Source: Actinomycetes bacterium (GTDB lineage Bacteria > Actinomycetota > Actinomycetes > JBOGEN01). Taken from it: a stretch of DNA of 64,000 nucleotides. The notes under the pieces are model-generated. The model worked only from the letters and a program-made list of their open reading frames with translations, was not told where the DNA came from and searched no databases. This document shows, piece by piece, positions 1 through 64,000 of the stretch (position 1 is its first letter; each line of letters opens with the position of its first letter). The position numbers were made by a program, and so were the translations under genes. The stretch is from contig JBOGEN010000107.1 of assembly GCA_050743265.1 (NCBI GenBank), positions 5,612 to 69,611 on the forward strand, in the 5' to 3' direction.

Positions 1-339
1 GTCAAGTCGCTCGCCCGGTGGGGCCGCGAACACCACGTTCAGTACGCCGCCCTGCTCGGACGCGAACTCCGACTCGATGAGGTCGGTCGCCTTCTGTGTG
101 TCCGAGCCCGGGATCTCGAACTCGTCGCGCAGGCTCCCGCCGACCGTGCCGACGAGGGCGATGAGGACGACGACGATCCCCAGCCATGCCGAGATGACGC
201 GCCACGGGTGGGTGGCGCAGGCTCGCGTCCAGCGCGACAACGCGCCGGTGGCCTCGCGTTCGTGGGCAGCGCGTCGTGTCGTTTCGTTCTCTGGAGAGGA
301 TTCCGGGATTCGGGAGGTGTCAGCCCGGTCGTCAGTCAT
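1..339 (-). CDS. MMPL/RND-family transporter, N-terminal fragment (gene runs off the window start)
   Basis: Reverse-complement translation from ATG at 339: MTDDRADTSRIPESSPE…RWTRACATHPWRVISAWLGIVVVLIALVGTVGGSLRDEFEIPGSDTQKATDLIESEFASEQGG. This matches the MMPL N-terminus (first TM helix followed by the 'IPGS…S…A' periplasmic loop). Absent from the ORF track because it is truncated. Confidence 0.5.
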   Translation of the reverse strand, partial: MTDDRADTSRIPESSPENETTRRAAHEREATGALSRWTRACATHPWRVISAWLGIVVVLIALVGTVGGSLRDEFEIPGSDTQKATDLIESEFASEQGGVLNVVFAAPPGERLD

Positions 340-822
340 GCGCGTCGACCCCTCATTCGCCCCCGAGTGACCCCGGACCTCGGGGACTCATCCGAACAGT
401 AGAGTCGACTTTTCGCCCCGCCCACCACCGATTTTGCCGTGCGCTTAGAGCCACACCGACCACATCTCACATGACGTCGTACGTATGTAGCGACATTCGT
501 GCATCGGCGGAGAAAGACGGCTCCGTGTCGTTTTGATTCCGTCCCTGCGTCACGACGGGCTTTCTCGGGCAGGCCATTTCGCCGAAACAGGACACCCGAT
601 CACGTCCAGCGGACCCTGAGCTCGCCGTGGTCTGCAGCCGTCGACCATGCCGCCCGCGGACGGACGTTTCGTCACCGAGGCGTTCTTTGCTCGATTCTGG
701 TGGTTCGGGGTGTTTCGCCGTGCCGCCATGCGGGGTAGCCGACTGGCGCGGGTGGCGACTGCCGCCCGCTGCCTTCTACGTGACCGGATTCGGACCACTC
801 GGGGAGAAGGAGATCTCGACGA

Positions 823-1971
823 GTGGCGACCTGTCCTGGCGCAGCCCGGCACACGCGCGCAGCCCTGACCATCCTGGGCGTCGCGGTGATGTGGACGGTG
901 CTCGTCCTGCCCCCGGTGACCAGTCTGGCCGAGCCCCACCGAAGCCTCGAGGACGCTAGGGCCCAGGTGGCCTCGCTCCAGCACAAGGCCGAGATGGCGG
1001 CGGAGGAGTACAACACGGCCCGGGTCAAGCGCGAGCAGGTCCAGCGACGCCTTCGGGCCCTCCGTGCGCGGGTGCAGGACCAGCGTCGTGACGTGTCGGC
1101 GCTGCAGACGGACCTCGGTGGGATTGCGGCGGACACGTACCGCTCCGGCGGCGTCGGTGACGAGATGCAGCTCTTCCTTGCCGACAACCCGCAGGAGTTT
1201 CTCCGGGCGGCGGCTGCACTGCAGGAGATCTCCCGTCGGCAGGCCCTGCTGCTGCGGCACGCCGCCCGCGCCCAGCGCACGTTGGCGACCGACCAGCGCG
1301 AGCTCGTCGCCCAGGAGGCCCGTCGTGCCGAGATCAGCGGGACGCTGGCGGATCGCAAGGCCGAGGTCGAGACGCACCTGACCAAGGCCCAACAGGTGGT
1401 CGACTCCCTCGAGGCCGAGCAGCGTGCCCGTCTCGAGGCGCAGCGTCGTGAAGCGGCCCGTGAAGCACGAGAAGCCCGAGAGGCACGAGAGGCACGAGAG
1501 GCACGAGAGGCACGTGAGGCACGTGAGGCCCAGCAGGACGGGACCTCCGGTTCGACCCCCACTCCGACGGACTCCGGCTCGGACGGGTCGTCCGGGTCCA
1601 GCTCGGGGTCCGATGCGACCTCCCGGACCCCCGCCGAGACCGCGGTCGACTTCGCCTACGACCAGCTCGGCGAGCCGTACGTGTGGGGTGCAGACGGCCC
1701 GGACTCCTGGGACTGCTCCGGCCTGACCATGCAGGCGTGGGCAGCGGCCGGGGTCTCCTTGCCGCACTCCTCGTCGATGCAGTACAGCAGCGGCAGCAAG
1801 GTGTCACGGTCCGAGCTGCGCCCCGGTGACCTCGTCTTCTACTACTCACCGATCAGCCACGTGGCCATCTACGTCGGCAACGGCCAGATCATCCACGCGG
1901 CGAACTCCAGCGAGCCCGTAAAGACGGACCCGGTCGACCTCATGCCCTACACCGGAGCCGTCCGCCCCTGA
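823..1971 (+). CDS. NlpC/P60-family peptidoglycan endopeptidase with N-terminal coiled-coil (RipA-like)
   Basis: C-terminal region DFAYDQLGEPYVWGADGPDSWDCSGL…GDLVFYY…HVAIYVGNGQIIHA shows the catalytic Cys/His NlpC/P60 signature. N-terminal half is heptad-rich and coiled-coil-like, and a signal-like segment MWTVLVLPPVTSLA is present (true start may be internal). Confidence 0.8.
   Translation: MATCPGAARHTRAALTILGVAVMWTVLVLPPVTSLAEPHRSLEDARAQVASLQHKAEMAAEEYNTARVKREQVQRRLRALRARVQDQRRDVSALQTDLGGIAADTYRSGGVGDEMQLFLADNPQEFLRAAAALQEISRRQALLLRHAARAQRTLATDQRELVAQEARRAEISGTLADRKAEVETHLTKAQQVVDSLEAEQRARLEAQRREAAREAREAREAREAREAREAREAREAQQDGTSGSTPTPTDSGSDGSSGSSSGSDATSRTPAETAVDFAYDQLGEPYVWGADGPDSWDCSGLTMQAWAAAGVSLPHSSSMQYSSGSKVSRSELRPGDLVFYYSPISHVAIYVGNGQIIHAANSSEPVKTDPVDLMPYTGAVRP
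1447..1533 (+). repeat. In-frame 9-bp tandem repeat (gaggcacga-like, about 9 copies) encoding (EAR)n inside the NlpC/P60 gene
   Basis: Sequence cgtgaagcacgagaagcccgagaggcacgagaggcacgagaggcacgagaggcacgtgaggcacgtgaggcc translates to REAAREAREAREAREAREAREAREAQQ. Confidence 0.7.
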
Positions 1972-2343
1972 CCTGCGGCCTGCTGAGATCGTCCTGCCTG
2001 GACGATGCCTCGTGGCATCACCAAGGGCAGGCCCGCCGTGGCTGGCGTGCGAGCGGGGACTCTGACGACCGCGCGCACGTCAACGGCTGACGTCGTACAC
2101 CAGGTGGGTGACCCGGTCGCCTTGCACGATCCTGGTCGGGTTCTCCAGCAGCAGCGGCTCGGCCAGGCCGTCTGGGTCATGCCGGACACGCTATGGCCCT
2201 CATGCGCAAGAACGGAGGGGTGGCGGGCCCACCGTCCGCGCGGTCGGGAGGTGGGCGTGTGCCACGCTGATCGAGGGACCGGGTGTGGCTGGCGGGGCCG
2301 TCGGGGTCGCGTGAAACGCCGACTTTGTCCCGCCGAGCGGGTC

Positions 2344-3300
2344 ATGTGGAGTACGGATGACGGAACGATGACGGAGCCCTATCCGCGCGACCTGGTCGGC
2401 TACGGCGCCCGGCCACCGGACCCGCAATGGCCGGCGGGGGCCCGCGTTGCCGTCAGCTTCGTGCTCAACTACGAAGAGGGCGCGGAGAACACGCCCCTGA
2501 ACGGCGACGCCGTGGCCGAGTCGTTGATCAACGAGGTTCCGACGCTGCCTGTGCCGGGTGTGCGCAACGTCAGCACGGAGTCGTTCTACGACTACGGCGC
2601 CCGTGCCGGGGTGTGGCGAATCCTGCGCATGTTCGAGCGTGCCGAGATGCCGTTGACCGTCTTCGCCGTCGGCCAGGCGATCGCGGCCAACCCGGAGGTC
2701 GGTCGCGCGTGCACGGAGCTCGGGTACGAGGTGGCCAGCCATCACTGGCGCTGGATCGACTACTCGGCAATGGAGGAAGACACCGAGAGGGACCACGTCC
2801 GCTGGTCGATCGAGGCGATCGAGGCGGCGACCGGTGCGAAGCCCCGGGGGTGGTACGCGGGGCGGTCGAGCCTGCAGAGCCGTCGGCTCGCGGTCGAGGC
2901 CGGATGCTTCACCTACGACAGCGATGCCTATGACGACGACCTTCCCCATTGGACCGAGGTCAGCGGGCAGCCGTTGCTGGTGGTCCCGTACGCACTCGAC
3001 ACCAACGACACGAAGTTCATGCTGGGCCGGGGCTTCGGCGGAGGTGACTTCGAGACCTACCTGCGCCGAGCCTTCGACCACCTGTACGCCGAAGGCAGCG
3101 ATGCCCCGAAGATGATGAGCGTGGGGCTCCATTGCCGCGTCACGGGCAGGCCTGGGCGGGTGGCTGCGCTCGGCACCTTTCTCGACTACCTCGCCAGGTT
3201 CGACGACGTGTGGATCTGCCGCCGCGAAGAGATCGCTTCACACTGGTACGCCGTCCATCCGTACGGGAGGGGATCCCCACCCCGCAGCGCGCCAGCCTGA
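2344..3300 (+). CDS. Polysaccharide deacetylase-family protein (PuuE/allantoinase-like)
   Basis: ORF 2005..3300, with the conserved part starting at MWSTDDGTMTEPYPRDLVGYG. Motifs VSFVLNYEEGAEN, MPLTVFAVGQA and GYEVASHHWRWIDY are consistent with the NodB-like PuuE family. About 310-318 aa from the internal ATG at 2344 or 2368. Confidence 0.6.
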   Translation: MWSTDDGTMTEPYPRDLVGYGARPPDPQWPAGARVAVSFVLNYEEGAENTPLNGDAVAESLINEVPTLPVPGVRNVSTESFYDYGARAGVWRILRMFERAEMPLTVFAVGQAIAANPEVGRACTELGYEVASHHWRWIDYSAMEEDTERDHVRWSIEAIEAATGAKPRGWYAGRSSLQSRRLAVEAGCFTYDSDAYDDDLPHWTEVSGQPLLVVPYALDTNDTKFMLGRGFGGGDFETYLRRAFDHLYAEGSDAPKMMSVGLHCRVTGRPGRVAALGTFLDYLARFDDVWICRREEIASHWYAVHPYGRGSPPRSAPA

Positions 3301-3320
3301 CGGCCCGGTATCCGCGGCCA

Positions 3321-4478
3321 CTACTGGACGAGCTTGGTGAACGCGGCGTTGAGCGTCCTGTCCTCCTTGGCGGTGAACCCGCGGAAGGAGTGTGACCGGG
3401 CCAGGACATCCCGGCTCGGGAAGATCAGCTCGTTGTTCGCCACCTCGGGGTCGGTCTCCAGCAGGGCCTCCCGCGAGCCCACGACGGGGGAGATGTAGTT
3501 GACCCAGGCCTCCACCTCGGCCATGACCTCCGGGTCGTAGTAGAAGTTGATCAGCTTTTCCGCATTGGTGCGGTGACGGGCGTAGCGGGGAATCACGAAG
3601 TTGTCCGACCACGCGATGTGACCGTCGGTAGGCAAGGTGAAGCCGAGATCGGGGTTCTCCGCCTGCAGCCCCACCATGTCGCCGCTGTAGGCCAGGCAGG
3701 CCGCGATATCGCCGGACGAGAGACCGTTGAGGTAGTCGTTGCCGGTGAACCCCTTCAGCTGCGCGGAGTCCTTGACCTCGGTCAGCCTGTCGATCGCCCG
3801 GGCGAACTGGGCCGAGGTGAACGTGGCGGGGTTGATGCCCATCGACAGCATCGTGGAGCCAACGGTGTCGCCCACGTCGGTGAGGAGCGTCACCTTGCCC
3901 TTGAGCTGGCTGTCGGTGAAGAGCTGCTCGATGGACTCGACCGTGCCCCCGGCGGCCTTCGTGTTGTAGCCGATTCCGGTGAAACCGCTCTGCCACGGCA
4001 GTGAGTACCGCCGCTGCGGGTCGAACGGTGGCTTGGCGAGCGACGGCTGCAGGTTCTCGCGGTTGGGGATGTTCTCCGGACGCAGCGGGAGCAGGCAGTC
4101 CTCCCGAATCAGACGCGCAACGATCCAGTCCGTGCTGCACCAGACGTCACGAGCGAGCTGGCGGCCGCGCTTGAGCGCCCGCATGGCGGGGGCGACGAAC
4201 TGCTCGTTGTCGTAGTAGTCCGTCGTGTAGTTCACGCGGATACCGGTCTTCTCGGTGAAACGCTGCAGTGTGGGGTAGTCGCCGAGGTCGTCACCGGCGT
4301 CGATGTACTCCGGCCAGTTCGACCAGTTGACCACTTTCTCCTTGGCGGACAGGTCTGCCCGGGAGGCAGGGGGTTCCGGATCCGACCACGACCAGTCGCA
4401 GGATGCGAGCATGGCGGCCAGCCCGCCACCGAGGAGCAGCTCACGGCGGCTGACCAGTCCGGGCCTTACGGGCGTCAT
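3321..4478 (-). CDS. Spermidine/putrescine ABC transporter substrate-binding lipoprotein (PotD/PotF family)
   Basis: Lipobox LASC after the N-terminal signal. Family-typical segments are present (WSNWPEYID, YDNEQFVA…, DNFVIPRYARH). Its start overlaps the stop of the upstream gene by 4 nt. Confidence 0.75.
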   Translation of the reverse strand: MTPVRPGLVSRRELLLGGGLAAMLASCDWSWSDPEPPASRADLSAKEKVVNWSNWPEYIDAGDDLGDYPTLQRFTEKTGIRVNYTTDYYDNEQFVAPAMRALKRGRQLARDVWCSTDWIVARLIREDCLLPLRPENIPNRENLQPSLAKPPFDPQRRYSLPWQSGFTGIGYNTKAAGGTVESIEQLFTDSQLKGKVTLLTDVGDTVGSTMLSMGINPATFTSAQFARAIDRLTEVKDSAQLKGFTGNDYLNGLSSGDIAACLAYSGDMVGLQAENPDLGFTLPTDGHIAWSDNFVIPRYARHRTNAEKLINFYYDPEVMAEVEAWVNYISPVVGSREALLETDPEVANNELIFPSRDVLARSHSFRGFTAKEDRTLNAAFTKLVQ

Positions 4479-6157
4479 GTCCCCGCCTCGATGACGGTGT
4501 GGAGGAAGACGTCGCGGATGTCGGACGCCGTGTCGACCGTGTACTCCGCGCCTCCGGTCGCCGCCGAGATCCGCTTCAGCGTCGCTGTGTCGGCGTCGGG
4601 CCCGATCGCGATCGTGAAGATCGGCAGTGGCTGAGAGGAGCTGCGGGTCTCCTTGAGCCTGGTGAGCAGGTCATCCAGTGTCATGCCCGGCAAGGTGTTG
4701 GCGCCGTCGGTCACGAGCACCACCGAGTTGTACCGCTGCGGGTCAAAGTCCTTCCGCACGGCCTGAAAGGCGTCCCAGGCCGTTCTGTACAGGCCCGTGT
4801 CGCCCAGGCGCTCGGTCAGGCGCGATAGCTGGTCGGTCTGGGTGCTGAGCGCCTGACGGCGCGCGTCCGCGTCGTCCGGTGAGCCGACGGTTCCCAGCGG
4901 CACCAGTTCGCGCCACGGGCGCGAGCCGGTCAGATTCGTGGAGAAGGCCCACATGCCCAACTGCGCCGTGTCGGGAAGGTATTCGACGACATCCGCGGCG
5001 GCTGCCGCGGCGAAACGGATCTTGTCGCCGCCGTCGTCGGCCATCGACCCCGAGACGTCGACCACCATGAGGGTCCGGTTCTGGCGCTGGGCCGCCGACC
5101 ACACGCGGAAGGCGTCGACGACCTGCGCGTCGCTCGCCTGAGGCAGCGACCGCACCTCTGCTGTCGGCGCGATGCCGTCGAAGTCGACCGTCGTCGAGAA
5201 GGCGTCACCGTCGGCGTTGCGCAGCCCATGCGCTCGCAGCGTGCGCTGCGCCGGGGATCCGTAGAGGGAGGAGACGAACTCCTGGACAGCGGCGACGTGC
5301 GCCCCATGCTGCGTCGCCGGCGTGAACTGGACGACCGGGAAGTCGAGCGACATGCCCTCCCCGCTCGGATAGACGGAGTCGACCTTCATCGGTCCGGGTC
5401 CGGAGTTCGCCTCGATGACGGCGTGCTCGCTGGCGGGAAACGGCTGCGAGGTCGACGACCGCGGCTTGGCCATCCCCTCGGCGTCACCTGTCAGGACGGT
5501 GGACGAGAGCGCGACGAGGCTCGAGACGAGCGCGCGTGTCGGTGAGCCGGACGCACTGCCGAACGCGTCCTGCGCTGTGGCCAGGGTCAGCAACCCGGCC
5601 GTGCTCTGCTCCGGGTCCACCACGGCGAGAGGCGTCTCTCCCGAGAGCACCTCGGACCAGCCGCCGTCCAATGCCGACAGGGAGTCCGCGTCGTCCGCCG
5701 GTGCCGCGACGACGATCGGCGAGCTCGCGATGGACGGTGACACCCAAGCGCTCTGGACAGGCGTGTTCTCCCCGTTCGTGTCGCGCCTCAGTTGCTGGAC
5801 CCACTGGGAGGAGTCGGGAACCCAGACGTCCGGCGGGTCCACGTTCGGCTTTGCGAGCTCGGCCACGGACTCGGCGCTGGTGCTGCTGGTCACGTGCACG
5901 GACGGGCAGGCGCCATCGCGCGCGCCCCGCTTCGCCCATGCCGCCCGCAGTGCGGGGGCCACGCTCGGGGCCGCGGTCACCTCGACGTCCTGGCCCGCGC
6001 AGTCCGACTGAGCGCGTACGAGGCCGACGACGGCGAGGGGTGCCAGGGCCACGAGCAGCACGGGCAGCGCGACACGTCGGAGCGCTCGGGACGAGCGAAG
6101 ATTCCCCCGGGGACGACCTCTCGCGCGGAGGCCGGACGCGCTGTGACGCCCTGTCAT
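4475..6157 (-). CDS. Secreted/membrane-anchored protein with N-terminal substrate-binding-like domain and C-terminal VWA domain
   Basis: N-terminal hydrophobic segment ALPVLLVALAPLAVVGLV. VWA MIDAS-like motifs VVDVSGSMADDG … VVLVTDGAN … IAIGPDAD. Confidence 0.7.
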   Translation of the reverse strand: MTGRHSASGLRARGRPRGNLRSSRALRRVALPVLLVALAPLAVVGLVRAQSDCAGQDVEVTAAPSVAPALRAAWAKRGARDGACPSVHVTSSTSAESVAELAKPNVDPPDVWVPDSSQWVQQLRRDTNGENTPVQSAWVSPSIASSPIVVAAPADDADSLSALDGGWSEVLSGETPLAVVDPEQSTAGLLTLATAQDAFGSASGSPTRALVSSLVALSSTVLTGDAEGMAKPRSSTSQPFPASEHAVIEANSGPGPMKVDSVYPSGEGMSLDFPVVQFTPATQHGAHVAAVQEFVSSLYGSPAQRTLRAHGLRNADGDAFSTTVDFDGIAPTAEVRSLPQASDAQVVDAFRVWSAAQRQNRTLMVVDVSGSMADDGGDKIRFAAAAAADVVEYLPDTAQLGMWAFSTNLTGSRPWRELVPLGTVGSPDDADARRQALSTQTDQLSRLTERLGDTGLYRTAWDAFQAVRKDFDPQRYNSVVLVTDGANTLPGMTLDDLLTRLKETRSSSQPLPIFTIAIGPDADTATLKRISAATGGAEYTVDTASDIRDVFLHTVIEAGT

Positions 6158-6595
6158 GAGTTGCGTACGCCCCGTTCCGGATTTCCTCGGTCATCGGTGC
6201 GACACAGTGTGAGAGAACTGCGCCAACGGCTGGACCACAACTTGACACAATTCTCCGCGCATTTCACCTGGAGTATCGCCGTGTGAATACCCGGACACCA
6301 TCCGTGAGCGTCGCCTGCCTTCGCCGAATAGCCCGCGCATTACCCGAGGGGATCGTCCACGGCGACGGCGCTGCCTTCCCCGGCATGTGAGGCGAGCTGC
6401 CGCTCGATGGGTGACTAGCCTCTCCAGCCCGCCTGAGGGGGTCTCGGGTGGCTGGTTGAGGCGCCTGGCCGAGGGCGAGGAAGTCAACCGGTCGCGCCTG
6501 TCGATTTCGGCCGATCCCGTTCGATGCATCGGTGACACCTGACGCGAGCTGGACGGCATCGGACCCGTCGGGCTCCACGAGGATCCAAGGAGTTC

Positions 6596-8203
6596 GTGAT
6601 GCGCGACGTAGGTTGCGAGGTCGTGTCCGCGACCGGCCGCCGGGAGTGGCTCGGCGTCGGTGTGCTGGCTCTGACGGCGCTGCTGCTGTCCCTCGACGTG
6701 AGCGTCCTGTACCTGGCCTTGCCACGGCTGAGTGCGGATCTGGGTGCGGACGCGACGCAGCAGCTGTGGATCCTGGACATCTACTCGTTCCTGCTGGCCG
6801 GGTTCCTCGTGACCATGGGCAATCTCGGTGACCGGATCGGCCGCCGGAAGCTGCTGCTCATCGGCGCCACCGCGTTCGGCGTGGCCTCCGTCGTCGCGGC
6901 GTACGCGACGAGCCCGGGCCTGCTGATCGTCGCGAGGGCGGCGCTGGGAGTCGCCGGGGCGACGCTGATGCCGTCGAGCATGGCGCTGATCCGCAACATG
7001 TTCCCCGACCCCCAGAAGATGGGAGTCGCCATCGGAGTGTGGTTCAGCTGCTTCATGGGCGGCATGGCGCTGGGTCCGCTGGTCGGCGGGGCGCTGCTCG
7101 AGATGTTCTGGTGGGGCTCGGCGTTCCTGCTCGGGGTCCCGTTCATGGCTCTGCTGCTGGTCACCGGGCCGGTGCTGCTTCCGGAGTACCGCAACCGGGC
7201 GGCCGGGCGCTTGGACCTTGCCAGCGTCCTCATGTCGCTGGCTGCGATCCTGCCGCTCGTCTTCGGCCTCAAGGAGGTGGCCCGCGGCGGCGACGTCCGG
7301 TCGGCCGTGGCCGCCGTGTTGGCGGGGGCCGTCTTCGCGGTGCTGTTCTGCCGTCGGCAGCGGCGGCTGGCTGACCCGCTCCTGGACCTGAGCCTGTTCA
7401 CGAACCGTACGTTCAGTACGGCGCTGACGATCATGCTGCTCGGCGGCGTCGTCATGGCCGGGGTGTCGTTCATGGCCACCCAGTACCTCCAGCTGGTCGC
7501 GCGCCTGTCGCCGCTCGAGGCGGGGACCTGGATGCTCCCGTCCAACATCGGGCTGCTGGCCGGGTCGACGCTCGCGCCGGTCCTCGCGCGCCGGCTGTCC
7601 ATGGGGAGGGTCATCTCGTCCGGTCTGGTGATCTGCGGCCTCGGCCTGCTGCTGCACACGCAGGTCGGTCAGCTGGGCGGGCTGACGCTGGTGGTGACCG
7701 GTCTGACGCTCGCGTCGTTCGGCATCATGCTGCCCGCCACGCTGACGATGGGCCTGCTGATGGGAGCCGCCCCACCGGAGAAGGCCGGCTCGGCCGCGTC
7801 GGTGTCGGAGACGAGCGCCGAGTTCGGCGTCGCAGCAGGCGTGGCGGCACTGGGCAGCCTCGGAACCTTCGTGTACCGGAGCCAGCTCGACAGCGGCGCA
7901 CCCGCCGGTGTTCCGGCGGCTGCCGCCGAGGCGGCAGGTCAGAGCCTGGCCGGCGCCGTCGAGGTCGCCGAGAGCCTCCCCGCTCATCTGGGCGTGCCCC
8001 TGCTCGACAGTGCGCACCACGCCTTCAACGACGGCCTGAACGTCGTCGGCGGAACCGGTGCGGTGATCTTCCTCGTCCTGGCCGCAGTCGCGGCGTACGT
8101 CGTGAGGGGCGAGGGCAGCACCACGCAGGCGGGCACCTCCGCCGACCTGGACGCCACGGACGAGAGCGAGCCGACGAGCGAGACGGCGACCGTGGCGGCA
8201 TAG
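6596..8203 (+). CDS. MFS transporter, DHA2-type (14-TMS-like drug:H+ antiporter)
   Basis: MFS motif A region GNLGDRIGRRKLLLIG and multiple hydrophobic helices. Acidic C-terminal tail. Confidence 0.8.
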   Translation: MMRDVGCEVVSATGRREWLGVGVLALTALLLSLDVSVLYLALPRLSADLGADATQQLWILDIYSFLLAGFLVTMGNLGDRIGRRKLLLIGATAFGVASVVAAYATSPGLLIVARAALGVAGATLMPSSMALIRNMFPDPQKMGVAIGVWFSCFMGGMALGPLVGGALLEMFWWGSAFLLGVPFMALLLVTGPVLLPEYRNRAAGRLDLASVLMSLAAILPLVFGLKEVARGGDVRSAVAAVLAGAVFAVLFCRRQRRLADPLLDLSLFTNRTFSTALTIMLLGGVVMAGVSFMATQYLQLVARLSPLEAGTWMLPSNIGLLAGSTLAPVLARRLSMGRVISSGLVICGLGLLLHTQVGQLGGLTLVVTGLTLASFGIMLPATLTMGLLMGAAPPEKAGSAASVSETSAEFGVAAGVAALGSLGTFVYRSQLDSGAPAGVPAAAAEAAGQSLAGAVEVAESLPAHLGVPLLDSAHHAFNDGLNVVGGTGAVIFLVLAAVAAYVVRGEGSTTQAGTSADLDATDESEPTSETATVAA

Positions 8204-8288
8204 CGAGACAACCGCCCGCATCCCGAAGCACACTCGGCGGGATGCGGCCGGAGAGGTTCTCAGACGACAGGCCAGGAAGGGAGACACC

Positions 8289-8882
8289 GTGTCCGCAACC
8301 GTTCTCTACATGTCCATGTCCCTCGACGGATTCATCGCCGGGCCCAACGAGGGGCCGGGCAACGGGCTGGGCGACGGCGGGCATCGCCTGCACGAGTGGG
8401 TCTTGACGGACGGCGTCGTCGACAACAAGGCCCGTGGAGCGGGCGTCAACGGCCAGGTGGTCGACGAGTTCATGGCGACGGGGGCGGTCGTCGCCGGCCG
8501 CGGGACCTTCGAGCCCGCGGACGGCTGGGGCGGCGACCACCACCACGGCGTCCCGATCTTCGTCCTGACCCGCCGTGAGCCCGGCAGCGAGACGGAGCAG
8601 TGGCCGCTGGTGACCTACGTGTCCGACGTCACGACGGCCATGACCGAGGCCAAGCGGGCCGCAGGCGACAAGAACGTGCTGGTCCACGGCGCCGGCACCG
8701 CCCGGCTCGCGCTCGCTGCCGGCGTCCTCGACGAGCTCGAGATCCATCTCATCCCGGTACTCCTCGGCCAAGGGCGCCGTCTCTTCGACGAGCGCGGTCC
8801 CGAGCACGTCGAGCTGGAGCGCACCCGGATCCTCGAGGGGGAGGCCGGTGTCGTCCACATGCACTACCGGGTCCAGCGCTGA
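8289..8882 (+). CDS. Dihydrofolate-reductase-family protein (RibD C-terminal-like)
   Basis: YMSMSLDGFIAGPN…VLVHGAGTARLALAAGVLDELEIHLIPVLLGQGRRLF is the typical signature. Confidence 0.75.
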   Translation: MSATVLYMSMSLDGFIAGPNEGPGNGLGDGGHRLHEWVLTDGVVDNKARGAGVNGQVVDEFMATGAVVAGRGTFEPADGWGGDHHHGVPIFVLTRREPGSETEQWPLVTYVSDVTTAMTEAKRAAGDKNVLVHGAGTARLALAAGVLDELEIHLIPVLLGQGRRLFDERGPEHVELERTRILEGEAGVVHMHYRVQR

Positions 8883-9104
8883 GGTCGCCGGCGGGCGTCC
8901 GTCGGACGCGATGACGGGCAGGGCGAGGCCGCGGTCCCTGGCCGTCGCTGCCGTGCCGCGCGGGTGTCGCCTCCTCACCGGACACGAGCCCTTCCGCTGA
9001 TCAAAGCCGGGTGTTCGCTGGAGCGACACCTTCCCGCCGCGTCCGTGGGCGACCTTGTCGACGAGCGGAGATGACCGCTGCCTGAGATCGGCCGTGGAGG
9101 ACGT

Positions 9105-10214
9105 GTGACCAGACAGTTCAGCACCTGCAGTCCCCATCCCCCGGACGGGGACGACGGCGCCCGCGTCTGGGTGGAGTCGCCCCTGCAGATGCTCTCGGCC
9201 GTGGAGTGCTTTCACCGCGGCCTTCTGGGCAACCGCGCGGACCTCGTCCCTCGCCAGGGATCGCCCAGCATGACCCGTACGGCCTCTGAGCTCTCCGGCC
9301 TGGGGCTGCCCCAGGGGCTGCGCATCGCCAGCCCGGCAGGCACGCCACCGAGGTTCCCCCGTCACGGGGCCTGGGGGGTCGGCGACCCGTTCTCCGGCCA
9401 GGTCCAGAGGCGATGGCTCTTCTCGCCCCCGCGCCACGACCTGGTGCTCGTGGATGACGGGCTGGCCACGGTGCACCTGCTCGATCTGCTGTCCCGCCCG
9501 CGACCCGCGCCGATCGTCCGCGCCCGTGCCCGACCCACCCCCGCCCGGGTCGCGCTCGCTCGCGTGACGGCCTCGCGGCTGCTTGCCGCGGCGAACGCCG
9601 GTCGGCTCGTGGTGTTCACGGCCCTGGCGGTCGAGGACGGCCTGGCGCGAGAGGTGTCCGAGCTCGGCGTACGCCTCGTCCCTCACGACTTCGGCTGGCT
9701 TCGATCGCAGCCCAGCCCCGCGGCGCCCAGCGAACGGCTGGTGGTTCTCGGTACGTCCCTCGTGGCCAATGGCCTGGTCCACGCGGAGCCCTACCTGGCG
9801 TGGATGCGGGAGCTCGCACGTCACGGTGCGGTGGCCTACTACCCGCACCCCCGCGAGGACGCGCGCACACTGGACCGGCTGCGGGCGTATCCGGGTGTCG
9901 GCGTCAGGGACCTGGGGGCGCCGGCGGAGGTGCAGCTTCGCGGTCTCGGGCCCCGCCACCGGCTGCTGAGCCTGCCCTCTACCGCCGTCACGTCGCTTCG
10001 TCTCCTTCTCGCCCCCGCAGGGGCCGTCGTCGATGGCCTCAGGGTGCCGGAGGCCTGGTGGACAAGCCGGGTGCCGACCGAACTCCGTGCCCACCTCAAC
10101 CTCACGGTCACGGGGGCTGACCAGGGCTGTCGGCGACAGGAGGCCCCTGCGCCACCGTCCCAAGGGATCCTCCCGCTGGACGCGGCCGCTCCCCGCGGGC
10201 TGCTCACCCCGTAG
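9105..10214 (+). CDS. Hypothetical protein, possibly a glycosyltransferase-like component of the downstream glycan locus
   Basis: GTG start preceded by ggagga. Non-low-complexity segments are present (LVLVDDGLATVHLLDLL, RLVVFTALAVEDG), but no recognisable motif. The long opposite-strand ORF 8025..10274 is R/G/P-rich and looks like a GC artefact. Confidence 0.4.
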   Translation: MTRQFSTCSPHPPDGDDGARVWVESPLQMLSAVECFHRGLLGNRADLVPRQGSPSMTRTASELSGLGLPQGLRIASPAGTPPRFPRHGAWGVGDPFSGQVQRRWLFSPPRHDLVLVDDGLATVHLLDLLSRPRPAPIVRARARPTPARVALARVTASRLLAAANAGRLVVFTALAVEDGLAREVSELGVRLVPHDFGWLRSQPSPAAPSERLVVLGTSLVANGLVHAEPYLAWMRELARHGAVAYYPHPREDARTLDRLRAYPGVGVRDLGAPAEVQLRGLGPRHRLLSLPSTAVTSLRLLLAPAGAVVDGLRVPEAWWTSRVPTELRAHLNLTVTGADQGCRRQEAPAPPSQGILPLDAAAPRGLLTP

Positions 10215-10244
10215 CCACCTCTGCGAGGGCGACAGGAGGGAACG

Positions 10245-11636
10245 GTGAGCGACGTCAGCGCTGCGGCTGGGCACGTGACCACGCGCGTCCTGGCCGTGGC
10301 CGACTCCGACTCGTACCTGAAGTGGGCCGCAGCGCTGCTCGATGACCTCCCCGACCGGTGGGAGCGACGACTCGTCGTCGTGCGCTCGCCGATCGCGCCC
10401 ACCTCACGACAGGTCGCCGCGGCGACCACTACGACCGGCAGGGCGGGACGCCCCCCACCGGTCGTGACGACCCGCGCCCTGCGGCGGCTTGCCGAGCGCT
10501 ACCGACCGGATGCCCTGCTGCTGGCGTGTACGGGCCCGGTCGTGGACCTGCTGGCGAACGTGACGCTGACCGGGTTGAGCCGGCGACCGGTCCTGGTGTC
10601 CGGTCTGCCGGGCATCGCCGTTCCCGCCTCGGCGAGGGCTTGGCTGTACCGCTCGTCCGTCGACCTGGTCGTGGTGCACAGCCTGCGGGAGGTGTGCGAC
10701 GTCACCGAGCTCGGCCATGCGCTGGGCGCAGCCGGGACGGTCGGACTGGCCCGGCTGCCCTTCCTCTCACGGAGCGGTGCGCCGGGCCACGGAGTCCGTG
10801 GCGAAGGGTCGCGCGACGGGCCCGCTGGCGCAGGTGCGTCCCGGCGGGACCAGGTGGTCTTCGCCGTCCAGTCCCTGGTGCCAGCCCGCGGAGAGGACCG
10901 CGAACGCGTCCTCCGCGCGCTTGCGGCGCTCGCCGAGCAGCGCCCTGACCTGAAGGTCGTGGTGAAGCTCCGGTCGACCGACGGGGAGATGCAGACCCAT
11001 CGCGAGCACCTCCCGTACCGCGAGCTGTGGGACGGTCTCGTGGCCGCCGGAGACGTGCGCGCCGGTGCGGTGGTCTTCGAGACGGGCGAGATGCGCGGCC
11101 ACCTGGAACGGGCCGCCGGGTTCGTGACAGTCGGCTCGACCGCGGCGCTCGAGGCGATCGCCATGTCCGTGCCTCTGCTGGTTCTCTCCGACTTCTGGGT
11201 CAGCGACGACCTGCTCAACGTGGCGTTCGAGGGCAGCGGCTGCCTGGGCACGCTCGCGGACCTGGAGAAGGCCGACTTCCGCGTTCCTGATCCCGGCTGG
11301 TGTGCCCGGAACTACTTCCACGACGCGTGCGCCGCGACCTGGCAGGACCTGCTGGTCGGGCTGCTCGGTGAGGCGCGTGCGGAGCGCCTGCCCGAAGCCA
11401 CCTCCCTCCTGCAGGACGGAGCGTCGGTCTCGCGCCGTCGCCGGGCGCGGCTTCGGCTGATGGTCCCGCCGTCGCTGTACCGCGTCGCCGTGCGCGCGTC
11501 CCGCTGGTGTACGCGGGCCAGCCGCAGGGTCGGCCGGGATCTTCGGCGGAGACCCACACGGGGGACGAGGACGCACGAGAACACGCCGTCCCGTGCAACG
11601 GCGGGGGTGCCACCTCCGGACCGGGGCGCACCTTAG
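10245..11636 (+). CDS. Hypothetical protein with GT-B-like C-terminal segment (putative glycosyltransferase of the nonulosonic-acid polymer locus)
   Basis: GTG start preceded by aggaggg. VLAVADSDSYLKWAAAL Rossmann-like N-terminus. Segment GFVTVGSTAALEAIAMSVPLLVL resembles GT-B donor-binding helices. Family assignment is from memory only. Confidence 0.45.
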   Translation: MSDVSAAAGHVTTRVLAVADSDSYLKWAAALLDDLPDRWERRLVVVRSPIAPTSRQVAAATTTTGRAGRPPPVVTTRALRRLAERYRPDALLLACTGPVVDLLANVTLTGLSRRPVLVSGLPGIAVPASARAWLYRSSVDLVVVHSLREVCDVTELGHALGAAGTVGLARLPFLSRSGAPGHGVRGEGSRDGPAGAGASRRDQVVFAVQSLVPARGEDRERVLRALAALAEQRPDLKVVVKLRSTDGEMQTHREHLPYRELWDGLVAAGDVRAGAVVFETGEMRGHLERAAGFVTVGSTAALEAIAMSVPLLVLSDFWVSDDLLNVAFEGSGCLGTLADLEKADFRVPDPGWCARNYFHDACAATWQDLLVGLLGEARAERLPEATSLLQDGASVSRRRRARLRLMVPPSLYRVAVRASRWCTRASRRVGRDLRRRPTRGTRTHENTPSRATAGVPPPDRGAP

Positions 11637-11690
11637 GCGCAGCCACCTGACCCACGACGACCCCGCAAGCCGTCCCCCGAGGAGCGACCC

Positions 11691-12662
11691 ATGGAGTGGC
11701 GCCACACCCTGTGGCCCGAGATCCGGATGGTCTACACCGCCACGCCCAAGGTCGCCAACACGTCGGTCAAGTCGACCCTCCTCCAGTCGTTCCACCCGGA
11801 GGCACCCCGCCGGAACCCGCACGCCGAGATGCTCCCGTACCTGGAGGTTCACCCCACGGCGATCGCCAGGCGCTACCCCGACTTCCTGCACTTCGCCGTG
11901 GCCCGCGACCCCTTCGACAGGTTCGTCTCGTTCTTCGAGGACAGGGTCAAGGGCACGGGCTTCACCGAGCGGATCCAGCGGCTCGGCTTCGACCCGACGA
12001 TGGGCTTCACCGAAGCAGCCGAGCTCGCCAGCACCATCTCCGACAGGCGGGCGGATCCCCACCTGCGCTCACAGTCCTTCCTCCTCACGGACCGCCGGGG
12101 ACGGCTCAGACCCCATCTCGTGCTCCGGTTCGAGCGCATGAGTCAGGACTGGAGGCTGCTCTGCGCCCTGGCCGAGCAGCAGACCGGCCACAAGCCCGGT
12201 CCGCTCCCGCACCGGCGTGTGTCCGAACGCCGGGACATCGCGTCCTACTACGACGACGAGACGCTGGGCCTGGTCGCCGAGCGATTCCGTACGGACTTCG
12301 AGCTGCTCGGCTATCCCACGCGGCCGCTCGTCACGTCCGAGTCAGCCACCGAGGACGCCGACCCAGCCGGCCACGCACTCCTGCAGGCCCTCGCGGCCGG
12401 CGGCAGCACCGTGCTCGACCTGAGTGCACCGTCCCGGAGCCGAGCGGTCGCCGTCGAGGCAGGGGGCGGGTACTACCTCGGGGTGGTGAGCGGTTCGGCC
12501 GTCGGGCAGCTGACCGACGTCCGTGTCCTGAAGGACGGGCGAGTTCCCGACTCGGCGTTCGACGTGCTCGTGGTCAACGGGCGCGACGCACGTCTGTTCG
12601 GCACGTATCGGTGGCTCCGCGCGAGATTCGCGTCCAGTGGGCGCACCGTCATCACCGTCTGA
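11691..12662 (+). CDS. Sulfotransferase-family protein (Sulfotransfer_2-like, PAPS-dependent)
   Basis: 5'-PSB-like motif YTATPKVANTSVKSTL near the N-terminus. RBS gaggag upstream. Confidence 0.6.
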   Translation: MEWRHTLWPEIRMVYTATPKVANTSVKSTLLQSFHPEAPRRNPHAEMLPYLEVHPTAIARRYPDFLHFAVARDPFDRFVSFFEDRVKGTGFTERIQRLGFDPTMGFTEAAELASTISDRRADPHLRSQSFLLTDRRGRLRPHLVLRFERMSQDWRLLCALAEQQTGHKPGPLPHRRVSERRDIASYYDDETLGLVAERFRTDFELLGYPTRPLVTSESATEDADPAGHALLQALAAGGSTVLDLSAPSRSRAVAVEAGGGYYLGVVSGSAVGQLTDVRVLKDGRVPDSAFDVLVVNGRDARLFGTYRWLRARFASSGRTVITV

Positions 12663-12692
12663 GCTGCGTCACCCGACCACCGCGAGGAGGCC

Positions 12693-13577
12693 TTGGAGCA
12701 GATGCGGATCCACGTCCACGTCGGCGTGCACAAGACGGCTACGACGTACGTCCAGGGAGTGCTGCGACACAACCTCATGGCGCTCAACGAGGCCGGCGTC
12801 GGGTACGTGCCGATGGGCACGCTCCGCCGGTGGGTCACCCGCCAGCTCATGGCGTATCACCCCGAAGACTTCGAGATCGAGCAGCACCTCGACCGGTTCT
12901 TCCCCCACGGTGTGCCCGACCAGGTCACAGGTCTCGTCCTCTCGGACGAGAACCTGCTCGGTGACTGCCAGACCTTCGTCCGCACCGGCTGCCCGTACCC
13001 ACGGCTGGAGGACCGGCTCGGGCAGCTCGGCCGCCTGCTGTCCGGGCACGAGGTGTCGCTGTTCTGTGCCATTCGTGGGTACGAGTCGTTTCCTGCCTCG
13101 GCCTACTGCGAGGGCATGCGTCACGCGGGATTCGTTCCCTTCACCGAGTTCGAGAGCCGGATCGACTGGCAGGCGTTGCACTGGCCGGTGATCCTCGAGC
13201 GCATGGAGCGGGCGCTGCGCCCCACGGAGCTCAGGGTCTGGCGGCTGGAGGACTTCCGCGGCCACGCCGGCCAGATCACCTCCGACCTCGCGTTCGGCCA
13301 GCGTCTGCTGATGGCGGTCGACACCCGGCGAGCAGAGCGCCAGTCCTTCTCGCACCTCGCGGTCGACGCCCTGCACGCCGTGGCCGAACGCCTTGGCCAG
13401 GACGTCGCATCAGAACTCGTGCGCCCGGTCAGCGACGCCCTGCCGAAGGGTCCTGACCGGCCGGCCTTCACTCCCTGGACCGGGGACCGGGTCGAGCGCC
13501 TTCGGGCGCGTTACGCCGAGAACTGCCGGGCCATCCCCCGGCACCGCTGGGTGGTCCCGCCGTCCTCTCACGGCTGA
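12693..13577 (+). CDS. Sulfotransferase-family protein (second copy)
   Basis: N-terminal HKTATTYVQ P-loop-like PAPS 5'-phosphosulfate binding motif. TTG/ATG start after gaggagg. Confidence 0.6.
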   Translation: MEQMRIHVHVGVHKTATTYVQGVLRHNLMALNEAGVGYVPMGTLRRWVTRQLMAYHPEDFEIEQHLDRFFPHGVPDQVTGLVLSDENLLGDCQTFVRTGCPYPRLEDRLGQLGRLLSGHEVSLFCAIRGYESFPASAYCEGMRHAGFVPFTEFESRIDWQALHWPVILERMERALRPTELRVWRLEDFRGHAGQITSDLAFGQRLLMAVDTRRAERQSFSHLAVDALHAVAERLGQDVASELVRPVSDALPKGPDRPAFTPWTGDRVERLRARYAENCRAIPRHRWVVPPSSHG

Positions 13578-14928
13578 GGCGGCGAGCGAGTCTGCCGCCG
13601 ACGCGGCGCGCCCGGGCGGCAAGGCGGTACGACGTGGACGCCACGCGCATCAGGGGGCGACCCGCGCCGAACAGTCCCAGGAGAAGCACCTGGTCGCGCC
13701 CGATGTAGGGTCGCGCAGCCTCCTCACCCTGCTGCCGTACGAGGCTCTCGGCGTCCTCGCGGAGCCAGGGGTAGAGGGTCGGCTGCATGCAGTACGCCAC
13801 CGCGCTGACGAGCCGCTGGCCTTCGCCGGACACCTGGCCGGGGGCCACGTACGGCTCGCTGATCCCCTCCGACGTCAGACGAGGCAGGAGAGCGTGCACG
13901 ACCGTGGCCGGGATCCGGTTGCTGTTGGGGTATGGCGCGAGACGCCCGAGGACGACGTCCGCACCGTAGGACGCGGCCGTCAGGCCATAGAGCTGGGCAG
14001 CCGTCGCCGCACCCGTGGAGAAGCAGGTCGAGACCAGCGTCGGGAGCAGCGTGTCGTAGAGGACCTCGGCGGGTGCCGGTGCCGTGCTGACCTTGACGGT
14101 CACGCCCGCCTCCCGCGCGCCCTCGACCAGGCGCCTCACCGACGTGGGAGCCGCAGCCGGATGGGGCTTGAAGATCACCGGCCCCTGACGCACACGCCCC
14201 GTGCGCACGAGGAGGTCATGGTGGAGCCGAGCCTCCTCGGCTTCGCTGAGGACTCCAAGCGCGGAGAGGTACTGCCCGAGCACGACGGAGGCCGCCCCCC
14301 GCAGCCCGCGCAACTCGTCCTCGACCAGCGGTGCACATTCCGCCGCCACCTCTGCCAGCACGGCACGCAGCGGCGCGGGATCGACGCACCGTGACGGCAC
14401 CCGGAACTCGCTGAGAAGCACCGGCGTGAGACCCGGCACCAGGTCCACGTGCATGAGCTGCTCGACTCTCGTCCCCACGGACATGGGGAGCCTGTTGCGC
14501 GTGGGGCCGTAGGTCATGAGGCCGTCGGAGACGACGTGGAGCGGGCTGTCGGGGAACAGCGCCGCCAGGGCCAGAGCGGGGTTGACCTGGATCGCCTCGA
14601 CGACGAGTGCGGGGTCCTCCGTGCCCAACCCCCAGTGCTCACGGAGCAGCCGCTGCAGGAGCAGGGCGTCGTCGGAGTGCGGCGACCACTCGTGTGCGTG
14701 GTACGGGTAGATGAGGTCGTTCCACGAGAGCACCTCGTCGAAGCGCTTGAGCAGCGCACCGAACCCCGGTGACTCGTCCAGCGCCGGCTGCGTCTCCGGC
14801 GCGTACGCGCTCGAGTAGAGCACGAGCACCCTGCTCTGGGGGCGGCCCTCGTCGAACCGTCCCTCGTCGATCGCCGCCGCCATCGTCGCGACGGTGAGGG
14901 AGGTGCTGGCGAGGAAGATCTGGGTCAC
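13468..14928 (-). CDS. Polysialyltransferase-family (A-2_8-polyST-like) glycosyltransferase
   Basis: N-terminal MTQIFLASTSLTVATMAAAIDEGRF…RVLVLYSS…LDESPGF…FDEVLSWNDLIYPYH matches my recollection of actinobacterial polysialyltransferase-family proteins. C-terminal 50 aa are R/G-rich and overlap the convergent sulfotransferase by 110 nt. Confidence 0.55.
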   Translation of the reverse strand: MTQIFLASTSLTVATMAAAIDEGRFDEGRPQSRVLVLYSSAYAPETQPALDESPGFGALLKRFDEVLSWNDLIYPYHAHEWSPHSDDALLLQRLLREHWGLGTEDPALVVEAIQVNPALALAALFPDSPLHVVSDGLMTYGPTRNRLPMSVGTRVEQLMHVDLVPGLTPVLLSEFRVPSRCVDPAPLRAVLAEVAAECAPLVEDELRGLRGAASVVLGQYLSALGVLSEAEEARLHHDLLVRTGRVRQGPVIFKPHPAAAPTSVRRLVEGAREAGVTVKVSTAPAPAEVLYDTLLPTLVSTCFSTGAATAAQLYGLTAASYGADVVLGRLAPYPNSNRIPATVVHALLPRLTSEGISEPYVAPGQVSGEGQRLVSAVAYCMQPTLYPWLREDAESLVRQQGEEAARPYIGRDQVLLLGLFGAGRPLMRVASTSYRLAARARRVGGRLARRLSRERTAGPPSGAGGWPGSSRRNAPEGARPGPRSRE

Positions 14929-15902
14929 AGCGGCATCCTCATGACGTTCGGGAGGCCCAGCCGCAGCAGGTCCAGAGCCCGGCCCCGGCGGCCCATCCCC
15001 GAGAGCACCGACGCGCGGAGCCCCGCGTCCACCCGTCTCAGTGACTGGCGCGCGAGCCGGTGGTGCTCGTGGCGGAGTCCTGCCGTCATGCGCTTCTCGT
15101 GACGCAGGTGGTGGGCCATCACGCTGAAGTACGAACGCAACGCCTTGGGCAGCAGGACGTCGGCCTCGGGGTCCGCGGCGGCCTCGGCCAGGACGATCTC
15201 GAAGCTGCGGATGTAGTCGAGCTGGCGGCGGTCACCGATCTGGGTGAGCGAGCTGGAAACGCCTCGCCGGTACATGTGACCCAGCACCGATGCCACGCCG
15301 TACGACTCGGCGCGGCGGTGCAGTCGCCACACCCACGGTCGGTCCTCGGCCGTGTGCAGGCCCGAGTCGAAGCGGAGCAGGCCGCCGTCGAGCAGTCTGC
15401 GGTCGAACACCCCTGCCCACGCGTACGCGTAGTCGACCATCGTGGTCTCGGTGGCCGGGTTGATCGACGAGCGGGGGTCGAGCGGGCGGTTCCTGCGCCC
15501 CTCCGGAGCCCGCGACACCACCCGGCGTTTGTCGAGGACCTTCACGTGGTCGACCCGGACGAAGTCGACACCCAGGCGTTCTATCGCGTGGACCATGCCG
15601 TCGAGCGTGCCCGGGGCCAGCCAGTCGTCCCCGTCAAGGAACGCGATGTAGCGTCCCTCGGCGCGGTCAAGGCCGTCGTTACGTGCGCCGGCGAGGCCGT
15701 GGGCCTGCGCGTTGCGAACCACCTCTAGGCCGGGAACCCGGCCGCGGAACGACTCGACGATCTCGGGAGTGTCGTCGCTCGAGGCGTCGTCGACGAGGAT
15801 GACCTGGTCGTCGTGGCCGACGTTGCGCGCGAGGCTGGTCAGGCACGGGGCGATGTAGGGCGCCACGTCGCGGACGGGAACGACGAGCGTCAGGCGGGTC
15901 AC
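14925..15902 (-). CDS. Glycosyltransferase family 2
   Basis: GTG start (VTRLTLVVPVRD). VILVDDASSDDT and AFLDGDDW (DxD) motifs. The 571-aa ORF in the track is an N-terminal over-extension into the NeuB gene. Confidence 0.75.
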   Translation of the reverse strand: MTRLTLVVPVRDVAPYIAPCLTSLARNVGHDDQVILVDDASSDDTPEIVESFRGRVPGLEVVRNAQAHGLAGARNDGLDRAEGRYIAFLDGDDWLAPGTLDGMVHAIERLGVDFVRVDHVKVLDKRRVVSRAPEGRRNRPLDPRSSINPATETTMVDYAYAWAGVFDRRLLDGGLLRFDSGLHTAEDRPWVWRLHRRAESYGVASVLGHMYRRGVSSSLTQIGDRRQLDYIRSFEIVLAEAAADPEADVLLPKALRSYFSVMAHHLRHEKRMTAGLRHEHHRLARQSLRRVDAGLRASVLSGMGRRGRALDLLRLGLPNVMRMPL

Positions 15903-15904
15903 GG

Positions 15905-16789
15905 TCAGGAAACCCGCCGCAGCTTCTGCATGGGCCCGAACTCGGACTCGTACACCTGCTTGACGCCGTCGCCCAGCGCCCTCTCGATGACGCGGATGTC
16001 CCGCACGAGTCGCATGAGCCCGGGGGGCTCCACCGAGGCGGCCTGGTCCGAACCCCACATGGCGCGGTCGAGGGTGATGTGGCGCTCGACGAGGCACGCG
16101 CCCATGCCCACCGCGGCCAGCGTCCCCTGCAACCCGGTCTCGTGGCCGGAGTACCCCACCGGGACACCGAACTCGGCGCCCAGGGTGTGGATCATGCGCA
16201 GGTTCAGCTCGTGCGGGGGGCACGGGTACGTGCTGGTGGAGTGCGTGAGGACGCAGCGGTCCTTCGGCACGAGGTCGACGGCCGCGCGGATCTGCTCCAT
16301 GGTCGACATCCCCGTCGACAGGATCAGCGCGCCCGGCTCCTGGGCCTTCCGCTTGATCAGCGCGTGGTCGGTGATGCACGCACTTGCCACCTTGTACGCT
16401 GGGACGCTGAACTCGCTGATGAAGTCCACGGACGGCTCGTCCCAGCAGGAGGCGAACCAGGTCATCCCCGTCTGCCGGCAGTACGCGTCGACCTCGGCGT
16501 ACCCGTCGTGGTCGAACTCCACCTGGTGCCGGTACTCCAGGTAGGTCATCCGGCCCCACGGGGTCTCCCGCTCGATGTCCCACTGCTCCGGTGGCACGCA
16601 GATCTCTGGCGTCCGCTTCTGGAACTTCACCGCGTCGCACCCCGCGAGGCGTGCAGTGTCGATCAGCTGCTTGGCGACGGCGAGGTCACCGTTGTGGTTG
16701 ATTCCGATCTCTGCGACGACGCAGACCGGGTGACCTGGTCCGACGAGCGAGTCGCCGATCCGGACGGCATCGAAGGTTGCCTGTGCCAT
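15905..16789 (-). CDS. neuB: N-acylneuraminate-9-phosphate/NeuB-family synthase (sialic acid or Kdn-9-P synthase-like; no SAF domain)
   Basis: PVCVVAEIGINHNGDLAVAKQLID…DAVKFQK… is the NeuB TIM-barrel signature. 294 aa, so the C-terminal SAF domain is absent. Confidence 0.8.
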   Translation of the reverse strand: MAQATFDAVRIGDSLVGPGHPVCVVAEIGINHNGDLAVAKQLIDTARLAGCDAVKFQKRTPEICVPPEQWDIERETPWGRMTYLEYRHQVEFDHDGYAEVDAYCRQTGMTWFASCWDEPSVDFISEFSVPAYKVASACITDHALIKRKAQEPGALILSTGMSTMEQIRAAVDLVPKDRCVLTHSTSTYPCPPHELNLRMIHTLGAEFGVPVGYSGHETGLQGTLAAVGMGACLVERHITLDRAMWGSDQAASVEPPGLMRLVRDIRVIERALGDGVKQVYESEFGPMQKLRRVS

Positions 16790-18081
16790 ATCGAGTTCCC
16801 TTCCGGTGAAACGAGCGAGTCAGGGTCGGGTGTGGGAGTGGTCGCCGTGTCGCCGCCTGCGGGCGCGTACAGGGGAAGCAGCAGGTCGCACAGCTCGCGC
16901 AGCGCACCGTTGCCTCCGTCCCGGCGGAGGACGAGGTCGCAGGCGGCCAGGGCCTCGCGTGCGGCGTCGGCGACCGCCACCGACGTTCCGGCGGCCGCCA
17001 TGCACTCCAGGTCGTTCACGTCGTTGCCGACGAACCAGACGTCATCGAGGGGGACCGACGACTCGACGGCCAGCCGGTGCAGCGCCTCGGCCTTCGCGTC
17101 CCGGAGACCCTGGACGCATTCGAGGCCGAGCTTCGCGCATCGTGCCCCGACCACCGGGTTCACCTCACTGGACAGGACCACGATGCGCACGTGCTCACGG
17201 AGGCGGGCCAGTCCGTGCCCGTCTCCGCGGTGGCAGATGACAGCCTCCCGCCCGTCCTGGTCCACGACGACGCGGTTGTCGGTGAACACCCCGTCGAAGT
17301 CGAGGAGGAGCAGGCGCGGCGGGGAAAGGTGGGCGGGCAGCCGCCGCTCGACGAGACCTGCTGCGGCGCGGACAAGAGCAAGGTCCTCGGGTGTGTCGAT
17401 CTCAGGCAGGTGCGGGACGTCGACCGCCACCCCCTCCACGCGCCCATGGAACCGGGTCCCGGTCCGCCACAGACCGCCGACGGTGAAGGCGTAGACGCCG
17501 CCGTTCTCGAGCAGCTGCGGGGAGACGTCCTGGCGGCGTGCTCGGGGGAGTGACGCATCGTGGTTGACGCCCTCCGATCCGTCCGCCGTGGCACTCCAGA
17601 GGAACCCGTGGAAGGGCGCGGCCGAGAAGGCGCTGTCCGCGGTACCGGTGAGGACGGGTTCGAGCACCGCGTCGATGTGTGCCCCGGTGGTGGAGGTGGT
17701 GGTGCACTGCAGAAGTGCAACGAACCACGGCGTGAGCCCGTCCGCGTACAGGGTGTCCACCGCGTGACGCACCGCGTCTTCACTGCTGCTCTCGTCCCCC
17801 GAGATGGTGGAGGGGCGCGTGATCACGGTCGCGCCGACTCGCGCTGCCTCCTTGGCGATCGCCGGCTCGTCCGTGCTGACGACGACGAGTTCGATCGAGG
17901 CCGCCTCCCGGGCGGCGAGCACCGTGTGTGCCACCAGGCTCAACCCGCCGACGGTGGCGAGGTTCTTGCCCGGCACTCCCTTGGAGCCGCCCCGCGCGGG
18001 GATGACCGCCACGGTGGTCACGGCGTCCGCGTGCGGCGTCTGTGCTGGGGAGGTGCCGTCCCACGGCTGACGTACTGGCAC
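16663..18081 (-). CDS. neuA: Bifunctional N-acylneuraminate cytidylyltransferase (NeuA/CMP-Kdn synthetase) fused to HAD-IIIA KdsC-like sugar-9-phosphate phosphatase
   Basis: VAVIPARGGSKGVPGKN cytidylyltransferase motif. C-terminal LLLLDFDGVFTDNRVVVDQDGREAVICHRGDGHGL…GNDVNDL is the HAD KdsC/Kdn-9-P-phosphatase signature. Last 70 aa are S/T/P-rich and overlap neuB. Confidence 0.75.
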   Translation of the reverse strand: MPVRQPWDGTSPAQTPHADAVTTVAVIPARGGSKGVPGKNLATVGGLSLVAHTVLAAREAASIELVVVSTDEPAIAKEAARVGATVITRPSTISGDESSSEDAVRHAVDTLYADGLTPWFVALLQCTTTSTTGAHIDAVLEPVLTGTADSAFSAAPFHGFLWSATADGSEGVNHDASLPRARRQDVSPQLLENGGVYAFTVGGLWRTGTRFHGRVEGVAVDVPHLPEIDTPEDLALVRAAAGLVERRLPAHLSPPRLLLLDFDGVFTDNRVVVDQDGREAVICHRGDGHGLARLREHVRIVVLSSEVNPVVGARCAKLGLECVQGLRDAKAEALHRLAVESSVPLDDVWFVGNDVNDLECMAAAGTSVAVADAAREALAACDLVLRRDGGNGALRELCDLLLPLYAPAGGDTATTPTPDPDSLVSPEGNSIWHRQPSMPSGSATRSSDQVTRSASSQRSESTTTVTSPSPSS

Positions 18082-18244
18082 ACCCGTCCCTTCTTCGCGG
18101 AGCCGACTGGTTCAGACACTGGCGAAGCCAGGTCGACGCCGCGTGAACGGACGGGGACCGCCCGGCCAGCAGCACATTCACAGTGAGAAGCCCGCGCCCC
18201 GTGCGGATCTTGGGGGAGTCCCACGGGTCGGCACACTGGGCCCT

Positions 18245-19723
18245 ATGGCTTCTCCGCATACCCGGGCATTCGTGGTGCTGGACGGGCGCGCGCTGACGTG
18301 TGAGTCGGTGGCGCGGATCGCTCGCACGGACGTCTCGCTGAGGCTGGACTCGAATGCGCGGCGGCGGGCGGAGGAGTCCTGGTCACTGGCCCGGCGGCGG
18401 GCCAGCGAACGTCCCGTGTACGGGCGGACGACCGGGGTCGGGGCCAACCGGGTCGAGGTGGCCGGTGAGGGGGACCTCCCCGGTCACGGGTTGCGGCTGT
18501 TGAACAGCCACGCCGGGGGCATGGGGCCGCTCGTGTCGGACGAGCTGGCCCGCGCGATGCTCGCCGTCCGGCTCAATCAGCTCGCGGCCGGTGGCGCGGG
18601 CCTGTCCCCGGCGATCCTGGAGGGGCTGGCGGCCGCGCTCAGCGCGGGCGCGGTGCCCGCCGTGCATCGCTACGGCGCGATCGGCACCGGTGACTTGACG
18701 GCGCTGGCGGAGACGGCCCTCACGCTCTCGGGGGCCCGCCCGTGGCGGCGCGGGCTGGTCGATCCGGTGACGTTCGGGACCGGTGACGCGCTGGCCTTCC
18801 TGAGCAGCAACGCGCTGACCGTCGCCGAGGCGGCGTTGGGCTGCGTGGAGCTGGCCCGCCTGGTGGAGGCCACCCAGGTGGTCACCGCGTTGTCCTTCGT
18901 GGCGCTGAGTGGGTCGTGGGAGGCGTTAGCCCCGCAGGTGCACGCCGCCCGTCCGCACCCGGGCCAGGTGGCCTGCGCGGCGACGATGCGCCGGCTGCTC
19001 GGCCTGGACGAGGCGGTTGACGCGTTCGCGCCGGGGCGTCTGCAGGATCCGTTCGGCTTGAGGGTCTTCCCGCAGATGCACGGGCCCGCCCTCGACGCCC
19101 TGGCCGCGCTGGACCGCGTCCTCACGGTGGAGATCAACGCCGCCACCGAGAACCCGCTGGTGTCGTTGGAGGCCGATGACGTCCTCCACCACGGGAACTT
19201 CCACCTCGCCGCGCTCACGCTGGCCCTCGACCAGGCGCACGCCGCGGCGCACCACACCGCCCAGCTGTCCGTGGCCCGGCTGGGCGACCTCGTCGAGCCG
19301 CAGTTCACCGGCCAGCCTGCGTTCCTGGCGGGAGGCCCCTCGGGCAGCTCCGGGGTCATGATCCTCGAGTACCTGGCCCACGACGCGCTCGCTCAGATGC
19401 GCTCGGCATTGACACCTCTGACCACCGGGACGGTCGTGATCTCACGTGGCCTCGAGGACCACGCCAGCTTCGCCAGCCAGGCGGCACGACAGACCGAGTC
19501 CACGGTGGCTGCCTTCCGCATCGTCCTCGGGTGCGAGCTCGTCGCGGCCGTCCGGGCCCTGCGCATGCAGCGACGCGACCTTCCCGACGTGCCCGTGCGT
19601 GCCGCCTTCGAGCGTGCGGCCGCGGCCCTGCCCGCAGACCTCTCGGACCGTCCCCTCGGTGATGACGTCGAAATGGCCGGGTCCCTGCTCCCGGCACTCG
19701 CCGACCTCGCCGCGCCCGGCTGA
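18245..19723 (+). CDS. Aromatic amino-acid ammonia-lyase-family protein (HAL/PAL-like) with non-canonical MIO region
   Basis: Family signature …NSHAGGMG…VPAVHRYGAIGTGDLTALAETAL…NPLV. Start taken at MASPHTRAFVVLDG (18245) rather than 18143. Confidence 0.7.
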   Translation: MASPHTRAFVVLDGRALTCESVARIARTDVSLRLDSNARRRAEESWSLARRRASERPVYGRTTGVGANRVEVAGEGDLPGHGLRLLNSHAGGMGPLVSDELARAMLAVRLNQLAAGGAGLSPAILEGLAAALSAGAVPAVHRYGAIGTGDLTALAETALTLSGARPWRRGLVDPVTFGTGDALAFLSSNALTVAEAALGCVELARLVEATQVVTALSFVALSGSWEALAPQVHAARPHPGQVACAATMRRLLGLDEAVDAFAPGRLQDPFGLRVFPQMHGPALDALAALDRVLTVEINAATENPLVSLEADDVLHHGNFHLAALTLALDQAHAAAHHTAQLSVARLGDLVEPQFTGQPAFLAGGPSGSSGVMILEYLAHDALAQMRSALTPLTTGTVVISRGLEDHASFASQAARQTESTVAAFRIVLGCELVAAVRALRMQRRDLPDVPVRAAFERAAAALPADLSDRPLGDDVEMAGSLLPALADLAAPG

Positions 19724-19756
19724 CGCCGGCCATCGGCGCAACGTGGCCGCCCTGGG

Positions 19757-19981
19757 TCAGAGGATCGCACCGCGGGGGGCGATCTCGAGGGCGGTGACAC
19801 CCCGGCCGTAGAGCACGAGGAGCCGGTCGCCGTGCTGGGTGCGGAGTGCGCCGGAGTCTTCGGCGAGCATCGCGACGACGTGATCAATGGCCTGCTCGGG
19901 CTCGCCGGCCGAGGGGTCGTCGTACGTGACGTCGAGGCGGTCGCCGTTGACCAAGCGGACACGCAACACGATCTCTGCCAT
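19757..19981 (-). CDS. Small hypothetical protein (74 aa)
   Basis: MAEIVLRVRLVNGDRLDVTYDDPSAGEPEQAIDHVVAMLAEDSGALRTQHGDRLLVLYGRGVTALEIAPRGAIL. This is a clean, non-repetitive peptide at the 3' end of a junk-like 308-aa ORF. Confidence 0.35.
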   Translation of the reverse strand: MAEIVLRVRLVNGDRLDVTYDDPSAGEPEQAIDHVVAMLAEDSGALRTQHGDRLLVLYGRGVTALEIAPRGAIL

Positions 19982-20115
19982 AGCCGACCTCCTGGAATCG
20001 CCGGCGGCGTCACGCCGGAGCCTACGTGGGAGTGTGACGGGCCTGACCGTTCCGATGCCGATATGCGTTCCCCCTTGGGGTGTTGCCGTGTCGGCTGGGT
20101 GCCGATGGCTACCGC

Positions 20116-20667
20116 TCAGCCGGTAGGGGTCGTGTGCAACAGCCCTTCCCTTCGTGCGACCCAGGTCGCGGCGGAAACGGTGGCGGTCACGGCGGACACC
20201 GTGAGGACGAGAAGCACCGTGCTCTTGACGACGACGAAGCTGACCAGCGGGAGCGAGTGCAGCAGCCACAGGGTGACGACGGCCTTGCCGAGGCAGACGG
20301 TGGCCCACAACAAGGTGAGGTGCCAGAACAGGCGTTGGACGCGCGGGCTTTTGGCCACGTCCTGGCTCATCGGGTAGAAGTCGGCGGCCACCCTGGCGAC
20401 CACGGGACGGGCGGTGGCAAGAGAGACGAGGAAGACCGCGCCCACGATGCTGTCGGTGACCACGGGGTGTCGCCATGCCACGACGAGGGTGATCTCGGTG
20501 TCCGTCTCCGGGTCCAGCAACATTAGGTGGCCGGTCCTGTCGGTGCCGATGTGCGTGAGCTGCTGGGTCCAGCCGCCGGTCCCGACGAGCATGAGGTAGG
20601 CCAACTCGGCCGCCTCCTTGATGTCGTCTTGCCTGGTGGCGCGTGGTCGCCGACCCCCAAGGGTCAC
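20116..20667 (-). CDS. Hypothetical membrane protein
   Basis: Two C-terminal hydrophobic helices (LFWHLTLLWATVCLGKAVVTLWLLHSLPLVSFVVVKSTVLLVLTV). 4-nt overlap with the downstream gene. Confidence 0.45.
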   Translation of the reverse strand: MTLGGRRPRATRQDDIKEAAELAYLMLVGTGGWTQQLTHIGTDRTGHLMLLDPETDTEITLVVAWRHPVVTDSIVGAVFLVSLATARPVVARVAADFYPMSQDVAKSPRVQRLFWHLTLLWATVCLGKAVVTLWLLHSLPLVSFVVVKSTVLLVLTVSAVTATVSAATWVARREGLLHTTPTG

Positions 20668-21317
20668 GCGTGGAGCTGGCCACCTTCTGACTCCCAGCGC
20701 GACTCGGCGCGCGCAGTGAGGGGCTCGGCCGGACGTGTGCCCGCTCCCGGCAACGGGTTGTCCGGGTCGACGCCCGGGAGGGCGATCGCAGCGGTCAGCG
20801 CGGCGAACGCGTCCGCTCGATTGCCGCGGATCATGGCATGGGCCATGACCTGCTTCGCGAGCTCGGCGGGCACGGTCGGGGGAATCACGAGGAGGTCGAC
20901 CCGCTCGCCGGGAGAACCGCCGGCAGGCTCACCAGGTGGGCGTCGAGCGTGCGGTACCAGCCCAGCCGGATGACCCGCCCCTCGGCTCGGAGCCTGCGAG
21001 GCGTGGCGTCCCAGGGGTCGGCGTTGTAGGCGACGCGTATGACCCGGACCCCCCGGGTGCTGCAGCTCGGTGATCAGTGCGGGCAGCTCGTCGACCAGGT
21101 TGCGCGAACGCGGCCACCAGGCCCCGTCCCGTGTTCTCACCCACCCCGGCTCGGCCTCAGGCAGCGCGAGGCGCGCGGTCGGAGCGGGAGAGAGATCGAC
21201 GCCCGAAGAGGTGGCGGTCTCGATAGGGGTAGCCGTCATGTCGCGGGCCCGTCCCCGGCTTGCGCGCGGCCGGCTGTCATGTCGTGCGCCGGGGGCGACG
21301 GAGACGAAGAGGTCCAC
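20664..21317 (-). CDS. DUF5994-like protein; reading frame probably disrupted by two compensating frameshifts (possible pseudogene or homopolymer sequencing error)
   Basis: Frame A gives the conserved DGAWWPRSRNLVDELPALI… then turns into R/P/G junk. A +1 frame over about 40 codons gives VRVIRVAYNADPWDATPRRLRAEGRVIRLGWYRTLDAH (family-like). Frame A resumes with GSPGERVDLLVIPP. The first shift lies at a G6 run (C6 on the + strand, 21057-21062). Confidence 0.45.
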   Translation of the reverse strand: MDLFVSVAPGARHDSRPRASRGRARDMTATPIETATSSGVDLSPAPTARLALPEAEPGWVRTRDGAWWPRSRNLVDELPALITELQHPGGPGHTRRLQRRPLGRHASQAPSRGAGHPAGLVPHARRPPGEPAGGSPGERVDLLVIPPTVPAELAKQVMAHAMIRGNRADAFAALTAAIALPGVDPDNPLPGAGTRPAEPLTARAESRWESEGGQLHA

Positions 21318-21415
21318 GTACAGGCAGTCCTCGGTAACTGAATGCTACACCCGGACTCGGCGTTCTCCCGGCGAAAAGGTGCGGTCTGACCAGCCCTGTC
21401 TTGGAAGAGCTCGGG

Positions 21416-21682
21416 TCACGACAGGTGCAGGCCACCCCGAGCGTCCGCACGGTGCTGGTGCGGGACGAGCCGTGGATAGTCGGCGTGGTCACGCCAGATC
21501 GAGGCCAGGGAGAAGATCATCCTCCGGAGGACGGTGGCTCCGTGTGTGACCCGATCGCCGGGGTCCGTGTAGGTGTAGAGCCCGAGGATGGCCTCGAGTG
21601 CCCGGGCCTCTGAACGGCTCATCCGCCCGTCCCGCTGGTCCTCGTCGATCCGGGCACGGACGAAGGCCAGAAGCTCGCTCAC
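21416..21682 (-). CDS. Small hypothetical protein (DUF6221-like)
   Basis: MSELLAFVRARIDEDQRDG… is a compact, non-repetitive 88-aa ORF. Family call is from memory. Confidence 0.45.
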   Translation of the reverse strand: MSELLAFVRARIDEDQRDGRMSRSEARALEAILGLYTYTDPGDRVTHGATVLRRMIFSLASIWRDHADYPRLVPHQHRADARGGLHLS

Positions 21683-21884
21683 ATCGGCCTCCTACGAGTG
21701 AGCCCAGCAGGGACCGAGATCTGCCTGCCGGGCACCGATCGCCGCAGGGGTCGGCGAGAGTTGCCTGGGACGGTTTGTGGCCGTGGTCTGGGTCTCCCGA
21801 GCGTTCTACCCCCGGGGGCTCTCGGCGACACCCGTCCGGGCCTCGGCGACCTTCGAGGAAGCCGGTGACTCCGGCCGTCGGCGG

Positions 21885-22280
21885 TCAGCCCAGGCCTGCG
21901 CTCGACGCGTCGTCCTCCGCGGCGAGGTCGCCCAGGAGCGCGTCCGGGGCGCGCATCCGCCATGCGTCGGTCACGAGCTCCGCCAAGCGCTCGGCGTCGA
22001 CCTCCGCCAGCCGCAGCATCACCAGCGGCAAGCCGTCGTAGGTGGGGGTGGTGAAGAACAAGCCGGGCTCCCCGAGCAGGAGCGCCTGCTTCTCGGCCTC
22101 GTCGCCGACGAACAGCACGGCGATGTCGGTGCGGATGACCCGCGGCCGGCCCGGTGTGCGCTCGGGATAGGACCAGACGAACCCCTTGTCGGCCACCCGG
22201 AAGTCGAAGCCGTCGCTCTCGATCTCCACCACGTGAGGCAGGGCCAGCGCGAGACGGCATACGTCCTCGGCGTCAGCCAT
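21885..22280 (-). CDS. MmcQ/YjbR-family protein
   Basis: MADAEDVCRLALALPHVVEIESDGFDFRVADKGFVWSYPER… The start is moved to the internal ATG, because the upstream extension is Cys/Arg junk. Confidence 0.55.
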   Translation of the reverse strand: MADAEDVCRLALALPHVVEIESDGFDFRVADKGFVWSYPERTPGRPRVIRTDIAVLFVGDEAEKQALLLGEPGLFFTTPTYDGLPLVMLRLAEVDAERLAELVTDAWRMRAPDALLGDLAAEDDASSAGLG

Positions 22281-22529
22281 CGCGCACCTCCCGGCTCGCG
22301 CCCGGCACAGGCACAGGCTAGGCCGTGCGTGCGCTCCCCGCGCTTGCACGCCGACCATCGGCAGGCCTAGTCCGATCGAGTGGTCGTCCGCGAGAACGGT
22401 TGTCTGCCCAGGTCAGAGTTGGGAGGTTCTACGGGCCAGCGCAGCCGGGACGCCCCGTGCGGCGCCGTCGGGGCGGCTCGGATCTGGCCACGACGAGGTC
22501 TCCAACAGGGGGCCGAAAGGGGAACACGC

Positions 22530-22955
22530 ATGGTGACACGAGCTCTGGCCAGGTCGGCGTTCGTCGTCCTCTCCGCCGCGACGGTGGCTGTCGGTGGCTC
22601 GAGCGCCGCCTGGGCGTTCGACTGCTTCACGCCCAAGCGCTCGTCGCAAGGCGCGGAAAGCGCGGCCCGTTCCGGAAACTGGGCACCCGTGCCGCGTGCG
22701 GAGCTGCTGGCGGAGATCGAGGGAGACCTCACCGGGCTCGGCGCCACGCCCGAGCAGGTCGCCTGCTTCACCGAGGAAGCCACGTCGGTGCTGCCGGAGA
22801 CGCTCGCCATCGGCACCGGCCCCGCGAAGGGCCAGGGTTTCGTCATCGCGTCGAACAACCCGCAGGCGAAGGTGCTTGCCGACGGCCGGGGCATCGACCA
22901 CCTCGAGCCGGTGCTCATCGGGATCGCGGCCGACTGCGGTATCGCTGTCCCCTGA
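22530..22955 (+). CDS. Secreted hypothetical protein
   Basis: ATG preceded by aaagggga. Signal peptide MVTRALARSAFVVLSAATVAVGGSSAAWA. Two Cys residues. Confidence 0.5.
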   Translation: MVTRALARSAFVVLSAATVAVGGSSAAWAFDCFTPKRSSQGAESAARSGNWAPVPRAELLAEIEGDLTGLGATPEQVACFTEEATSVLPETLAIGTGPAKGQGFVIASNNPQAKVLADGRGIDHLEPVLIGIAADCGIAVP

Positions 22956-23013
22956 TCCGCGAACCCGGCAGCTGAGGCGCTCGGGGGCGGGGCGTGCCGC
23001 ACGGGCGTGGGGG

Positions 23014-23820
23014 TCACGGGCGGAATCCCCCGTCCGCGGAGACGACGGAGCCGTTGAGGACGCCGCCGTCCACGGAGCAGCAGAACGCGAGCGCAGCGGC
23101 CACCTCGTCTGGCTCGATGAGACGCCCGACGAGCTGGGAGGAGGCGAAGCCGTCCACGGTGTCGAGGCCATAGAGGTCGGCGGTGGCGGTGAGCATGTCC
23201 GTCCGAGTCGAGCCCGGCGACACCGCCACCGCGGTCACGCCCGTTCCCGCAAGATCGGCAGCAAGCCCGCGGACGAGGCCGACGACCGCATGTTTCGCGA
23301 CGCTGTAGGCGGCCAGATGGAACAGGCCGTGGTCCGCCGCGGCCGAGGCCACAGCGACGAAGCGGCAGCCTCCCGGCTCAGGGCCGTGAAGCATGGCGGG
23401 GAGACAGGCTGAGGCCGTGTTCCAGACGCCCACCACGTCCACGTCTAACAGCGTCCGTACGTCTGCCGCCGGGGTCTCCCACAGTGGCTTCCCTCCGACG
23501 ATGACGGCGGCCGCGGCGACGGCGGCGTCGAGGCGGCCGAACCGCTCCTGTGCCAGGGCAACAGCAGATCCGAGCGCGTCGGGGTCCCGGACGTCGCCGA
23601 CCTGGGGCACCACCTGGTCCGGGTGCTCGGCCGCCAACCGGGCGAGGTCCTCACGGCGGGCCAGTGAGTACCCGACCTCGTCAGCGCCGCCGCGGCCATC
23701 CCCGTCACAGGAGTCGAGGGCAACCACGCCGTAGCCCTGGGCGCTGAGCCTGCGTACGGTGGCGGCTCCGATGCCGCGAGCCGCTCCGGTCACGAGCGCC
23801 GCCCGGCGCCTGTCAGGCAC
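23014..23820 (-). CDS. Mycofactocin-coupled SDR-family oxidoreductase
   Basis: TGAARGIGAA Rossmann motif. Characteristic insertion …VVALDSCDGDG…YSLARREDLARLAAE… seen in the mycofactocin-dependent SDR subfamily. YSVAK catalytic motif. Sits directly downstream of mftE. Confidence 0.7.
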   Translation of the reverse strand: MPDRRRAALVTGAARGIGAATVRRLSAQGYGVVALDSCDGDGRGGADEVGYSLARREDLARLAAEHPDQVVPQVGDVRDPDALGSAVALAQERFGRLDAAVAAAAVIVGGKPLWETPAADVRTLLDVDVVGVWNTASACLPAMLHGPEPGGCRFVAVASAAADHGLFHLAAYSVAKHAVVGLVRGLAADLAGTGVTAVAVSPGSTRTDMLTATADLYGLDTVDGFASSQLVGRLIEPDEVAAALAFCCSVDGGVLNGSVVSADGGFRP

Positions 23821-24577
23821 CGGAGAGGTCTCCCGAGTACGGCGCCGGCACGCCGGACGCGGGCAGGAGGCACCCGCGGGAGTCGCGCTCGCTCCGTCGG
23901 AGACGACCGACCACCCCGTCCACCATCGAGTCGAGCATGTGGCGTCCCTCGTCGGCATGCGCAGAGCTCGGGTCGCCCAGCACGCCGTTCGGCGAGACGG
24001 CAACGACCCCGTCGGCCACGATGCGGGGCAGGAGCTCTCCGATCGGTGCCACGTTCCCCGGACCGGCCCGCGACATGTCGACCAGGGCGGGGGCCAGGTG
24101 CAGCATCACCGACGTCTCGGTGTGCCCCGCGTGTGCTCCGGCCATCTCGGTGGCAGACGGCACCCAGGCGACGTCGTGCCCCTCATGGACGAGCTGCGTA
24201 ACGGCGCTCAGCAGAGCGGGCACGTTCCCGCCGTGCCCGTTCACGAAGACGACCCGGCCCGCCCACGTGGAGAGCGAGCGCACCAGCTCGACCAGCACCA
24301 GGCGCAGGCTCTCGGTCCCGATCGACGTGGTCCCCCGGAAGTGCTGGTGCTCGCCGCTCGCCCCGTAGGACACCGGTGGTGCGACCAGGACTTCGGCGTC
24401 GTACGGGCTCACCCAGAGCTCTCGCGCGGCTCGCTCGGCGACGGCCACGGCGATGGCGGTGTCGGTGCCGAGCGGAAGGTGGGGCCCGTGCTGCTCCGTG
24501 GAGCCGGTCGGCACCAGCACCAGGGGCGCGTCCGGCACCGCCGGCCACGAGATGCGGTCGACGCTCGGCACCGTCAC
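23813..24577 (-). CDS. mftE: Mycofactocin system creatininase-family peptidase MftE
   Basis: LVLVPTGSTEQHGPHLPLGTDT is the creatinine-amidohydrolase-family motif. GTG start overlaps the mftD stop. Confidence 0.75.
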   Translation of the reverse strand: MTVPSVDRISWPAVPDAPLVLVPTGSTEQHGPHLPLGTDTAIAVAVAERAARELWVSPYDAEVLVAPPVSYGASGEHQHFRGTTSIGTESLRLVLVELVRSLSTWAGRVVFVNGHGGNVPALLSAVTQLVHEGHDVAWVPSATEMAGAHAGHTETSVMLHLAPALVDMSRAGPGNVAPIGELLPRIVADGVVAVSPNGVLGDPSSAHADEGRHMLDSMVDGVVGRLRRSERDSRGCLLPASGVPAPYSGDLSGA

Positions 24578-25770
24578 TCCCCTGGTGGAGCGGTGTCCAC
24601 GCCGAGTGCGCGCGTGAACCCTGGCGGGACGACCACGTCGACGGGAGACAGGCCGTGGATGGAGGTGTGACCGAGCCCGAGCAGCGTGGAGTCGATGCCT
24701 CCGCGCAGGATGTCGAGGACGTTCTCCACCCCGGCCTGGCCGTTGGCGGCGAGACCCCACAGGTAGGCGCGTCCGATCATCACGGCCTTGGCGCCGAGCG
24801 CGAGCGCCTTGACGACGTCACTGCCGCGCCTGACACCGCCGTCCATGAGCACCTCGATGTCGTCTCCCACGGCATCCGCGATGACGGGAAGCATGCGGAT
24901 CGGGGCCGGGGTCCCGTCGAGGTTGTTGCCACCGTGGTTCGACACCGAGATCGCCGTGACCCCGGCCTCGACGGCGCGCTGCGCGTCGTCGACGCGGCAC
25001 ACCCCCTTGAGCATGAAGGGCCCGCCCCACTGCTCACGCATCCACGCGACGTCGTCCCACGTGGGTAGGGGCGTCTGCATCCACTGCCCGTACGCGCCGA
25101 AGAAGGTCGGGGGCGGCTTGTCCTCCTCGGCGAGGTTGGGGGTCGTGAGGTCCGGGAGAGTCCGGGACCGCGCGTACTCCAGCAACCACCTCGGCCTGGC
25201 CAGACTTTGGGGCGCGAAGCGCATCATCGTCCTGAAATCCATGGTTTCCGGGATCACCGGGCTGCCCCAGTCGCGGCCGTTCGAGAAGGACCAGTCCAGC
25301 GTCACGATGACGCCGACGGCGCCGGCGGCGCGCGCGCGGTCCATCAGCCGGAGCATCGACTCCTTGCTGCCGCTCCAGTACATCTGGAAGAAGGTCTGCG
25401 GGTTGCCCGCGGTGACCTGCTCGATCGGCCGGCTCGCGAACGAGCTGAGCCCGAGCGCGGTACCTCTCGCCGCCGCGGCCCGGGCCACCGCGACCTCCCC
25501 GTCGGGATGAACTGCCTGGACGCCGGTGGGCGACAGCAGCACAGGAAGCGAGAGCGACTGCCCCATCACGGTGCTCGTCATGTCGCGCTTGTCGGGCAGC
25601 CCGGCCACGTGGGGCGCGAGGCCCAGCTCCGCGAACGCCGCGGTGTTGTCGTCGTAGGAGATGCCTCGCTCGGATCCGGCGAGCAGCGCGCGGTACACCG
25701 ACTTCGGGAGCCTCTTCTCGGCCCGTCGCTGGGCCTCCGCGACGGTCTCGAACCACGCATTCCTCGGCAT
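24574..25770 (-). CDS. mftD: Mycofactocin biosynthesis FMN-dependent deaminase MftD (alpha-hydroxy-acid oxidase family)
   Basis: Start MPRNAWFETVAEAQRRAEKRLP. …SVSNHGGNNLDG… is the FMN-dependent dehydrogenase signature. Confidence 0.85.
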   Translation of the reverse strand: MPRNAWFETVAEAQRRAEKRLPKSVYRALLAGSERGISYDDNTAAFAELGLAPHVAGLPDKRDMTSTVMGQSLSLPVLLSPTGVQAVHPDGEVAVARAAAARGTALGLSSFASRPIEQVTAGNPQTFFQMYWSGSKESMLRLMDRARAAGAVGVIVTLDWSFSNGRDWGSPVIPETMDFRTMMRFAPQSLARPRWLLEYARSRTLPDLTTPNLAEEDKPPPTFFGAYGQWMQTPLPTWDDVAWMREQWGGPFMLKGVCRVDDAQRAVEAGVTAISVSNHGGNNLDGTPAPIRMLPVIADAVGDDIEVLMDGGVRRGSDVVKALALGAKAVMIGRAYLWGLAANGQAGVENVLDILRGGIDSTLLGLGHTSIHGLSPVDVVVPPGFTRALGVDTAPPGE

Positions 25771-25822
25771 GGCACCCTCCTGACGAGCTCCTCGAGCCGG
25801 ACGCACCCCGCGGGGACCTGCC

Positions 25823-27070
25823 TCAGCGCAGGTCCAGTCCGGCGAGGGGGTTCTCCGCACAGGCACGCACCGGCGGCGACTGCGGAGGGCCCGCCTCCAG
25901 CGGGACGAGCACCGGCTCCCGTCCAGCCGGCCTCGTGCGGTGTGAGTGGTCGGTACTCTGCGTCGGGACGGTACGGTCCCCGGCGGCGAGCATCTGCTCG
26001 CCGTACCCCTGGACGCACTCAGGGTCAGGGCCGTCCAGCGGAAGTCCGGTGAAGAACTTCGCCGCCATGCACCCGCCGCGGCAGGCGTCGAAGAACCCGC
26101 ACCTGGTGCACGCGCCGGACGTCTGCGGGGAACGGAGCTCCCGGAACAGCTCCGACTCTCGCCACACCCGGGCGAAGCCACCCTCGTCGAGCACGTTGCC
26201 GGCGTGGAACTGGTCGTGGATGGCGAACGGGCATGCGTAGACGTCCCCGACCGGGTCGACGAGGCAGACGACCCGCCCGGCGCCGCACAGGTTCAGCCCG
26301 GGCAACGTCTCCCCGTACCCGGCCAGGTGGAAGAACGAGTCACCTGTCAGCACGTTCTCCCCGGCGTCTCGCAGCCAGTGGTACAGGTCTCGCTGCTGCG
26401 CGGCCGTCGGGTGGAGCTCGCCCCACACGTCTGCTCCGCGGCCCGACGGGCGCAGCCGGGTCAGCCGCAACGTCGCCCCGTGGTCGTCCGCCAACCGCCT
26501 GAGCTCGTCGAGCTGAACCACGTTCTGACGCGTGACAACGACGGAGATCTTCGGGTTCTCGAACCCGGCCCCCGCCAGGTGCTCCAGAGCGCGGATGGCC
26601 ATGCCGTACGACCCCTCGCCCCGGACGTGGTCGTTGACCTCGGCGGTCGCTCCGTCCAGCGAGACCTGCACGTCGACGTAGTCGCTCGCGGCCAGGAACT
26701 CCGCTCTCCTTGGTGTGATGCGGACACCGTTAGTGGAGAACTTCACCCCGACCTGGTGTCCCACCGCGTAGTCCAGCAGGTGCCAGAAGTCCGGACGGAT
26801 CGTCGGCTCGCCCCCGCCGATGTTGACGTAGAAGACCTGCATGGCACGGAGCTCGTCGACGACTGCCTCGCACTGGGTGGTGGTGAGCTCCCGAGGGTCG
26901 CGACGGCCCGACGAGGACAGGCAGTGGACGCACGACAGGTTGCAGCCGTACGTGAGCTCCCACGTGAGGCAGATCGGTGCGTCGAGCCCGTACTCGAACT
27001 GCTGCACCAACGAGCCCCCTGCCGGGCGGGTCCGATCTGCGTCGGCAGGGCGGGTCTCAAGGGCCGTCAT
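25823..27070 (-). CDS. mftC: Mycofactocin radical-SAM maturase MftC
   Basis: CxxxCxxC radical-SAM cluster (YGCNLSCVHC) plus C-terminal SPASM cysteines (CTRCGFFDACRGGC). Confidence 0.9.
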   Translation of the reverse strand: MTALETRPADADRTRPAGGSLVQQFEYGLDAPICLTWELTYGCNLSCVHCLSSSGRRDPRELTTTQCEAVVDELRAMQVFYVNIGGGEPTIRPDFWHLLDYAVGHQVGVKFSTNGVRITPRRAEFLAASDYVDVQVSLDGATAEVNDHVRGEGSYGMAIRALEHLAGAGFENPKISVVVTRQNVVQLDELRRLADDHGATLRLTRLRPSGRGADVWGELHPTAAQQRDLYHWLRDAGENVLTGDSFFHLAGYGETLPGLNLCGAGRVVCLVDPVGDVYACPFAIHDQFHAGNVLDEGGFARVWRESELFRELRSPQTSGACTRCGFFDACRGGCMAAKFFTGLPLDGPDPECVQGYGEQMLAAGDRTVPTQSTDHSHRTRPAGREPVLVPLEAGPPQSPPVRACAENPLAGLDLR

Positions 27071-27401
27071 CGGCCTCCCCCTCGTTCCGTCGTCGGATGA
27101 TGCCGGCGGACGCGAGCCTCTCGAGGGCCGCCGCGTACGCCTGCCACTGCGACGCCGGGACAGCCGCCTCGATCAGCGCGGCCCGGACATCGGCGCCCGC
27201 GCGGAGTCCGCGGACGACGTCCACCAGCTCGCGGCGCTTCAGGAAGGTCAGCCGGCGGTTGCCGAAGTGGTATGCCAGCGCGCCGAACGGCTCGGGGCGG
27301 AGCGCGACCGCGGGGGAGAGCTCCCAGGCCTGGTCGAGGATCGGCTGCGCTGACGCCACGACCTCGTGTCCGACGGGGCCGGGAGCGGCCTCAGTAGACA
27401 C
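27057..27401 (-). CDS. mftB: Mycofactocin precursor chaperone MftB (RiPP recognition element)
   Basis: 114 aa. PqqD-like RRE (LSPAVALRPEPFGALAYHFGNRRLTFL). GTG start overlaps the last codons of mftA. Confidence 0.8.
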   Translation of the reverse strand: MSTEAAPGPVGHEVVASAQPILDQAWELSPAVALRPEPFGALAYHFGNRRLTFLKRRELVDVVRGLRAGADVRAALIEAAVPASQWQAYAAALERLASAGIIRRRNEGEADDGP

Positions 27402-27516
27402 CGCACATGCCGTCGATCGACACGTCCTCGATCAGCGTCTCCGCGAGGATCTCCTCGTCGACTTCCGGCGTCTCCGCGCCGGCGTCGCTGACGGCGGACG
27501 GACGAGGGTTCTCCAT
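27391..27516 (-). CDS. mftA: Mycofactocin precursor peptide MftA
   Basis: Not in the ORF track. Reverse-complement translation gives MENPRPSAVSDAGAETPEVDEEILAETLIEDVSIDGMCGVY*, with the conserved C-terminal IDGMCGVY. RBS gaggag 8 nt upstream. Confidence 0.85.
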   Translation of the reverse strand: MENPRPSAVSDAGAETPEVDEEILAETLIEDVSIDGMCGVY

Positions 27517-27595
27517 CACAGCTCCTCACAGGTCAGGGCGACGCACGGACGGTACGGGCGTGGTCCGTGACACAGCAACGGTCTCCTCCCCGGCA

Positions 27596-28978
27596 TCACG
27601 CGTCCTTGACTGCGGGCGCGGTCCGAGGAACATCCACGGCGTCCGCGGTGGGAGACGGGACAGCTTGGCGCACGCCGAGGATCGCGGCGAGGCTGACCAG
27701 CGACAGGGCGCTGACGTACAGGGCGATCGGGGTGGACGAGGCGTACGCGCCGTACAGCGCCGTGGCGGCAATCGGGGTGACCGCCCCGCCCACCATCCCC
27801 CCCAGCTGGTACGCGAGGGAGATCCCGCTGTAGCGCACCTGCACGTCGAAGATCTCCGTGAACAGCCCGCCCTGGGCCCCGGCCATGATCCCCTGCACGA
27901 TCGCGGCCACGGCGAAGGCGATGAACGCCAGGCCTGCGTTGCCCGTGTCGACGAGCGCGAACAACGGGAGGGGCCAGAGCACCGCGGTCAGTGCTCCCAC
28001 GGTGTACACACGCTTGGCACCGACCTGGTCCGAGACGGCGGCGGAGACCCCGATCGTGGCGATCCAGAGCACCGTCGAGGCGAGGATGAGGGTGAGCAAC
28101 GTCGTGCGGTCAAAACCCACGACGGTGGTGCCGTACGTGAGCATGTAGACGATCACGGTGTACCCGACGGCGGGCGGGGCGATGGCGGCGAGGCTCCCGA
28201 GCACGAGGTTGCGCGGCTGGCGGCGCAGCAGCTCGGCGACGGGCAGCTTGCTGGTCATGCCGTGTTCCTTGACGCGCCGGAACTCGGGGGTGTCGTGCAA
28301 CCGGGCCCTGACGACGAGCCCGACCAGGACGAGCGCCAGGCTGACCAGGAAGGGGATGCGCCAGCCGTAGGAGAGGAAGTCCCTCTCCGACATGCCGGAG
28401 ACGGCGAGGAAGGCGAGGTTCGAGGTCAGCACTCCGACGGGCACACCGAACTGCGCGAAGCTCCCGTACAGCGCACGTCGCCGTGGGGAGGCCTGCTCGG
28501 TCGCGATGAGAACGGCACCGCCCCACTCCCCGCCGACACCGAATCCCTGCAGCAGCCGCAGCGCGACGAGCAGCAGGGGAGCGCCGATGCCGATGGCGGC
28601 GAAGGTGGGCAGGACGCCGATCAGGAAGGTCGCGCCACCGGTGAGTACCAGCGTGAGGACGAGCATGGCCTTGCGACCGATCCTGTCGCCGAAATGGCCG
28701 ATGACGGCGGCGCCGAGCGGGCGGGCAAGGAATCCGACGGCGAACGTGGCGAAGGCGGCCAACGTGCCGGCGACCTCGGAGTACTCCGGGAAGAAGAGAC
28801 CGGGGAACACCAGCGCGGCGGCGGTGCCGAAGATGTAGTAGTCGTACCACTCGATCGAGGTGCCGACGACGCTGGCGGCGAAGATGCCTTTCCTCGGCGC
28901 CCGGGTGCCAGACGAGGATGTGGCCATGAGTGGTGCTCCTCTGGAACGCGGCGTGCGGGCGGAACCGCACCCGACCAC
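27596..28978 (-). CDS. MFS transporter, metabolite:H+ symporter (MHS) type
   Basis: GTSIEWYDYYIFGTAAALVF is an MHS-family N-terminal signature. 12 predicted TMS. Confidence 0.8.
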   Translation of the reverse strand: MVGCGSARTPRSRGAPLMATSSSGTRAPRKGIFAASVVGTSIEWYDYYIFGTAAALVFPGLFFPEYSEVAGTLAAFATFAVGFLARPLGAAVIGHFGDRIGRKAMLVLTLVLTGGATFLIGVLPTFAAIGIGAPLLLVALRLLQGFGVGGEWGGAVLIATEQASPRRRALYGSFAQFGVPVGVLTSNLAFLAVSGMSERDFLSYGWRIPFLVSLALVLVGLVVRARLHDTPEFRRVKEHGMTSKLPVAELLRRQPRNLVLGSLAAIAPPAVGYTVIVYMLTYGTTVVGFDRTTLLTLILASTVLWIATIGVSAAVSDQVGAKRVYTVGALTAVLWPLPLFALVDTGNAGLAFIAFAVAAIVQGIMAGAQGGLFTEIFDVQVRYSGISLAYQLGGMVGGAVTPIAATALYGAYASSTPIALYVSALSLVSLAAILGVRQAVPSPTADAVDVPRTAPAVKDA

Positions 28979-29356
28979 TGCCGACCGTCTTTCCTTGGGA
29001 GGTATCCAACCGGTTCGTCGGACCGGTGTCGTAGGCGACGTGACCTGACTGTTCCTCGACTTCTGTGCCAGTCCCGTTACGTCATCTGTCCCGCTGTAGT
29101 ACGGCGCGTCTCACCCAGCGGCCGGGTCTCTCGCGTGATCGGCACCTCGACGGGCCGGGGGCCGCCCGCTGACGACACGTCGGACAAGGCGGCGACGAGA
29201 TCCTTGGCAAAGGTACGTCGAATGTCGTGTCCCGCCTTCCCGAGTGGGCACGTCGGATCGGGTCGGATGGACCAGGAGCCCCAAGGACATGCGTCCTACG
29301 GTGATGTTCAGACGGGCTCGGTGGCTCATCCGCCCTGCAGAGAGAGGCAGCAGCCG

Positions 29357-30826
29357 ATGGTTCTTCTCGACCCACTGCCGCAGATCACCACCGACCTGTT
29401 CGTCGACGGTGAGACGTGCCCAGCCGACGACGCCCTCCAGGTCGTCGACCCTGCGGACACCAGCGCGGTGGTCGGCTATGCCGCGGCTGCGACCGCCAAG
29501 CAGGCCGAGGCAGCCGTGGCCGCGGCAGACCGGGCTTTCCCGGCATGGGCGTCGCGCACCCCCCGGGAGCGCGCTGAGCTGATCGTCGCCTCCTTGGCTC
29601 TGTTGGAGGACGACCGTGCGGCGACCGCGGAGGTCCTCACGCGGGAGAACGGAAAGATCCGCGGCGAGTCGTTCATCGACACGATCGTGTTCGCGCACCG
29701 GTTCACGCTCGCGGCCGCGCTGGCGGACGACGTGCCACAGGTGACCCGGCTGCTCGCGCCGCCGTACCGCACCGAGGTGTCGTACCTGCCCCTCGGCGTC
29801 GTCACCATCATCGTCCCCTTCAACTGGCCGCTGGCCATCCTCGCTGCCTCGCTCCCGCAGGCACTACTCGCCGGAAACACCGTCGTGGTGAAGCCGCCGC
29901 CCACCGCGCCGTTGGCCACGGTCCGGACGGTGCAGACGGTGGCGAAGGCTCTGCCCCCCGGGGTCCTCAACGTCGTCACCGGGCACGACGCCGAGATCGG
30001 CGCGACGCTGGTCCAGGACGACCGGGTGAAGAAGGTGTGCTTCACGGGAAGCCCCGGCGGGGGCAAGCGCGTCATGTCCATGGCAGCCGAGAGCCTGACC
30101 GGGGTGGTGCTGGAGCTCGGGGGCAACGACCCGGTCCTCGTGATGGCCGACGCCGACCTGGGCCCCGAGGCCATGCAGCGGCTGTTCGCCGGGGCGTTCG
30201 CGACCACCGGTCAGGTCTGCATGGCGGCCAAGCGGCTCTACGTGCACCGCTCCCGGTACGAGGAGGTCGTCGGCGGGCTCTGCACGCTTCTCGCCGACAC
30301 CCGCCTGGGGCACGGGCTCGACGAGCGGGTCACGATGGGGCCGCTGCACAGTGCCGGGCAGCGGGACTACGTGCGAGGGCTGACCACGCAGGCGAGGGAG
30401 TCCGGTGCCGAGGTCCGCGAGTTCGGGGAGGCCGTCGGGGGCGCCGATCTGTCCACGGGCAACTTCCTGCGCCCGTCTCTCGTCCTCGACCCCCCCGACG
30501 ACGCCCGCGTGGTCGTGGAGGAGCAGTTCGGTCCGACTCTGCCCGTCCTGCCCTTCGAGGACGAGGACGACGCAGTCGGGCGGGCGAATGCCACCTGGTC
30601 AGGTCTGTGCTCGTCGGTCTGGACGGAGGACCTCGAGCGCGCTGCGTCCCTGGCAGCCCGCCTCCGCACCGGCTACACGTTCGTCAACGCCCACGGTGCG
30701 GCCCACCTGGACGAGCGGGCGCCTTTCGGCGGCTTCGACCACAGCGGCATGGGGCGTGAGATGGGGATCGAGGGAGTACGCGAGTTCATGGGGACGCACT
30801 CCGTCGGGTTCCCGGCCCCTCGCTGA
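29357..30826 (+). CDS. Aldehyde dehydrogenase-family protein
   Basis: Conserved ELGGNDP and catalytic Cys region TTGQVCMAAKRLYV. The track ORF 27407..30826 is an artefactual 5' extension. Confidence 0.85.
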   Translation: MVLLDPLPQITTDLFVDGETCPADDALQVVDPADTSAVVGYAAAATAKQAEAAVAAADRAFPAWASRTPRERAELIVASLALLEDDRAATAEVLTRENGKIRGESFIDTIVFAHRFTLAAALADDVPQVTRLLAPPYRTEVSYLPLGVVTIIVPFNWPLAILAASLPQALLAGNTVVVKPPPTAPLATVRTVQTVAKALPPGVLNVVTGHDAEIGATLVQDDRVKKVCFTGSPGGGKRVMSMAAESLTGVVLELGGNDPVLVMADADLGPEAMQRLFAGAFATTGQVCMAAKRLYVHRSRYEEVVGGLCTLLADTRLGHGLDERVTMGPLHSAGQRDYVRGLTTQARESGAEVREFGEAVGGADLSTGNFLRPSLVLDPPDDARVVVEEQFGPTLPVLPFEDEDDAVGRANATWSGLCSSVWTEDLERAASLAARLRTGYTFVNAHGAAHLDERAPFGGFDHSGMGREMGIEGVREFMGTHSVGFPAPR

Positions 30827-31925
30827 CGGACGCGGTGACGGAGGCCGTGACCGGGGCCGCTGCGCCCGTGGCCACCGAGGACGCCTCGGAAGACGAGCCC
30901 GGGACGTCCAGTGGGAAGTGGCATGCCACCTGGTGACCGGACCCCTTCTCGGTGAAACGGGGTTCCTCCAGGGCACAGCGCTCCTGCGCGCGGGGGCAGC
31001 GGGTACGGAACCGGCAACCGCTCGGCGGGTCGAGCGGCGAGGGGGGCTCCCCGGGCAGCGGAACCGGTACCCGGGCCTGTCCGGTCGTCGGGTCGATCCC
31101 CGGGATGGAGTCCAGCAGCGCAGACGTGTACGGGTGGAGCGGTCGTCGGTACAGATCCTCGGCAGGTCCGATCTCCGCCAGCTGGCCGAGGTACATCACC
31201 GCGACACGGTCGCTCACCTGCTTCACCATGGCGAGGTCGTGCGCGATGAACAGGTAGGACAGGCCCAGCTCCGACCGCAGCCTCTCGAACAGGTTCAGCA
31301 CCTGGGCCTGGATGAGCACGTCGAGCGAGGACACCGCCTCGTCGCAGATGACCAGCGCCGGGTTCAGGGCGATGGCCCGGGCAATCGCGACCCGCTGGGC
31401 CTGACCGCCCGACAGCTCGGTCGGACGGCGCCGGCCGTACACCGACGGGTCGAGCCCGACGACGTCGAGCAGGTCTGCCGCCCGCTGCTTCCGGGCGTCG
31501 CGGCGCATCCGGCCGTACCCCACGAGAGGCTCCGCGACCAGGTCCTCCAGCCGCCACTTGGGGTTCAGGGATCCGAACGGGTCCTGGTAGACCATCTGCA
31601 TGTGACGGTGGGCGTCCTTCAGCCTCCGGTGTGACAGCCGCGTCAGGTCGGTGCCCCGGAAGTGCACCTCGCCGCTCTTGGGGCGCGGCGCCTGGATGAC
31701 CGAGCGGGCCAGGGTGGACTTGCCGGATCCCGTCTCCCCGACGACGCCGAGTGTCTCCCCCGGCATGACGTCGAACGAGACGTTGGACACGGCGTGGACC
31801 ACGCCGCCCTTCACCCCACCGGCGCCCCGTGTCACGAACTCCTGCACCAGGTTGCGCACGCGCAGCAACGGATCCTCCGCCTGGGTGTCCTGGCGATCGA
31901 CGGTGTCGTGGTGGGGAGCGCTCAC
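30786..31925 (-). CDS. ABC transporter ATP-binding protein (Dpp/Opp F-type)
   Basis: Walker A GETGSGKST, signature LSGGQAQRV, and a C-terminal oligopeptide-type extension. GTG start overlaps the upstream stop (GTGA). Confidence 0.8.
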   Translation of the reverse strand: MSAPHHDTVDRQDTQAEDPLLRVRNLVQEFVTRGAGGVKGGVVHAVSNVSFDVMPGETLGVVGETGSGKSTLARSVIQAPRPKSGEVHFRGTDLTRLSHRRLKDAHRHMQMVYQDPFGSLNPKWRLEDLVAEPLVGYGRMRRDARKQRAADLLDVVGLDPSVYGRRRPTELSGGQAQRVAIARAIALNPALVICDEAVSSLDVLIQAQVLNLFERLRSELGLSYLFIAHDLAMVKQVSDRVAVMYLGQLAEIGPAEDLYRRPLHPYTSALLDSIPGIDPTTGQARVPVPLPGEPPSPLDPPSGCRFRTRCPRAQERCALEEPRFTEKGSGHQVACHFPLDVPGSSSEASSVATGAAAPVTASVTASVSEGPGTRRSASP

Positions 31926-33004
31926 GCGTGACCTCCGTCCTCGGCCGCGAGAGGGACGGGATGCCAGCAGGCCCACGAGTGCTGCGGCTCGTGCTCGGTG
32001 AGGACGGGAGCCTGCGTGCACGTGTCGCTCGCGGAGTCACAGCGCGGCCGGAAGGAACAGCCGGCCGGCAGTGCGGTCATGTCCGGAGGCTGCCCCGGGA
32101 TGACCGGCAGTGGGCGGTGCGGCTCCGCGTCGAGCTGCGGAATCGCGCCCAGCAGCGCTCGCGTGTACGGCATCCGAACGCCGGCGAACAGCGTGTCGGT
32201 CGGTGCGTACTCCACTGCCCGGCCGGCGTACATCACCAGGACGTCCTGGGCGTAGCTGGCGGCCAGCCCCAGGTCGTGGCTGATCAGGATGACCGCCATC
32301 CCCAGTGCCTTCTTGAGCTCGACGAGCAGCTCCATGATCTGCGCCTGCGTGGTCACGTCGACGGCGGTCGTCGGCTCGTCCGCGACGAGCAGGCGCGGGT
32401 TGCCGGCAAGCGCGATCGCGATGATGACGCGCTGCCTCATCCCGCCCGACAGCTGATGCGGGTACTCGAAGAACCGTCGTTCGGCCGCAGGCATGTGCAC
32501 CTGACGCAACAGCTCGACCGCACGCTCCTGTGCGGTGTGACGGTCCACCCGCTCGCGTACGCGGATGGCCTCGGTGATCTGCGCACCGATCCGCATCGTC
32601 GGGTTGAGCGACCGGGACGGATCCTGGAAGACCATGGCGATCTCGCCGCCGCGCAGATCGCGCATGCGCCGCTCGGGCATGCCGACCAGCTCGGTGCCGT
32701 CGATCCGTGCCGAGCCCGAGACCTTGGCGGTGCGCGGCAGCAGGCCCATGAGCGCACGGGTGCTCACGCTCTTGCCCGACCCTGACTCTCCGATGATGGC
32801 CAGCATTCGACCTGCCCGTAGCTCGTAGGACAGACCGTTGACGGCATGGATGCGTTGCCCGCCGCGTGAGAACGTCACCCTCAGGTCGGAGACCGTGAGC
32901 AGTTGCGACCCGGGAGCAGATGCGGCGGCTCCTCGGCTGCCCTCACCGATGCCCACCTGGGCCGTGGCCGGGTGCTGGTGTGCGACCTGGGGGTCGACGG
33001 TCAT
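31922..33004 (-). CDS. ABC transporter ATP-binding protein (Dpp/Opp D-type)
   Basis: Walker A GESGSGKS, signature LSGGMRQRV. ATGA overlap with the permease stop; a second in-frame ATG lies at 33016. Confidence 0.8.
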   Translation of the reverse strand: MTVDPQVAHQHPATAQVGIGEGSRGAAASAPGSQLLTVSDLRVTFSRGGQRIHAVNGLSYELRAGRMLAIIGESGSGKSVSTRALMGLLPRTAKVSGSARIDGTELVGMPERRMRDLRGGEIAMVFQDPSRSLNPTMRIGAQITEAIRVRERVDRHTAQERAVELLRQVHMPAAERRFFEYPHQLSGGMRQRVIIAIALAGNPRLLVADEPTTAVDVTTQAQIMELLVELKKALGMAVILISHDLGLAASYAQDVLVMYAGRAVEYAPTDTLFAGVRMPYTRALLGAIPQLDAEPHRPLPVIPGQPPDMTALPAGCSFRPRCDSASDTCTQAPVLTEHEPQHSWACWHPVPLAAEDGGHA

Positions 33005-33885
33005 CGGCCACTCCATCGGCTCCGCAGGCGTTCGCCGAAGAGGTTGAAGGCCAGGACCGTCACCAGCAGCGCAACGCTGGGCCACACGACGAGCATGGGC
33101 CCCGCGGCCATGCTCTGCTGGCCTTCGTACACCATGTTCCCCCAGCTCGGCGCCGGCGGGGGAACCCCGAGGCCGAGGAAGCTGAGCGCCCCCTCGACGA
33201 TGATCACGATGCCCATGCCGAGCATCCCGAACGTGATGAGCTGGGGGAGCACGTTCGGGGCGATGTGCCGGAGCAGGACCCGCCAGCCGCGCGTACCGCA
33301 GAGCTTGGCTGCGGCCATGAACGGCTGCGTACAGAGGCGCAGCGTCGCCGCCCGCGATATCCGCGCGAAAGCCGGGATGCTGAAGAACGCCAGGGCGAAG
33401 ATGGTGTTGCGCATGCTCGGGCCCAGGCTCTGGGCAACCGCCAAGGTGAGCACGAGCGACGGAAAGGCGATGAGGACATCGAGTGCCCGCATGATGGCGG
33501 CATCGAAGATCCCCCCGAGGTAGGCGGACAGCGCCCCCAGGCCACCGCCGACCACCAGCCCGAGCAGGTTCACCGACACCGCGATGGTGAGCGAGGATCT
33601 CCCCCCGTACATCAGCCGCGACAGGATGTCGTTGCCGTTCGGGTCCGTGCCCAGCAGGTGACCCGGTGACCGGGCCGGAAGGCTGGACTCCAGGACGTCT
33701 CCGCCGGTAGGCGCCGGGAGTATGCCGGCGAACGGCCCCAGGAAGCACGTCAGCAGGATGAGGACGATGGCCGCACCTGGCAGTGCCAGCTGCAGCCGAC
33801 CGAGCCAGGCCCGGCCGCGGCTGAGCTCGGCCTCGTGAGGTGCACTGGAGCCGAGCTCCGCGCCCGCTGCCTCAATGACTGCCAT
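33001..33885 (-). CDS. ABC transporter permease (DppC/OppC-type)
   Basis: Binding-protein-dependent transport system inner-membrane motif region and multiple TMS. Confidence 0.85.
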   Translation of the reverse strand: MAVIEAAGAELGSSAPHEAELSRGRAWLGRLQLALPGAAIVLILLTCFLGPFAGILPAPTGGDVLESSLPARSPGHLLGTDPNGNDILSRLMYGGRSSLTIAVSVNLLGLVVGGGLGALSAYLGGIFDAAIMRALDVLIAFPSLVLTLAVAQSLGPSMRNTIFALAFFSIPAFARISRAATLRLCTQPFMAAAKLCGTRGWRVLLRHIAPNVLPQLITFGMLGMGIVIIVEGALSFLGLGVPPPAPSWGNMVYEGQQSMAAGPMLVVWPSVALLVTVLAFNLFGERLRSRWSGR

Positions 33886-34897
33886 AGCGGATCCTCGGGT
33901 CCAGCACGGCGTAGAGCAGGTCGACGACGAGGTTGGCCAGCACGGCGACCACCGCGAACACGACGACGCACGCCTGCACCACCACGGCGTCGCGCGTGTT
34001 GATGGCCTGGAGCAGCAGCTGGCCGAGGCCCGGGATCGCGAAGATCTGCTCGATGATCACGGTGCCACCGATCAACGACCCCACGTTGAGGCCGACGAGG
34101 GTGAGGAGCCCGAACGACGAGTTGCGGAAGGCGTGCATCACGAGGACCCGCCAGGGCCCGACACCCTTGGCTCGGGCCGTGTCCACGTAGTCCTGGCTCT
34201 CCATCTGCTCGACGAGGTCGCCGCGCAGGAACCGGGTGTAGAAGCAGAACAGCGGGAACGCCAGCGCGAGCACCGGCAGGATCACCGACCTCAGGTTCCC
34301 GGCCAGGCTCTCGCTGATCGGCACGAAGCCGATGGCCGGCAGGACGCCGAGCAGGACGGCGAACACGAGGACCAGCAGCAGCGCCAGCACGTAGTTGGCC
34401 ATCGACAGGCCGGTGACGCTGAGGAGCATGCTGAGGCGGTCCACCACGCCGTTCGGGCGCCGCGCCGCCAGCAAGGCCAGCGGAATCGCGGCGAGCAACG
34501 ACACGGCGAACGCGAGCGCGACGAGCTCGGCGGAGACGGGCAGCCGGTTCGCGAGGAGCTCGGTCACCGCCTGCCCGCCCACCATGGACTCACCCAGGTC
34601 ACCCGTCGCCGCGCCGCCTAGCCACTCGAGGTACCTCTCCGGACCGGACTTGTCCAGGCCGAGCTGCAGCGAGAGGTCACGGACCTGCCCGGGCGTGGCG
34701 TCCGCTCCCAGCAGCTGCTGTGCCGCGTTGCCGGGGATCAGGCTCAGCACCCAGAAGGTGAGGATGCTCACGCCGACGATGATCGGGATCGTCATGAGCA
34801 GCCGCCTGACGACCAGGCGAAGCACCGGGGAGCTGGTCACCTGCCGGAGACGACCGGCCTCGGGCTGCGCCGGGCGAGCCGGAAGAGCCGCGCTCAC
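33872..34897 (-). CDS. ABC transporter permease (DppB/OppB-type)
   Basis: Typical DppB topology and the EAA-like loop region. Confidence 0.85.
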   Translation of the reverse strand: MSAALPARPAQPEAGRLRQVTSSPVLRLVVRRLLMTIPIIVGVSILTFWVLSLIPGNAAQQLLGADATPGQVRDLSLQLGLDKSGPERYLEWLGGAATGDLGESMVGGQAVTELLANRLPVSAELVALAFAVSLLAAIPLALLAARRPNGVVDRLSMLLSVTGLSMANYVLALLLVLVFAVLLGVLPAIGFVPISESLAGNLRSVILPVLALAFPLFCFYTRFLRGDLVEQMESQDYVDTARAKGVGPWRVLVMHAFRNSSFGLLTLVGLNVGSLIGGTVIIEQIFAIPGLGQLLLQAINTRDAVVVQACVVVFAVVAVLANLVVDLLYAVLDPRIRYGSH

Positions 34898-36540
34898 TCC
34901 TTGGCCCGCCAGACACGGTCCCAGAGGACACCGGAGTTGACGACGATGGAGGGGATCTTCGTGGTCAGACCGGGCCCGTACACGCCCTTCACCGCCAGGT
35001 TCGCCTGCGCGAACGCGAGGCCGAAGGGTGCGTACCTCTGCTCGGCGATGTGCTCCGCGGCCTCGAGGTAGAGGTCGTCACGCTGGTTGGGGTCCGGCTC
35101 GGCGGCAGCCTTGGCGAACAGTGCGTCCAGCTTGGGCTCCTTGACACCCGTGAACGGCGACCTGGAGGAGAACCGGAAGCTCACACCGACCCCCGCCGCC
35201 GGGTCCCACGCACCGGCCGTCTGCAGCATCGCCTGCCACCCCCCGGAGTTGAACTCCTGGATGAGCTTGGAGAGCTGGTACGAGTCCGTGGCCACCTCGA
35301 TGCCGGCCTTCTCCCACTGCGTCCGCAGCGCTGTCAGGACCTGGGTGGCCGTGTACGAGCTGAGCGTGCCCAGGTGCACCTCGAGGCCGCCCATCTGCTT
35401 CACGAGCTTCTTGGCCTTCGCCAGGTCGTACTCCGGGTAGCCGGGCACCTGCTCGTGGTGGAAGAGGCCGCCGGGCCCGGTGAACATCTGGCTGACCGGG
35501 TACTTTCCGTCGAACAGCCCCTTCGTGATCGCCTCGAAGTCAGTGGCCCGGTAGATCGCCTCGCGGGCGAGCTTGTCGTCGAAGGGCGGCTGGAAGGTGT
35601 TGAGCTGAACGACGTACGGCGACGTGGGCGGCGCGATGGTGACGGACAGGTCATCGCTCGACTGGGCCTTGGTGATGAGCGGCGTCGTCGCCATCCCCTC
35701 GTAGGCATGAGCCTCGCCGGTCAGCAGCGCCTGGTACGCGGGCTGGTCGCCACCGATCGAGCTGAACGTGAGCCCGTCGAGGTACGGCAGCCCCTTCTTG
35801 AAGTAGTCGGGGTTGCGCTTGAGCACGAGCTTGGAGCTCAGCTCGTTGGTGACGACCGTGAACGGGCCCGCGCCGACCGGCTTCATCTTGAACTCGTCGA
35901 GCCCCATCTTGTCCATCGCCGTGGGCGACGCGATCCAGTTGACGTTGCTCGCCGGGAAGCTGCTGATGACCGCGGCGTTGTTGGGCTGGGCGAAGCGCAG
36001 CCTCACCGTCAGCTCGTCCGGCGTGGTGATGGGGTCCTTCTCGGCGAGAATCCATTGCGTCGGCGCACATGTGCACGGCGAGTCGACGTCGCGCTTGAAG
36101 TTCCAGGCCACCGCCTCGGCGTCGAGCGGCGTGCCGTCCGAGAACGTGATGCCGTCCCGCAGCTTGATCGTGAGGGTCTTGCCGCCGTCGCTGAACGCGT
36201 AGCTCTCCGCCTGGTTCGGCACGATGCGGGCGTTGGAGCCGTCCTCGTCCGCCTCCAGGAGGAACAGGCCGCCGTAGATGGCCTGCATCTGCGCGAGGTT
36301 CGCGCCGCCCGTCGTGTTCGTTGCCGGGTCGAGCCCCGACGGGTAGCTGCCGGTGAAGCTCTCGTCCTCCAGGACGGTGATGCTTCCGCCCCTCTGCGGC
36401 GGTCCCGCGTCCACCTGACGGTCGTCGTCCGCGCCCTCCGAGGCACCGCCGCCGCATGCTGCGACGGCGAGCAGCAGGACAGCCGCCAGCGGGCCGGCCA
36501 GTCGCCTCGAGTTCCTGTTGACGATCGCCAGGGTTCTCAC
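34894..36540 (-). CDS. ABC transporter substrate-binding lipoprotein, family 5 (peptide/nickel/opine type)
   Basis: Signal plus lipobox LAVAACGGG. Family-5 SBP length and motifs. Confidence 0.85.
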   Translation of the reverse strand: MRTLAIVNRNSRRLAGPLAAVLLLAVAACGGGASEGADDDRQVDAGPPQRGGSITVLEDESFTGSYPSGLDPATNTTGGANLAQMQAIYGGLFLLEADEDGSNARIVPNQAESYAFSDGGKTLTIKLRDGITFSDGTPLDAEAVAWNFKRDVDSPCTCAPTQWILAEKDPITTPDELTVRLRFAQPNNAAVISSFPASNVNWIASPTAMDKMGLDEFKMKPVGAGPFTVVTNELSSKLVLKRNPDYFKKGLPYLDGLTFSSIGGDQPAYQALLTGEAHAYEGMATTPLITKAQSSDDLSVTIAPPTSPYVVQLNTFQPPFDDKLAREAIYRATDFEAITKGLFDGKYPVSQMFTGPGGLFHHEQVPGYPEYDLAKAKKLVKQMGGLEVHLGTLSSYTATQVLTALRTQWEKAGIEVATDSYQLSKLIQEFNSGGWQAMLQTAGAWDPAAGVGVSFRFSSRSPFTGVKEPKLDALFAKAAAEPDPNQRDDLYLEAAEHIAEQRYAPFGLAFAQANLAVKGVYGPGLTTKIPSIVVNSGVLWDRVWRAKE

Positions 36541-36638
36541 GTCGGTGCTCCTGCTCCGGGAGGCGTAGGAATGGTGGCCGGGCGCTCGACGGTGGACGAC
36601 CTCGCCGTCTGCGGGTCACGTCGAGAGACTGGGTCCCG

Positions 36639-36742
36639 AATGGCTCCGCATAGACTCGCGACCGGCCATCCCGGCGTCCATGCCGCTTCCACGAGGCGAA
36701 AGACAAGATGCCCCTCGTGTCGGCGCAGGTAATGGCTCCACA
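36639..36742. promoter_or_regulatory. Divergent promoter region (SBP operon <-> iclR) carrying two direct copies of AATGGCTCCRCA
   Basis: aatggctccgca at 36639-36650 and aatggctccaca at 36731-36742. Located between the minus-strand transporter operon start (36540) and the IclR start. Confidence 0.3.
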
Positions 36743-36824
36743 GGCTTCGTTCGGTGATCCGGTACGTCATTCGTCGCGGCCCATGTGCGCGACTTCGGCT
36801 ATCACCCCCGTCAGCCGCCGCGGC

Positions 36825-37757
36825 ATGATGAGTCCGCCCACCAGCTCGGCATGCGACACCTCCGACGGCAGCCCGCCGCGGGTAGGACGCGGATCGAGAG
36901 GAGTCCCCTTGGCACATCAGACGATTGCTAGGGAGAGTCCGAGCGCCGGTGCGACCGGGCAGGCGAACGCCGCTGGGCGGCTGCTGGCCGTGCTTGACGC
37001 CTTCGGTCCCGCCCACCCGGCGCTGACCCTGAGCGAGATCTCCCGTCGGGCGGGGCTGAGCCTGTCCACGGCACATCGCCTCGTGCGCGAGCTGTCGAAC
37101 TGGGGTGCGCTGGAACGCGACGCGTCCGGGCGGTACGCGCTCGGACTCCGTCTGCTGGAGCTGGCCGCTCTCGCGCCACGAGGGCTGAGCTTCCGCGAAG
37201 CCGCTTATCCGGTGCTGGACACGCTGGCGCACCGTACGCAGGGCAACGTGCACCTCGGCGTGCGGGACGACCTCGAGGTGGTCTACATCGAGAGCCTCCG
37301 TGCCACGGCCACCCACCCGACGAACAGCCGGATCGGTGACCGGTGGCCGATGCACGCCACAGGGACCGGGCTCGTCCTGCTCGCCTTCTCCGACGGGGAG
37401 CTGCAGGAACGCGCACTGCGAGGCCCCTTGCAGCGCTTCACCCCTCTGACCGTGACCAACCCTCGGGAGCTGCGCCGCCATCTCGCTCTCGTGCGCCAGT
37501 CCGGGATCGCGATCGCACGCGGGCAGATCACCCTGCCGGACCTCGTGGTCGCCGCGCCGGTCTACGACCAGTCGGGAGCCATGGCCGCGGCCATCAGTGT
37601 GGTCGTCGAGGCGTACGGCGCCCGGCCGACGTTCCTCGCCACGATGCTCGTCGAGGCCTCAGCCGCCATCACGCGGCGTCTGGGGGCGCCGTCCGACGAA
37701 GCACTTCCCGGACCTGCGCGCCCGCGACACACGACCGCCCTGGCGCACGGGTCCTGA
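36825..37757 (+). CDS. IclR-family transcriptional regulator
   Basis: HTH LTLSEISRRAGLSLSTAHRLVRELS followed by the IclR effector domain. Start is uncertain (ATG 36825/36828 chosen; ORF opens at 36708). Confidence 0.75.
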   Translation: MMSPPTSSACDTSDGSPPRVGRGSRGVPLAHQTIARESPSAGATGQANAAGRLLAVLDAFGPAHPALTLSEISRRAGLSLSTAHRLVRELSNWGALERDASGRYALGLRLLELAALAPRGLSFREAAYPVLDTLAHRTQGNVHLGVRDDLEVVYIESLRATATHPTNSRIGDRWPMHATGTGLVLLAFSDGELQERALRGPLQRFTPLTVTNPRELRRHLALVRQSGIAIARGQITLPDLVVAAPVYDQSGAMAAAISVVVEAYGARPTFLATMLVEASAAITRRLGAPSDEALPGPARPRHTTALAHGS

Positions 37758-37785
37758 CCGCGCGCTGGGCCGTGCCTGGCACGGC

Positions 37786-38826
37786 CTACCTGACGCGTAC
37801 CTCCTCGGCCGGGCGCCGGCCCGAACGTGGACTGTCGATTCCGAGCCATCGGAGGGCGTTCCTCGCCGTGATCGCGTCGAGTACGTCCGGCGCCAGCCCC
37901 ATCGAGAGCAGCGTGCGGCCCGCCGGCTCCTCGCGCGGCATCGCCGGGAAGTCGGAACCGACCAGCAGCCGATCGGAGCCGAGAAGGTCGATCAGGAACC
38001 GGATCGCGCGGTGGTCGAAGACCAGCGAGTCGTAGTAGAAGCGCCGCGCGAGCTCGAGTGGCGACGGGCCGTCGTCCGGCATGAGTGCCCGCTCGGTCAC
38101 CGGCGGCTCCTCGTTCCACGAGCCACCCCAGAAGTACTGCGCGCGCGGCACCATGAGCGGAAAGCCGCCCGCGGCGTGGCTGAACGAGATCCGCAGGTCC
38201 GGGCACCTGGCGGCCGTGCCGCCGAGGATGAGGGAGGCTGCGGCCAGCGCCCCCTCGATGCCGACGACGTAGGTGCCCCTGGCGGACGTCGGCAACCGAT
38301 CGGTCGGGGTGGGCAGGGCGTGGACGAAGACCGCGAGGCCGAGCCGCTCGGCTTCGGCGAAGAACGGCAGGAACCTCTCCTCACCGATGGAGACGCCCAG
38401 CACGTTGGAGGCGATCTCCACGCCGAGCAGGCCGTGGTCGCGGACGACGGTCAGCTCGGAGGCCGCGGCGTCCGGGTCCTGGAGCGGAACCATGCCGAAC
38501 CCGATCAGCCGACTGGTGTCGTACGCACACAGCTCGGCCGTGAACGCGTTGACGTGCCGGGCGAGGGCGAGACCGTCGGCGAGCGCCAAGCCGTAGTTCA
38601 GCAAAGGCGGCATCGGGGTGAGGACCTCGAGGTCCACCCCGGAGTCGTCCATCTCTTCCACGCGCCGCTCGGCGTCGAAGAAGACGTCCCGGGCCTTGAA
38701 GCGCGTGCTCCCGAAGACCAACGTCCGGGCGGTACTCCCGTCGACCGGCTCCATGCGGGGAAAACACTCGGGAGCATCGGCCGGGTAGTCCCGCGGCAGG
38801 AGGTGGGCGTGGGCATCGACGAGCAC
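37786..38826 (-). CDS. Amidohydrolase-2 (ACMSD-like TIM-barrel metal hydrolase/decarboxylase) family protein
   Basis: MLVDAHAHLLP… metal-binding HxH start, and the internal HA…D motifs of the amidohydrolase_2 family. Confidence 0.7.
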   Translation of the reverse strand: MLVDAHAHLLPRDYPADAPECFPRMEPVDGSTARTLVFGSTRFKARDVFFDAERRVEEMDDSGVDLEVLTPMPPLLNYGLALADGLALARHVNAFTAELCAYDTSRLIGFGMVPLQDPDAAASELTVVRDHGLLGVEIASNVLGVSIGEERFLPFFAEAERLGLAVFVHALPTPTDRLPTSARGTYVVGIEGALAAASLILGGTAARCPDLRISFSHAAGGFPLMVPRAQYFWGGSWNEEPPVTERALMPDDGPSPLELARRFYYDSLVFDHRAIRFLIDLLGSDRLLVGSDFPAMPREEPAGRTLLSMGLAPDVLDAITARNALRWLGIDSPRSGRRPAEEVRVR

Positions 38827-38844
38827 GAGAGCCTCCAGGAGCCC

Positions 38845-39951
38845 TCAGCCGGCGTTCGGGTGGACCGAGACGTGGACGGCGGCCTCGTCTGCGACCTCGC
38901 CGCCGAGGGTCTCGACGGCCAGTGCGGTCTCGTCGAGTCCGAACGTGTGGGTGTGCATCTTCTCCAGCGGGACGCGGCGCGACTCGATGAGTGCGATCGC
39001 CTCGGCGTAGGCCGTGGCGTCCACGCCGAAGGCGCCGCGTACCGTGAGCGCGCGCTGGATCATCAGGTCGGTGCGGAGCGGTATCTCGCGCCCGCCCTTG
39101 AGACCGGCCAGCACCACGCGGCCCCCGTGGCGTACGGCGAGCATGGCGTCGCTGACCGGCTCGGCCGCCATCGGCGTCAGCTCGAGCGCGACGTCCGCCA
39201 TCGCCCCGTCGGTGACCTCCCGCACCCGGTCGACCGTGTCCTCGGCGTCGTCCCCGTCGACGACGATGCAGTGGTCGGCACCGAACTCACGAGCGAGGGC
39301 GAGCTTGTGGGCGTCGGCAGCCAGACCGGTGATGATGATCGTCCCGGCACCGGCGGCGCGTGCGGCGATCACGGCGGCGATCCCTCGCTGTCCCGACCCC
39401 AGGACCAGCACGGTCTCGCCGAGCCGAACCTCACCGAGGTGACATGCCCACCGCACGCCGGCGCCGAGCGGGTTGAACATGACCGCGAGCTCGGCGGGCA
39501 AGGTGTTGTCGATCTTGTGCAGAACCGAGGTGGGCGAGAGGTACATGTGCTCCGCCAGCCCGCCCCAGATCCCGGGTTCGGTGTCCACGCCGGTGACTCC
39601 GTGGCCGTACCTGCGGTTGCTGCAGGACTGGTAGCGGCCGGTGAGGCAGTTATGGCAGGCGCGGCACGGCACGATCACCTCGACGGCCACCCGGTCACCG
39701 GGCTGGACGCCCCAACGCGCTGCGGCGCGGTCGCCGACCTCCTCGACGATCCCCAGCGGCTCATGACCGGGGACGAAGGGGGGCTTGCCCTTCCCGAGAT
39801 GACCGCGGTAGGTCTCGACGTCGCTGCCGCAGATGCCGTTGGCCTCGACGCGTAGGAGACCGTCGTCAGGACCGGTGACGGGGCGGGTGAACTCGCGCAT
39901 CTCGATCGTCCGTGGCGCGGTCTGGACGGCGGCACGTACCAGGTCACTCAT
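38845..39951 (-). CDS. Zinc-binding MDR-family alcohol dehydrogenase
   Basis: GICGSDVETYRG…GHEPLG catalytic Zn motif. GxGxxG NAD site VLGSGQRGIAAV. Confidence 0.8.
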   Translation of the reverse strand: MSDLVRAAVQTAPRTIEMREFTRPVTGPDDGLLRVEANGICGSDVETYRGHLGKGKPPFVPGHEPLGIVEEVGDRAAARWGVQPGDRVAVEVIVPCRACHNCLTGRYQSCSNRRYGHGVTGVDTEPGIWGGLAEHMYLSPTSVLHKIDNTLPAELAVMFNPLGAGVRWACHLGEVRLGETVLVLGSGQRGIAAVIAARAAGAGTIIITGLAADAHKLALAREFGADHCIVVDGDDAEDTVDRVREVTDGAMADVALELTPMAAEPVSDAMLAVRHGGRVVLAGLKGGREIPLRTDLMIQRALTVRGAFGVDATAYAEAIALIESRRVPLEKMHTHTFGLDETALAVETLGGEVADEAAVHVSVHPNAG

Positions 39952-39962
39952 CAGGTCTCTCC

Positions 39963-40538
39963 TCAGCGCTCCAGCAGGCGGTCACATCGGTCCCCGGTCG
40001 TCAGCAGGGACACGACCTCGGGCACCAGCCGCCTCCCTCGCTCCCTGACCTCCTCGGGAGTCAGTGCTGACACCGGATGCTCGGTGACGACGTAGTCGTA
40101 GTCCGGCGCGCCACGGAGCTCGGCCATCGCGTCCGCCGTGACGACGAACTCCTCGGTGCAGATCACGGCTGCCGGCAGGCCCGCCTGCTCGAACAGGATC
40201 CCGTCGGCAACCGCCGACGCACTGCACGACTCGCAGTCACCGACACCGGTGACGACGAGGTCGCACGTCCGGCGGTACCGCTCGGCGACCTCGTCGGACA
40301 CCGGCCAGGCGAAGGCAGCCTTGCTCTGGACCAGGCTGACGGAGGCCACGCCGTGCTCGGCGACGAGCAGCGTCCCGATGGCAGCCAGCAGGAGCTCGGC
40401 GTTGCGCTTCGAGTTCCCCAGGAGTCCCACACGGGCAGCGGCGAGGTCCGGACGGCGCTGCGCGAGACCGGTCCGGTACAGCTTCTCCGGACCTGTGACG
40501 CCGGTCCATCCGGTCGGGAGGACGAACTCGTCCGGCAC
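39963..40538 (-). CDS. UGSC-family protein, Cys-containing paralogue (CESC motif), copy 1
   Basis: …DLVVTGVGDCESCSASAVADGILFEQAGLPAAVICTEEF… Paralogous to 50067..50621 and to the TGA-containing 55253..55789. Confidence 0.65.
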   Translation of the reverse strand: MPDEFVLPTGWTGVTGPEKLYRTGLAQRRPDLAAARVGLLGNSKRNAELLLAAIGTLLVAEHGVASVSLVQSKAAFAWPVSDEVAERYRRTCDLVVTGVGDCESCSASAVADGILFEQAGLPAAVICTEEFVVTADAMAELRGAPDYDYVVTEHPVSALTPEEVRERGRRLVPEVVSLLTTGDRCDRLLER

Positions 40539-40597
40539 CGGGCACCCCCTCGGGTCAGCTCAGGCACGCGATACGGCGGCATGGCTTCGCGCGGCAC

Positions 40598-41719
40598 TCA
40601 GCTCTCGTGGACGATCACACCGCGGATGTTCTTGCCCTCGGTGAGGTCGCGATAGGCGTCGTTGACCTCGTCGAGCCGGTAACGGCGGGTGATCAGCTCG
40701 TCCAGCTTGAGATCGCCGGCGCGGTAGAGGTCCAGCAGCCTCGGAATGTCGAACAGGGGGTTGCAGTCGCCGAACAGCGCACCGCGGACCTGTCGCTGGT
40801 AGCTGATCAACGCGCCGGCGTGGACGTGCACCGCGCGCTCGCCGGCGTGCCCGACGGCGGTGATGACGACCTTGCCACCCTTGCCGACCACCTGGACGGC
40901 ATCGTTCACCATCTCCTCGGTGACGACCCCAGGCGTGCAGATCGCGCGATCGGCCAGCTTGCCCCACGTCGTCTCGACGACGAACTCGTGCGCCTCCTTG
41001 GCCGTGGCAAAGGTGTGGGTGGCGCCGAAGAACGTGGCCGTGTCGCGCTTGAACTCGACCGGGTCCACGACCACCACGTTCTTCGCGCCGGCGTACCTGG
41101 CCCCTTGCACCGCGTTGCTCCCCAGGCCCCCCGCGCCGTAGATCACGACGGTCTCACCGGCTCGTACGCCGGCGGAGTAGACGGCCGAGCCCCAGCCCGT
41201 CGGTACGCCACAGCCGACCAGCGAGGCGACGTCGAACGGGATGTCGTCGGCGATCGGCACGCAGGCGAACTCGGAGACCACGGCGTACTGCGAGAAGGTC
41301 CCGAGCGAGCAGAAGCCGCCGAGGTCCTCCTCACCGAGGTGGAACCGGAAGGTCCCGTCGAGGAACATGCCGGTCCCGGCGTTGAGGCCCTTGACGCACA
41401 TGTTCTGGTGTCCCGCCGAACAGGGACGGCAGGCACCACATGCGGGGATGTACGAGCAGACGATGCGGTCGCCGACCTTGACACGTCGGACGTGCGGTCC
41501 GACGGCCTCGACGACCCCGGCGCCCTCGTGCCCCCCGACGATCGGGAACCGTGCGCGGGCGACGTCCCCGGTCGTGATGTGGTGGTCGGAGTGGCAGAGG
41601 CCGGCGGCGTGGAACCGCACGCGGACCTCGTACTCCTTGGGGTCGTCGAGCTGCAGCTCCGCCAGCTCCCAGCCGATGTGGGGGCCTCGTGCGATAGCAG
41701 CTCGGGTCGTGATGCTCAT
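40598..41719 (-). CDS. Class-III-like Zn alcohol dehydrogenase of the NDMA/mycofactocin-dependent type
   Basis: GLCHSDHH…GHEGAGVV Zn motifs. Start MSITTRAAIARGP. Close paralogue of 43240..44349. Confidence 0.75.
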   Translation of the reverse strand: MSITTRAAIARGPHIGWELAELQLDDPKEYEVRVRFHAAGLCHSDHHITTGDVARARFPIVGGHEGAGVVEAVGPHVRRVKVGDRIVCSYIPACGACRPCSAGHQNMCVKGLNAGTGMFLDGTFRFHLGEEDLGGFCSLGTFSQYAVVSEFACVPIADDIPFDVASLVGCGVPTGWGSAVYSAGVRAGETVVIYGAGGLGSNAVQGARYAGAKNVVVVDPVEFKRDTATFFGATHTFATAKEAHEFVVETTWGKLADRAICTPGVVTEEMVNDAVQVVGKGGKVVITAVGHAGERAVHVHAGALISYQRQVRGALFGDCNPLFDIPRLLDLYRAGDLKLDELITRRYRLDEVNDAYRDLTEGKNIRGVIVHES

Positions 41720-41756
41720 CAGCCTCTTCTCCTCCCTCGTACGCGGGTCGCCGGCC

Positions 41757-43229
41757 TCACGCGGTGCCGCGCAAAGAGACCGTCTTGACCTGCGTGTACT
41801 CGAGGACCGCGTCTGCCCCCATCGTTCTGCCGAACCCGCTGCGCTTGTAGCCGCCGAACGGGCCGCCGATGACTCCGGCTCCGATGGCGTTGTTGACACC
41901 CACCTGACCCGCGAGCAGGCGACGACTCATCCGGACGGCCTTGCCCACGTCCGCCGTCCACACCGACGCGACCAGGCCGTAGTCCGTCCCGTTGGCGACC
42001 TCGAGGGCCTCGTCCTCGTCGTCGACCGGGATGACCGAGAGCACCGGCCCGAAGATCTCCTCCCGGGCGATGCGCATCTGCGGTGCGACCTCGTCGAAGA
42101 GCGTCGGCTCGACGAAGAGGCCGCGCTCGTACTGCTCACCGGACGGCGGCCCGCCGCCCGTGACGAGCTCCGCGCCCTCGTCACGACCGACCTGCATGTA
42201 GCCCAGGACGCGGGCGTGCTGCTGCTCGTTGATCAACGGACCCATCCGCACCTTCTCGTGCCAGGGACCGATACTCACGGTGGCCATGTGCTCGGCGAGG
42301 CGCGAGACCACCTCACGATGCACGCTGCGCTCGACCAGGACGCGTGACCCGGCGGCGCAGACCTGTCCGGTGTTCAGGGTGATGCCGGCGATCATGGCGG
42401 GCACGGCGACGTCGAGGTCGGCGTCGGCGAAGACCAGCTGCGGGGACTTGCCGCCGAGCTCCAGGTGCAGCGGGGTGAGGTTCCTGGCGCACGCCGCCAT
42501 CACCAGCTCGCCCGTCTCGGGCGATCCGGTGAAGCTCATCCGGCGGATCCGCGGATGGGCGGGGATGGCCGCGCCCGCCTCCTCGCCGTACCCGGTGACC
42601 ACGTTGATGACGCCGGGCGGGATCCCGGCCTCGAGCGCCAGCTTGGCCAGCGCGAGTGGCGTGAGGGGCGCGTCCTCGGCGGGCTTGATCACGATGGTGT
42701 TGCCGGCGGCGATGGCGGCTCCGACGTCGTTGCTGAACATCGCCCCCGGTGCGTTCCACGGGATCACGCTGCCGACCACGCCGTACGGCTCACGCAGGGT
42801 CAGACCGAGGACGTCCGGTGTGTGCGTGGGCAGGGAGAGGCCGTGCACCTTGTCCGCCTGCCCGGCGATGAACCGGAGGATCCGCGGCATGGGGGGCGGA
42901 CCCCAGTGAGGTCGGCCCACCTCCTGGGACTCGAGCTGGTCGATCTCGGCGGCGTGCTCGTCGACGAGCTGCGCCCACCGGTGGATGAGCTCGCCGCGGG
43001 TGGTGGACTTGGTGTCCCGCCACGCCGGGTACGCCTCTTCGGCCGCCAGGACGGCCCGGTCGACGTCGGCCTTGTCCCCGCGGGGAACGCGGGCCAGGAC
43101 CTCCCTGGTGGCAGGGTTGATCACGTCGATGGTCTCGTTCGTCGCAGCCGGCACCCACTCGCCACCGATGAGGTGCGCGCCTTCCACGAGCAGCGACCCG
43201 GTCGACGTCGGGGCTGTGATGGTCGTCAT
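41757..43229 (-). CDS. Aldehyde dehydrogenase-family protein
   Basis: ELGGKSP and the catalytic Cys region NTGQVCAAGSR. Confidence 0.85.
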   Translation of the reverse strand: MTTITAPTSTGSLLVEGAHLIGGEWVPAATNETIDVINPATREVLARVPRGDKADVDRAVLAAEEAYPAWRDTKSTTRGELIHRWAQLVDEHAAEIDQLESQEVGRPHWGPPPMPRILRFIAGQADKVHGLSLPTHTPDVLGLTLREPYGVVGSVIPWNAPGAMFSNDVGAAIAAGNTIVIKPAEDAPLTPLALAKLALEAGIPPGVINVVTGYGEEAGAAIPAHPRIRRMSFTGSPETGELVMAACARNLTPLHLELGGKSPQLVFADADLDVAVPAMIAGITLNTGQVCAAGSRVLVERSVHREVVSRLAEHMATVSIGPWHEKVRMGPLINEQQHARVLGYMQVGRDEGAELVTGGGPPSGEQYERGLFVEPTLFDEVAPQMRIAREEIFGPVLSVIPVDDEDEALEVANGTDYGLVASVWTADVGKAVRMSRRLLAGQVGVNNAIGAGVIGGPFGGYKRSGFGRTMGADAVLEYTQVKTVSLRGTA

Positions 43230-43239
43230 TCGTCGCTCC

Positions 43240-44349
43240 TCAGTGCTCGTGAATGATCACGCCGCGGACGTTCTTGCCGTCCAACATGTCCTGGTAGCCC
43301 TGGTTGACGTCCTCCAGGCGGTAGCGGCGGGTGATGAGCTCGTCCAGCTTGAGATGGCCGCTGCGGTAGAGACCGAAAAGGTGCGGCACGTCGAAGAGCG
43401 GGTTGCAGCCCCCGAAGATTGCCCCCTGGACTCGGCGCTCGTAGCCGATGAACATGCCGGGGTGCTCGTTGATCGAGCCGTTGCCCACCGCGGTGATCGT
43501 GACCTGGCCGGCCTTGCCGACGACCGCGAGGGCATCGTGGATCACCTCGTCGTGCAGGACGCCGACCGTGATGATGGCGTGGTCCGCGAGCTCGCCCCAC
43601 GTCGTCTCGACGACGAAGTCGTGGGCCTCCTTGGCCGAGGCGAAGGTGTGCGTGGCCCCGAACTCCATGGCCGACTCGCGCTTGAACTCGACCGGGTCCA
43701 CCACGACGACGTTCTTGGCCCCCGCCAGGCTGGCGCCCTGCACGGCGTTCATGCCCACGCCGCCCGAGCCGTAGGTCACCACGGTCTGGCCGGCACGGAC
43801 TCCCGCGGCGTGGACGGCGGACCCCCAGCCCGTGGGGACGCCGCACGCGACGAGAGCGGCCGAGTCGAACGGGATGTCCTTCGCGATCGGGATGCAGGAG
43901 AACTCGGAGACGACGGCGTACCGGGAGAACGTCCCGAGAACACACAGCCCGCCGAAGTCCTCGCCGTCCTGGTGGAACCTGAACGTCCCGTCCGGGAACA
44001 TCCCGGTCGAGGCGTTCTTGCCCGCATCGCACAGGTTCTGGCGTCCGGTCGAGCAGTAGCGACACGAGCCGCAGACGGGGATGAACGAGCACACCACGTG
44101 GTCGCCGGCGGACACGCGGGTCACGCCGTCCCCCACCGCATCCACCACGCCGGCACCCTCGTGCCCTCCGACCACCGGGAAGCGCATCCGCGCGTCACCC
44201 TTCTGGATGTGGTCGTCGGAGTGGCACAAGCCGGCCGCATGGAACTTGATGCGGACCTCGTTGGCCTTCGGCTCGTCGAGCTCCAGCTCGGTGATCTCCC
44301 AGGGCCGGCCAGGCTCGCGGCACACCGCGGCGAGGGTCGTCATGCTCAT
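43240..44349 (-). CDS. Class-III-like Zn alcohol dehydrogenase (NDMA/mycofactocin-dependent type), paralogue
   Basis: GLCHSDDH…GHEGAGVV. Start MSMTTLAAV. Confidence 0.75.
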   Translation of the reverse strand: MSMTTLAAVCREPGRPWEITELELDEPKANEVRIKFHAAGLCHSDDHIQKGDARMRFPVVGGHEGAGVVDAVGDGVTRVSAGDHVVCSFIPVCGSCRYCSTGRQNLCDAGKNASTGMFPDGTFRFHQDGEDFGGLCVLGTFSRYAVVSEFSCIPIAKDIPFDSAALVACGVPTGWGSAVHAAGVRAGQTVVTYGSGGVGMNAVQGASLAGAKNVVVVDPVEFKRESAMEFGATHTFASAKEAHDFVVETTWGELADHAIITVGVLHDEVIHDALAVVGKAGQVTITAVGNGSINEHPGMFIGYERRVQGAIFGGCNPLFDVPHLFGLYRSGHLKLDELITRRYRLEDVNQGYQDMLDGKNVRGVIIHEH

Positions 44350-44722
44350 GTGGATGCCCTTCCCCAAGGTGACGATGGCCAGCAGCCACGCCCACCGGCG
44401 GCGGGCGTCTGCGTCATGTCGGGCGAGGCCGCCCGTGGCCACCTCACGATCGCGTCACACCAGCACCGGGCACCACAGCCTTTTCACTTCGCGGAAGACG
44501 AACCTGCGCTCCCGCGGGCGAGGCCGAGGCGTCCGCACCGTGCTTCTGTGACGTGGAAGAGCCGGTTCCCCCGACGTCTGAGCCCTGTTAACTTCCCGGC
44601 ATTCGCAGGCGCGTCGCCAAACACGTCGTCACCTGCCCTTTGTGCGCCGCGAGACGCTGCCGGGCCCATGCGCGTGCGCGTCGCCGTTGTCGGTCCTGTT
44701 GCTCTGCTCGGAAGGATGCGTC

Positions 44723-45469
44723 GTGATCGACAAGGTTCGGGAGGACGTGATGGCCACGCTCGACGTGGTCCCGTCAGGGGCGTCGATCGCCGTGGGGGGC
44801 TTCGGGAGCTCGGGAAGACCGGACACCCTGCTGGACGCGTTGTGCGACCTGGACCGTCGTGACCTTCACCTGATCGTCAACAACGTCGGAAACGACTTCA
44901 CGGGAGTCGGCCGCCTGGTGGTCGAGCGCCGTGTGCGCAGGCTGACAGCGTCGTTTCCGGTGCTCCCGGAGTTCTACGACGAGTACTTCGCCGGCAGGGT
45001 GGAGTTCGAGCTGATCCCCCAGGGAACCCTGGCCGAGCGGCTGCGTGCGGGTGGGGCCGGCATTCCGGCGTTCTTCACGCCCTCCGGCGCCGGCACCATG
45101 CTGGCCGATGGCAGCTTTCCCCTGCGGTACGCCGACAGCGCTCCCGTGGAACACCTCGCGGCCAAGGAGAGCCGCCAGTTCGGGGGGCGCGAGCACGTCC
45201 TCGAGTACGGCATCGTCGCCGACTTCGGCCTGGTGAAGGCACACAAGGCCGATCCCAAGGGGAACCTGCGCTTCCGGCTGTCGGCACGCAACTTCAACCC
45301 GCTCGCCGCGATGTCGGCCAGACACACCTTCGCGGAGGTGGAGCACATCGTTCGAGCCGACGAGATCCACCCGGACGACGTCCACCTCCCTGGCGTGTGT
45401 GTGGACGACGTCTTCCTCGCATCCGGCGCATCGCCCAGGCAACCGACGACCGTGGGGGCCTCGTCATGA
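44723..45469 (+). CDS. CoA-transferase subunit A (3-oxoacid CoA-transferase family)
   Basis: GASIAVGGFGSSGRP N-terminal motif. GTG start 7 nt after ggaagga. Confidence 0.8.
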   Translation: MIDKVREDVMATLDVVPSGASIAVGGFGSSGRPDTLLDALCDLDRRDLHLIVNNVGNDFTGVGRLVVERRVRRLTASFPVLPEFYDEYFAGRVEFELIPQGTLAERLRAGGAGIPAFFTPSGAGTMLADGSFPLRYADSAPVEHLAAKESRQFGGREHVLEYGIVADFGLVKAHKADPKGNLRFRLSARNFNPLAAMSARHTFAEVEHIVRADEIHPDDVHLPGVCVDDVFLASGASPRQPTTVGASS

Positions 45470-46134
45470 CAGACACCGTCAGCCCGGCCACCGTGGTCGG
45501 ACGCAGCCGGGAGGCCATCGCCGAGCGGCTCGCCCAGGACTTCGAGGACGGCTACGTCGTCAACCTGGGCGTGGGGATCCCCCTTGCCGTCCCACGGTTC
45601 ATCCCCGACGGCGTCGAGGTCTTCCTGCATGCAGAGCACGGTGTCTTTGGCCTCGGCCCGTTGGCAGCTCCTGGTGAGGAGGACCTGGACCTGACCGACG
45701 CGGGGAAGCAGCCGGTCACGCTGATCAGCGGCGCCGCCATCGTCGACTCCGCCACGTCGTTCGCCATCATCCGCGGCGGGCACCTCGACGTGGCCGTCCT
45801 GGGAGCGCTGCAGGTCTCCGGCACCGGCGACCTGGCGAACTGGTACGTCCCGGGTAAGAACCCTGCGGTCGGTGGCGCGATGGACCTGGTCGCGGGCACT
45901 CCGGAGGTGTGGGTCACGATGGAGCACGTCGACCGACGAGGGCGACCGAAGATCGTCGAGGAGTGCACCTTCCCTCTGACCGGCCGGGGCGTGGTCACCC
46001 GTGTGTACACCGACCTGGCGGTCTTCCACGTCGTGGAGGGTGAGCTCCGCCTCACCGAATGCGCTCCGGGCGTGTCACCGAGCGACATTCGGAGCCGTAC
46101 GGCAGCGCCGTACGTGGACATGCTCGACGCGTGA
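45466..46134 (+). CDS. CoA-transferase subunit B
   Basis: ATGA overlap with subunit A. NLGVGIP…L..SGTGDLANW motifs. Confidence 0.8.
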   Translation: MTDTVSPATVVGRSREAIAERLAQDFEDGYVVNLGVGIPLAVPRFIPDGVEVFLHAEHGVFGLGPLAAPGEEDLDLTDAGKQPVTLISGAAIVDSATSFAIIRGGHLDVAVLGALQVSGTGDLANWYVPGKNPAVGGAMDLVAGTPEVWVTMEHVDRRGRPKIVEECTFPLTGRGVVTRVYTDLAVFHVVEGELRLTECAPGVSPSDIRSRTAAPYVDMLDA

Positions 46135-46187
46135 CCGTCACCCGACGACCCAGCCCTCACCGAACCGACGACGAGGAAAGAGTCACC

Positions 46188-47096
46188 GTGCCGGATATCG
46201 ACGTCGACAGCACCATCGCGATCGACGTGCACACGCACGTGCACCGCTCCGTCCGCGCCCCGGAGAGGCGAGGGGGCGGCAACGAGGAGATGGGCGGGTA
46301 CTTCGGGATCGGCACGATGCCGCACTACACCGTTCCCGAGCTGGCCGCCTACTACCGAGAACGCAACATGGTCTGCGTCGCCTTCACGGTCGACAACCTG
46401 ACCCCCGCCTCCGACGAGCCCGAGGTGGACAACGTCGAGATCGCGGAGCTGGCGGCGGAGCACGCGGACGTGATCATCCCGTTCGCCAGCGTCCATCCCG
46501 CACGTGGGCAGGCCGGTGCGCGTCTGGCACGGCGACTCGTGACCGACTACGGCGTGCGAGGGTTCAAGTTCCACCCGAACACGCAGGGCTTCTATCCGAA
46601 CGACCGGGTCGCGTACCCCCTCTACGAGATCATCGCCGAGTACGGACTGGTGGCCCTCTTCCACACCGGGCAGACCGGCGTCGGGGCAGGCGCGCACGGT
46701 GGCGGCGGGGTGCGGCTCAAGTACTCGAACCCGCTCCACGTCGACGACGTCGCCGTCGACTTCCCCGACATGGACATCATTCTCGCCCACCCCTCGTTCC
46801 CGTGGCAGGACGAGGCGCTCTCGATCGCCACGCACAAGCCGCGCGTCTACATCGACCTCTCCGGCTGGTCGCCGAAGTACTTCCCGCCTCAGCTGGTGCG
46901 CTACGCCAACAGCCTCCTCCGCACCAAGGTGCTCTTCGGCTCCGACTTCCCCGCCATCACCCCGGAGCGGTGGATGAGCGACTTCGAGAAGCTCGACCTC
47001 AAGCCGGAGGTGAGGCCGCTCATCATGAAGGACAACGCCGCGCGCCTCTTCGGTCTCACCAACGGCACGGCCGCATCCCCCGACAAGGAGCACTGA
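46188..47096 (+). CDS. Amidohydrolase-2-family TIM-barrel hydrolase
   Basis: GTG start 7 nt after aggaaaga. IDVHTHVH metal-binding start, …FKFHP…, and HPSFPW near the C-terminus. Confidence 0.7.
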   Translation: MPDIDVDSTIAIDVHTHVHRSVRAPERRGGGNEEMGGYFGIGTMPHYTVPELAAYYRERNMVCVAFTVDNLTPASDEPEVDNVEIAELAAEHADVIIPFASVHPARGQAGARLARRLVTDYGVRGFKFHPNTQGFYPNDRVAYPLYEIIAEYGLVALFHTGQTGVGAGAHGGGGVRLKYSNPLHVDDVAVDFPDMDIILAHPSFPWQDEALSIATHKPRVYIDLSGWSPKYFPPQLVRYANSLLRTKVLFGSDFPAITPERWMSDFEKLDLKPEVRPLIMKDNAARLFGLTNGTAASPDKEH

Positions 47097-47101
47097 GCGC
47101 C

Positions 47102-48037
47102 ATGGAGGACGTCACGGGCAAGGTCGCCTTCATCACAGGCGGCTCCAGCGGGATCGGCCGGGGAATCGCCCTGGCGTTCGCGCGAGCGGGGATGTCCGTC
47201 GTGATCAGCGGACGGCGACAGCAGCACCTGGACGAGTCGGCGGCCATGTTCGAGGCGGAGGGGCTCGACGTCCACGGAATGCGGCTCGACGTCACCGACG
47301 CGTCTGCTGTCGAGCGGGCCGCCGCGGACACGGAGCGACGGTACGGGGCCGTCCACGTGCTGGTGAACAACGCCGGCATCGGGCTCAGCGGCCCGGTGGC
47401 CCAAGCCAAGCGTGGCGACTGGGACTGGCTCATCGACGTCAACATCCGAGGCGTAGGACACGGCCTGCAGGCTTTCCTCCCCCGCATCCGCGCTCACGGG
47501 GAGGGCGGCCACATCGTGAACACCACGTCCATGGCGGGGCTGCTCCCCGTGGTCGCCGGGCTCTACAGCATGACGAAGGCCGCGGTCATCGCACTCTCGG
47601 AGACGCTGCACATCGAGCTCGCCGACGAGAACATCGGCGTCTCGGCGTACTGCCCCGGGCCGGTCATCAGCAACATCGCGTCGGGCAGAGCCGAACGGCC
47701 GGCGCAGTACGCAGACACCGGCTACGCCCCGCCTGACCCTGCGCGAGCAGCCCGCGCGCAGTCGATGCCCTACATGAGCGCCATCGAGGCCGGGGAGCGT
47801 GTGCTCCACGGGGTTCGGCGCAACGACCTGTTCATCCTCACCCATCCCGAGTTCCGGGAGGGTGTGCGGGAGCGTTTCGAGACGGTGCTCGAGGCCTTTC
47901 CCGACGAGCCGCTCGACGACGAGCGTGCCTCGACGATCACGTTCCTGACCTCGCACCAGGCCTACGCACCCGGGTCCCGGCCGGAGCCACCGCAGGGACC
48001 GTTCAGGGCACGTACGCCGGCGTCGAGTCCAGGGTGA
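47102..48037 (+). CDS. SDR-family oxidoreductase
   Basis: AFITGGSSGIGRG and YSMTKAA catalytic motif. The track ORF 46001..48037 is a read-through artefact. Confidence 0.8.
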   Translation: MEDVTGKVAFITGGSSGIGRGIALAFARAGMSVVISGRRQQHLDESAAMFEAEGLDVHGMRLDVTDASAVERAAADTERRYGAVHVLVNNAGIGLSGPVAQAKRGDWDWLIDVNIRGVGHGLQAFLPRIRAHGEGGHIVNTTSMAGLLPVVAGLYSMTKAAVIALSETLHIELADENIGVSAYCPGPVISNIASGRAERPAQYADTGYAPPDPARAARAQSMPYMSAIEAGERVLHGVRRNDLFILTHPEFREGVRERFETVLEAFPDEPLDDERASTITFLTSHQAYAPGSRPEPPQGPFRARTPASSPG

Positions 48038-48941
48038 CCAGCGGCCGCGGACCGGCCAGGTCCTCCGCCGCCGCCGGAGCGTAGGCGAAGTTCTTCGCGC
48101 GGGCGCCGCCGTCGACGACCAGGTCCATCCCGGTGATCAGCCTCGCGTAGTCGGAGCACAGCCATGCCACGGTGTGCCCGAGGTCGGTCGGGGTGCCGGT
48201 CGTGCCCATCGGCACCATGGGCGCGCGCTCACCCGTCCAGCGGCTCGGCCGGCGCCACGGCTCGTCGCCGGTTGGTCCGCCGAGGCCACCCCCGCGGCCC
48301 CGGTGCATGACGCTGCCCGTGTTGAGCCCGGCTCGTGCCCGCTCGGCGATGAGCTCGGGGTTGTCGGGCGTCGGGGCTGTCGGCGTGACGCCGTTGACCC
48401 GGATCCCGTACGGCGCCAGGTCCATCGCCGCGGCGCGTACGAAGTTGTTCACGCCGCCCTTGTGGAAGGCGTACGCGATGATGCCCGCCGATCCCGACCA
48501 CCCGTTCGACGAGGAGATGCAGACGACCGACCCTTTGGTGCCCTGTTCGGCCATCACCCGGCCGACCTGCTTGGTGTTGAGGAAGTAGCCCAGCGACGAG
48601 ACACGCACGGCACGTTCGAAGTTCTCGGCGCTCTCGTCGAGCACGCCCTTTCCGCCGAGCAGCGCCGCGTTGTTCACGAGGATGTCGATGCGCCCCCAGC
48701 GCTCCAGTACCGCGTCGACGTAGCGCTGCACCGCGCCCTCGTCCGTCACGTCGCCCGGGGCAGCCATCGCCTCCCCGCCGTTGCGCTCGATCCGGCGGAT
48801 GCACGCGGAGATCACCGAGTCGTTCACGTCGTTGCACGCCACCTTCGCGCCGTACCGCGAGAGTGCGAGCGCGACGCCGCTGCCGATGTTGGGTCCGACA
48901 CCGGTGACGAGCGCGACCATGCCGTCGAGCGAGACCTCCAC
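48003..48941 (-). CDS. SDR-family oxidoreductase
   Basis: ALVTGVGPNIGSG, NNAA, and YAFHKGG catalytic region. Confidence 0.75.
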   Translation of the reverse strand: MEVSLDGMVALVTGVGPNIGSGVALALSRYGAKVACNDVNDSVISACIRRIERNGGEAMAAPGDVTDEGAVQRYVDAVLERWGRIDILVNNAALLGGKGVLDESAENFERAVRVSSLGYFLNTKQVGRVMAEQGTKGSVVCISSSNGWSGSAGIIAYAFHKGGVNNFVRAAAMDLAPYGIRVNGVTPTAPTPDNPELIAERARAGLNTGSVMHRGRGGGLGGPTGDEPWRRPSRWTGERAPMVPMGTTGTPTDLGHTVAWLCSDYARLITGMDLVVDGGARAKNFAYAPAAAEDLAGPRPLVTLDSTPAYVP

Positions 48942-48996
48942 GGAGTCCCCTTCTGTCGATTGCGGTTCACCTGCACGGATCGCGGCTTCTGGGGGC

Positions 48997-50070
48997 TCAG
49001 GACCCTGCCGCTGACCCTGCCTGGCTGGCCTGCTGCGACGACTCGACGCGCTCCGACCGGCCCGACCATGGCGTCCAGCCGAACGGGCGGAAGACCATGG
49101 ACATGGCGGCGTTGGCCGCGCCCGCCACGAGCAGGGTGATGGCGTGGGCGGACGGCATCATCGGGAAGCGCTGCTCATCCCCGTCCGGGCTCTCCGGTAC
49201 GTGCTCGCCTTTGCCCGCGGCGACGAGATCGGCACGGCTACGCACCGACAGCTCGTGGAGCCGCTGCTGTACGTCCGCCCGGCTGTACCCGGCTGTGCCG
49301 AGGAGCTGAGCATGTTCGGGGCCCAGGACCACACCGCCACTCGAGTGCTTGCCACCCACGTAGGCACCTGACCGGGCCAGCGTGTCGGCCAGGTCGCGCA
49401 GCACCTCCTCCGGGTCCTCCGTCTGGCGATTGTCCACGAACTCGCATGTCCTGATCAGCATGGCCGAGACCGCGTCCACGCCGCGCTCGACGCCACCGAC
49501 CACGCTGAGCGGCTCCCAGGGCGAGAGCTCCTCGTTCTCGCCCAGGCAGAGGGACCAGCGACCCGGCAGGCCCTGTGTCGACTGCTCGAGCTGTTGCGGC
49601 CGTATCCGGTACGCGTTGCGCACGATCAGTCCGAGCGCACGCGCGATCGTCGCGTTGGGACGGAAGCCGGGGCCGAACACGCCCCCGGCGCAGTTGATGC
49701 CGAGCCTCGACCTGACCGGGCCGTTGACGACGAGGAGTGGGGCCGGCCCGCTCGTGGACTGCCACGCGCCACCACCGCTCGCCCGTTCCAGGCTCAGCGC
49801 GTCCCAGGCGGCGAGGACGACGGGGAAGTACTCGGGCTTGCATCCCGCCATGACCGCGTTCGCCGCCGCCTGTGCGACGGTCACGCGACGGCGGAGGTGC
49901 TCCTGGGTGCCGATGACCTCCGACGGGTCACGGGCTGTCGTGGCGAGGAACTCCTCCACGTCGGCCTCGGTGGCCGGGACGACAGGTAGCCCGTCGGTCC
50001 AGCCCTGCTCGAAGCAGTACTCGACGGCGGCCCTGGCATCTCTGACAGGGTCGCCCAGGGATGTCGTCAT
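48997..50070 (-). CDS. Conserved hypothetical protein, partner of UGSC-family protein (copy A)
   Basis: Start overlaps the stop of the UGSC gene by 4 nt. Shares GWTDGLPVVP, AGC(K/R)PEYFPVVLAAW, LLVNGP(I/V)R(S/T)RLG(I/V)N.AG and GPEHA.LL blocks with 55786..56925. Confidence 0.55.
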   Translation of the reverse strand: MTTSLGDPVRDARAAVEYCFEQGWTDGLPVVPATEADVEEFLATTARDPSEVIGTQEHLRRRVTVAQAAANAVMAGCKPEYFPVVLAAWDALSLERASGGGAWQSTSGPAPLLVVNGPVRSRLGINCAGGVFGPGFRPNATIARALGLIVRNAYRIRPQQLEQSTQGLPGRWSLCLGENEELSPWEPLSVVGGVERGVDAVSAMLIRTCEFVDNRQTEDPEEVLRDLADTLARSGAYVGGKHSSGGVVLGPEHAQLLGTAGYSRADVQQRLHELSVRSRADLVAAGKGEHVPESPDGDEQRFPMMPSAHAITLLVAGAANAAMSMVFRPFGWTPWSGRSERVESSQQASQAGSAAGS

Positions 50071-50621
50071 GGGCGCGCCGCCGCAGCCGCGTCGGTCAGC
50101 AAGGCCACGATCTGGGGCACGACCTTCTCGGCGCGTGCCCGGATGCCGTCACGGTTCAGGCTGGCCACCGGATGGTCCGTGGTGACGTACCTGTAGCCGG
50201 GTGCGCCTTGCACCTCGGCCATGGCGTCGGCGCTGACCGTGAACGCGTCGGTGCAGATGACGACGGAGGGCACTCCGGACTGTTCGAGCAGGAGACCGTC
50301 GGCGACCGCCGACGCGCTGCACGAGCCGCAGTCGCCGACGCCGGTGACCACGATGTCGCAGGCCGCGAGCTCGTCGAGCATCTCTGCCGGCACGGGGTGG
50401 GTGATGCTCAGCTTCTTCCGCGCGAGCACGGGCTTCACGCCGTACTGCTCCCGCATCAGTGAGGCCACGTCCTCGAGGAACTGCTCCGCGTTGCGCTTCG
50501 TGTTGGCCAGCAACCCGAGACTGAGCCCCTCCAGGTCTGCCGGCCGTGGAGCAAGGCCAGCCCGTGCCCGGTCCGGAGCGACATCCGAGCCCACGGTGGG
50601 GTCGACGATGCTGTCGAACAC
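50067..50621 (-). CDS. UGSC-family protein, Cys-containing paralogue (CGSC motif), copy 2
   Basis: …DIVVTGVGDCGSCSASAVADGLLLEQSGVPSVVICTDAF…. Confidence 0.65.
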   Translation of the reverse strand: MFDSIVDPTVGSDVAPDRARAGLAPRPADLEGLSLGLLANTKRNAEQFLEDVASLMREQYGVKPVLARKKLSITHPVPAEMLDELAACDIVVTGVGDCGSCSASAVADGLLLEQSGVPSVVICTDAFTVSADAMAEVQGAPGYRYVTTDHPVASLNRDGIRARAEKVVPQIVALLTDAAAAARP

Positions 50622-50779
50622 AGGCCCCTCCTGGATCGTGGACGGAGATCGCGGACCGTGGCCCGGCCGATCCGACGCTACGTCAGCCGCGACACGGCAG
50701 ACAGACGTCTTTCACGTGACGGAACCCCGGACGAGTGGTCGGTCGCCTGGCAGCCTGTACCAGGTCCGGGGTGTCTCGC

Positions 50780-52225
50780 TCACCCGATGTTGACCCAGAC
50801 ACCCTTGGTCTCGGTGTAGGCGTCGAGCGCCTCACCAGTCATCTCGCGTCCCCAGCCGCTGGACTTGAAGCCACCCCACGGTGCGGCGGGGTCCAGCCTC
50901 GGCAGGGTGTTGACGAACACCTCACCGGCCCGGATCTGGTGGGCCATCCGGTGGCCACGAGCGACGTCGGACGTCCAGACGGAGGCAACCAGACCGAAGT
51001 CCGTGTCGTTGGCCCAGCCCACCAGCTCGTCCGGCTCGTCGTAGGTGATGACGGGCAGTACCGGCCCGAAGACCTCGTCCCGTGCGATCTGCATGCCGTG
51101 CTCGACGGATGCGACGAGCGTCGGCTCGAAGAAGTAGCCGGCGGCAAGGTCACCCTCGCCGCGCTTGCCTCCGACGAGGACCTTGGCGCCCTGCTCGACT
51201 CCAGACGTGACGAAGCCCTCGACCTTGTCGCGGTGCTCAGCCGAGATGAGCGGCCCGAGCTGGGTGCCCGGCGACGTGCCAGGTCCCATCGTGATGCTCG
51301 ACATGGCCGCGCCGAGCTTCTCGGTGAACTCGTCCGCCCGGCTGCGGTCGACGTAGAAGCGGCTGTACGCCGCGCAGGCCTGGCCACTGTTCACCAGCCC
51401 GCCGAGCATGTTGCCGCTGACGGCAGCGTCGATGTCGGCGTCAGCCATGACGATGCTGGGCGCCTTGCCGCCGAGCTCGAGCGAGACGCGCTTGAGGTTG
51501 CCTGCCGAGGCCGCGACGATCGACCGGCCGACCTCCGTCGAACCGGTGAACGACACCTTGTCGACCCCGGGATGCTCCACCAGCCGCTTGCCCACCTCCG
51601 GGCCACCGGTGAGGAGGTTCACCACGCCGGCAGGGACCCCAGCCTCCAGGCAGAGCTCTGCCAGGCGTGCGGTGCTCAGCGGCGTCTGCTCCGCGGGCTT
51701 GAGGATCACCGTGTTCCCCGCGGCCAGGGCCGGGGCGATCTTCCACACGGCGATGGTGAGCGGGAAGTTCCACGGGGTGATGAGCGCACAGACACCGACC
51801 GGCTCGCGCCTGGTGTAGTGCAGCATCCCTGGAACGGAGACCGGACTGGTGACACCGGTGATCTTGGTGCACCACCCCGCGTAGTAGCGCAGCATCTCCG
51901 CGGCGCCGCTCATGCTGCCGCGGGCGAAGCCGACGGACTGTCCCTGGTCCCTGCTCTCCAGCTCCGCCAGCTCGTCCGCGTTCTCCTCGACGAGGTCGGC
52001 GATCTTCCACAGCAGACGGGCCCGGGCGGCCGGCATCATCCCCGACCAGGCCGGATCGACGAAGGCGCGGGACGCTGCGTCCACCGCTGCGTCGACGTCT
52101 GCCGCGGTGGCCTCCACCGCGGTGCCGAGTACCTCTCCGGTCGCGGGATCCACCGTCTCGAACGTGTTCGCCGCCGTCCCGGCAGTCCATTCCCCGGCGA
52201 TCAGCAGCTGGACGTGCGTGGCCAT
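50780..52225 (-). CDS. Aldehyde dehydrogenase-family protein
   Basis: ELGGKAP and catalytic region NSGQACAAYSR. Confidence 0.85.
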   Translation of the reverse strand: MATHVQLLIAGEWTAGTAANTFETVDPATGEVLGTAVEATAADVDAAVDAASRAFVDPAWSGMMPAARARLLWKIADLVEENADELAELESRDQGQSVGFARGSMSGAAEMLRYYAGWCTKITGVTSPVSVPGMLHYTRREPVGVCALITPWNFPLTIAVWKIAPALAAGNTVILKPAEQTPLSTARLAELCLEAGVPAGVVNLLTGGPEVGKRLVEHPGVDKVSFTGSTEVGRSIVAASAGNLKRVSLELGGKAPSIVMADADIDAAVSGNMLGGLVNSGQACAAYSRFYVDRSRADEFTEKLGAAMSSITMGPGTSPGTQLGPLISAEHRDKVEGFVTSGVEQGAKVLVGGKRGEGDLAAGYFFEPTLVASVEHGMQIARDEVFGPVLPVITYDEPDELVGWANDTDFGLVASVWTSDVARGHRMAHQIRAGEVFVNTLPRLDPAAPWGGFKSSGWGREMTGEALDAYTETKGVWVNIG

Positions 52226-52251
52226 CGGGCCTCCCTCTGTGCGAGCACAGC

Positions 52252-53367
52252 TCAGTCGAAGCGGATCACACCGCGGAGCGTGCGGTGCTGGCGCATGTCC
52301 TCGTAACCGTCGTTGATCTGCACCAACGAGTAGGTGCGGGTGATGAGCTCATCGAGCAGCAAGTCGCCCTGCCGGTACAGGCTGAGGAGCCGCGGGATGT
52401 CGTACCGGGGGTTCGCGTTTCCGAACAGACAGCCCACGACGCGCTTCTGGTAGGCGGTGAGCTCGAACATGGGGAGCGTCACCTGATCGTCCGACACGTT
52501 GGCGAGGGACGTCAGCGCGACGGTTCCGAGCTTGCCGACCAGCGACAGTGCCTCCCCGATGAGCTCGCCGGTGGCCACGCCGACCGTGATCAGCGCAGCG
52601 TTGGCCATCTGACCGCGGGTCAGGTCCACGAGTGCCGCGCGTGCCTCGGTGACGTCGACGAAGGCGTGGGTGGCACCGAGCTGCCTTGCCTGGTCGCGAT
52701 TGAACTCCGACGGGTCCACCACGACGATCGTCGTGGCGCCGGCCATTCTGGCTCCCTGCACCGCGTTGGCTCCGACGCCACCGACCCCGAGGACGACGAC
52801 GGTGTCACCGGCTCGCGTCTCGGCGCCGTACACCGCCGTGCCCCATCCGGTGGTGACCCCGCAACCGACCAGCGCCGCCCTGTCGAGCGGGATGTCGTCG
52901 TCGATCTTGATGACCGAGCTCTCGCGCGTGACCGTGTACGGAGAGAACGTGCCCAACACGCACATCAGCCGTGCGTCCTCGCCGCCGACGTGGTGTCGCG
53001 AACTGCCGTCACGCTGAAGCCCGACGGTCAGGTCGGCTCCTTCGTCACAGAGGTTCTGGTTCCCGGAGGCGCAGGACGGGCACCGCCCGCAGGCCGGGAC
53101 GAAGCTGAGCACCACATGGTCACCCTCGGACACGCTGCGCACGTTCGTGCCGACGCTCTCCACGACGCCGGCCCCCTCGTGACCGCCGATGACGGGCAGG
53201 CCTTCCATGGGGAGATCACCGAGCCGGACGTGCTCGTCGGAATGGCACAACCCGGAGGCGCTCAGCCGGACCATCACCTCGCCGTCACGAGGGTCGTCGA
53301 GCTCGATCTCCTCGATCTGCCAGTCCTTGCCGTACTCGCGGAGCACAGCAGCCTGAGTCCTCACCAC
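52252..53367 (-). CDS. Zn-dependent alcohol dehydrogenase (class-III-like)
   Basis: GLCHSDEH…GHEGAGVV. Confidence 0.8.
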   Translation of the reverse strand: MVRTQAAVLREYGKDWQIEEIELDDPRDGEVMVRLSASGLCHSDEHVRLGDLPMEGLPVIGGHEGAGVVESVGTNVRSVSEGDHVVLSFVPACGRCPSCASGNQNLCDEGADLTVGLQRDGSSRHHVGGEDARLMCVLGTFSPYTVTRESSVIKIDDDIPLDRAALVGCGVTTGWGTAVYGAETRAGDTVVVLGVGGVGANAVQGARMAGATTIVVVDPSEFNRDQARQLGATHAFVDVTEARAALVDLTRGQMANAALITVGVATGELIGEALSLVGKLGTVALTSLANVSDDQVTLPMFELTAYQKRVVGCLFGNANPRYDIPRLLSLYRQGDLLLDELITRTYSLVQINDGYEDMRQHRTLRGVIRFD

Positions 53368-53568
53368 GCCTCCCGGAGGCTTCGCCGGATCGCCACAGAC
53401 GCGTCGGTAGCGATCGCCGCCCGGTGTCGAGGGCTGTTGCTGTGACCTGCCGAACGGCGGACTGAAGGTTGCCGAGTATGGCGAGCGCCTCCGTGACGGC
53501 GACAGGTCCGAGCGGCAAGTTACGTCAAATGGTGTAGGCAGCCTGACCGGACGTGGCTGACCCCACCC

Positions 53569-55026
53569 TCACCGCCGGCGCGGCCGGGCGAACGGCAACC
53601 GCACCGTCGGGAGGAGCGCCCGCGGGCGGCGTGCCCGCACGGCGCTGACGATGACGCCGGTGCCGTACACGGCGTCCTCCGCGAGACGCAGTGCCGCATA
53701 GCGGACCGGGTCGACGTCCGGGCGATGGCGCACGTACTCCAGGGCGACGGGAGCGAGCATGCTTACGGCGGCGGCTGCTGCCACGCGGGAGCGTCCGGCA
53801 GCCGCCAGGGCCACCCATCCCACGGGCCACCACACGCGTCGCAACCCGTGACCGACCGCAGCGGCATCTGCCACGAGACCCTGTCCGACGACCACGCCCG
53901 CGAGCCAGGGGGGCGCGTCCGCCCAGCGGAGACGGCCGCCCAGCGTCCCGACCGCCGTCGCCGCGACGAGCGCAGCGAGCCGGGGTCGCGTCGGCGCCAG
54001 GAGCGCCACCGCCACGTTCCAGGCCGAGACCCGCACCGGAGCGAGGCGACCGGGGTGGCGCCGGTCCAGGTCGGCGGCGGACGTGCCGTACTCGAAGCGA
54101 CGCCGGGCCCAGTCCACCGGATCGAGCCGCGCCTCGTGGTGGACGACGACCGACGGCTCATAGCGCGCGAGCCATCCCGCGTCGGCCAGGCGCCACACCA
54201 GGTCGACGTCCTCTCCCACACGCATCGATGGCTCGAACCCCTGGCCGGCGAGTGCGTCACGACGTACGAGAAGCGCCGCCGACGGCAGGAAGCCGAGCGG
54301 TGCACCGCGTCTGACCAGTTCCGGACGCCCCCCCATGTCGAGCGCCGACCGTGCGTCCTCGTGACGTGCCAGAAGGGATACGCCTGTGACACGGGGCCGC
54401 ACGCGGGGGGCGACGAGGCCGACGCGCGGATCGTCGAAGTGCGCGACGAGTCCCTCGAGCCAGCCGGGCGAGACGGAGCAGTCGGAGTCCAGGAAGGCCA
54501 CGAGGGGCGCAGCGGTCGCCAGCACCCCGGCGTTGCGCGCCGCGCCCGGGCCCTGGTTCACGTCGAGGCGTACGACGCGAGCCCCGTGCCTCTCGGCCAC
54601 ACGCCGGACGGCCACCTCGTCGCGGGACCCGTCGTCGACGACCACCACCGGTGCGCCGGCGAGGCGACGCAGGCAGGCCTCGAGCAGGCCCACCCGGTCG
54701 TGCGCCGGGACGACGACGACCACCTCACCAGCCAGGGAGCGGAGGTCGACGGCCGGATGCACCACTCCTCGCTGCACGAGAAGGTCAGCCGTCGCGCCCT
54801 CGATGGCACCGTCGGGCACCACACCCGATGCCCCGGCAGCATGGACGCGGCGTACGAACGGCCGCGCACGCGCCGACACGCGGACGAGGCCCCACGGTGC
54901 ACCGCCGGTGACGACGGCGCCGTCGTTCCACAGCCGGGCCCGGCCGTCCCACGCGACGCGTGTCCCCGGGCGGAGGCCGGCGCGTACCTCCGGCGCGTCT
55001 ACGCCGGAGGAGGCCATGCCGGCCAA
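53569..55026 (-). CDS. mftF: Mycofactocin system glycosyltransferase MftF (GT2-like)
   Basis: About 485 aa. GT2 core VVVVDDGSRD…AFLDSDC (DxD-like), C-terminal hydrophobic region, and length/architecture typical of MftF. Lies about 26 kb from mftABCDE. Confidence 0.65.
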   Translation of the reverse strand: MAGMASSGVDAPEVRAGLRPGTRVAWDGRARLWNDGAVVTGGAPWGLVRVSARARPFVRRVHAAGASGVVPDGAIEGATADLLVQRGVVHPAVDLRSLAGEVVVVVPAHDRVGLLEACLRRLAGAPVVVVDDGSRDEVAVRRVAERHGARVVRLDVNQGPGAARNAGVLATAAPLVAFLDSDCSVSPGWLEGLVAHFDDPRVGLVAPRVRPRVTGVSLLARHEDARSALDMGGRPELVRRGAPLGFLPSAALLVRRDALAGQGFEPSMRVGEDVDLVWRLADAGWLARYEPSVVVHHEARLDPVDWARRRFEYGTSAADLDRRHPGRLAPVRVSAWNVAVALLAPTRPRLAALVAATAVGTLGGRLRWADAPPWLAGVVVGQGLVADAAAVGHGLRRVWWPVGWVALAAAGRSRVAAAAAVSMLAPVALEYVRHRPDVDPVRYAALRLAEDAVYGTGVIVSAVRARRPRALLPTVRLPFARPRRR

Positions 55027-55252
55027 CCCTAGCTGCAGGGGGCCTCGCCGCTGAGCAGCGAGCAGCCGGGTACGTCAGATGACTTACCGGGGTTGGCCGC
55101 GTGCGGCTCGCCGGGTCCGTCATCTGCGCGTGGACGTGCTCGGACCCGGTCGCGGACACTCCAGGAGACCGCGCCCGGCTCGGTGTCGTGGCTGACGACA
55201 GCTGCTCGTCGTCCACGGCGCTGAGCCCTCACCACCGGAAGGGCCCGCTGAC

Positions 55253-55789
55253 ATGGCGTTCGAGAACCTGATCGACCCCACCGGAGGCCTCGACCTCGAC
55301 GCCGACACCACCCTGACGCGCAGGCCGGCGACTCTGCGCGGCACGACGCTCGGGCTGCTGGAGAACACCAAGCCCAACGCGGCCGTCCTCCTGCACGAGC
55401 TCGGCGAGATCCTGACGCGCCGGTACGGGATCAGCGAGGTGCTCTCGTACTCCAAGACGTACTTCGGCACCCCGGCTACCGCGTCCCAGGTGGAGCTGAT
55501 AGCTCGGGAGTGCGATCTTGTGGTCACGGGGGTGGGCGATTGAGGCTCCTGCAGCGCGGCCAGTCTGGCCGACGGGATCCTGCTGGAGCGAGGCGGCGTT
55601 CCAGCGGTGAGCATCTGCACGGAGGCGTTTCGCACTCCCGCCGACGCCATGGCCAAGGCGTACGGGTTCCCGGGGTTCCAGTACGTGACGGTGCCGCACC
55701 CGCTGGCGAGTCTGACCCACGGTGAGGTGAGAGAAAGGGTGCACGAGATGCTGCCAGGCGTCCTCCAGGTCCTGGGTGTGGAGCTGTGA
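55253..55789 (+). CDS. UGSC-family selenoprotein (predicted). In-frame TGA at 55541..55543 is read as selenocysteine (motif D-U-G-S-C).
   Basis: ORFs 55253..55543 and 55607..55789 are in the same frame, separated only by the TGA. Translation …LVVTGVGD-U-GSCSAASLADGILLERGGVPAVSICTEAF… aligns residue-for-residue with the paralogues VTGVGDCGSCSASAVADGLLLEQSGVPSVVICTDAF and VTGVGDCESCSASAVADGILFEQAGLPAAVICTEEF. The TGA occupies the first Cys position. Joined length is 178 aa, against 184 and 191 aa for the paralogues. Confidence 0.6.
55544..55580 (+). other. Candidate bacterial SECIS-like hairpin downstream of the in-frame UGA
   Basis: Perfect 6-bp stem cggcca / uggccg (55557-55562 and 55566-55571) with loop GUC. 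It starts 14 nt after the UGA. Confidence 0.3.
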
Positions 55790-56925
55790 GGCATCCCTCC
55801 GCGGGTGGGACGTCGCTGGTCGAGCCGGCGGGCCTGGACCCCGTAGCGGCCCGTGACGTGCTCGAGCGCTACTACGACGAGGGCTGGACGGACGGCCTTC
55901 CCGTGGTGCCGTGCTCGGAGAGCCTGCTCGCCGAGTTCCTCGGCCAGGTCTCTCGGGACCCCGAGGACGTCGTGTTCTCCATGCCTCACCTCAACCGGAC
56001 GTGCTCGGTCCGCCTCGCCGCCGTGAACGCGGCCATGGCGGGGTGCCGGCCGGAGTACTTCCCGGTGGTCCTCGCCGCCTGGGAGGCGCTCGACGCCGAG
56101 GGCTACGCCGGCAAGGGGATCTGGCAGAGCACGACGGGCAACGCGACCCTGCTCCTCGTCAACGGTCCGATCAGGACGCGCCTGGGCGTCAACGGAGCGG
56201 GCAACGTCTTCGGGTCCGGCTTCCGTGCGAACGCCACGATCGGCCGGGCGATCCGCCTGACGGCCATGAACGTCTTCGGACTGCGTCCCCACCAGCTGGA
56301 CCAGGCGACCCAGGGGACGCCGGCGAAGTACACCTGCTGCATCGCCGAGAACGAGGAGCAGAGCCCCTGGGCACCGCTGCACGAGGAGCTCGGGTTCGCC
56401 CGGCACGAGAGCACCGTCACGGCGATGATGATGCGCTCCACCGTGCACGTGGAGGCGCGCCATACCGTCGTCGGCGACCAGCTCCTCAACGATGTGGCGA
56501 ACACGGTCGCGCGGACGGGTGCCCTCGTCCACGAGACCGTCAGCGTGTGTCTCGTCCTGGGGCCGGAGCACGCTCACCTGCTCGCCAGGGGCGGCCTGAC
56601 CCGGCGGGACGTCCAAGAGGCCGTCTTCGACAAGGCCGTGACCACGCGGCGGTCGCTCGACGCCGCCGGAAAGGCGGGGGTCTCGAGAAGCACGCGCTGG
56701 CGCCTCCCGAGCGAGCACCCCGACGCGGTCTCGGACGGTGAGGCCAACGACATCCGAGAGGCCAACGACATCCGAGAGGCCAACGACATCCGCGCGCTCA
56801 ACTCTCCCGAGGCCGTCGTCGTGGTCGTCGCGGGAGCGTTCAACGCCGGGGTCTCCACGGTCGTCGAGACCTTCGGTCCCCGCGGCGGGCGCCCCGCCAT
56901 CTCTCGAGTGAAGGAGCGACAGTGA
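55786..56925 (+). CDS. Conserved hypothetical protein, partner of UGSC-family protein (copy B)
   Basis: GTGA overlap with the selenoprotein gene. Paralogue of 48997..50070 (same conserved blocks). Contains an in-frame 18-bp x3 repeat. Confidence 0.55.
   Translation: MRHPSAGGTSLVEPAGLDPVAARDVLERYYDEGWTDGLPVVPCSESLLAEFLGQVSRDPEDVVFSMPHLNRTCSVRLAAVNAAMAGCRPEYFPVVLAAWEALDAEGYAGKGIWQSTTGNATLLLVNGPIRTRLGVNGAGNVFGSGFRANATIGRAIRLTAMNVFGLRPHQLDQATQGTPAKYTCCIAENEEQSPWAPLHEELGFARHESTVTAMMMRSTVHVEARHTVVGDQLLNDVANTVARTGALVHETVSVCLVLGPEHAHLLARGGLTRRDVQEAVFDKAVTTRRSLDAAGKAGVSRSTRWRLPSEHPDAVSDGEANDIREANDIREANDIRALNSPEAVVVVVAGAFNAGVSTVVETFGPRGGRPAISRVKERQ
56740..56793 (+). repeat. In-frame 18-bp tandem repeat x3 (gaggccaacgacatccga) encoding (EANDIR)3
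   Basis: …GEANDIREANDIREANDIRALN… in the partner protein. Absent from the paralogue 48997..50070. Confidence 0.7.
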
Positions 56926-57185
56926 CTGCCGCAGATCGACCCTCCGTTGCTCAGGACTCCTTGGACGGCGCGTTCGCGGACGTGGCGAGGACGCTGGCCG
57001 CCGACGGGTACCAGGCGGAGTGGAGGCTCAACGAGCAGGGGGCCGTGGACTTCTGGGTCACCGCCTCCGAGGAGGCGTGTGCGGAGTGCCTCGTCCCGAT
57101 GCCGGTGATGCAGGCGATCCTCGAGGGCGCCCTCGAGGGGACGGGTCGAGAGCTCGGGCGCATCGAGATGCCCGCCGAGCACTGA
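56922..57185 (+). CDS. Small hypothetical protein (87 aa) with CxxC pair
   Basis: 4-nt start overlap with the upstream gene. Contains ACAECLVPMP. Stop lies inside the first unit of a 15-bp tandem repeat. Confidence 0.4.
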   Translation: MTAADRPSVAQDSLDGAFADVARTLAADGYQAEWRLNEQGAVDFWVTASEEACAECLVPMPVMQAILEGALEGTGRELGRIEMPAEH

Positions 57186-57234
57186 GACACCGAGCACTGA
57201 GACACCGAGCGCTGAGACACCGAGCGCTGAGACC
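57175..57234 (+). repeat. Tandem direct repeat 4 x 15 bp (ccgagcRctgagaca)
   Basis: ccgagcactgagaca ccgagcactgagaca ccgagcgctgagaca ccgagcgctgagacc. Begins in the last codons of the preceding small gene and ends 35 bp before the next ATG. Each unit carries the in-frame TGA. Confidence 0.8.
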
Positions 57235-57269
57235 CCGCCCCGCCGTACCACCCCGAGAAGGGCGCACCG

Positions 57270-58619
57270 ATGTCACCGCGGGAGACCCAGATCCTCGAGC
57301 CGGCCCGGGCCACGCCCGTCCTGGGTGAGTACGACGTCGTCGTGGTCGGTGGGGGCCCGGCCGGCTTGATGGCCGCGGCCGCCGCTGCCCGCACCGGCCG
57401 CTCGACGCTGCTCCTCGAGCGGTACGGCTTCCTCGGCGGAGCCGGCACCATGGGTGGGCTGAGCACGTTCTGCGGGCTCCACGCCCGCGTACACGGCGAG
57501 CACGTCCGGGTCATCCGTGGCCTGGCCGACGAGCTCCTCGAGCGCCTGGAGCGCCTCGACGGACTCAACCCGCCGCACCTGTCCGTGCGGGACCGGATCA
57601 TGGCGCAGGCCTTCGACATCTCCGCGTACAAGATGGTGGCCGACGACCTCGTCCTCGACTCCGGCGGCGAGATCCTGTTCCACGCGACGGCAGCCGGCGT
57701 GTCGATGCGCTCGGACACCGAGATCGACGCGGTGCTCGTCGAGTCCAAGTCCGGACGTGGCGCCCTACGCGGTCGGGTGTTCGTCGACGCGTCGGGTGAC
57801 GGTGACCTGGCAGCGTGGTCCGGGGCGCCGTACGAGAAGGCGCCCCATCTGCTCTATCCCTCCCTGATGTTCCGCATCAACGGCGTGGACCCGGCCCGGG
57901 CGGGCGAGGCGTGGAAGACCGTGGCTGCGCTCATGGACGACGCCGAGCGGGCGGGGACGCACACGTTCCCGCGGAAGAAGCCGATCGTGCGGCCGCAGCG
58001 CAACCCGCTCGAGTGGCGTGCCAACCTCACGCAGCTCAGCAACGACGACGGCAGTCCCGTGGACGGCACGGACGTGTGGGGGCTGACCGACGGGGAGATC
58101 AAGGGCAGGCGGCAGGTCAGGGACGCCTTCGCGTTCATCCGGGAGCACACGCCCGGGTTCGAGGACTCGTACGTCGTGGACCTCGCCCCGCAGATCGGCA
58201 TCCGGGAGACCCGCCGCATCGTCGGCGCGTACCAGCTCTCCGAGGAGGACGTTCTCGCGTGCGCGGACTTCCCCGACACGATCGGCGTGAACGGATGGCC
58301 GGTCGAGGCGCACGTGGCCGGTGACGTCGAGTTCCGCTTCGCCCGGGACGAGCACCCCCGGGGCTTCAACCAGCTCCCGTTCCGCATGCTGCTCCCCCAG
58401 GGCGTCGACAACCTCTACGTCACCGGCCGCTGCGCCTCGATGACCCAGCGGGGACAGTCCGCGGCCCGGGTCACCGGCCCGTGCTACGCGATGGGTCAGG
58501 CGGCCGGGGTCGCGTCCGACCTCGCGTTGTCCGCGGGCGTCGCCTGCCGGGACGTCGACGTCGCAGTCCTGCAGAAGCGTCTCGTCGAGGACGGGGCGTA
58601 CCTGGGCACGGACCTGTGA
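57270..58619 (+). CDS. FAD-dependent oxidoreductase
   Basis: N-terminal dinucleotide-binding motif VVVVGGGPAGLMAAAAAAR. Confidence 0.8.
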   Translation: MSPRETQILEPARATPVLGEYDVVVVGGGPAGLMAAAAAARTGRSTLLLERYGFLGGAGTMGGLSTFCGLHARVHGEHVRVIRGLADELLERLERLDGLNPPHLSVRDRIMAQAFDISAYKMVADDLVLDSGGEILFHATAAGVSMRSDTEIDAVLVESKSGRGALRGRVFVDASGDGDLAAWSGAPYEKAPHLLYPSLMFRINGVDPARAGEAWKTVAALMDDAERAGTHTFPRKKPIVRPQRNPLEWRANLTQLSNDDGSPVDGTDVWGLTDGEIKGRRQVRDAFAFIREHTPGFEDSYVVDLAPQIGIRETRRIVGAYQLSEEDVLACADFPDTIGVNGWPVEAHVAGDVEFRFARDEHPRGFNQLPFRMLLPQGVDNLYVTGRCASMTQRGQSAARVTGPCYAMGQAAGVASDLALSAGVACRDVDVAVLQKRLVEDGAYLGTDL

Positions 58620-58653
58620 CCCGTCGCGTGCCGTACGACCGTCAGGAGACGCG

Positions 58654-60327
58654 ATGACCCGCACCCTTCGGAGCAACTTCGATCCCGGGACGACGCGGTG
58701 GGCGATGCGCCGGGCCCAGTGGCGACGTCTGGGCATCTCCGCCGAGGACGAGGTCAAGCCGAAGATCGCGATCGTCAACAGCTCGTCGGACCTGGCCAGC
58801 TGCTACAGCCACCTGGACGGGATCGTCGGACCTCTGAAGGAGGCGATCAGGTCTGCCGGGGGAGTGCCCTTCGAGGTGCGCACGGCCGCACCCAGCGACG
58901 CCGTCACCAGTGCGGGGTGCGCCGGCCGGTACATCCTCCCGAGCCGCGACCTCATCGTGAACGACATCGAGGTCGCCGTCGAGGGCGCGCTGCTCGACGG
59001 CATGGTCGCGCTGGCGTCCTGCGACAAGACGACGCCCGCACACCTCATGGCGGCCGCACGTCTCGACATCCCGACGATCGTGGTCGCCTGTGGCTACCAG
59101 GCCAGCGGCCGGTACCGCGGCGAGCCCATCGACTTCGAGGACGTCTTCCTGCTGGCCGGGCACGTCGCCGCCGGGCGTCTCACGGCCGAGGAGCTCGGCG
59201 AGATGAGCGAGTGCGCGATCGAGGGTCCCGGCGTGTGCTCGGGGATGGGGACGGCCAACTCCATGCACATCGCGGCCGAGGCCCTCGGGATGGCGATGGC
59301 GGGCAGCACGCCCGTCCGCGCGAACGGTGACCGGATGTGGCAGGCGGTCCGCCAGGCCGGGGAACGCATCGTCGCCCTCGTGCACGAGGGCCATCGCCCG
59401 CGGGACGTCCTCACCCCCGGGGCGTTCCGGAACGCGGTGACCGCGATCCTCGCCGTGAGCGGCTCCATCAACACCCTCAAGCACCTTCAGGCGGTTGCTG
59501 TGGAAGCCGCGTGCGACGTGGACATCTGGCGGCTCTTCGAGGAGCTCGCCGCGGACGTACCCCTGCTCACCGGCGTGAAGCCCAACGGGGACCGTCGCAT
59601 CGAGCAGTTCGACGACGCCGGCGGGACGCGTGCCCTGCTCAACCAGCTCGAGCCCCTGCTCGATCTCGAGGCGTCCACGGTGACCGGCCCGCGGCTGGGG
59701 GAGCTGCTGGCAGACGCCGAGGTCGCCGACGAGGACACCATCCGGTCGCTGGACCGTCCGCTGGCTCGCCACCCCGCGATCGTCGTGGTCCGTGGCTCGC
59801 TCGCCCCGGACGGCGCGATCGTCAAGCGGACCGTGGCGGACGAGGCACCCCGGCGGTTCCGTGGACCGGCGCGGGTCTTCCGCTCCCGGGACGAGGGGCT
59901 GGCCGCCGTGAAGGCAGGAGGGGTCGAGCCGGGCGACGTCGTGGTGCTGAGCGGGCTGGGCCCACGCGGGTCACCCGGCATGGCCTTGACGTCCGCCTTC
60001 ATCTTCGCCCTCGACGGAGCCGGCCTGGGGGGCGACGTGGCCGTCGTGACGGACGGTCAGATGTCCGGCCTTGTCAACCGGGGGCTCGTGGTCGGGGAGG
60101 TGACCCCCGAGGCGGCTGCGGGGGGTCCGCTCGGCCTCGTGGAGGACGGCGATCTCGTCTCCGTCGACGTCGACGCGCGCACCCTCGATCTCCTCGTGGA
60201 CGACGACGCGCTCGACGCGCGACGGTCGCGCCTGCCTCAGGCTCCCCCCGTCGTCGGCTGCAGCTGGCTGTCGGTGTACGCCCGCGAGGTCGGCTCCGTG
60301 GCCGCCGGCGCCACCCTCGGTGGTTGA
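58654..60327 (+). CDS. IlvD/EDD-family dehydratase (dihydroxy-acid / sugar-acid dehydratase)
   Basis: Fe-S ligand motifs CDKTTP and GPGVCSGMGTANSM; C-terminal SGLVNRG-like region. Confidence 0.85.
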   Translation: MTRTLRSNFDPGTTRWAMRRAQWRRLGISAEDEVKPKIAIVNSSSDLASCYSHLDGIVGPLKEAIRSAGGVPFEVRTAAPSDAVTSAGCAGRYILPSRDLIVNDIEVAVEGALLDGMVALASCDKTTPAHLMAAARLDIPTIVVACGYQASGRYRGEPIDFEDVFLLAGHVAAGRLTAEELGEMSECAIEGPGVCSGMGTANSMHIAAEALGMAMAGSTPVRANGDRMWQAVRQAGERIVALVHEGHRPRDVLTPGAFRNAVTAILAVSGSINTLKHLQAVAVEAACDVDIWRLFEELAADVPLLTGVKPNGDRRIEQFDDAGGTRALLNQLEPLLDLEASTVTGPRLGELLADAEVADEDTIRSLDRPLARHPAIVVVRGSLAPDGAIVKRTVADEAPRRFRGPARVFRSRDEGLAAVKAGGVEPGDVVVLSGLGPRGSPGMALTSAFIFALDGAGLGGDVAVVTDGQMSGLVNRGLVVGEVTPEAAAGGPLGLVEDGDLVSVDVDARTLDLLVDDDALDARRSRLPQAPPVVGCSWLSVYAREVGSVAAGATLGG

Positions 60328-60580
60328 GGGGCGCCCCGTGGTCGACCCCGCGGAGGCACGTCCCACGCACGCGACGGATGACGTAGGGCCTGCCCGAGAG
60401 AGTGTCGGGCATCTGCCGTCATTTGCCCGAGGGGCGGGCACAGGCGCGGGCCTAGCCTGACGCGGGCACAGTCCAGGATCGACCGCTCCGGACGGAGGCC
60501 ACCGGTGCCGGTGAGGCACGCACCCCTTCGCTCCGCTCCGCCCCTCCCCTCATCGCAGGACCTGGCTAAGGAGCCCAGAG

Positions 60581-61684
60581 ATGCCTGACCGAGACCGCTC
60601 ACCGTTCGCCGCCCCCGTCACGATGTCCCGTCGCAACTTCGTGGGGAGGTCCGCCGCACTGATGGCGGCCTTCACCGGGGGCGGTGCTCTGCTCGGTGCG
60701 TGCGGCTCCTCGGACTCCTCCACGGGCTCCGCGGAGAGCAAGGTCGACGAGGTGACGTTCCTCAACGTCATCCCGATCGAGAGCATCTCCAACACCGCCG
60801 AGATGCTCGCCGATGCAGGTGGCCACTTCGAGAAGCACGGGCTCAAGGTCACGTTCGAGGCCACCAACGGGTCTGCGCCGGCGATCCAGACAGTCATCCA
60901 GGGCTCAGCCTTGATCACGCGGCTGGGTGACATCGAGACCATCGTGGCTGTCGCGCAGAAGGACGCCCCACTCGTGAACGTGGGCTCGGTCGAGAAGGGC
61001 GGCGGACTGCTGCGGTTCATCTCGAGCAAGCGCCGGCCGCTCCAGAAGCCCGAGGACTTCCGCGGGGCCAAGATGGGCCTGCCGTCGATCGGCGGCACCA
61101 GCGAGAACACGCTGAACCTGGTGATCGCCTCGGGCGGGGTTCCTGCCTCCTCGGTCGACCGGCAGGTCGTGGGGCTCACTCCGGGCGTGTTCGACCTGGT
61201 GAGCAAGGGGCGGGTCGACGGCTACGTCGTGTCCCTGGACACCTCGCTGATCATCCTCAGGGACGAGCCTGATGCACTCTCCTTCGCGCCGAGCTCGGTC
61301 ATCTCGGCCGGGAACCAGCAGTACACGACCTCCGAGCGCCAGCTCCAGGACCCGGAACAGGCAGACCAGGTCCGCCGGTTCCTGCTCGGCATCCACGATG
61401 CGATCGAGTTCGTGATCGAGGACGAGAAGAACGGCTTCGAGAAGACGATGGAGACCATCTCCGCCAAGTACGCGGTCCCGGCGTTCAAGGACAAGGAGAT
61501 CTCGAGGAAGTCCCTCGAGCTCTACGTCGGTGCCTGGACGGCGGACGGCCAGGACAAGATCGTCCAGACCAACCCGGCGGTCTGGAAGGCGACGTACGAC
61601 GAGATGGTGGACGCCAAGATCGTCCCGGGCGGGATGAACCCCGCGGACTGGCTCACCGACAAGTTCGCTCCTGCCGGGGGCTGA
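60581..61684 (+). CDS. ABC transporter substrate-binding protein (NitT/TauT / SsuA-like), Tat-type signal
   Basis: SRRNFVGRSAALMAAF twin-arginine signal and lipobox-like LGAC. Confidence 0.7.
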   Translation: MPDRDRSPFAAPVTMSRRNFVGRSAALMAAFTGGGALLGACGSSDSSTGSAESKVDEVTFLNVIPIESISNTAEMLADAGGHFEKHGLKVTFEATNGSAPAIQTVIQGSALITRLGDIETIVAVAQKDAPLVNVGSVEKGGGLLRFISSKRRPLQKPEDFRGAKMGLPSIGGTSENTLNLVIASGGVPASSVDRQVVGLTPGVFDLVSKGRVDGYVVSLDTSLIILRDEPDALSFAPSSVISAGNQQYTTSERQLQDPEQADQVRRFLLGIHDAIEFVIEDEKNGFEKTMETISAKYAVPAFKDKEISRKSLELYVGAWTADGQDKIVQTNPAVWKATYDEMVDAKIVPGGMNPADWLTDKFAPAGG

Positions 61685-61771
61685 GCCCGCCCGGCCCACT
61701 CTCCGTCCTGGGGGGAGAAACGAGGGCAGAGGGGTAGGTTCCCGGGCAGGACGAGGAGTGATGACATCCCC

Positions 61772-62626
61772 ATGGCATACGAGGCCACAGTGCGAGATGA
61801 CGACGCGGACGTGAGGACGGTCGAGGCCACCGCCAGGCGGGAGCCGTCGGTCGAGCTCGAGCTGTCCGAGGTGAACAAGGTCTACCAGGCGCGCCTCGGC
61901 ACGGTGGAGGCGCTGAGCGACGTCAACCTGTCGGTCTCCCGCGGTGAGTTCGTCTCGCTGGTCGGCCGCTCCGGGTGCGGCAAGACGACCTTGCTCCGGA
62001 TCCTGTCCGGGCTTCTTCCCCCGTCCTCGGGCTCGGTGAGCGCGAACGGCCAGGGCATCTGGAAGGGGACCGCTCGTGACGACGAGGCGCTGAAGCAGTT
62101 CGGCGTCGTGTTCCAGGACGCCAACCTCTTTCCGTGGTTCAGCGTCTCGGACAACATCTCCCTCCCCCTCAAGCTGCGCGGGGTCGGCAGGAAGGCCCGG
62201 GCGGCCCGGGCCCAGGAGCTGTGCCAGATGGTCGGGCTCGCGGGCTTCGAGTCCGCGTACCCGCGCGAGCTCTCGGGCGGGATGCGACAGCGTGCCGCCA
62301 TCGCCCGTGCGCTGAGCTACAACCCCTCGATCCTGCTCATGGACGAGCCCTTCGGCGCGCTGGACGCGCTGACCCGCGACAAGATGAACCTCGAGCTGCA
62401 GTCACTGCACTCGGCCGCCGGCGTGACGGTGGTCTTCGTGACGCACTCGATCTCGGAGGCCGTCTTCCTGGCCGACCGGGTGGTCCTGCTGACGCCGCGC
62501 CCGGGCCGGATCCGGTCCGTGACGCCCGTCGAGCTCGCGCGCCCGCGGTCCCTCGACACCGGGACGACCGCGGAGTTCCAGGAGATAGTCCGTACGCTGC
62601 GCCACGAGCTCGACGAGGAGCTGTGA
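61772..62626 (+). CDS. ABC transporter ATP-binding protein (NitT/TauT family)
   Basis: Walker A GRSGCGKTT, signature LSGGMRQR, and DEPFGALD (Walker B). Confidence 0.8.
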   Translation: MAYEATVRDDDADVRTVEATARREPSVELELSEVNKVYQARLGTVEALSDVNLSVSRGEFVSLVGRSGCGKTTLLRILSGLLPPSSGSVSANGQGIWKGTARDDEALKQFGVVFQDANLFPWFSVSDNISLPLKLRGVGRKARAARAQELCQMVGLAGFESAYPRELSGGMRQRAAIARALSYNPSILLMDEPFGALDALTRDKMNLELQSLHSAAGVTVVFVTHSISEAVFLADRVVLLTPRPGRIRSVTPVELARPRSLDTGTTAEFQEIVRTLRHELDEEL

Positions 62627-63411
62627 TGATCGACCGCGAGAGGCTGCACAAGATCCTGCCGTGGATCAGCTCCCCGATCCTGCTGCTCCTGCTGCTGGGG
62701 GTGTGGCAGTTCGCGGTGTCCGTCCTGGGGGTCTCGGAGTTCACGCTGCCCTCACCGGCCAAGGTCGGCGACTCCCTCGTCACGGTGCTCGGGACCGGGG
62801 CGATCTGGGGCCACATCAAGGTGACGCTCATCGAGGTCGTGATCGGGTTCGGCCTCGCGTTGGTCACCGGTGTGGCCGTCGGCGCGGTCCTCGGGCGGGT
62901 CGAGTGGCTGGAGCGTGCCATGCAGCCGGCCATGGTCGCCTTCCAGGTCGTGCCGAAGGTGGCGTTCATCCCGCTGTTCGTGATCTGGTTCGGCTTCGGC
63001 CCCACGTCGAAGATCATCATGGCGGCCATCCTGGCGTTCTTCCCCATCATGCTGAACGTGCTGCTCGGGGTTCGCTCGGTCGACCCTGGTCACCGGGACG
63101 TCATGCGCAGCCTCGGGGCCAGCCGCTTGGCGACCTTCAAGAACCTCGAGCTGCCGAGCACGTTGCCGTACGTCTTCGCCGGCGCGGAGGTCGGCATCGT
63201 GTTCGCGGTGATCGGCGCGATCGTCGGGGAGTACCTCGGGGGCAGCGAGGGTCTCGGCTACCTCGTCGTGCAGAGCCTCAACGCACTGGACGCGCCTCAG
63301 CTGTTCGCGGTCATCGTCCTGCTGGCCGTCATGGGCTCCATCCTCTTCTTCGCGGTGACCGCGGCGAAGAGAGCCACGATCCCGTGGCACGACTCCGTGG
63401 CCAAGCAGTAG
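62626..63411 (+). CDS. ABC transporter permease (NitT/TauT family)
   Basis: ATG overlaps the ATPase stop (TGATG). Six TMS. The track ORF 62134..63411 is an upstream over-extension. Confidence 0.8.
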   Translation: MIDRERLHKILPWISSPILLLLLLGVWQFAVSVLGVSEFTLPSPAKVGDSLVTVLGTGAIWGHIKVTLIEVVIGFGLALVTGVAVGAVLGRVEWLERAMQPAMVAFQVVPKVAFIPLFVIWFGFGPTSKIIMAAILAFFPIMLNVLLGVRSVDPGHRDVMRSLGASRLATFKNLELPSTLPYVFAGAEVGIVFAVIGAIVGEYLGGSEGLGYLVVQSLNALDAPQLFAVIVLLAVMGSILFFAVTAAKRATIPWHDSVAKQ

Positions 63412-63419
63412 GCCACCCG

Positions 63420-64000
63420 TGGGCGACCCCGCGGTGGCCGTTGCACGCGCTGACGTCGTCCCCGACAGGACGACGCTCTTCCGGGACGGGCAGTGGCTGC
63501 CCGCGGCGTCCGACCGTACGGTCGCGCTGGTCGACCCGGCGACCGAGGAGCCACTCGGCTCGGCGCCGTGGGGCGACGAGGCGGACGTGGACGCGGCCGT
63601 CGCCTCTGCCCGTCGGGCCGTGGACGCGGGAGAGTGGGGGCGGTCGACGCGCGAGGACCGTGCCGACGCGCTCGAACGACTGGCCACGGCGATCGAGTCC
63701 CGTGGCGACGACCTCGCCCGACTGGTCAGCCGCGAGATCGGGCAGCCGATCACGGTCTCGCGTCGCTTCAGCGTCGAGCGTCCGGTGGCCGTGCTGCGGT
63801 ACTACGCGCGCCTGGTGCGCACCCGTGAGACGGAGGAGACGCGTCCCGCGCTCCTGCGGCCGGGCCACACCCTCGTCCGTCGGGAGCCGCTCGGCGTCGT
63901 GGGGATGGTCGTCCCGTGGAACTTCCCGCAGGCGCTGACGATCTCCAAGCTGGCTCCCGCGCTCGCGGCGGGCTGCAGCGTCGTCCTCAAGCCCGCGGCC
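63420..64000 (+). CDS. Aldehyde dehydrogenase-family protein, 5' part (runs off the window end)
   Basis: GTG start. …GVVGMVVPWNFPQALTISKLAPALAAGCSVVLKPA is the ALDH N-terminal NAD-binding region. Confidence 0.7.

Follow-up and report, generated by a model that had tools for sequence, protein, structure and literature searches.

Mycofactocin genes and alcohol dehydrogenases of the island

The window, a 64,000-nucleotide stretch of DNA from an Actinomycetes bacterium, co-locates a complete mycofactocin (mft) biosynthesis set with three anciently diverged zinc-dependent alcohol dehydrogenases (ADHs) of the TIGR03989 family, two aldehyde dehydrogenases (ALDHs) and accessory enzymes. The genes mftE, mftD, mftC, mftB and mftA occupy 23813..27519 on the minus strand, and all matched their NCBIfam equivalogs above cut-off; translated MftA ends in IDGMCGVY. 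Directly downstream of mftE, at 23014-23806, lies a mycofactocin-coupled short-chain dehydrogenase (SDR; TIGR04504, 387 bits against a cut-off of 250). The mycofactocin glycosyltransferase gene mftF (53569..55026, minus strand; TIGR03965, 362.4 bits, cut-off 280) heads the gene run of ADH3, 26 kb from mftA-E. Elsewhere, mftA-F typically lie together in a single uninterrupted cluster, in most cases along with mftR and frequently with mftG. Among the window ORFs scanned, we found no match to a TetR-type MftR or a GMC-type MftG. An earlier, sequence-only reading had described the block at 37786-53367 as packed between mftABCDE and mftF. This placement was borne out, with mftABCDE at 23.8-27.5 kb, mftF at 53.6-55.0 kb and all mft models above cut-off. 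The functional unit is wider than that block, extending from ~27.6 to ~60.3 kb.

All three ADHs are encoded on the minus strand: ADH1 at 40598..41719, ADH2 at 43240..44349 and ADH3 at 52252..53367. They scored 511.8, 514.2 and 547.6 bits, respectively, on TIGR03989 (NCBIfam name 'NDMA-dependent alcohol dehydrogenase'; curated cut-off 440 bits). ADH1 and ADH2 are 68% identical, and ADH3 is 51-53% identical to either. Alignment showed that each carries GLCHSD, GHEGAG and four structural-zinc cysteines, as had been claimed for three paralogous zinc ADHs at these positions; C41, H63, E64 and C93/C96/C99/C107 are invariant, and the GxGxxG nucleotide-binding site (G194-G199) is present. These class III-like motifs, and the ordinary ADHs that came up as nearest solved structures, would also fit ordinary NAD-exchanging class III formaldehyde dehydrogenases (FDHs) that use mycothiol or glutathione and sit near mft genes by coincidence. 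We give this explanation very little credence: ADH1-3 scored 211-218 bits on TIGR03451 (mycothiol-FDH; cut-off 512.9) and 229-246 bits on TIGR02818 (glutathione-FDH; cut-off 543.95), against 512-548 bits on TIGR03989, and clustering with FDHs was not seen. Adjacency to mft genes, moreover, recurs in four other lineages.

The TIGR03989 clade is restricted to mft-encoding species (Haft 2011, PMC3023750). The window agrees with this restriction, since it encodes all six of mftA-F with scores above cut-off. Family membership and gene context suggest that ADH1-3 are nicotinoproteins that depend on mycofactocin, with tightly bound NAD(H) and with NDMA as an artificial substitute acceptor. These properties have no known sequence signature, and the SIMBAL analysis of Haft 2011 gave a flat result for TIGR03989. 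Three TIGR03989 genes within 13 kb, with mft biosynthesis genes on both sides, are not a chance arrangement; recurrence of the island in other genera also speaks against chance.

ALDH1, an NAD(P)-type enzyme that reached no equivalog model (41757..43229, minus strand), and ALDH2 (50780..52225, minus strand), 42% identical to it, are the two ALDHs of the 37786-53367 range. Three had been counted there; the third ALDH of the window starts at 63359, outside the range. The description of 'three tandem cassettes' also fell away: two runs of genes lie on the minus strand and one on the plus strand, each with its own gene order, and the paralogues, spread over three operons of unlike build, are old, being only 42-68% identical. 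Promoter and terminator prediction detected none, so operon boundaries were drawn from gene spacing.

Transport, regulatory and accessory genes

The left part of the island encodes an MFS metabolite/H+ symporter, recognized by profile match (27596..28978, minus strand), and a Dpp/Opp/Nik-type ABC importer made up of a pair of ATPases, a pair of permeases and a binding protein of the SBP_bac_5 family (30786..36540, minus strand; binding protein at 34894-36540). An IclR-family regulator follows on the plus strand (36825..37757), with a best match, below cut-off, to the PcaR/PcaU/PobR subfamily. The importer and regulator lie where they had been reported, upstream of the block, and conserved synteny supports their proposed part in the system. 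Orthologues of the binding protein (49-68% identity) are found beside the island in four related loci (L003, L005, L006 and L019), and relatives at 48-49% accompany those of ADH3 in L088 and L089. Orthologues of the symporter adjoin UGSC-Partner genes, described below, in L003, L005 and L006, and genes for IclR homologues border related loci.

No ALDH, SDR or hydrolase of the island reached an equivalog cut-off on NCBIfam profiles. The first of two Amidohydro_2 proteins (PF04909; 37786..38826, minus strand) has ACMSD-type decarboxylases as its closest solved relatives, with a full-length alignment (E 3.5e-37). A threonine/sorbitol dehydrogenase-like MDR zinc dehydrogenase (38845..39951, minus strand) is always paired with an ACMSD-like gene in related loci. 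The second Amidohydro_2 protein (ORF limits 46059..47096, plus strand) matches PF04909 from residue 55, and its single solved relative is an uncharacterised structure. Subunits A (44642-45469, plus strand; TIGR02429, 227.5 bits, cut-off 128.5) and B (ORF 45397-46134, plus strand; TIGR02428, 279.2 bits, cut-off 243.55) of a 3-oxoacid CoA-transferase are adjacent and both above cut-off; the true start of B is probably near 45470-45505. The plus strand further encodes a FAD_oxidored protein (PF12831; 57270-58619) and an IlvD/Edd-family dehydratase (58654-60327). The MDR-ADH, the two Amidohydro_2 enzymes, CoA-transferase A/B (44642-46134) and two SDRs had all been listed before, and this inventory stands. 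The classical SDR2 (47111..48037, plus strand) and SDR1 (48003..48941, minus strand) were considered as mycofactocin-coupled SDRs and rejected, having scored 125 and 144 bits on TIGR03971 against a cut-off of 300; the corresponding cut-offs for TIGR04504 and NF040491 are 250 and 265 bits.

Several of these enzymes could be arranged into an oxidative sugar or polyol pathway, with oxidation of a polyol or aldose by the ADHs, MDR enzyme and SDRs, lactone opening by an Amidohydro_2 lactonase, dehydration of the aldonate by the IlvD/Edd protein and semialdehyde oxidation by an ALDH. In its favour, the closest matches of the MDR-ADH are sorbitol, xylitol and threonine dehydrogenases, those of the IlvD-like protein include L-arabinonate, galactonate and dihydroxy-acid dehydratases, and PF04909 includes sugar lactonases. 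We nevertheless regard such a pathway as improbable, as the full-length alignment of the first Amidohydro_2 protein is to ACMSD-type decarboxylases rather than lactonases, the importer belongs to the peptide/nickel/opine type, and a sugar kinase, an aldolase and a typical sugar-binding protein are absent. It would also leave the CoA-transferase unexplained.

With a CoA-transferase from the PcaIJ/ScoAB families and a PcaR/PcaU/PobR-like IclR protein, the island would suit degradation of aromatic or lignin-derived alcohols or aldehydes into a β-ketoadipate-like route. The first Amidohydro_2 protein is related to LigW as well as ACMSD decarboxylases, and the ALDHs match phenylacetaldehyde and hydroxymuconic-semialdehyde dehydrogenases about as well as they match any other model. 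All of these supporting matches, however, are below equivalog cut-off, and the window yielded neither an oxygenase for ring cleavage or ring hydroxylation nor a thiolase or other pca gene. We consider this route quite improbable.

UGSC, Partner and CxxC genes

The island also encodes small proteins of the UGSC family and a larger protein that we call Partner. UGSC1 (39963..40538, minus strand), a cysteine form with the motif DCESC, scored 151.6 bits on NF041046 (cut-off 125) and matches PF24696. It has no adjacent Partner in the window, and a Partner is present at the orthologous loci L004 and L019. UGSC2 (50067..50621, minus strand), with the cysteine motif DCGSC, scored 167.6 bits on the same model (cut-off 125) and overlaps the start of Partner2 by 4 nt; its structure model is flavodoxin-like (pLDDT 88). 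Partner2 (48997..50070, minus strand) is a 357-residue protein outside any Pfam or NCBIfam family, and searching its structure model against solved structures returned no significant PDB match. Two cysteines are conserved across 101 diverse Partner proteins (Cys77 in 98%, Cys175 in 95%). The sequence-only reading omitted UGSC1, UGSC2 and Partner2, although UGSC and Partner are the most strongly conserved companions.

The third copy lies beyond mftF. UGSC3 (55253..55789, plus strand) contains an in-frame TGA (55541-55543) within the motif D-U-G-S-C. This codon aligns with the cysteine of the UGSC paralogues, read-through aligns over the full length, and the part before the TGA alone scored 52.8 bits on NF041046 (cut-off 125). 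A TGA stands at the same codon in 32 UGSC genes listed from related loci. Starting 16 nt after the UGA is a SECIS-like hairpin (55557..55571, plus strand) with a stem of 5 bp and GU in its apical loop, in which 4 of the 5 pairs show compensatory changes across 15 loci; in this GC-rich DNA its single-sequence fold z-score of -0.11 is not significant alone. On the strength of the conserved in-frame TGA and the covarying hairpin, we predict that UGSC3 encodes a selenoprotein. No tRNA was found within the window, and no selA, selB, selC or selD among the window ORFs scanned. The FAD_oxidored and IlvD/Edd genes accompany this Sec-type module, with conserved synteny in L023, L024, L026 and L029.

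Partner3 (55786..56925, plus strand), 51% identical to Partner2, overlaps the stop of UGSC3 by 4 nt and is followed by a gene for an 87-residue protein (56922..57185, plus strand) whose alignment reveals a conserved A-C-x-x-C-L-x-P motif. This CxxC protein is the third component of the module: an HMM search located it in 23 loci, either next to Partner or joined to it in one protein, including a fusion to Partner in P0243 and to both Partner and a full UGSC domain in P0255. The island holds three module copies, one with selenocysteine, and the CxxC protein is often part of the module. Across several phyla, UGSC and Partner genes are within 2.5 kb of each other in 72 of 80 loci, and natural fusions occur as UGSC-Partner and CxxC-UGSC-Partner. 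In a single case the fusion is to a ferredoxin:thioredoxin-reductase catalytic domain. The structure model shows UGSC as a small protein of flavodoxin-like fold whose U/C-x-x-C sits at the N-terminus of a helix. Partner proteins have ~360 residues and two near-invariant cysteines, and the CxxC proteins ~80 residues. Together these features suggest that the UGSC-Partner module is a thiol- or selenol-based redox enzyme.

Recurrence in other genomes

Whole-island synteny extends to two metagenome contigs (L001 and L002) at 71-92% protein identity, and synteny at 59-83% identity was found in a Streptosporangiaceae metagenome-assembled genome (MAG; L004) and in Geodermatophilus (L011). In Modestobacter the order of gene families matches the island, and partial synteny reaches Amycolatopsis, Solirubrobacterales and Microbacterium. 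Of 18 loci with a Partner2-type gene, 12 have an ADH that shares 55% identity or more with those of the window, and 4 have verified mft genes within 10 kb; all 7 ADHs tested from such loci exceeded the TIGR03989 cut-off. Verified mftF, mftC or mftCDEF genes adjoin related islands, and with them the UGSC-Partner module, in four other lineages, so the association with mft loci that the sequence-only reading had expected in other genomes was found. An SDR1 homologue adjoins Partner in many related loci.

In Actinobacteria, UGSC-Partner clusters with TIGR03989 ADHs, ALDHs and a Dpp-like binding protein. Outside this phylum its neighbours vary widely, including esterases, acyl-CoA dehydrogenase, thioesterases, peptidases and aldo-keto reductase, which indicates that the module is not mycofactocin-specific. 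The link between ADH and UGSC is also one-directional, since ADH3 relatives in 44 soil-metagenome loci have no UGSC, Partner or mft genes nearby.

An exact copy of the motif GKTACGTCRNNTG is found at 53519..53531 (plus strand), with three further copies at 29076, 29212 and 55069. As all four lie in promoter-side intergenic DNA, we consider the motif a candidate shared operator linking the operons. The four copies compare with 0.09 expected for a pattern that was picked after inspecting the data, and the TACGTCA core was observed 11 times against 2.3 expected. Motifs of this type recur at equivalent places in L029 and L006.

Some of these observations would suit a mosaic, in which independent modules acting on different substrates have gathered near mft genes and do not form one pathway. 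The modules would be ADH/ALDH, UGSC-Partner, CoA-transferase/hydrolase/SDR and Sec-UGSC/FAD/IlvD. ADH3 relatives occurring alone, the heterogeneous neighbours outside Actinobacteria and the unlike gene orders of the runs are all consistent with this, as is the occurrence of the Sec-type module with CxxC, FAD_oxidored and IlvD-like genes but no adjacent ADH in L024, L026, L030 and L040. Against it, the combination recurs as a block in the lineage of the window, in Modestobacter, in Geodermatophilus and in the Streptosporangiaceae MAG; Solirubrobacterales have a tight ALDH-SDR-MDR-Amidohydro_2-ADH-UGSC-Partner-SDR run; and the upstream motif is common to the operons. We consider a mosaic rather unlikely.

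Proposed function and comparison with known systems

On balance we lean, by a modest measure, towards a conserved actinobacterial catabolic island of ~33 kb (27.6-60.3 kb) in which TIGR03989 ADHs and UGSC modules act on an imported hydroxyl-bearing substrate. Judging from family knowledge, import of the substrate would fall to the MFS carrier and the Dpp-like importer, and the ADHs, as nicotinoproteins with non-exchangeable NAD(H), would oxidize alcohols to aldehydes. Their electrons would pass to mycofactocin, in the manner of M. smegmatis Mdo/Mno and R. jostii EgaA. The ALDHs would convert aldehydes to acids, and the CoA-transferase, both Amidohydro_2 proteins, the MDR-ADH and the SDRs may process the carbon skeleton further. 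An order of alcohol to aldehyde to acid to CoA-ester is what we infer from these assignments.

The precedents for such an ADH-ALDH system come from M. smegmatis (Mdo/Mno, MSMEG_6242) and Rhodococcus jostii RHA1 (EgaA with AldA1/AldA2). Their ADHs belong to the same curated family, TIGR03989, and they likewise combine mftA-F in the genome region, pairing of ADH with ALDH and a course from alcohol through aldehyde to acid. Here, by contrast, three diverged paralogues share one island, mftF is split from mftA-E and stands ahead of an ADH operon, mftG and mftR were not found among the window ORFs scanned, and the enzymes are known from their genes alone. The mycofactocin reading of the island, which the sequence-only reading shared despite its mistaken three-cassette, three-ALDH anatomy, is supported and was already known. 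The new part is the link of UGSC to TIGR03989 ADHs and mft loci. UGSC/Partner, CoA-transferase and Amidohydro_2 genes are embedded here and do not feature in the descriptions consulted for the mycobacterial and Rhodococcus loci, and the UGSC modules are the sole unusual part of the island.

Zhang and Gladyshev (2008) described the UGSC-containing selenoprotein family (NF041046/PF24696) in the GOS selenoproteome. The family shares with the island proteins the U/C-G-S-C motif, Sec and Cys forms and a SECIS after the UGA; the same paper reports a UGSC protein joined to a conserved domain, 'Unknown_1', that is most likely the Partner family. The fold predicted in the literature is thioredoxin-like, whereas our model is flavodoxin-like. 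The literature assigns the family no function, and the papers returned by full-text searching for it do not report the obligate pairing with Partner, the CxxC component or the link to TIGR03989 and mft.

Partner would be the catalytic subunit and UGSC a dedicated redoxin that recycles it; the step catalysed, on the same family of substrates, would be reductive or would depend on a thiol. That UGSC, Partner and CxxC form a hitherto unrecognized three-component Cys/Sec redox enzyme, coupled in Actinobacteria to mycofactocin-dependent alcohol oxidation, is a tentative and rather doubtful proposal. If it is correct, the module would provide a thiol- or selenol-dependent step on the substrate or product of the ADHs, or alternatively an electron outlet, other than MftG, for reduced mycofactocin or the nicotinoprotein. 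Its likeness to GrdA/B of glycine, sarcosine and betaine reductases and to PrdB of D-proline reductase is an analogy of mechanism only: the GRDB and Gly_reductase Pfam models gave no match even at E<=10, and there is no sequence or fold relationship. By this analogy, both would pair a small U-x-x-C/C-x-x-U protein with a larger catalytic subunit and draw electrons from a disulfide-reductase-type protein. The hosts here differ in being high-GC, probably aerobic Actinobacteria.

Gene content of the island

The G+C content of the window is about 70%, so reading frames were picked by third-position GC and then assigned with NCBIfam and Pfam. The range 37786–53367, described in a sequence-only reading as three tandem cassettes of alcohol and aldehyde dehydrogenases, contains 16 genes arranged as three runs. 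The first, on the minus strand, comprises ADH2 (43240–44349), ALDH1 (41757–43229), ADH1 (40598–41719), UGSC1 (39963–40538), MDR-ADH (38845–39951) and Amidohydro_2a (PF04909; 37786–38826), with intergenic gaps of 10–59 nt. Divergent from ADH2 is a plus-strand run encoding CoA-transferase subunits A and B (44642–46134), Amidohydro_2b (PF04909; 46059–47096) and SDR2 (47111–48037). A second minus-strand run comprises ADH3 (52252–53367), ALDH2 (50780–52225), UGSC2 (50067–50621), Partner2 (48997–50070) and SDR1 (48003–48941); SDR1 and SDR2 are convergent, with a 35-nt overlap at their 3′ ends. Directly upstream of this run lies mftF (53569–55026, minus strand). The mftE, D, C, B and A genes (23813–27519), followed by a mycofactocin-coupled SDR, are separated from the range by an MFS symporter, a five-gene Dpp-like ABC importer and an IclR regulator. 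A histidine/aromatic ammonia-lyase family protein (18143–19723) and a fused cytidylyltransferase/KdsC-like phosphatase (16663–18081) are encoded upstream of the mft genes and appear unrelated to the island.

The three ADHs were found where the earlier reading had placed them, with the GLCHSD and GHEGAG motifs and the structural-zinc cysteines present, and NCBIfam and Pfam assignment bore out the MDR-ADH, both PF04909 proteins, both SDRs and both CoA-transferase subunits. That reading had counted three ALDHs in the range, but we found only two; a third starts at 63359. UGSC1, UGSC2 and Partner2 lie within the range and were missing from its gene list. The description as tandem cassettes did not hold either. 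ADH1 and ADH2 are 68% identical, ADH3 is 51–53% identical to either, ALDH1 and ALDH2 are 42% identical, and each ADH and ALDH paralogue has a closer orthologue of its own in other genomes. These identities and separate orthologues rule out a recent tandem duplication and indicate old paralogues; the operons differ in gene order and contain no repeated units.

The alcohol dehydrogenases belong to a mycofactocin-associated family

The three ADHs scored 512–548 bits against TIGR03989, the family of NDMA-dependent, mycofactocin-associated zinc alcohol dehydrogenases (cut-off 440), and only 211–246 bits against the models for mycothiol- and glutathione-dependent formaldehyde dehydrogenases (cut-offs 513 and 544), which argues against their being ordinary enzymes of the latter kind. 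Genetic evidence within TIGR03989 exists for Mdo/Mno of M. smegmatis and EgaA of R. jostii, which act with aldehyde dehydrogenases in the use of ethanol, methanol and ethylene glycol. Since no sequence signature for the nicotinoprotein property is known, we infer from family membership that ADH1–3 are probably nicotinoproteins; no solved structure of a close relative was found. By NCBIfam scores, SDR1 and SDR2 fall outside the mycofactocin-coupled subfamilies. Family membership, together with the conserved context described below, supports the core of the earlier proposal, that this is a mycofactocin-linked alcohol oxidation island. The link between these ADHs and mycofactocin exemplifies a relationship that has been known since 2011, and it leaves the established paradigm unchanged.

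UGSC3 is a predicted selenoprotein gene

UGSC1 and UGSC2 match NF041046/PF24696, the ‘UGSC family (seleno)protein’. A third family member, UGSC3 (55253–55789), has a TGA codon at 55541–55543 where its paralogues encode cysteine (VVTGVGD-U-GSCSA). The same TGA occurs in 32 UGSC genes among the matches listed from related loci in Actinobacteria, Chloroflexota, Proteobacteria and others. In a hairpin at 55557–55571, 16 nt downstream of the UGA, pairing is preserved by compensatory changes at four of the five base pairs. The conserved TGA and this covarying SECIS hairpin rule out a pseudogene and mark UGSC3, on an actinobacterial contig of high G+C content, as a predicted genuine selenoprotein gene. 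Gene calling breaks it into two pieces, which in the closely related metagenome contig L001 are products of 97 and 67 amino acids. In 2008, UGSC-containing proteins were reported to rank with the most abundant selenoproteins in the marine and freshwater GOS metagenomes, and a 2026 review still gives their function as unknown.

A PDB sequence search with UGSC returned no match below an E value of 0.9. In the predicted model (pLDDT 88), UGSC is a flavodoxin-like three-layer fold, with the U/C-x-x-C motif at the N terminus of the helix following strand 3; a fold search with this model gave generic flavodoxin-like matches only (TM 0.4–0.5).

UGSC genes accompany a large unannotated family

The proteins beside UGSC2 and UGSC3, Partner2 and Partner3, are 51% identical and match no Pfam or NCBIfam family, even at E ≤ 10. 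The Partner family comprises 5,772 clusters at 50% identity, and all members bearing a name are called ‘hypothetical’; the exact Partner2 sequence was not found in the contig index. A PDB sequence search with Partner gave no match below an E value of 0.9, and a fold search with its model (pLDDT 82) gave a best E value of 5e-3 at a TM of about 0.22, which we took as no match; the class I fumarate hydratase, Toblerone-fold and RidA-like candidates were rejected on these values.

We mapped the window proteins onto 80 genomic loci encoding relatives of Partner2. A UGSC gene lay within 2.5 kb of the Partner gene in 72 of the 80, and UGSC–Partner fusion proteins are numerous; gene calls for Sec forms often start just past the Sec codon (UGA). 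In these loci UGSC is an obligate partner of this large unannotated family. The third component, a CxxC protein of about 80 amino acids with an A-C-x-x-C-L-x-P motif (56922–57185), has nothing meaningful in Pfam at E ≤ 10. In 23 loci it follows Partner or is fused to it, and single chains can be ordered CxxC–UGSC–Partner (P0255) or Partner–CxxC (P0243). In a single case (P0366), a UGSC–Partner chain is fused to the catalytic domain of ferredoxin:thioredoxin reductase. P0259 and P0323 have C-terminal extensions that resemble mistranslated sequence, and these were disregarded. Across 101 diverse Partner family members, two cysteines are conserved, one in 98% and the other in 95%. Together, these features suggest that UGSC and Partner form a putative thiol/selenol redox enzyme, in which catalysis would fall to Partner, with UGSC as a redoxin dedicated to it.

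The Cys-type Partner2 module co-occurs with TIGR03989 ADHs, ALDH, SDR1 and the pair of MDR-ADH and an ACMSD-like protein. The Sec-type Partner3 module co-occurs with the CxxC protein, a PF12831 FAD oxidoreductase and an IlvD/Edd-family dehydratase, and an ADH3 orthologue is sometimes divergent from it (L023 and L029). In the window, 11 nt separate UGSC1 from the MDR-ADH that follows it. L004 and L019 have a Partner gene between the two, so this copy seems to have been cleanly lost in the window lineage. A CxxC gene of about 78 amino acids follows Partner2 in L001 and Modestobacter and has no counterpart after Partner2 in the window.

The module recurs with mycofactocin genes in Actinobacteria

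The whole island was found again in two metagenome contigs, with protein identities of 71–92%. Modestobacter, Geodermatophilus sabuli and one Streptosporangiaceae MAG have a similar arrangement, and Amycolatopsis, Actinophytocola, Microbacterium marinilacus and Solirubrobacterales have part of it. Among the 18 Partner2-type loci, 12 encode an ADH at least 55% identical to one in the window, nine an ALDH and four an SBP_bac_5 binding protein; all seven ADHs tested from these loci passed the TIGR03989 cut-off. In four of the 18, mft genes lie no more than 10 kb away: mftC-D-E-F in L010 (by tblastn identity only, 38–69%), mftF in L007 and L019, and mftC in L028, the latter three loci all above the NCBIfam cut-off. 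The earlier reading's association of such ADHs with mft loci thus extends to other genomes. As an mft cluster takes up well below 1% of a genome of this kind, chance is an unlikely explanation for this repeated adjacency. In the reverse direction, 44 metagenome loci with ADH3 relatives contained no UGSC, Partner or mft gene in the stretches covered, which fits TIGR03989 being a family with many substrates and many contexts. The annotated neighbours in three non-actinobacterial loci had no common theme.

In the window, mftF is 26 kb away from mftA–E, inserted between ADH3 and UGSC3. These two genes are directly divergent, without mftF, in L001, L002, L023 and L029; as L001 and L002 are the closest relatives, the position of mftF is specific to the window lineage.

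The new point is that a UGSC/Partner/CxxC module, including a selenoprotein, occurs repeatedly with TIGR03989 ADHs and mft genes in Actinobacteria. This is a new genomic context for the UGSC family: the module is embedded in ADH/ALDH islands that repeatedly abut mft genes in culturable Actinobacteria, which opens UGSC function to genetics in Modestobacter, Geodermatophilus, Amycolatopsis and Microbacterium. A further question that it raises is whether pathways dependent on mycofactocin include a thiol/selenol redox step.

Substrate and regulation

Amidohydro_2a is similar to ACMSD-type decarboxylases, MDR-ADH to sorbitol and threonine dehydrogenases, and the CoA-transferase is of the 3-oxoacid type. 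The nearest solved relatives of the SBP_bac_5 protein bind peptides, nickel or opines, and PDB searches with this protein, the FAD protein and the IlvD-like protein gave no substrate clue. A polyol or sugar-acid substrate and an aromatic alcohol would each explain some of the genes, and neither explains all.

A scan for sigma-70-like promoters or terminators gave no sites, and an Rfam scan of the whole window gave no matches. The motif GKTACGTCRNNTG occurs four times against 0.09 expected, each time in intergenic DNA on the promoter side: two copies precede the MFS gene (29076 and 29212), one precedes ADH3 (53519) and one lies between mftF and UGSC3 (55069). It is found at equivalent positions in L029 and L006. 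Its TACGTCA core also occurs in the IclR/SBP divergent region (36763), upstream of UGSC2 (50679) and in intergenic DNA before the next binding-protein gene (60379). This distribution is consistent with a co-regulated unit of about 27.6–60.3 kb, and the motif may be an operator of IclR or another regulator, although it is only a lead because the pattern was derived after seeing the data. The site at 60379 lies upstream of an SsuA-like binding protein, an ABC ATPase and an ALDH that runs off the window end (60581–64000, downstream of the IlvD-like gene), which may belong to the same island as an additional transporter/ALDH unit.

Follow-up and report, generated by a model that had tools for sequence, protein, structure and literature searches.

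UGSC proteins and the larger protein encoded next to them constitute one self-contained, conserved functional unit. Of 80 species-representative loci, about 75 have UGSC directly beside this partner; they belong to at least ten phyla, with hosts in Actinomycetota, Chloroflexota, Acidobacteriota, Rokubacteria, Burkholderiales, SAR324, Rhodospirillaceae, Rhizobiaceae, Pseudomonadales, Binatia and Spirochaetaceae, and the order of the two genes is inverted between phyla. We put at roughly 50% the probability that UGSC serves a novel cysteine-dependent catabolic enzyme as its dedicated selenol/thiol redoxin and has been recruited into mycofactocin alcohol-oxidation operons in the 64-kb stretch of actinomycete DNA analysed here (the window). 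The original prediction, made from the letters of the window, had taken UGSC for an accessory of dehydrogenases or mycofactocin; what it observed was confirmed, while its interpretation as a whole was partly supported, since what is conserved, and in many proteins covalent, is the link between UGSC and its partner and not one between UGSC and a dehydrogenase.

The family was described as the ‘UGSC-containing protein’ by Zhang & Gladyshev in 2008 and is known as NF041046/PF24696, without an assigned function (PMC2398784). All three paralogues recognised in the window, with CESC, CGSC and UGSC motifs, had the translations initially proposed and are members: they matched NF041046, the ‘UGSC family (seleno)protein’ model, over its full length and above its curated cut-off of 125 bits, and PF24696 with E values of about 1e-56 to 1e-63 (Table 1). 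Each carries U/C-G-S-C after a β-strand with an invariant Asp ahead, copy 1 as a CESC variant. The 2008 description does not include actinobacterial Cys forms in mycofactocin operons. A tblastn search of the whole window returned exactly three UGSC genes and exactly two partner genes.

Copy 3 is a true selenocysteine (UGA) form, whose SECIS element shows covariation. Its HMM match continues through the TGA (profile positions 2-146 of 147), and the SECIS hairpin, which sits 16 nt after the in-frame UGA, is in register with the equivalent hairpin of 41 other Sec-type UGSC genes. In the resulting alignment of 42 genes, 98% of cells were paired, compared with 18-51% in slid controls, and four of the six pairs showed compensatory changes. 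No Sec machinery genes were found within the window. Sec is used by 43 of 73 UGSC genes, and GOS data contain 255 Sec against 21 Cys forms of the protein (PMC2398784).

Table 1. Features of the UGSC/partner modules and their setting in the window.
Feature	Position	Strand	Evidence
Generic Zn-ADH	38845..39951	-	PF08240 + PF00107; TIGR03989 only 119.5 bits
UGSC copy 1	39963..40538	-	Cys form, GDCESCS; NF041046 151.6 bits; PF24696 E 8.7e-56
NDMA-dependent (mycofactocin-type) Zn-ADH, upstream of UGSC copy 1	40598..41899	-	TIGR03989 511.8 bits, match from residue 65; true start probably near 41710
Generic aldehyde dehydrogenase	41757..43229	-	PF00171 E 9e-161; under every NCBIfam equivalog cut-off
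NDMA-dependent Zn-ADH	43240..44442	-	TIGR03989 514.2 bits; true start probably near 44340
SDR downstream of partner 1	48003..48941	-	PF13561 + PF00106
Partner 1, 357 aa	48997..50070	-	Start overlaps UGSC copy 2 stop by 4 nt (ATGA)
UGSC copy 2	50067..50621	-	Cys form, GDCGSCS; NF041046 167.6 bits; PF24696 E 5.6e-63
Generic aldehyde dehydrogenase, upstream of UGSC copy 2	50780..52225	-	PF00171 E 4e-176
NDMA-dependent Zn-ADH heading cassette 2	52252..53367	-	TIGR03989 547.6 bits
MftF glycosyltransferase (GT2), divergent from UGSC copy 3	53569..55026	-	TIGR03965 362.4 bits, cut-off 280
UGSC copy 3	55253..55789	+	Selenocysteine form, GD-U-GSCS; NF041046 164.5 bits
Sec codon TGA (55541-55543) and bacterial SECIS hairpin (stem 55557-55562/55566-55571, loop GUC)	55541..55571	+	Covariation alignment
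Partner 2, 379 aa	55786..56925	+	Overlaps UGSC copy 3 stop by 4 nt (GTGA)
Third component, 87-aa NifU-like CxxC protein (…CAECLVP…)	56922..57185	+	GTGA overlap with partner 2 stop
FAD oxidoreductase (PF12831) and IlvD/Edd-family dehydratase	57270..60327	+	Conserved downstream of PART2-type modules

The partner represents a fold without counterpart in the PDB and belongs to no described family, and the first reading of the window had likewise been unable to place it in one: partners 1 and 2, which are 51% identical across 281 aa, had no match in Pfam or NCBIfam, and PDB searches by sequence and by fold were likewise negative. Homologues of partner 2 make up a second actinobacterial clade. The partner is enzyme-like and roughly 350 aa long. 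It carries a near-invariant set of polar residues (Asp25, Asn70, Cys76, Thr105, Asn115, Asn125, Arg136, Asn138, Arg143, Glu177 and His252) plus Cys174; across 495 partner domains, Arg143 and Glu177 are invariant, and Cys76 is kept in 486, His252 in 464 and Cys174 in 455. Cys76 is located at a helix N-terminus, just ahead of helix 78-92.

Fusions provided a further view of the unit. Among 150 cluster representatives there were 10 full UGSC::partner proteins, 20 that gene callers had cut at the UGA and 3 with the reverse order, and many more fusions occur outside that set. A ‘UGSC/Unknown_1’ fusion was reported in 2008 (PMC2398784), in which Unknown_1 very probably corresponds to the present partner. 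The AF2 model of the fusion P0343 reached a pLDDT of 90.5 and a pTM of 0.92 despite a low-confidence linker, values that imply a fixed interface between the modelled domains. UGSC is a flavodoxin-like α/β protein, in which the Sec/Cys of U/C-G-S-C occupies a strand-to-helix N-cap (in the P0343 model, that of helix 99-114), and it does not show the thioredoxin fold (βαβαββα) carrying CxxC. Many fusions read C-G-T-S, without the second Cys, which indicates that the first Cys/Sec is essential and that the resolving thiol may sit elsewhere.

In other fusions the place of UGSC on the partner is taken by a different redox domain: an AhpC-TSA/Redoxin thioredoxin-fold domain with CATC or CPTC (P0305, P0348, P0351, P0373), the catalytic chain of ferredoxin:thioredoxin reductase (FTR; P0380), the C-terminal end of a thioredoxin-reductase-like pyridine-nucleotide-disulfide oxidoreductase (P0389) or a NifU-like domain (P0255, P0241). 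Dedicated redoxin-enzyme pairs and fusions are known for MsrA/B with thioredoxin, peroxiredoxin with glutaredoxin and arsenate reductase with Trx/Grx. The module resembles them in coupling or fusing a small CxxC/UxxC protein to a cysteine-dependent enzyme, here a predicted one, and in the interchangeability, seen as fusions, of differing redoxin types on the catalytic domain. It differs from them in that this domain has neither a known family nor a solved fold and UGSC is not of the thioredoxin fold. A thiol/selenol relay by UGSC, one of the redox roles proposed at the outset, is the best reading.

The selenoproteins B of D-proline and glycine reductases carry UxxC (PrdB) and UxxCxxC (GrdB) motifs, and like PrdA/PrdB and GrdB/GrdE the module joins such a selenoprotein to a larger partner with an essential Cys. 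A PrdB/PrdA- or GrdB/GrdE-like enzyme would reductively cleave its substrate, which would be activated by the partner, possibly self-cleaved at Gly75-Cys76 to yield a pyruvoyl group, and attacked at carbon by the Sec of UGSC, with the motif Cys resolving the selenoether. UGSC motifs indeed read U-x-x-C, in many non-actinobacterial members U-G-S-C-S-x-C; Gly-Cys was invariant in our conservation survey of the partner; copy 2 gave one marginal match to PrdB TIGR04483 that aligned the motif region (E 0.0055); and Sec is strongly favoured over Cys, in a survey that also lists the PrdB motif as UxxC (PMC2398784). We nevertheless regard this enzyme type as quite unlikely. None of 89 partners matched any PF09338-type family at E ≤5, UGSC hosts are aerobic, the resolving Cys is missing from many fusions, position 76 is Ala in some partners, and thioredoxin-fold, FTR and thioredoxin-reductase-like domains can stand in for UGSC, which argues for generic disulfide chemistry. 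As a family assignment, UGSC as a GrdB/PrdB selenoprotein B was rejected, with 16 bits for TIGR04483 (cut-off 300) and no match to PF07355 (GRDB) among 31 UGSC sequences with the threshold relaxed to E ≤5.

The setting of the modules in the window is that of the mycofactocin system (MftA-F and the TIGR03989/TIGR03971 nicotinoprotein dehydrogenases), as it is in about half of the actinobacterial loci. The proposed mycofactocin-type cassettes were substantiated by three ADHs above the TIGR03989 cut-off of 440 bits, by MftF and by mftC, mftD, mftE and a mycofactocin-coupled SDR at 23.0-27.1 kb. Generic enzymes are encoded by both ALDH genes and by the ADH gene at 38845-39951, as no mycofactocin-associated family model exceeded its cut-off, and neither ALDH is of the nicotinoprotein type. 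By synteny this ADH is a conserved part of the cassette, which in relatives lies downstream of the UGSC/partner genes. Orthologues of the cassette 2 ADH flank PART2-type pairs (L005, L028, L034, L036), an orthologue of the SDR comes after the partner (L001, L003, L012, L016), and the FAD oxidoreductase/IlvD-Edd order is repeated in L028, L031, L034 and L029.

The linkage to NDMA-dependent ADHs is real but lineage-restricted. In Actinomycetota, an NDMA-ADH lies within 10 kb in 24 of about 44 loci, directly adjacent in about 19, in both paralogue lineages and several orders, and MftF is near four loci besides the window (L006, L011, L024, L036). This recurrence, the presence of all three window copies in operons with TIGR03989 ADHs and the exclusive occurrence of TIGR03989 in mycofactocin genomes (PMC3023750) favour the original idea that UGSC, with its partner, serves mycofactocin-dependent nicotinoprotein dehydrogenases as a redox accessory, for instance by linking the thiol pool electronically to mycofactocinol or enzyme-bound NADH, or by handling the cofactor. 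Outside Actinomycetota, in contrast, 0 of 34 loci had an NDMA-ADH and their 110 neighbours shared no dominant family; fusion proteins are located in unrelated catabolic islands without mft genes. Mycofactocin is reported to be mainly actinobacterial, with sporadic occurrence in Firmicutes, Chloroflexi and Deltaproteobacteria (PMC3023750), whereas UGSC proteins abound in the plankton of oceans and fresh waters (PMC2398784). The pair extends beyond mycofactocin taxa and is absent from the mycofactocin-linked families of phylogenetic profiling (Haft 2011, PMC3023750). The evidence named in advance as counting against the accessory role, homologues of the pair mostly in mycofactocin-less genomes and far from dehydrogenases, was thus obtained in part, at the level of gene neighbourhoods. 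Because the invariant coupling is to the partner and not to the ADH, we consider such a role unlikely.

A small NifU-like CxxC protein, absent from the original prediction, is an addition to the UGSC/partner unit in many actinobacteria. In at least 24 loci this domain comes after the partner, and P0241, P0224 and P0255 are fusions of it with the partner or with UGSC::partner. Its CxxC is invariant in 21 of 21 members; PF01106 matched 3 of these 21 (best E 3e-5), and the copy in the window was unmatched. Together with the fusion to the 4Fe-4S catalytic chain of FTR and the IlvD/Edd Fe-S dehydratase downstream of cassette 3, this component would suit a hydro-lyase-like partner that depends on UGSC and the NifU-like protein to assemble or mend its iron-sulfur cluster or metal site, an arrangement that we hold to be highly improbable.

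A protective or repair module, keeping reduced those cysteines of neighbouring catabolic enzymes that are sensitive to oxidation or to aldehydes (e.g. the ALDH catalytic Cys) or removing aldehyde-thiol adducts, would agree with the thiol/selenol redox proteins throughout the module, with its location here beside aldehyde-producing and aldehyde-consuming enzymes and with its presence in many unrelated catabolic islands. However, the large invariant Arg/Asn-rich set of the partner is typical of a small-molecule active site, ALDH is absent from most contexts outside Actinomycetota, and the occurrence of several divergent paralogues in one genome points to specificity for substrates, so that protection appears very improbable. 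The paralogous modules of a genome lie in different catabolic islands, which fits a substrate-diversifying enzyme family.

In the redoxin-enzyme reading that we prefer, the partner would engage a small catabolic substrate, probably carboxylated, through Cys76, either as nucleophile or as redox centre, and each cycle would leave the partner oxidised or carrying a covalent load. Attack on the spent partner by the Sec/Cys of UGSC would give a selenenylsulfide or disulfide, to be resolved by the second motif Cys or, where this is missing, by Cys174, and UGSC would then be re-reduced by cellular thiol systems, possibly via the NifU-like CxxC protein. Three copies of the module have entered operons of ALDHs and mycofactocin-dependent ADHs in this genome, where it most likely works on a pathway intermediate or product and not on mycofactocin itself. 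Against this mechanism stand the nine Cys76-less domains (8 Ala and 1 Gly of 495, the Trx-fused P0351 among them) and the tandem partner-partner proteins, which lack Cys174; it also leaves the strong, operon-level NDMA-ADH linkage in Actinomycetota mechanistically unexplained. More tentatively, UGSC and partner may be an unrecognised two-subunit (or fused) selenocysteine-dependent enzyme class with a new catalytic fold, using thiol/selenol chemistry to drive a reductive or group-transfer step in aerobic catabolism on small organic acids, whether derived from alcohols or not, and wired in Actinomycetota into mycofactocin-dependent alcohol oxidation. If so, few selenoenzymes of aquatic bacteria would be more abundant. 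Recognition of UGSC as half of a widespread two-part module makes a selenoprotein family unexplained since 2008 testable in culturable bacteria.

Copy 1 is an orphan in this genome, separated from the next gene by just 11 nt; if it works at all, it does so without an adjoining partner, which also counts against the preferred mechanism. This absence is limited to this genome, as orthologous cassettes (L001, L010, L015, L024) have a partner between UGSC and the 38845-39951-type ADH. The CESC motif is not unique to copy 1 either, and in L073 it is found in a UGSC protein whose gene adjoins a partner.

The three small ORFs of the window (G+C ~70%) had been assigned to the UGSC family, and their translations agreed: all scored above the curated NF041046 cut-off and matched PF24696 end to end. 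The three copies show a pairwise identity of 44-49% and have in common a GD[C/U]xSCS sequence together with N-x-K-x-N and HP motifs. A tblastn search over the window returned exactly the three UGSC genes and two partner genes (encoding ~350-aa proteins beside UGSC) of the original prediction, together with three NDMA-type ADHs and one MftF, and both partners indeed overlap the stop of their own UGSC gene by 4 nt. Since 2007-2008, UGSC has counted among the most abundant prokaryotic selenoprotein families, and it still has no assigned function (PMC2398784; a 2026 review, PMC13188914). PMC2398784 reports 255 Sec sequences of UGSC in the GOS data, where it is the top selenoprotein family of freshwater samples, and ranks it as a top selenoprotein in marine and freshwater plankton. 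Our literature search found neither a published function for UGSC nor a published link to mycofactocin.

When the window proteins were mapped by tblastn onto 80 genome loci, UGSC adjoined the partner in ~75 of them, with UGSC as the first gene in Actinomycetota and the partner as the first in Dehalococcoidia, Proteobacteria, Binatia and Spirochaetaceae. The best 150 of 5903 partner cluster representatives included 10 full UGSC::partner fusions, 20 such fusions which gene callers had truncated at the Sec UGA, 3 partner::UGSC fusions and 8 tandem partner-partner proteins. When one fusion was used as query, dozens of further ones were retrieved, all with PF24696, one of them carrying the NCBI name "UGSC family (seleno)protein". 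Many UGSC::partner fusions have C-G-T-S, so that the first Cys/Sec alone is retained. UGSC and the partner are one module, and their near-obligate pairing across phyla is new. The "UGSC/Unknown_1" fusion mentioned by Zhang & Gladyshev 2008 (PMC2398784) is very probably UGSC::partner; the family and, probably, this fusion are already in the literature, and the function is not. Two modules also occur within 20 kb of each other in loci L001, L005, L022, L054 and L055, and a metagenomic contig (L089, 2302-7239) carries two divergent Sec-type UGSC::partner fusions with a 4HBT thioesterase and an MFS transporter between them.

A generic ADH lies only 11 nt downstream of UGSC copy 1 (39951-39963). 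In four other genomes (L001, 10652-12970; L010; L015; L024), the orthologous cassette has a partner gene between UGSC and ADH, from which we conclude that copy 1 has lost its partner in this genome or in this assembly. The idea that the CESC form is unique and that copy 1 is decaying was ruled out by locus L073, where CESC adjoins a partner. We likewise discarded the idea of a deletion scar between UGSC1 and the ADH, since the 12-nt "repeat" at 39940-39966 is a weak TRF call that covers a normal RBS and gene start.

Copy 3 contains an in-frame TGA (55541-55543), across which the HMM match continues, and a 6-bp hairpin with a GUC loop 16 bases 3′ of the TGA. In an alignment of 42 Sec-type UGSC genes that starts at the TGA, 98% of the cells of the hairpin were paired, compared with 18-51% in slid controls, and four of the six pairs carried compensatory changes (GC↔UA 18:18, GC↔CG 22:20). 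The single-sequence fold z-score of the region was -0.11, which is not significant, so that significance comes from the comparative analysis only. This covariation identifies the hairpin as a genuine bacterial SECIS and copy 3 as a true selenoprotein gene. Scans for Rfam families, tRNAs, promoters and terminators gave nothing informative. In Geodermatophilus ruber DSM 45317 (L035, 9777-9839), the UGSC gene has TAG for TGA at the Sec position and an intact SECIS hairpin, which may reflect a pseudogene, a sequencing error or a stranger situation.

The two partners of the window are 51% identical, and P0001, a hypothetical protein of an "Actinomycetes bacterium" MAG, matches partner 1 at 100% identity. 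As predicted, they could not be placed in a known family: Pfam and NCBIfam scans were empty, even for the full set of 89 aligned members with E ≤5, and a profile search of PDB sequences found no relative. The family comprises 5903 representatives of 50%-identity clusters (E ≤1e-3), and the GTDB species-representative genomes contain at least 597 stretches confirmed to match it. Its members are currently labelled "hypothetical protein" or, wrongly, "Thioredoxin"; it deserves a Pfam/NCBIfam model. Across 495 domains, the near-invariant residues are Asp25, Gly26, Pro28, Asn70, Gly75, Cys76 (486/495), Thr105, Asn115, Asn125, Arg136, Asn138, Arg143, Thr164, Cys174 (455/495), Glu177, Pro183, Trp184, Glu251 and His252. 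Such a set would be typical of an enzyme whose ligand is small, polar and probably anionic. Cys76 is located immediately before helix 78-92, the usual place for a reactive cysteine. Both the unrepresented fold and the invariant residue set are new. A perfect 18-nt tandem repeat (×2.9; 56740-56792, + strand) encodes EANDIR three times in the variable C-terminal loop of partner 2 and looks like a recent in-frame expansion. A further paralogue, 66% identical to partner 2 (P0167; ACRDYU_10170, on an 80.8-kb contig), apparently belongs to the same MAG as the window, given the ACRDYU locus-tag prefix and the "Actinomycetes bacterium" label common with P0001; if so, the genome has three or more partners and, probably, four or more UGSC genes.

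In several polypeptides without UGSC, the partner is fused to other redox domains. Four of them (P0305, P0348, P0351, P0373) join it to an AhpC-TSA/Redoxin thioredoxin-fold domain with CATC or CPTC, through a linker that keeps a conserved PGCGS(R/K) motif reminiscent, at the sequence level, of the UGSC active-site loop. In P0380 the fused domain is the ferredoxin:thioredoxin reductase catalytic chain, and in P0389 the C-terminal end of a pyridine-nucleotide-disulfide oxidoreductase. These fusions suggest that the partner travels with thiol-redox modules and that other disulfide-reducing domains can replace UGSC on it. In P0351, Ala replaces the partner Cys76.

The original two-part picture overlooked an 87-aa CxxC ORF downstream of partner 2. 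In at least 24 loci, with both paralogue types represented, its domain lies downstream of the partner; P0241 and P0224 carry it as a C-terminal fusion to the partner, and P0255 at the N-terminus of a UGSC::partner protein. Of 21 members, 3 match PF01106 (NifU-like). We infer that this NifU-like CxxC protein is a third, facultative component of the module; like the interchangeable redoxin fusions, it is new. That the module is instead an Fe-S-centred enzyme we consider highly improbable. Cassette 2 of the window is without the 87-aa gene, and its closest relatives (L012, L016) have one between partner and SDR. A 15-nt tandem repeat, CCGAGCACTGAGACA (×4.2, 95% matches; 57175-57237, + strand), begins at the 87-aa ORF's stop and covers most of the interval to the FAD oxidoreductase gene.

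The best-supported reading, to which we give a probability of about 0.5, is that the partner is a novel cysteine-dependent enzyme and UGSC the selenol/thiol redoxin dedicated to it. It is supported by the substitution of generic disulfide-reducing domains for UGSC, by the position of both the UGSC Sec/Cys and the partner Cys76 at helix N-caps, and by the constant retention of the first motif residue. A PrdAB/GrdBE-like reductive-cleavage enzyme, with a pyruvoyl formed from Cys76, is rather improbable: UGSC resembles PrdB in its motif and gave one marginal NCBIfam match to it, but this match was not reproduced in 31 UGSC sequences. Nor was it reproduced in the PDB, and we rejected UGSC as a PrdB/GrdB homologue, leaving an analogy only. 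The presence of several divergent paralogues in one genome, spread over different catabolic operons, is more in keeping with an enzyme family that diversifies in substrate than with a housekeeping redox buffer; thiol repair is a very unlikely role. With UGSC as the redoxin of the partner, the module would, in this genome, probably act on an intermediate or product of ADH/ALDH pathways. The finding is a kind of redoxin-enzyme module, and the probability that it represents a categorically new class of selenoenzymes is substantial, though less than even.

Features of the mycofactocin island and of the UGSC/partner modules in the window
Feature	Position	Strand	Remarks
Mycofactocin-coupled SDR	23014-24003	-	
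mftE	23813-24760	-	creatininase family
mftD	within 24574-26181	-	
mftC	25823-27070	-	
Possible mftB	27057-27401	-	without Pfam match
Generic ADH	38845-39951		
UGSC copy 1	39963-40538	-	
NDMA-dependent ADH	40598-41899		TIGR03989, 512-548 bits for the three ADHs, cut-off 440
NDMA-dependent ADH	43240-44442		TIGR03989, as above
Generic SDR	48003-48941		
Partner 1	48997-50070	-	
UGSC copy 2	50067-50621	-	
NDMA-dependent ADH	52252-53367		TIGR03989, as above
MftF glycosyltransferase	53569-55026	-	362 bits, cut-off 280
UGSC copy 3	55253-55789	+	Sec form
Partner 2	55786-56925	+	
87-aa CxxC ORF	56922-57185	+	C-A-E-C-L-V-P; overlaps partner 2 stop by 4 nt

The NDMA-dependent ADHs, MftF and the upstream mftC, mftD and mftE with their coupled SDR identify ~23 to 55 kb as a mycofactocin island, in line with the setting first proposed. 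Of the dehydrogenase cassettes, the three TIGR03989 ADHs and the MftF stood, but both ALDHs and the ADH beside copy 1 proved generic. Partner 2 is followed by the 87-aa ORF, a PF12831 FAD oxidoreductase and an IlvD/Edd-family dehydratase. mftF is detached by ~26 kb from mftC/D/E, with transporters and dehydrogenase cassettes between. In the ~0.9 kb between amidohydrolase and SDR (47096-48003) no gene passes the GC3 filter, and the sole long ORF there (46901-47956, - strand) has no Pfam match.

In Actinomycetota (including Solirubrobacterales), a TIGR03989-like ADH was found within 10 kb in 24 of ~44 loci, ~19 of them directly adjacent, and in both paralogue lineages. By our estimate the chance of such an ADH in a 20-kb window is ~1%, so the association is real, with a count inflated by shared synteny. 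Modules related to partner 1 are accompanied by ADHs of the 40598/43240 type, ALDH, generic Zn-ADH and amidohydrolase_2; those related to partner 2 by the 52252-type ADH, the small CxxC gene, FAD oxidoreductase and IlvD; MftF lies near the module in L006, L011, L024 and L036. Of these, L024 is from Microbacterium marinilacus YM11-607 and has the pair beside NDMA-ADHs. Outside Actinomycetota, none of 34 loci had an NDMA-ADH, clustering of 3788 ORFs gave no shared neighbour, and a Pfam census of 110 neighbours revealed no dominant family (MFS 5, SDR 4, luciferase-like 3). On long metagenomic contigs, the fusion proteins reside in varied catabolic islands with TctC/PrpD/aconitase, amidase, hydantoinase, acyl-CoA/thiolase/MaoC, FAA-hydrolase + Zn-ADH + NMT1-ABC, or LigAB. 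Mycofactocin occurs in many Actinobacteria and sporadically elsewhere, and TIGR03989 is exclusive to mycofactocin genomes (PMC3023750). The lack of NDMA-ADHs outside Actinomycetota, the varied islands and the plankton abundance, set against a mainly actinobacterial mycofactocin, argue that the module is older and broader than this association, and a mycofactocin-linked relay, as initially proposed, appears unlikely.

Also new is that Cys forms have been recruited repeatedly into the mycofactocin/NDMA-ADH operons of actinobacteria that can be cultured. Together with the near-obligate partner and the replaceability of UGSC by other disulfide-reducing domains, this makes UGSC tractable, as Cys forms are expressible without Sec machinery and the operon context restricts the substrate search. 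The species with Cys-only UGSC genes in such defined operons for alcohols and aldehydes are Amycolatopsis sacchari DSM 44468, A. pigmentata, Geodermatophilus sabuli, Microbacterium marinilacus, Streptomyces mexicanus and Plantactinospora soyae.

Follow-up and report, generated by a model that had tools for sequence, protein, structure and literature searches.

A 64,000-nucleotide stretch of actinomycete DNA (hereafter the window) contains two short open reading frames (ORFs) that share a frame and are separated by a single TGA, which raises the question of whether they are a broken gene or one selenoprotein gene whose UGA is read as selenocysteine (Sec). A preliminary description of the locus had proposed a genuine selenoprotein rather than a pseudogene, with a joined length like that of two paralogues in the window. 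Translation from the ATG at 55253 to the TGA at 55787-55789 indeed gives a single 178-codon frame, to be compared with 184 and 191 aa in the paralogues, and the TGA at 55541-55543 is its sole internal stop (Table 1). No other stop and no frameshift was found within 55253..55789, which supports the view that the gene is not a pseudogene. Across the TGA the frame reads VVTGVGD, stop, GSCSAASLADGILLERGGVPAVSICTE, and the surroundings of Sec97 in the joined product are VGD-U-GSCSAASLADGILLER; the segment VGD-U-GSCSA contains the [U/C]-G-S-C motif of the family, placed in a conserved column after V-G-D. Within a 65-sequence alignment (A3), G95, D96, C97, and C100 were invariant, and Cys100 is likely the resolving cysteine of the UxxC motif. 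The in-frame GC3 was 0.92 before the TGA and 0.85 after it. The window has a G+C content of 70% and TGA is its usual stop, terminating 27 of the 30 genes, and UGA is thus not generally reassigned in the source genome. When the whole window was searched for internal TGAs with at least 50 coding-like codons on each side within one gene, only 55541-55543 remained, the other two matches being ordinary gene ends.

Table 1. Positions in the window of the UGSC gene, its sequence elements, the genes following it, and its paralogues
Feature	Position	Strand	Remarks
Probable UGSC-family selenoprotein gene	55253..55789	+	178 codons; Sec = codon 97, Cys = codon 100
Shine-Dalgarno-like GGAAGGG	55237..55243	+	9 nt 5' of ATG; proposed from reading the sequence
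UGA codon 97	55541..55543	+	first residue of U-G-S-C motif; aligned with Cys in both paralogues
TGC codon, Cys100	55550..55552	+	invariant in alignment A3
SECIS-like core hairpin	55557..55571	+	stem 55557-55562/55566-55571; loop GUC 55563-55565 = G23, U24, C25
Partner gene, 379 aa	55786..56925	+	GTG start overlaps UGSC stop (GTGA, 55786-55789); conserved, unannotated
Small 87-aa protein, C-A-E-C motif	56922..57185	+	overlaps the partner's stop
FAD-dependent oxidoreductase (PF12831)	57270..58619	+	next operon gene; 85% identical to L064 counterpart
IlvD/Edd-family dehydratase	58654..60327	+	last gene of conserved block; same order in P. soyae L201
Cys paralogue B (CGSC), UGSC family	50067..50621	-	profile matches and alignment
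Partner paralogue of Cys copy B	48997..50070	-	46% identical to partner 55786..56925
Cys paralogue A (CESC), UGSC family	39963..40538	-	profile matches and alignment; no adjoining partner gene

We scored the joined product against family profiles with Cys put in place of the internal stop. It matched the NCBIfam profile NF041046, "UGSC family (seleno)protein" (164.5 bits, cutoff 125, profile positions 2-146 of 147), and Pfam PF24696 (210.8 bits, cutoff 25, profile positions 2-171 of 172), and the UGSC-type family named in the preliminary description is thus a curated one, matched over its full length. At least as early as 2008, publications counted the UGSC-containing protein among the major selenoprotein families of prokaryotes, with a UxxC motif and no assigned function (PMC2398784); a 2016 genome survey counted 33 UGSC genes in 26 organisms (PMC5029168), and a 2026 review ties the family to NF041046 (PMC13188914). 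As the family is documented in the selenoproteome literature, the kind of gene is already known, and 55253..55789 is an ordinary member of it. The proposal that the TGA replaces the first Cys of a C-x-S-C motif present in two paralogues was borne out by alignment: in both, the TGA column corresponds to the first Cys of GD-C-[GE]-S-C-S-A, with no gaps around the motif and with identities to the joined product of 47% (50067..50621) and 44% (39963..40538). The coordinates given earlier for the paralogues were correct, and the minus strand on which both lie is an addition to the preliminary description.

To map the Sec form more widely, we scanned 185,579 species genomes with a pattern encoding G-D-TGA-G-S-C-S-A...D-G. 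At least 120 loci matched, and each of the 120 listed is a UGSC gene whose frame has TGA in the Sec column and runs on for about 80 codons; as the pattern specified TGA, these numbers describe the spread of the Sec form and not its share. The listed loci come from Dehalococcoidia, Acidobacteriota, Dormibacterota, Burkholderiales, and many Actinomycetota, among them Streptosporangiaceae, Micromonosporaceae, Solirubrobacterales, Plantactinospora, Actinophytocola, and Trebonia. For metagenome contigs, a protein-based scan with two patterns independent of the Cys codon gave 76 relatives that could be scored (identity about 50-64%); 52 of them had TGA and 24 had TGC at the Sec column. Sec is therefore the majority form (52/76) among related actinobacterial and soil sequences and not a rarity; the GOS metagenomes contained 255 Sec and 21 Cys forms (PMC2398784). 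The predicted alternation of Sec and Cys at this column in homologues from other genomes was thereby confirmed in more than 170 genes. In a neighbour-joining tree computed after masking of the motif region, the Cys forms are nested within the Sec forms; the root state is Sec, and about three changes of state are needed. Two distinct UGSC genes with Sec occur together in several genomes (L064 and L092, L017 and L059, L041 and L078, L110 and L114, L095 and L112), cultured Plantactinospora solaniradicis being one of them, and another (L056) has a Sec copy together with a Cys copy.

A 6-bp hairpin with a GUC loop, starting 14 nt after the UGA, had been pointed out as a possible SECIS. Folding recovered it at 55557-55571 as CGGCCA / GUC / UGGCCG: counting the U of UGA as 1, C17-A22 form the 5' arm of the stem and U26-G31 its 3' arm, and 13 nt lie between the UGA and the stem, so that the 14th is the hairpin's first base. 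Taken by itself the hairpin is not energetically exceptional (z-score -0.3 in a 76-nt context; -2.4 for the 50-nt fold from the UGA), and the case for a SECIS thus rests on comparative data. To assess pairing, we aligned 118 Sec forms (99 of them distinct) without gaps. Across the 99 distinct sequences 98.5% of the cells were paired, compared with 15-55% when the 3' arm was slid by 1-3 nt. Changes on both sides were seen in four of the five unconstrained pairs, 18-30 (GC/CG/AU), 19-29 (UA/GC), 20-28 (GC/CG), and 21-27 (CG/GC); pair 17-31, being fixed by the search pattern, carries no weight. These compensatory changes agree with the earlier expectation of a conserved structure 3' of the UGA in orthologues. 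G23 and U24 are nearly invariant (alignment A2), and the loop varies as GUC, GUU, or GUG across the Sec forms. The Ser codon that supplies A22-G23-U24 is AGU in every case, a codon seldom used in these G+C-rich genomes.

Comparison with Cys forms points in the same direction. In the clade of the window gene, Cys forms read AATVA where Sec forms read AAS[L/V]A, and they have a CCG loop in which the GU is lost; as the Sec/Cys state changed only about three times on the tree, the 95-to-0 association of Sec with the loop GU represents few independent events and was given less weight. Two pairs that include synonymous third positions, 18-30 and 21-27, are kept in 9 of 20 distinct Cys forms and in 76/76 and 57/57 distinct Sec forms, the stem being fully paired in all of the latter sequences. 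This decay reads as an RNA constraint relaxed after the replacement of Sec by Cys. A search against Rfam returned no SECIS family, either at the gathering score or at E <= 10. Bacterial SECIS elements are thinly represented in Rfam. Possible extensions of the lower stem, 5-9/45-49 and 11-14/40-43, pair as well in Cys forms and were rejected as parts of the SECIS. A Solirubrobacterales-type clade has the hairpin moved by 2 nt and a GGUC loop, formed in its Sec forms by GCG UCG GCG GUC GCC GAC. Exactly this sequence follows the TGC of paralogue B (50297-50330, minus strand), that of paralogue A (40200-40235, minus strand) is one base off, and both Cys paralogues fall within this Sec clade in the tree. 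It may be a fossil SECIS left after Sec-to-Cys replacement or may merely reflect preferred codons.

The surroundings of the gene are conserved as well. The order UGSC, partner, small protein, FAD oxidoreductase, and IlvD/Edd is shared with P. solaniradicis (L064) and P. soyae (L201), and the amino-acid identities to the L064 proteins are 69% for UGSC, 73% for the partner, 61% for the small protein, and 85% for the FAD oxidoreductase. Both syntenic UGSC genes have TGA at the same codon, and for P. soyae, whose genome is complete, the public record already gives a 178-aa product spanning it. Orthologues in these Plantactinospora operons thus keep the TGA, whereas a sense codon other than Cys/Sec would have spoken against the earlier proposal. 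Compared with the P. soyae orthologue, the N-terminal part is 64% identical and the part after the UGA 77%, and the codon differences after the UGA comprise 24 synonymous and 19 nonsynonymous ones. The 87-aa small protein, for which a family search gave no match, also follows the partner at L064, L030, L017, L048, L082, and L201. A 15-bp tandem repeat (57175-57237, plus strand; 4.2 copies, 95% matches) runs from the end of its gene into the spacer that precedes the gene for the FAD oxidoreductase.

Our search for the decoding machinery covered the window and the listed loci. No tRNA gene lies in the window, a search with ARAGORN detected tRNA-Sec neither there nor in the listed loci, and tblastn of the window and the 120 loci with approximate E. 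coli SelA, SelB, and SelD queries matched only CysN, as confirmed by a family scan. Published data list SelD, SelA, and SelB for 5/5 Micromonospora, 4/4 Actinoplanes, and 1/3 Salinispora (PMC5029168 Table S1), and the prior for Sec machinery is accordingly favourable, not decisive; the supplement of a tRNA-Sec survey has no entries for Micromonosporaceae genera (PMC5330540). The lack of machinery in the window and the patchiness of the Sec trait in Actinobacteria, as in Salinispora, would fit a gene of Sec lineage whose decoding machinery has been lost, the UGA now terminating translation to leave a 96-aa fragment of a young pseudogene, all the more as two Cys paralogues in the genome could substitute for it. 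We consider this improbable. The gene has no second lesion, close relatives retain one or two Sec copies, and the perfect SECIS, the better conserved post-UGA half, and the intact coupling to the partner argue against such a loss, as none of them would last long without read-through.

A recent nonsense mutation of a Cys-type UGSC gene would take one base change, from TGC to TGA, and both paralogues have Cys at this column. The window gene, however, carries exactly the signature GCG GCC AGU CUG GCC, found in 95/95 Sec forms and 0/22 Cys forms of its clade, and in the motif-masked tree it clusters with the TGA-bearing syntenic orthologues, so that a pseudogene of this origin seems very improbable. 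Even less credit is due to the idea of two small genes, 55253..55543 and 55607..55789, or of a sequencing error creating the TGA. The ORF caller does give two ORFs, but the alignment to the family profile is continuous across the TGA, the predicted fold draws strands from both halves, and the second ORF, with its GTG start at 55607, would lack the 21 conserved residues that follow the TGA; the same TGA is found in more than 170 independent assemblies.

Family membership, Sec/Cys alternation, TGA in syntenic genes, and the covarying hairpin thus support the selenoprotein reading of the preliminary description, and 55253..55789 is very probably one intact UGSC gene in which UGA 97 is read as Sec. 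The cis elements and their conservation are observed, as is the synteny, and we infer the action of the trans-acting machinery and a redox role of the product. A SelB-GTP-Sec-tRNA(Sec) complex would bind the hairpin with its loop G23-U24 during translation and cause codon 97 to be decoded as selenocysteine, after which the ribosome would go on for 81 codons to the true stop. As this stop overlaps the start of the partner, translation of the partner would be coupled to that of UGSC through the overlap.

The GTGA overlap at 55786-55789, on which the earlier claim of translational coupling was based, is real. Association of the UGSC genes with a partner, as described earlier, holds for 55253..55789 and for 50067..50621 (partner 48997..50070) and does not hold for 39963..40538: downstream of the latter is a Zn-dependent alcohol dehydrogenase gene (38845-39951, minus strand), and paralogue A is an orphan UGSC copy. 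The partner is present at 94 of the 120 listed UGSC loci and, among the listed loci, is fused in frame to UGSC in four other genomes from three phyla, which makes a firm Rosetta-stone link between the two families; the literature describes UGSC beside, or fused with, an unknown domain, "Unknown_1" (Zhang & Gladyshev 2008, PMC2398784). The partner family is large, with at least 7,747 matches at E <= 1e-10 among the 8,000 candidates scored; the best homologue has 75% identity and that of Plantactinospora 74%. Three cysteines are conserved in the family. Sequence searches found no Pfam, NCBIfam, or PDB relative of the partner, and its fold search matches were weak. Some UniRef entries of the family are named "Thioredoxin", for which the fold gives no support. 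Within the partner gene, a perfect 18-bp tandem repeat (56740-56792, plus strand; 2.9 copies) adds (EANDIR)x3 to a low-confidence loop at residues 320-328 and is absent from the partner paralogue of copy B. Immediately before the UGSC operon, on the opposite strand, lies a gene for the mycofactocin glycosyltransferase MftF (53569-55026, minus strand; TIGR03965, 362 bits), adjoined by one for an NDMA-dependent alcohol dehydrogenase (52252-53367, minus strand; TIGR03989, 548 bits), and the region 38-53 kb of the window is dense in Zn-ADH, SDR, and aldehyde dehydrogenase genes.

The AlphaFold (AF2) model of the UGSC protein (pLDDT 89) forms one alpha/beta domain with strands from both sides of Sec, and its fold is predicted to be flavodoxin/Rossmann-like. 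A fold search with the model gave generic matches only, and a sequence search of the PDB found no relative of the protein. The thioredoxin-like fold suggested for UGSC in 2008 (PMC2398784) was considered and rejected on the basis of the predicted-structure search. In the model, Sec97-Gly-Ser-Cys100 would be placed at a helix N-terminus following the domain's third strand, and Sec97 and Cys100 most likely cycle between selenolate/thiol and selenenylsulfide. UGSC could then be the redox-active subunit of a two-part enzyme with the partner protein as the other part, and the neighbouring FAD oxidoreductase and the small CxxC protein would be plausible electron donors. That UGSC and partner together form a widespread two-component Se-dependent redox enzyme of a new structural type, not thioredoxin-like, is a possibility that we put forward tentatively.

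The two ORFs should be annotated as a single CDS that contains Sec and not as a pseudogene, as NCBI has already done for the P. soyae orthologue. The window gene adds no new kind of system: UGSC is among the more abundant selenoprotein families of aquatic metagenomes, and it was also common among the actinobacterial genomes and soil metagenome contigs that we sampled. Our additions are a SECIS consensus with covariation at synonymous sites, evidence for a non-thioredoxin fold, and the Rosetta-stone link to the partner family, and the remaining interest lies in the function of the UGSC-partner pair. If the idea of a two-component enzyme is true, one Sec version and two derived Cys versions near mycofactocin-linked dehydrogenases would make a test bed for the benefit of Sec.

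Among known redox systems, GrdB and PrdB, the selenoprotein B of glycine and D-proline reductase, resemble the UGSC pair in combining a UxxC selenoprotein subunit with a separate or fused substrate-handling subunit, a likeness that is analogy and not membership. The UGSC partner, unlike that of GrdB/PrdB, is unrelated to PrdA/GrdE as far as tested, and UGSC itself was rejected as a GrdB/PrdB relative at the sequence level, as 0/65 alignment members matched GRDB (PF07355) at E <= 10. Paralogue B gave the sole sub-threshold match: over the motif it aligned with PrdB (TIGR04483) at E = 0.0056 and 16 bits, the cutoff being 300. The SECIS of E. coli fdhF is a SelB-binding hairpin with G23 and U24 in its apical GGUC loop and a bulged U17. 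Like it, the window hairpin follows the UGA directly within the coding region, has a stem kept by compensatory changes, and presents G23 and U24 in a loop equally far from the UGA. It differs in having a loop of 3 nt (GUC/GUU/GUG) and not GGUC, and in having no bulged U17, C17 pairing with G31 in all 99 distinct sequences. With the UGSC family as described in 2008 (PMC2398784), the window gene shares the motif, the Sec column, the coexistence of Sec and Cys forms, and the adjacent or fused unknown domain, and it is not essentially different, although its predicted fold is flavodoxin/Rossmann-like and the one suggested then was thioredoxin-like; the window copy sits in an actinomycete operon with an FAD oxidoreductase and an IlvD/Edd dehydratase.
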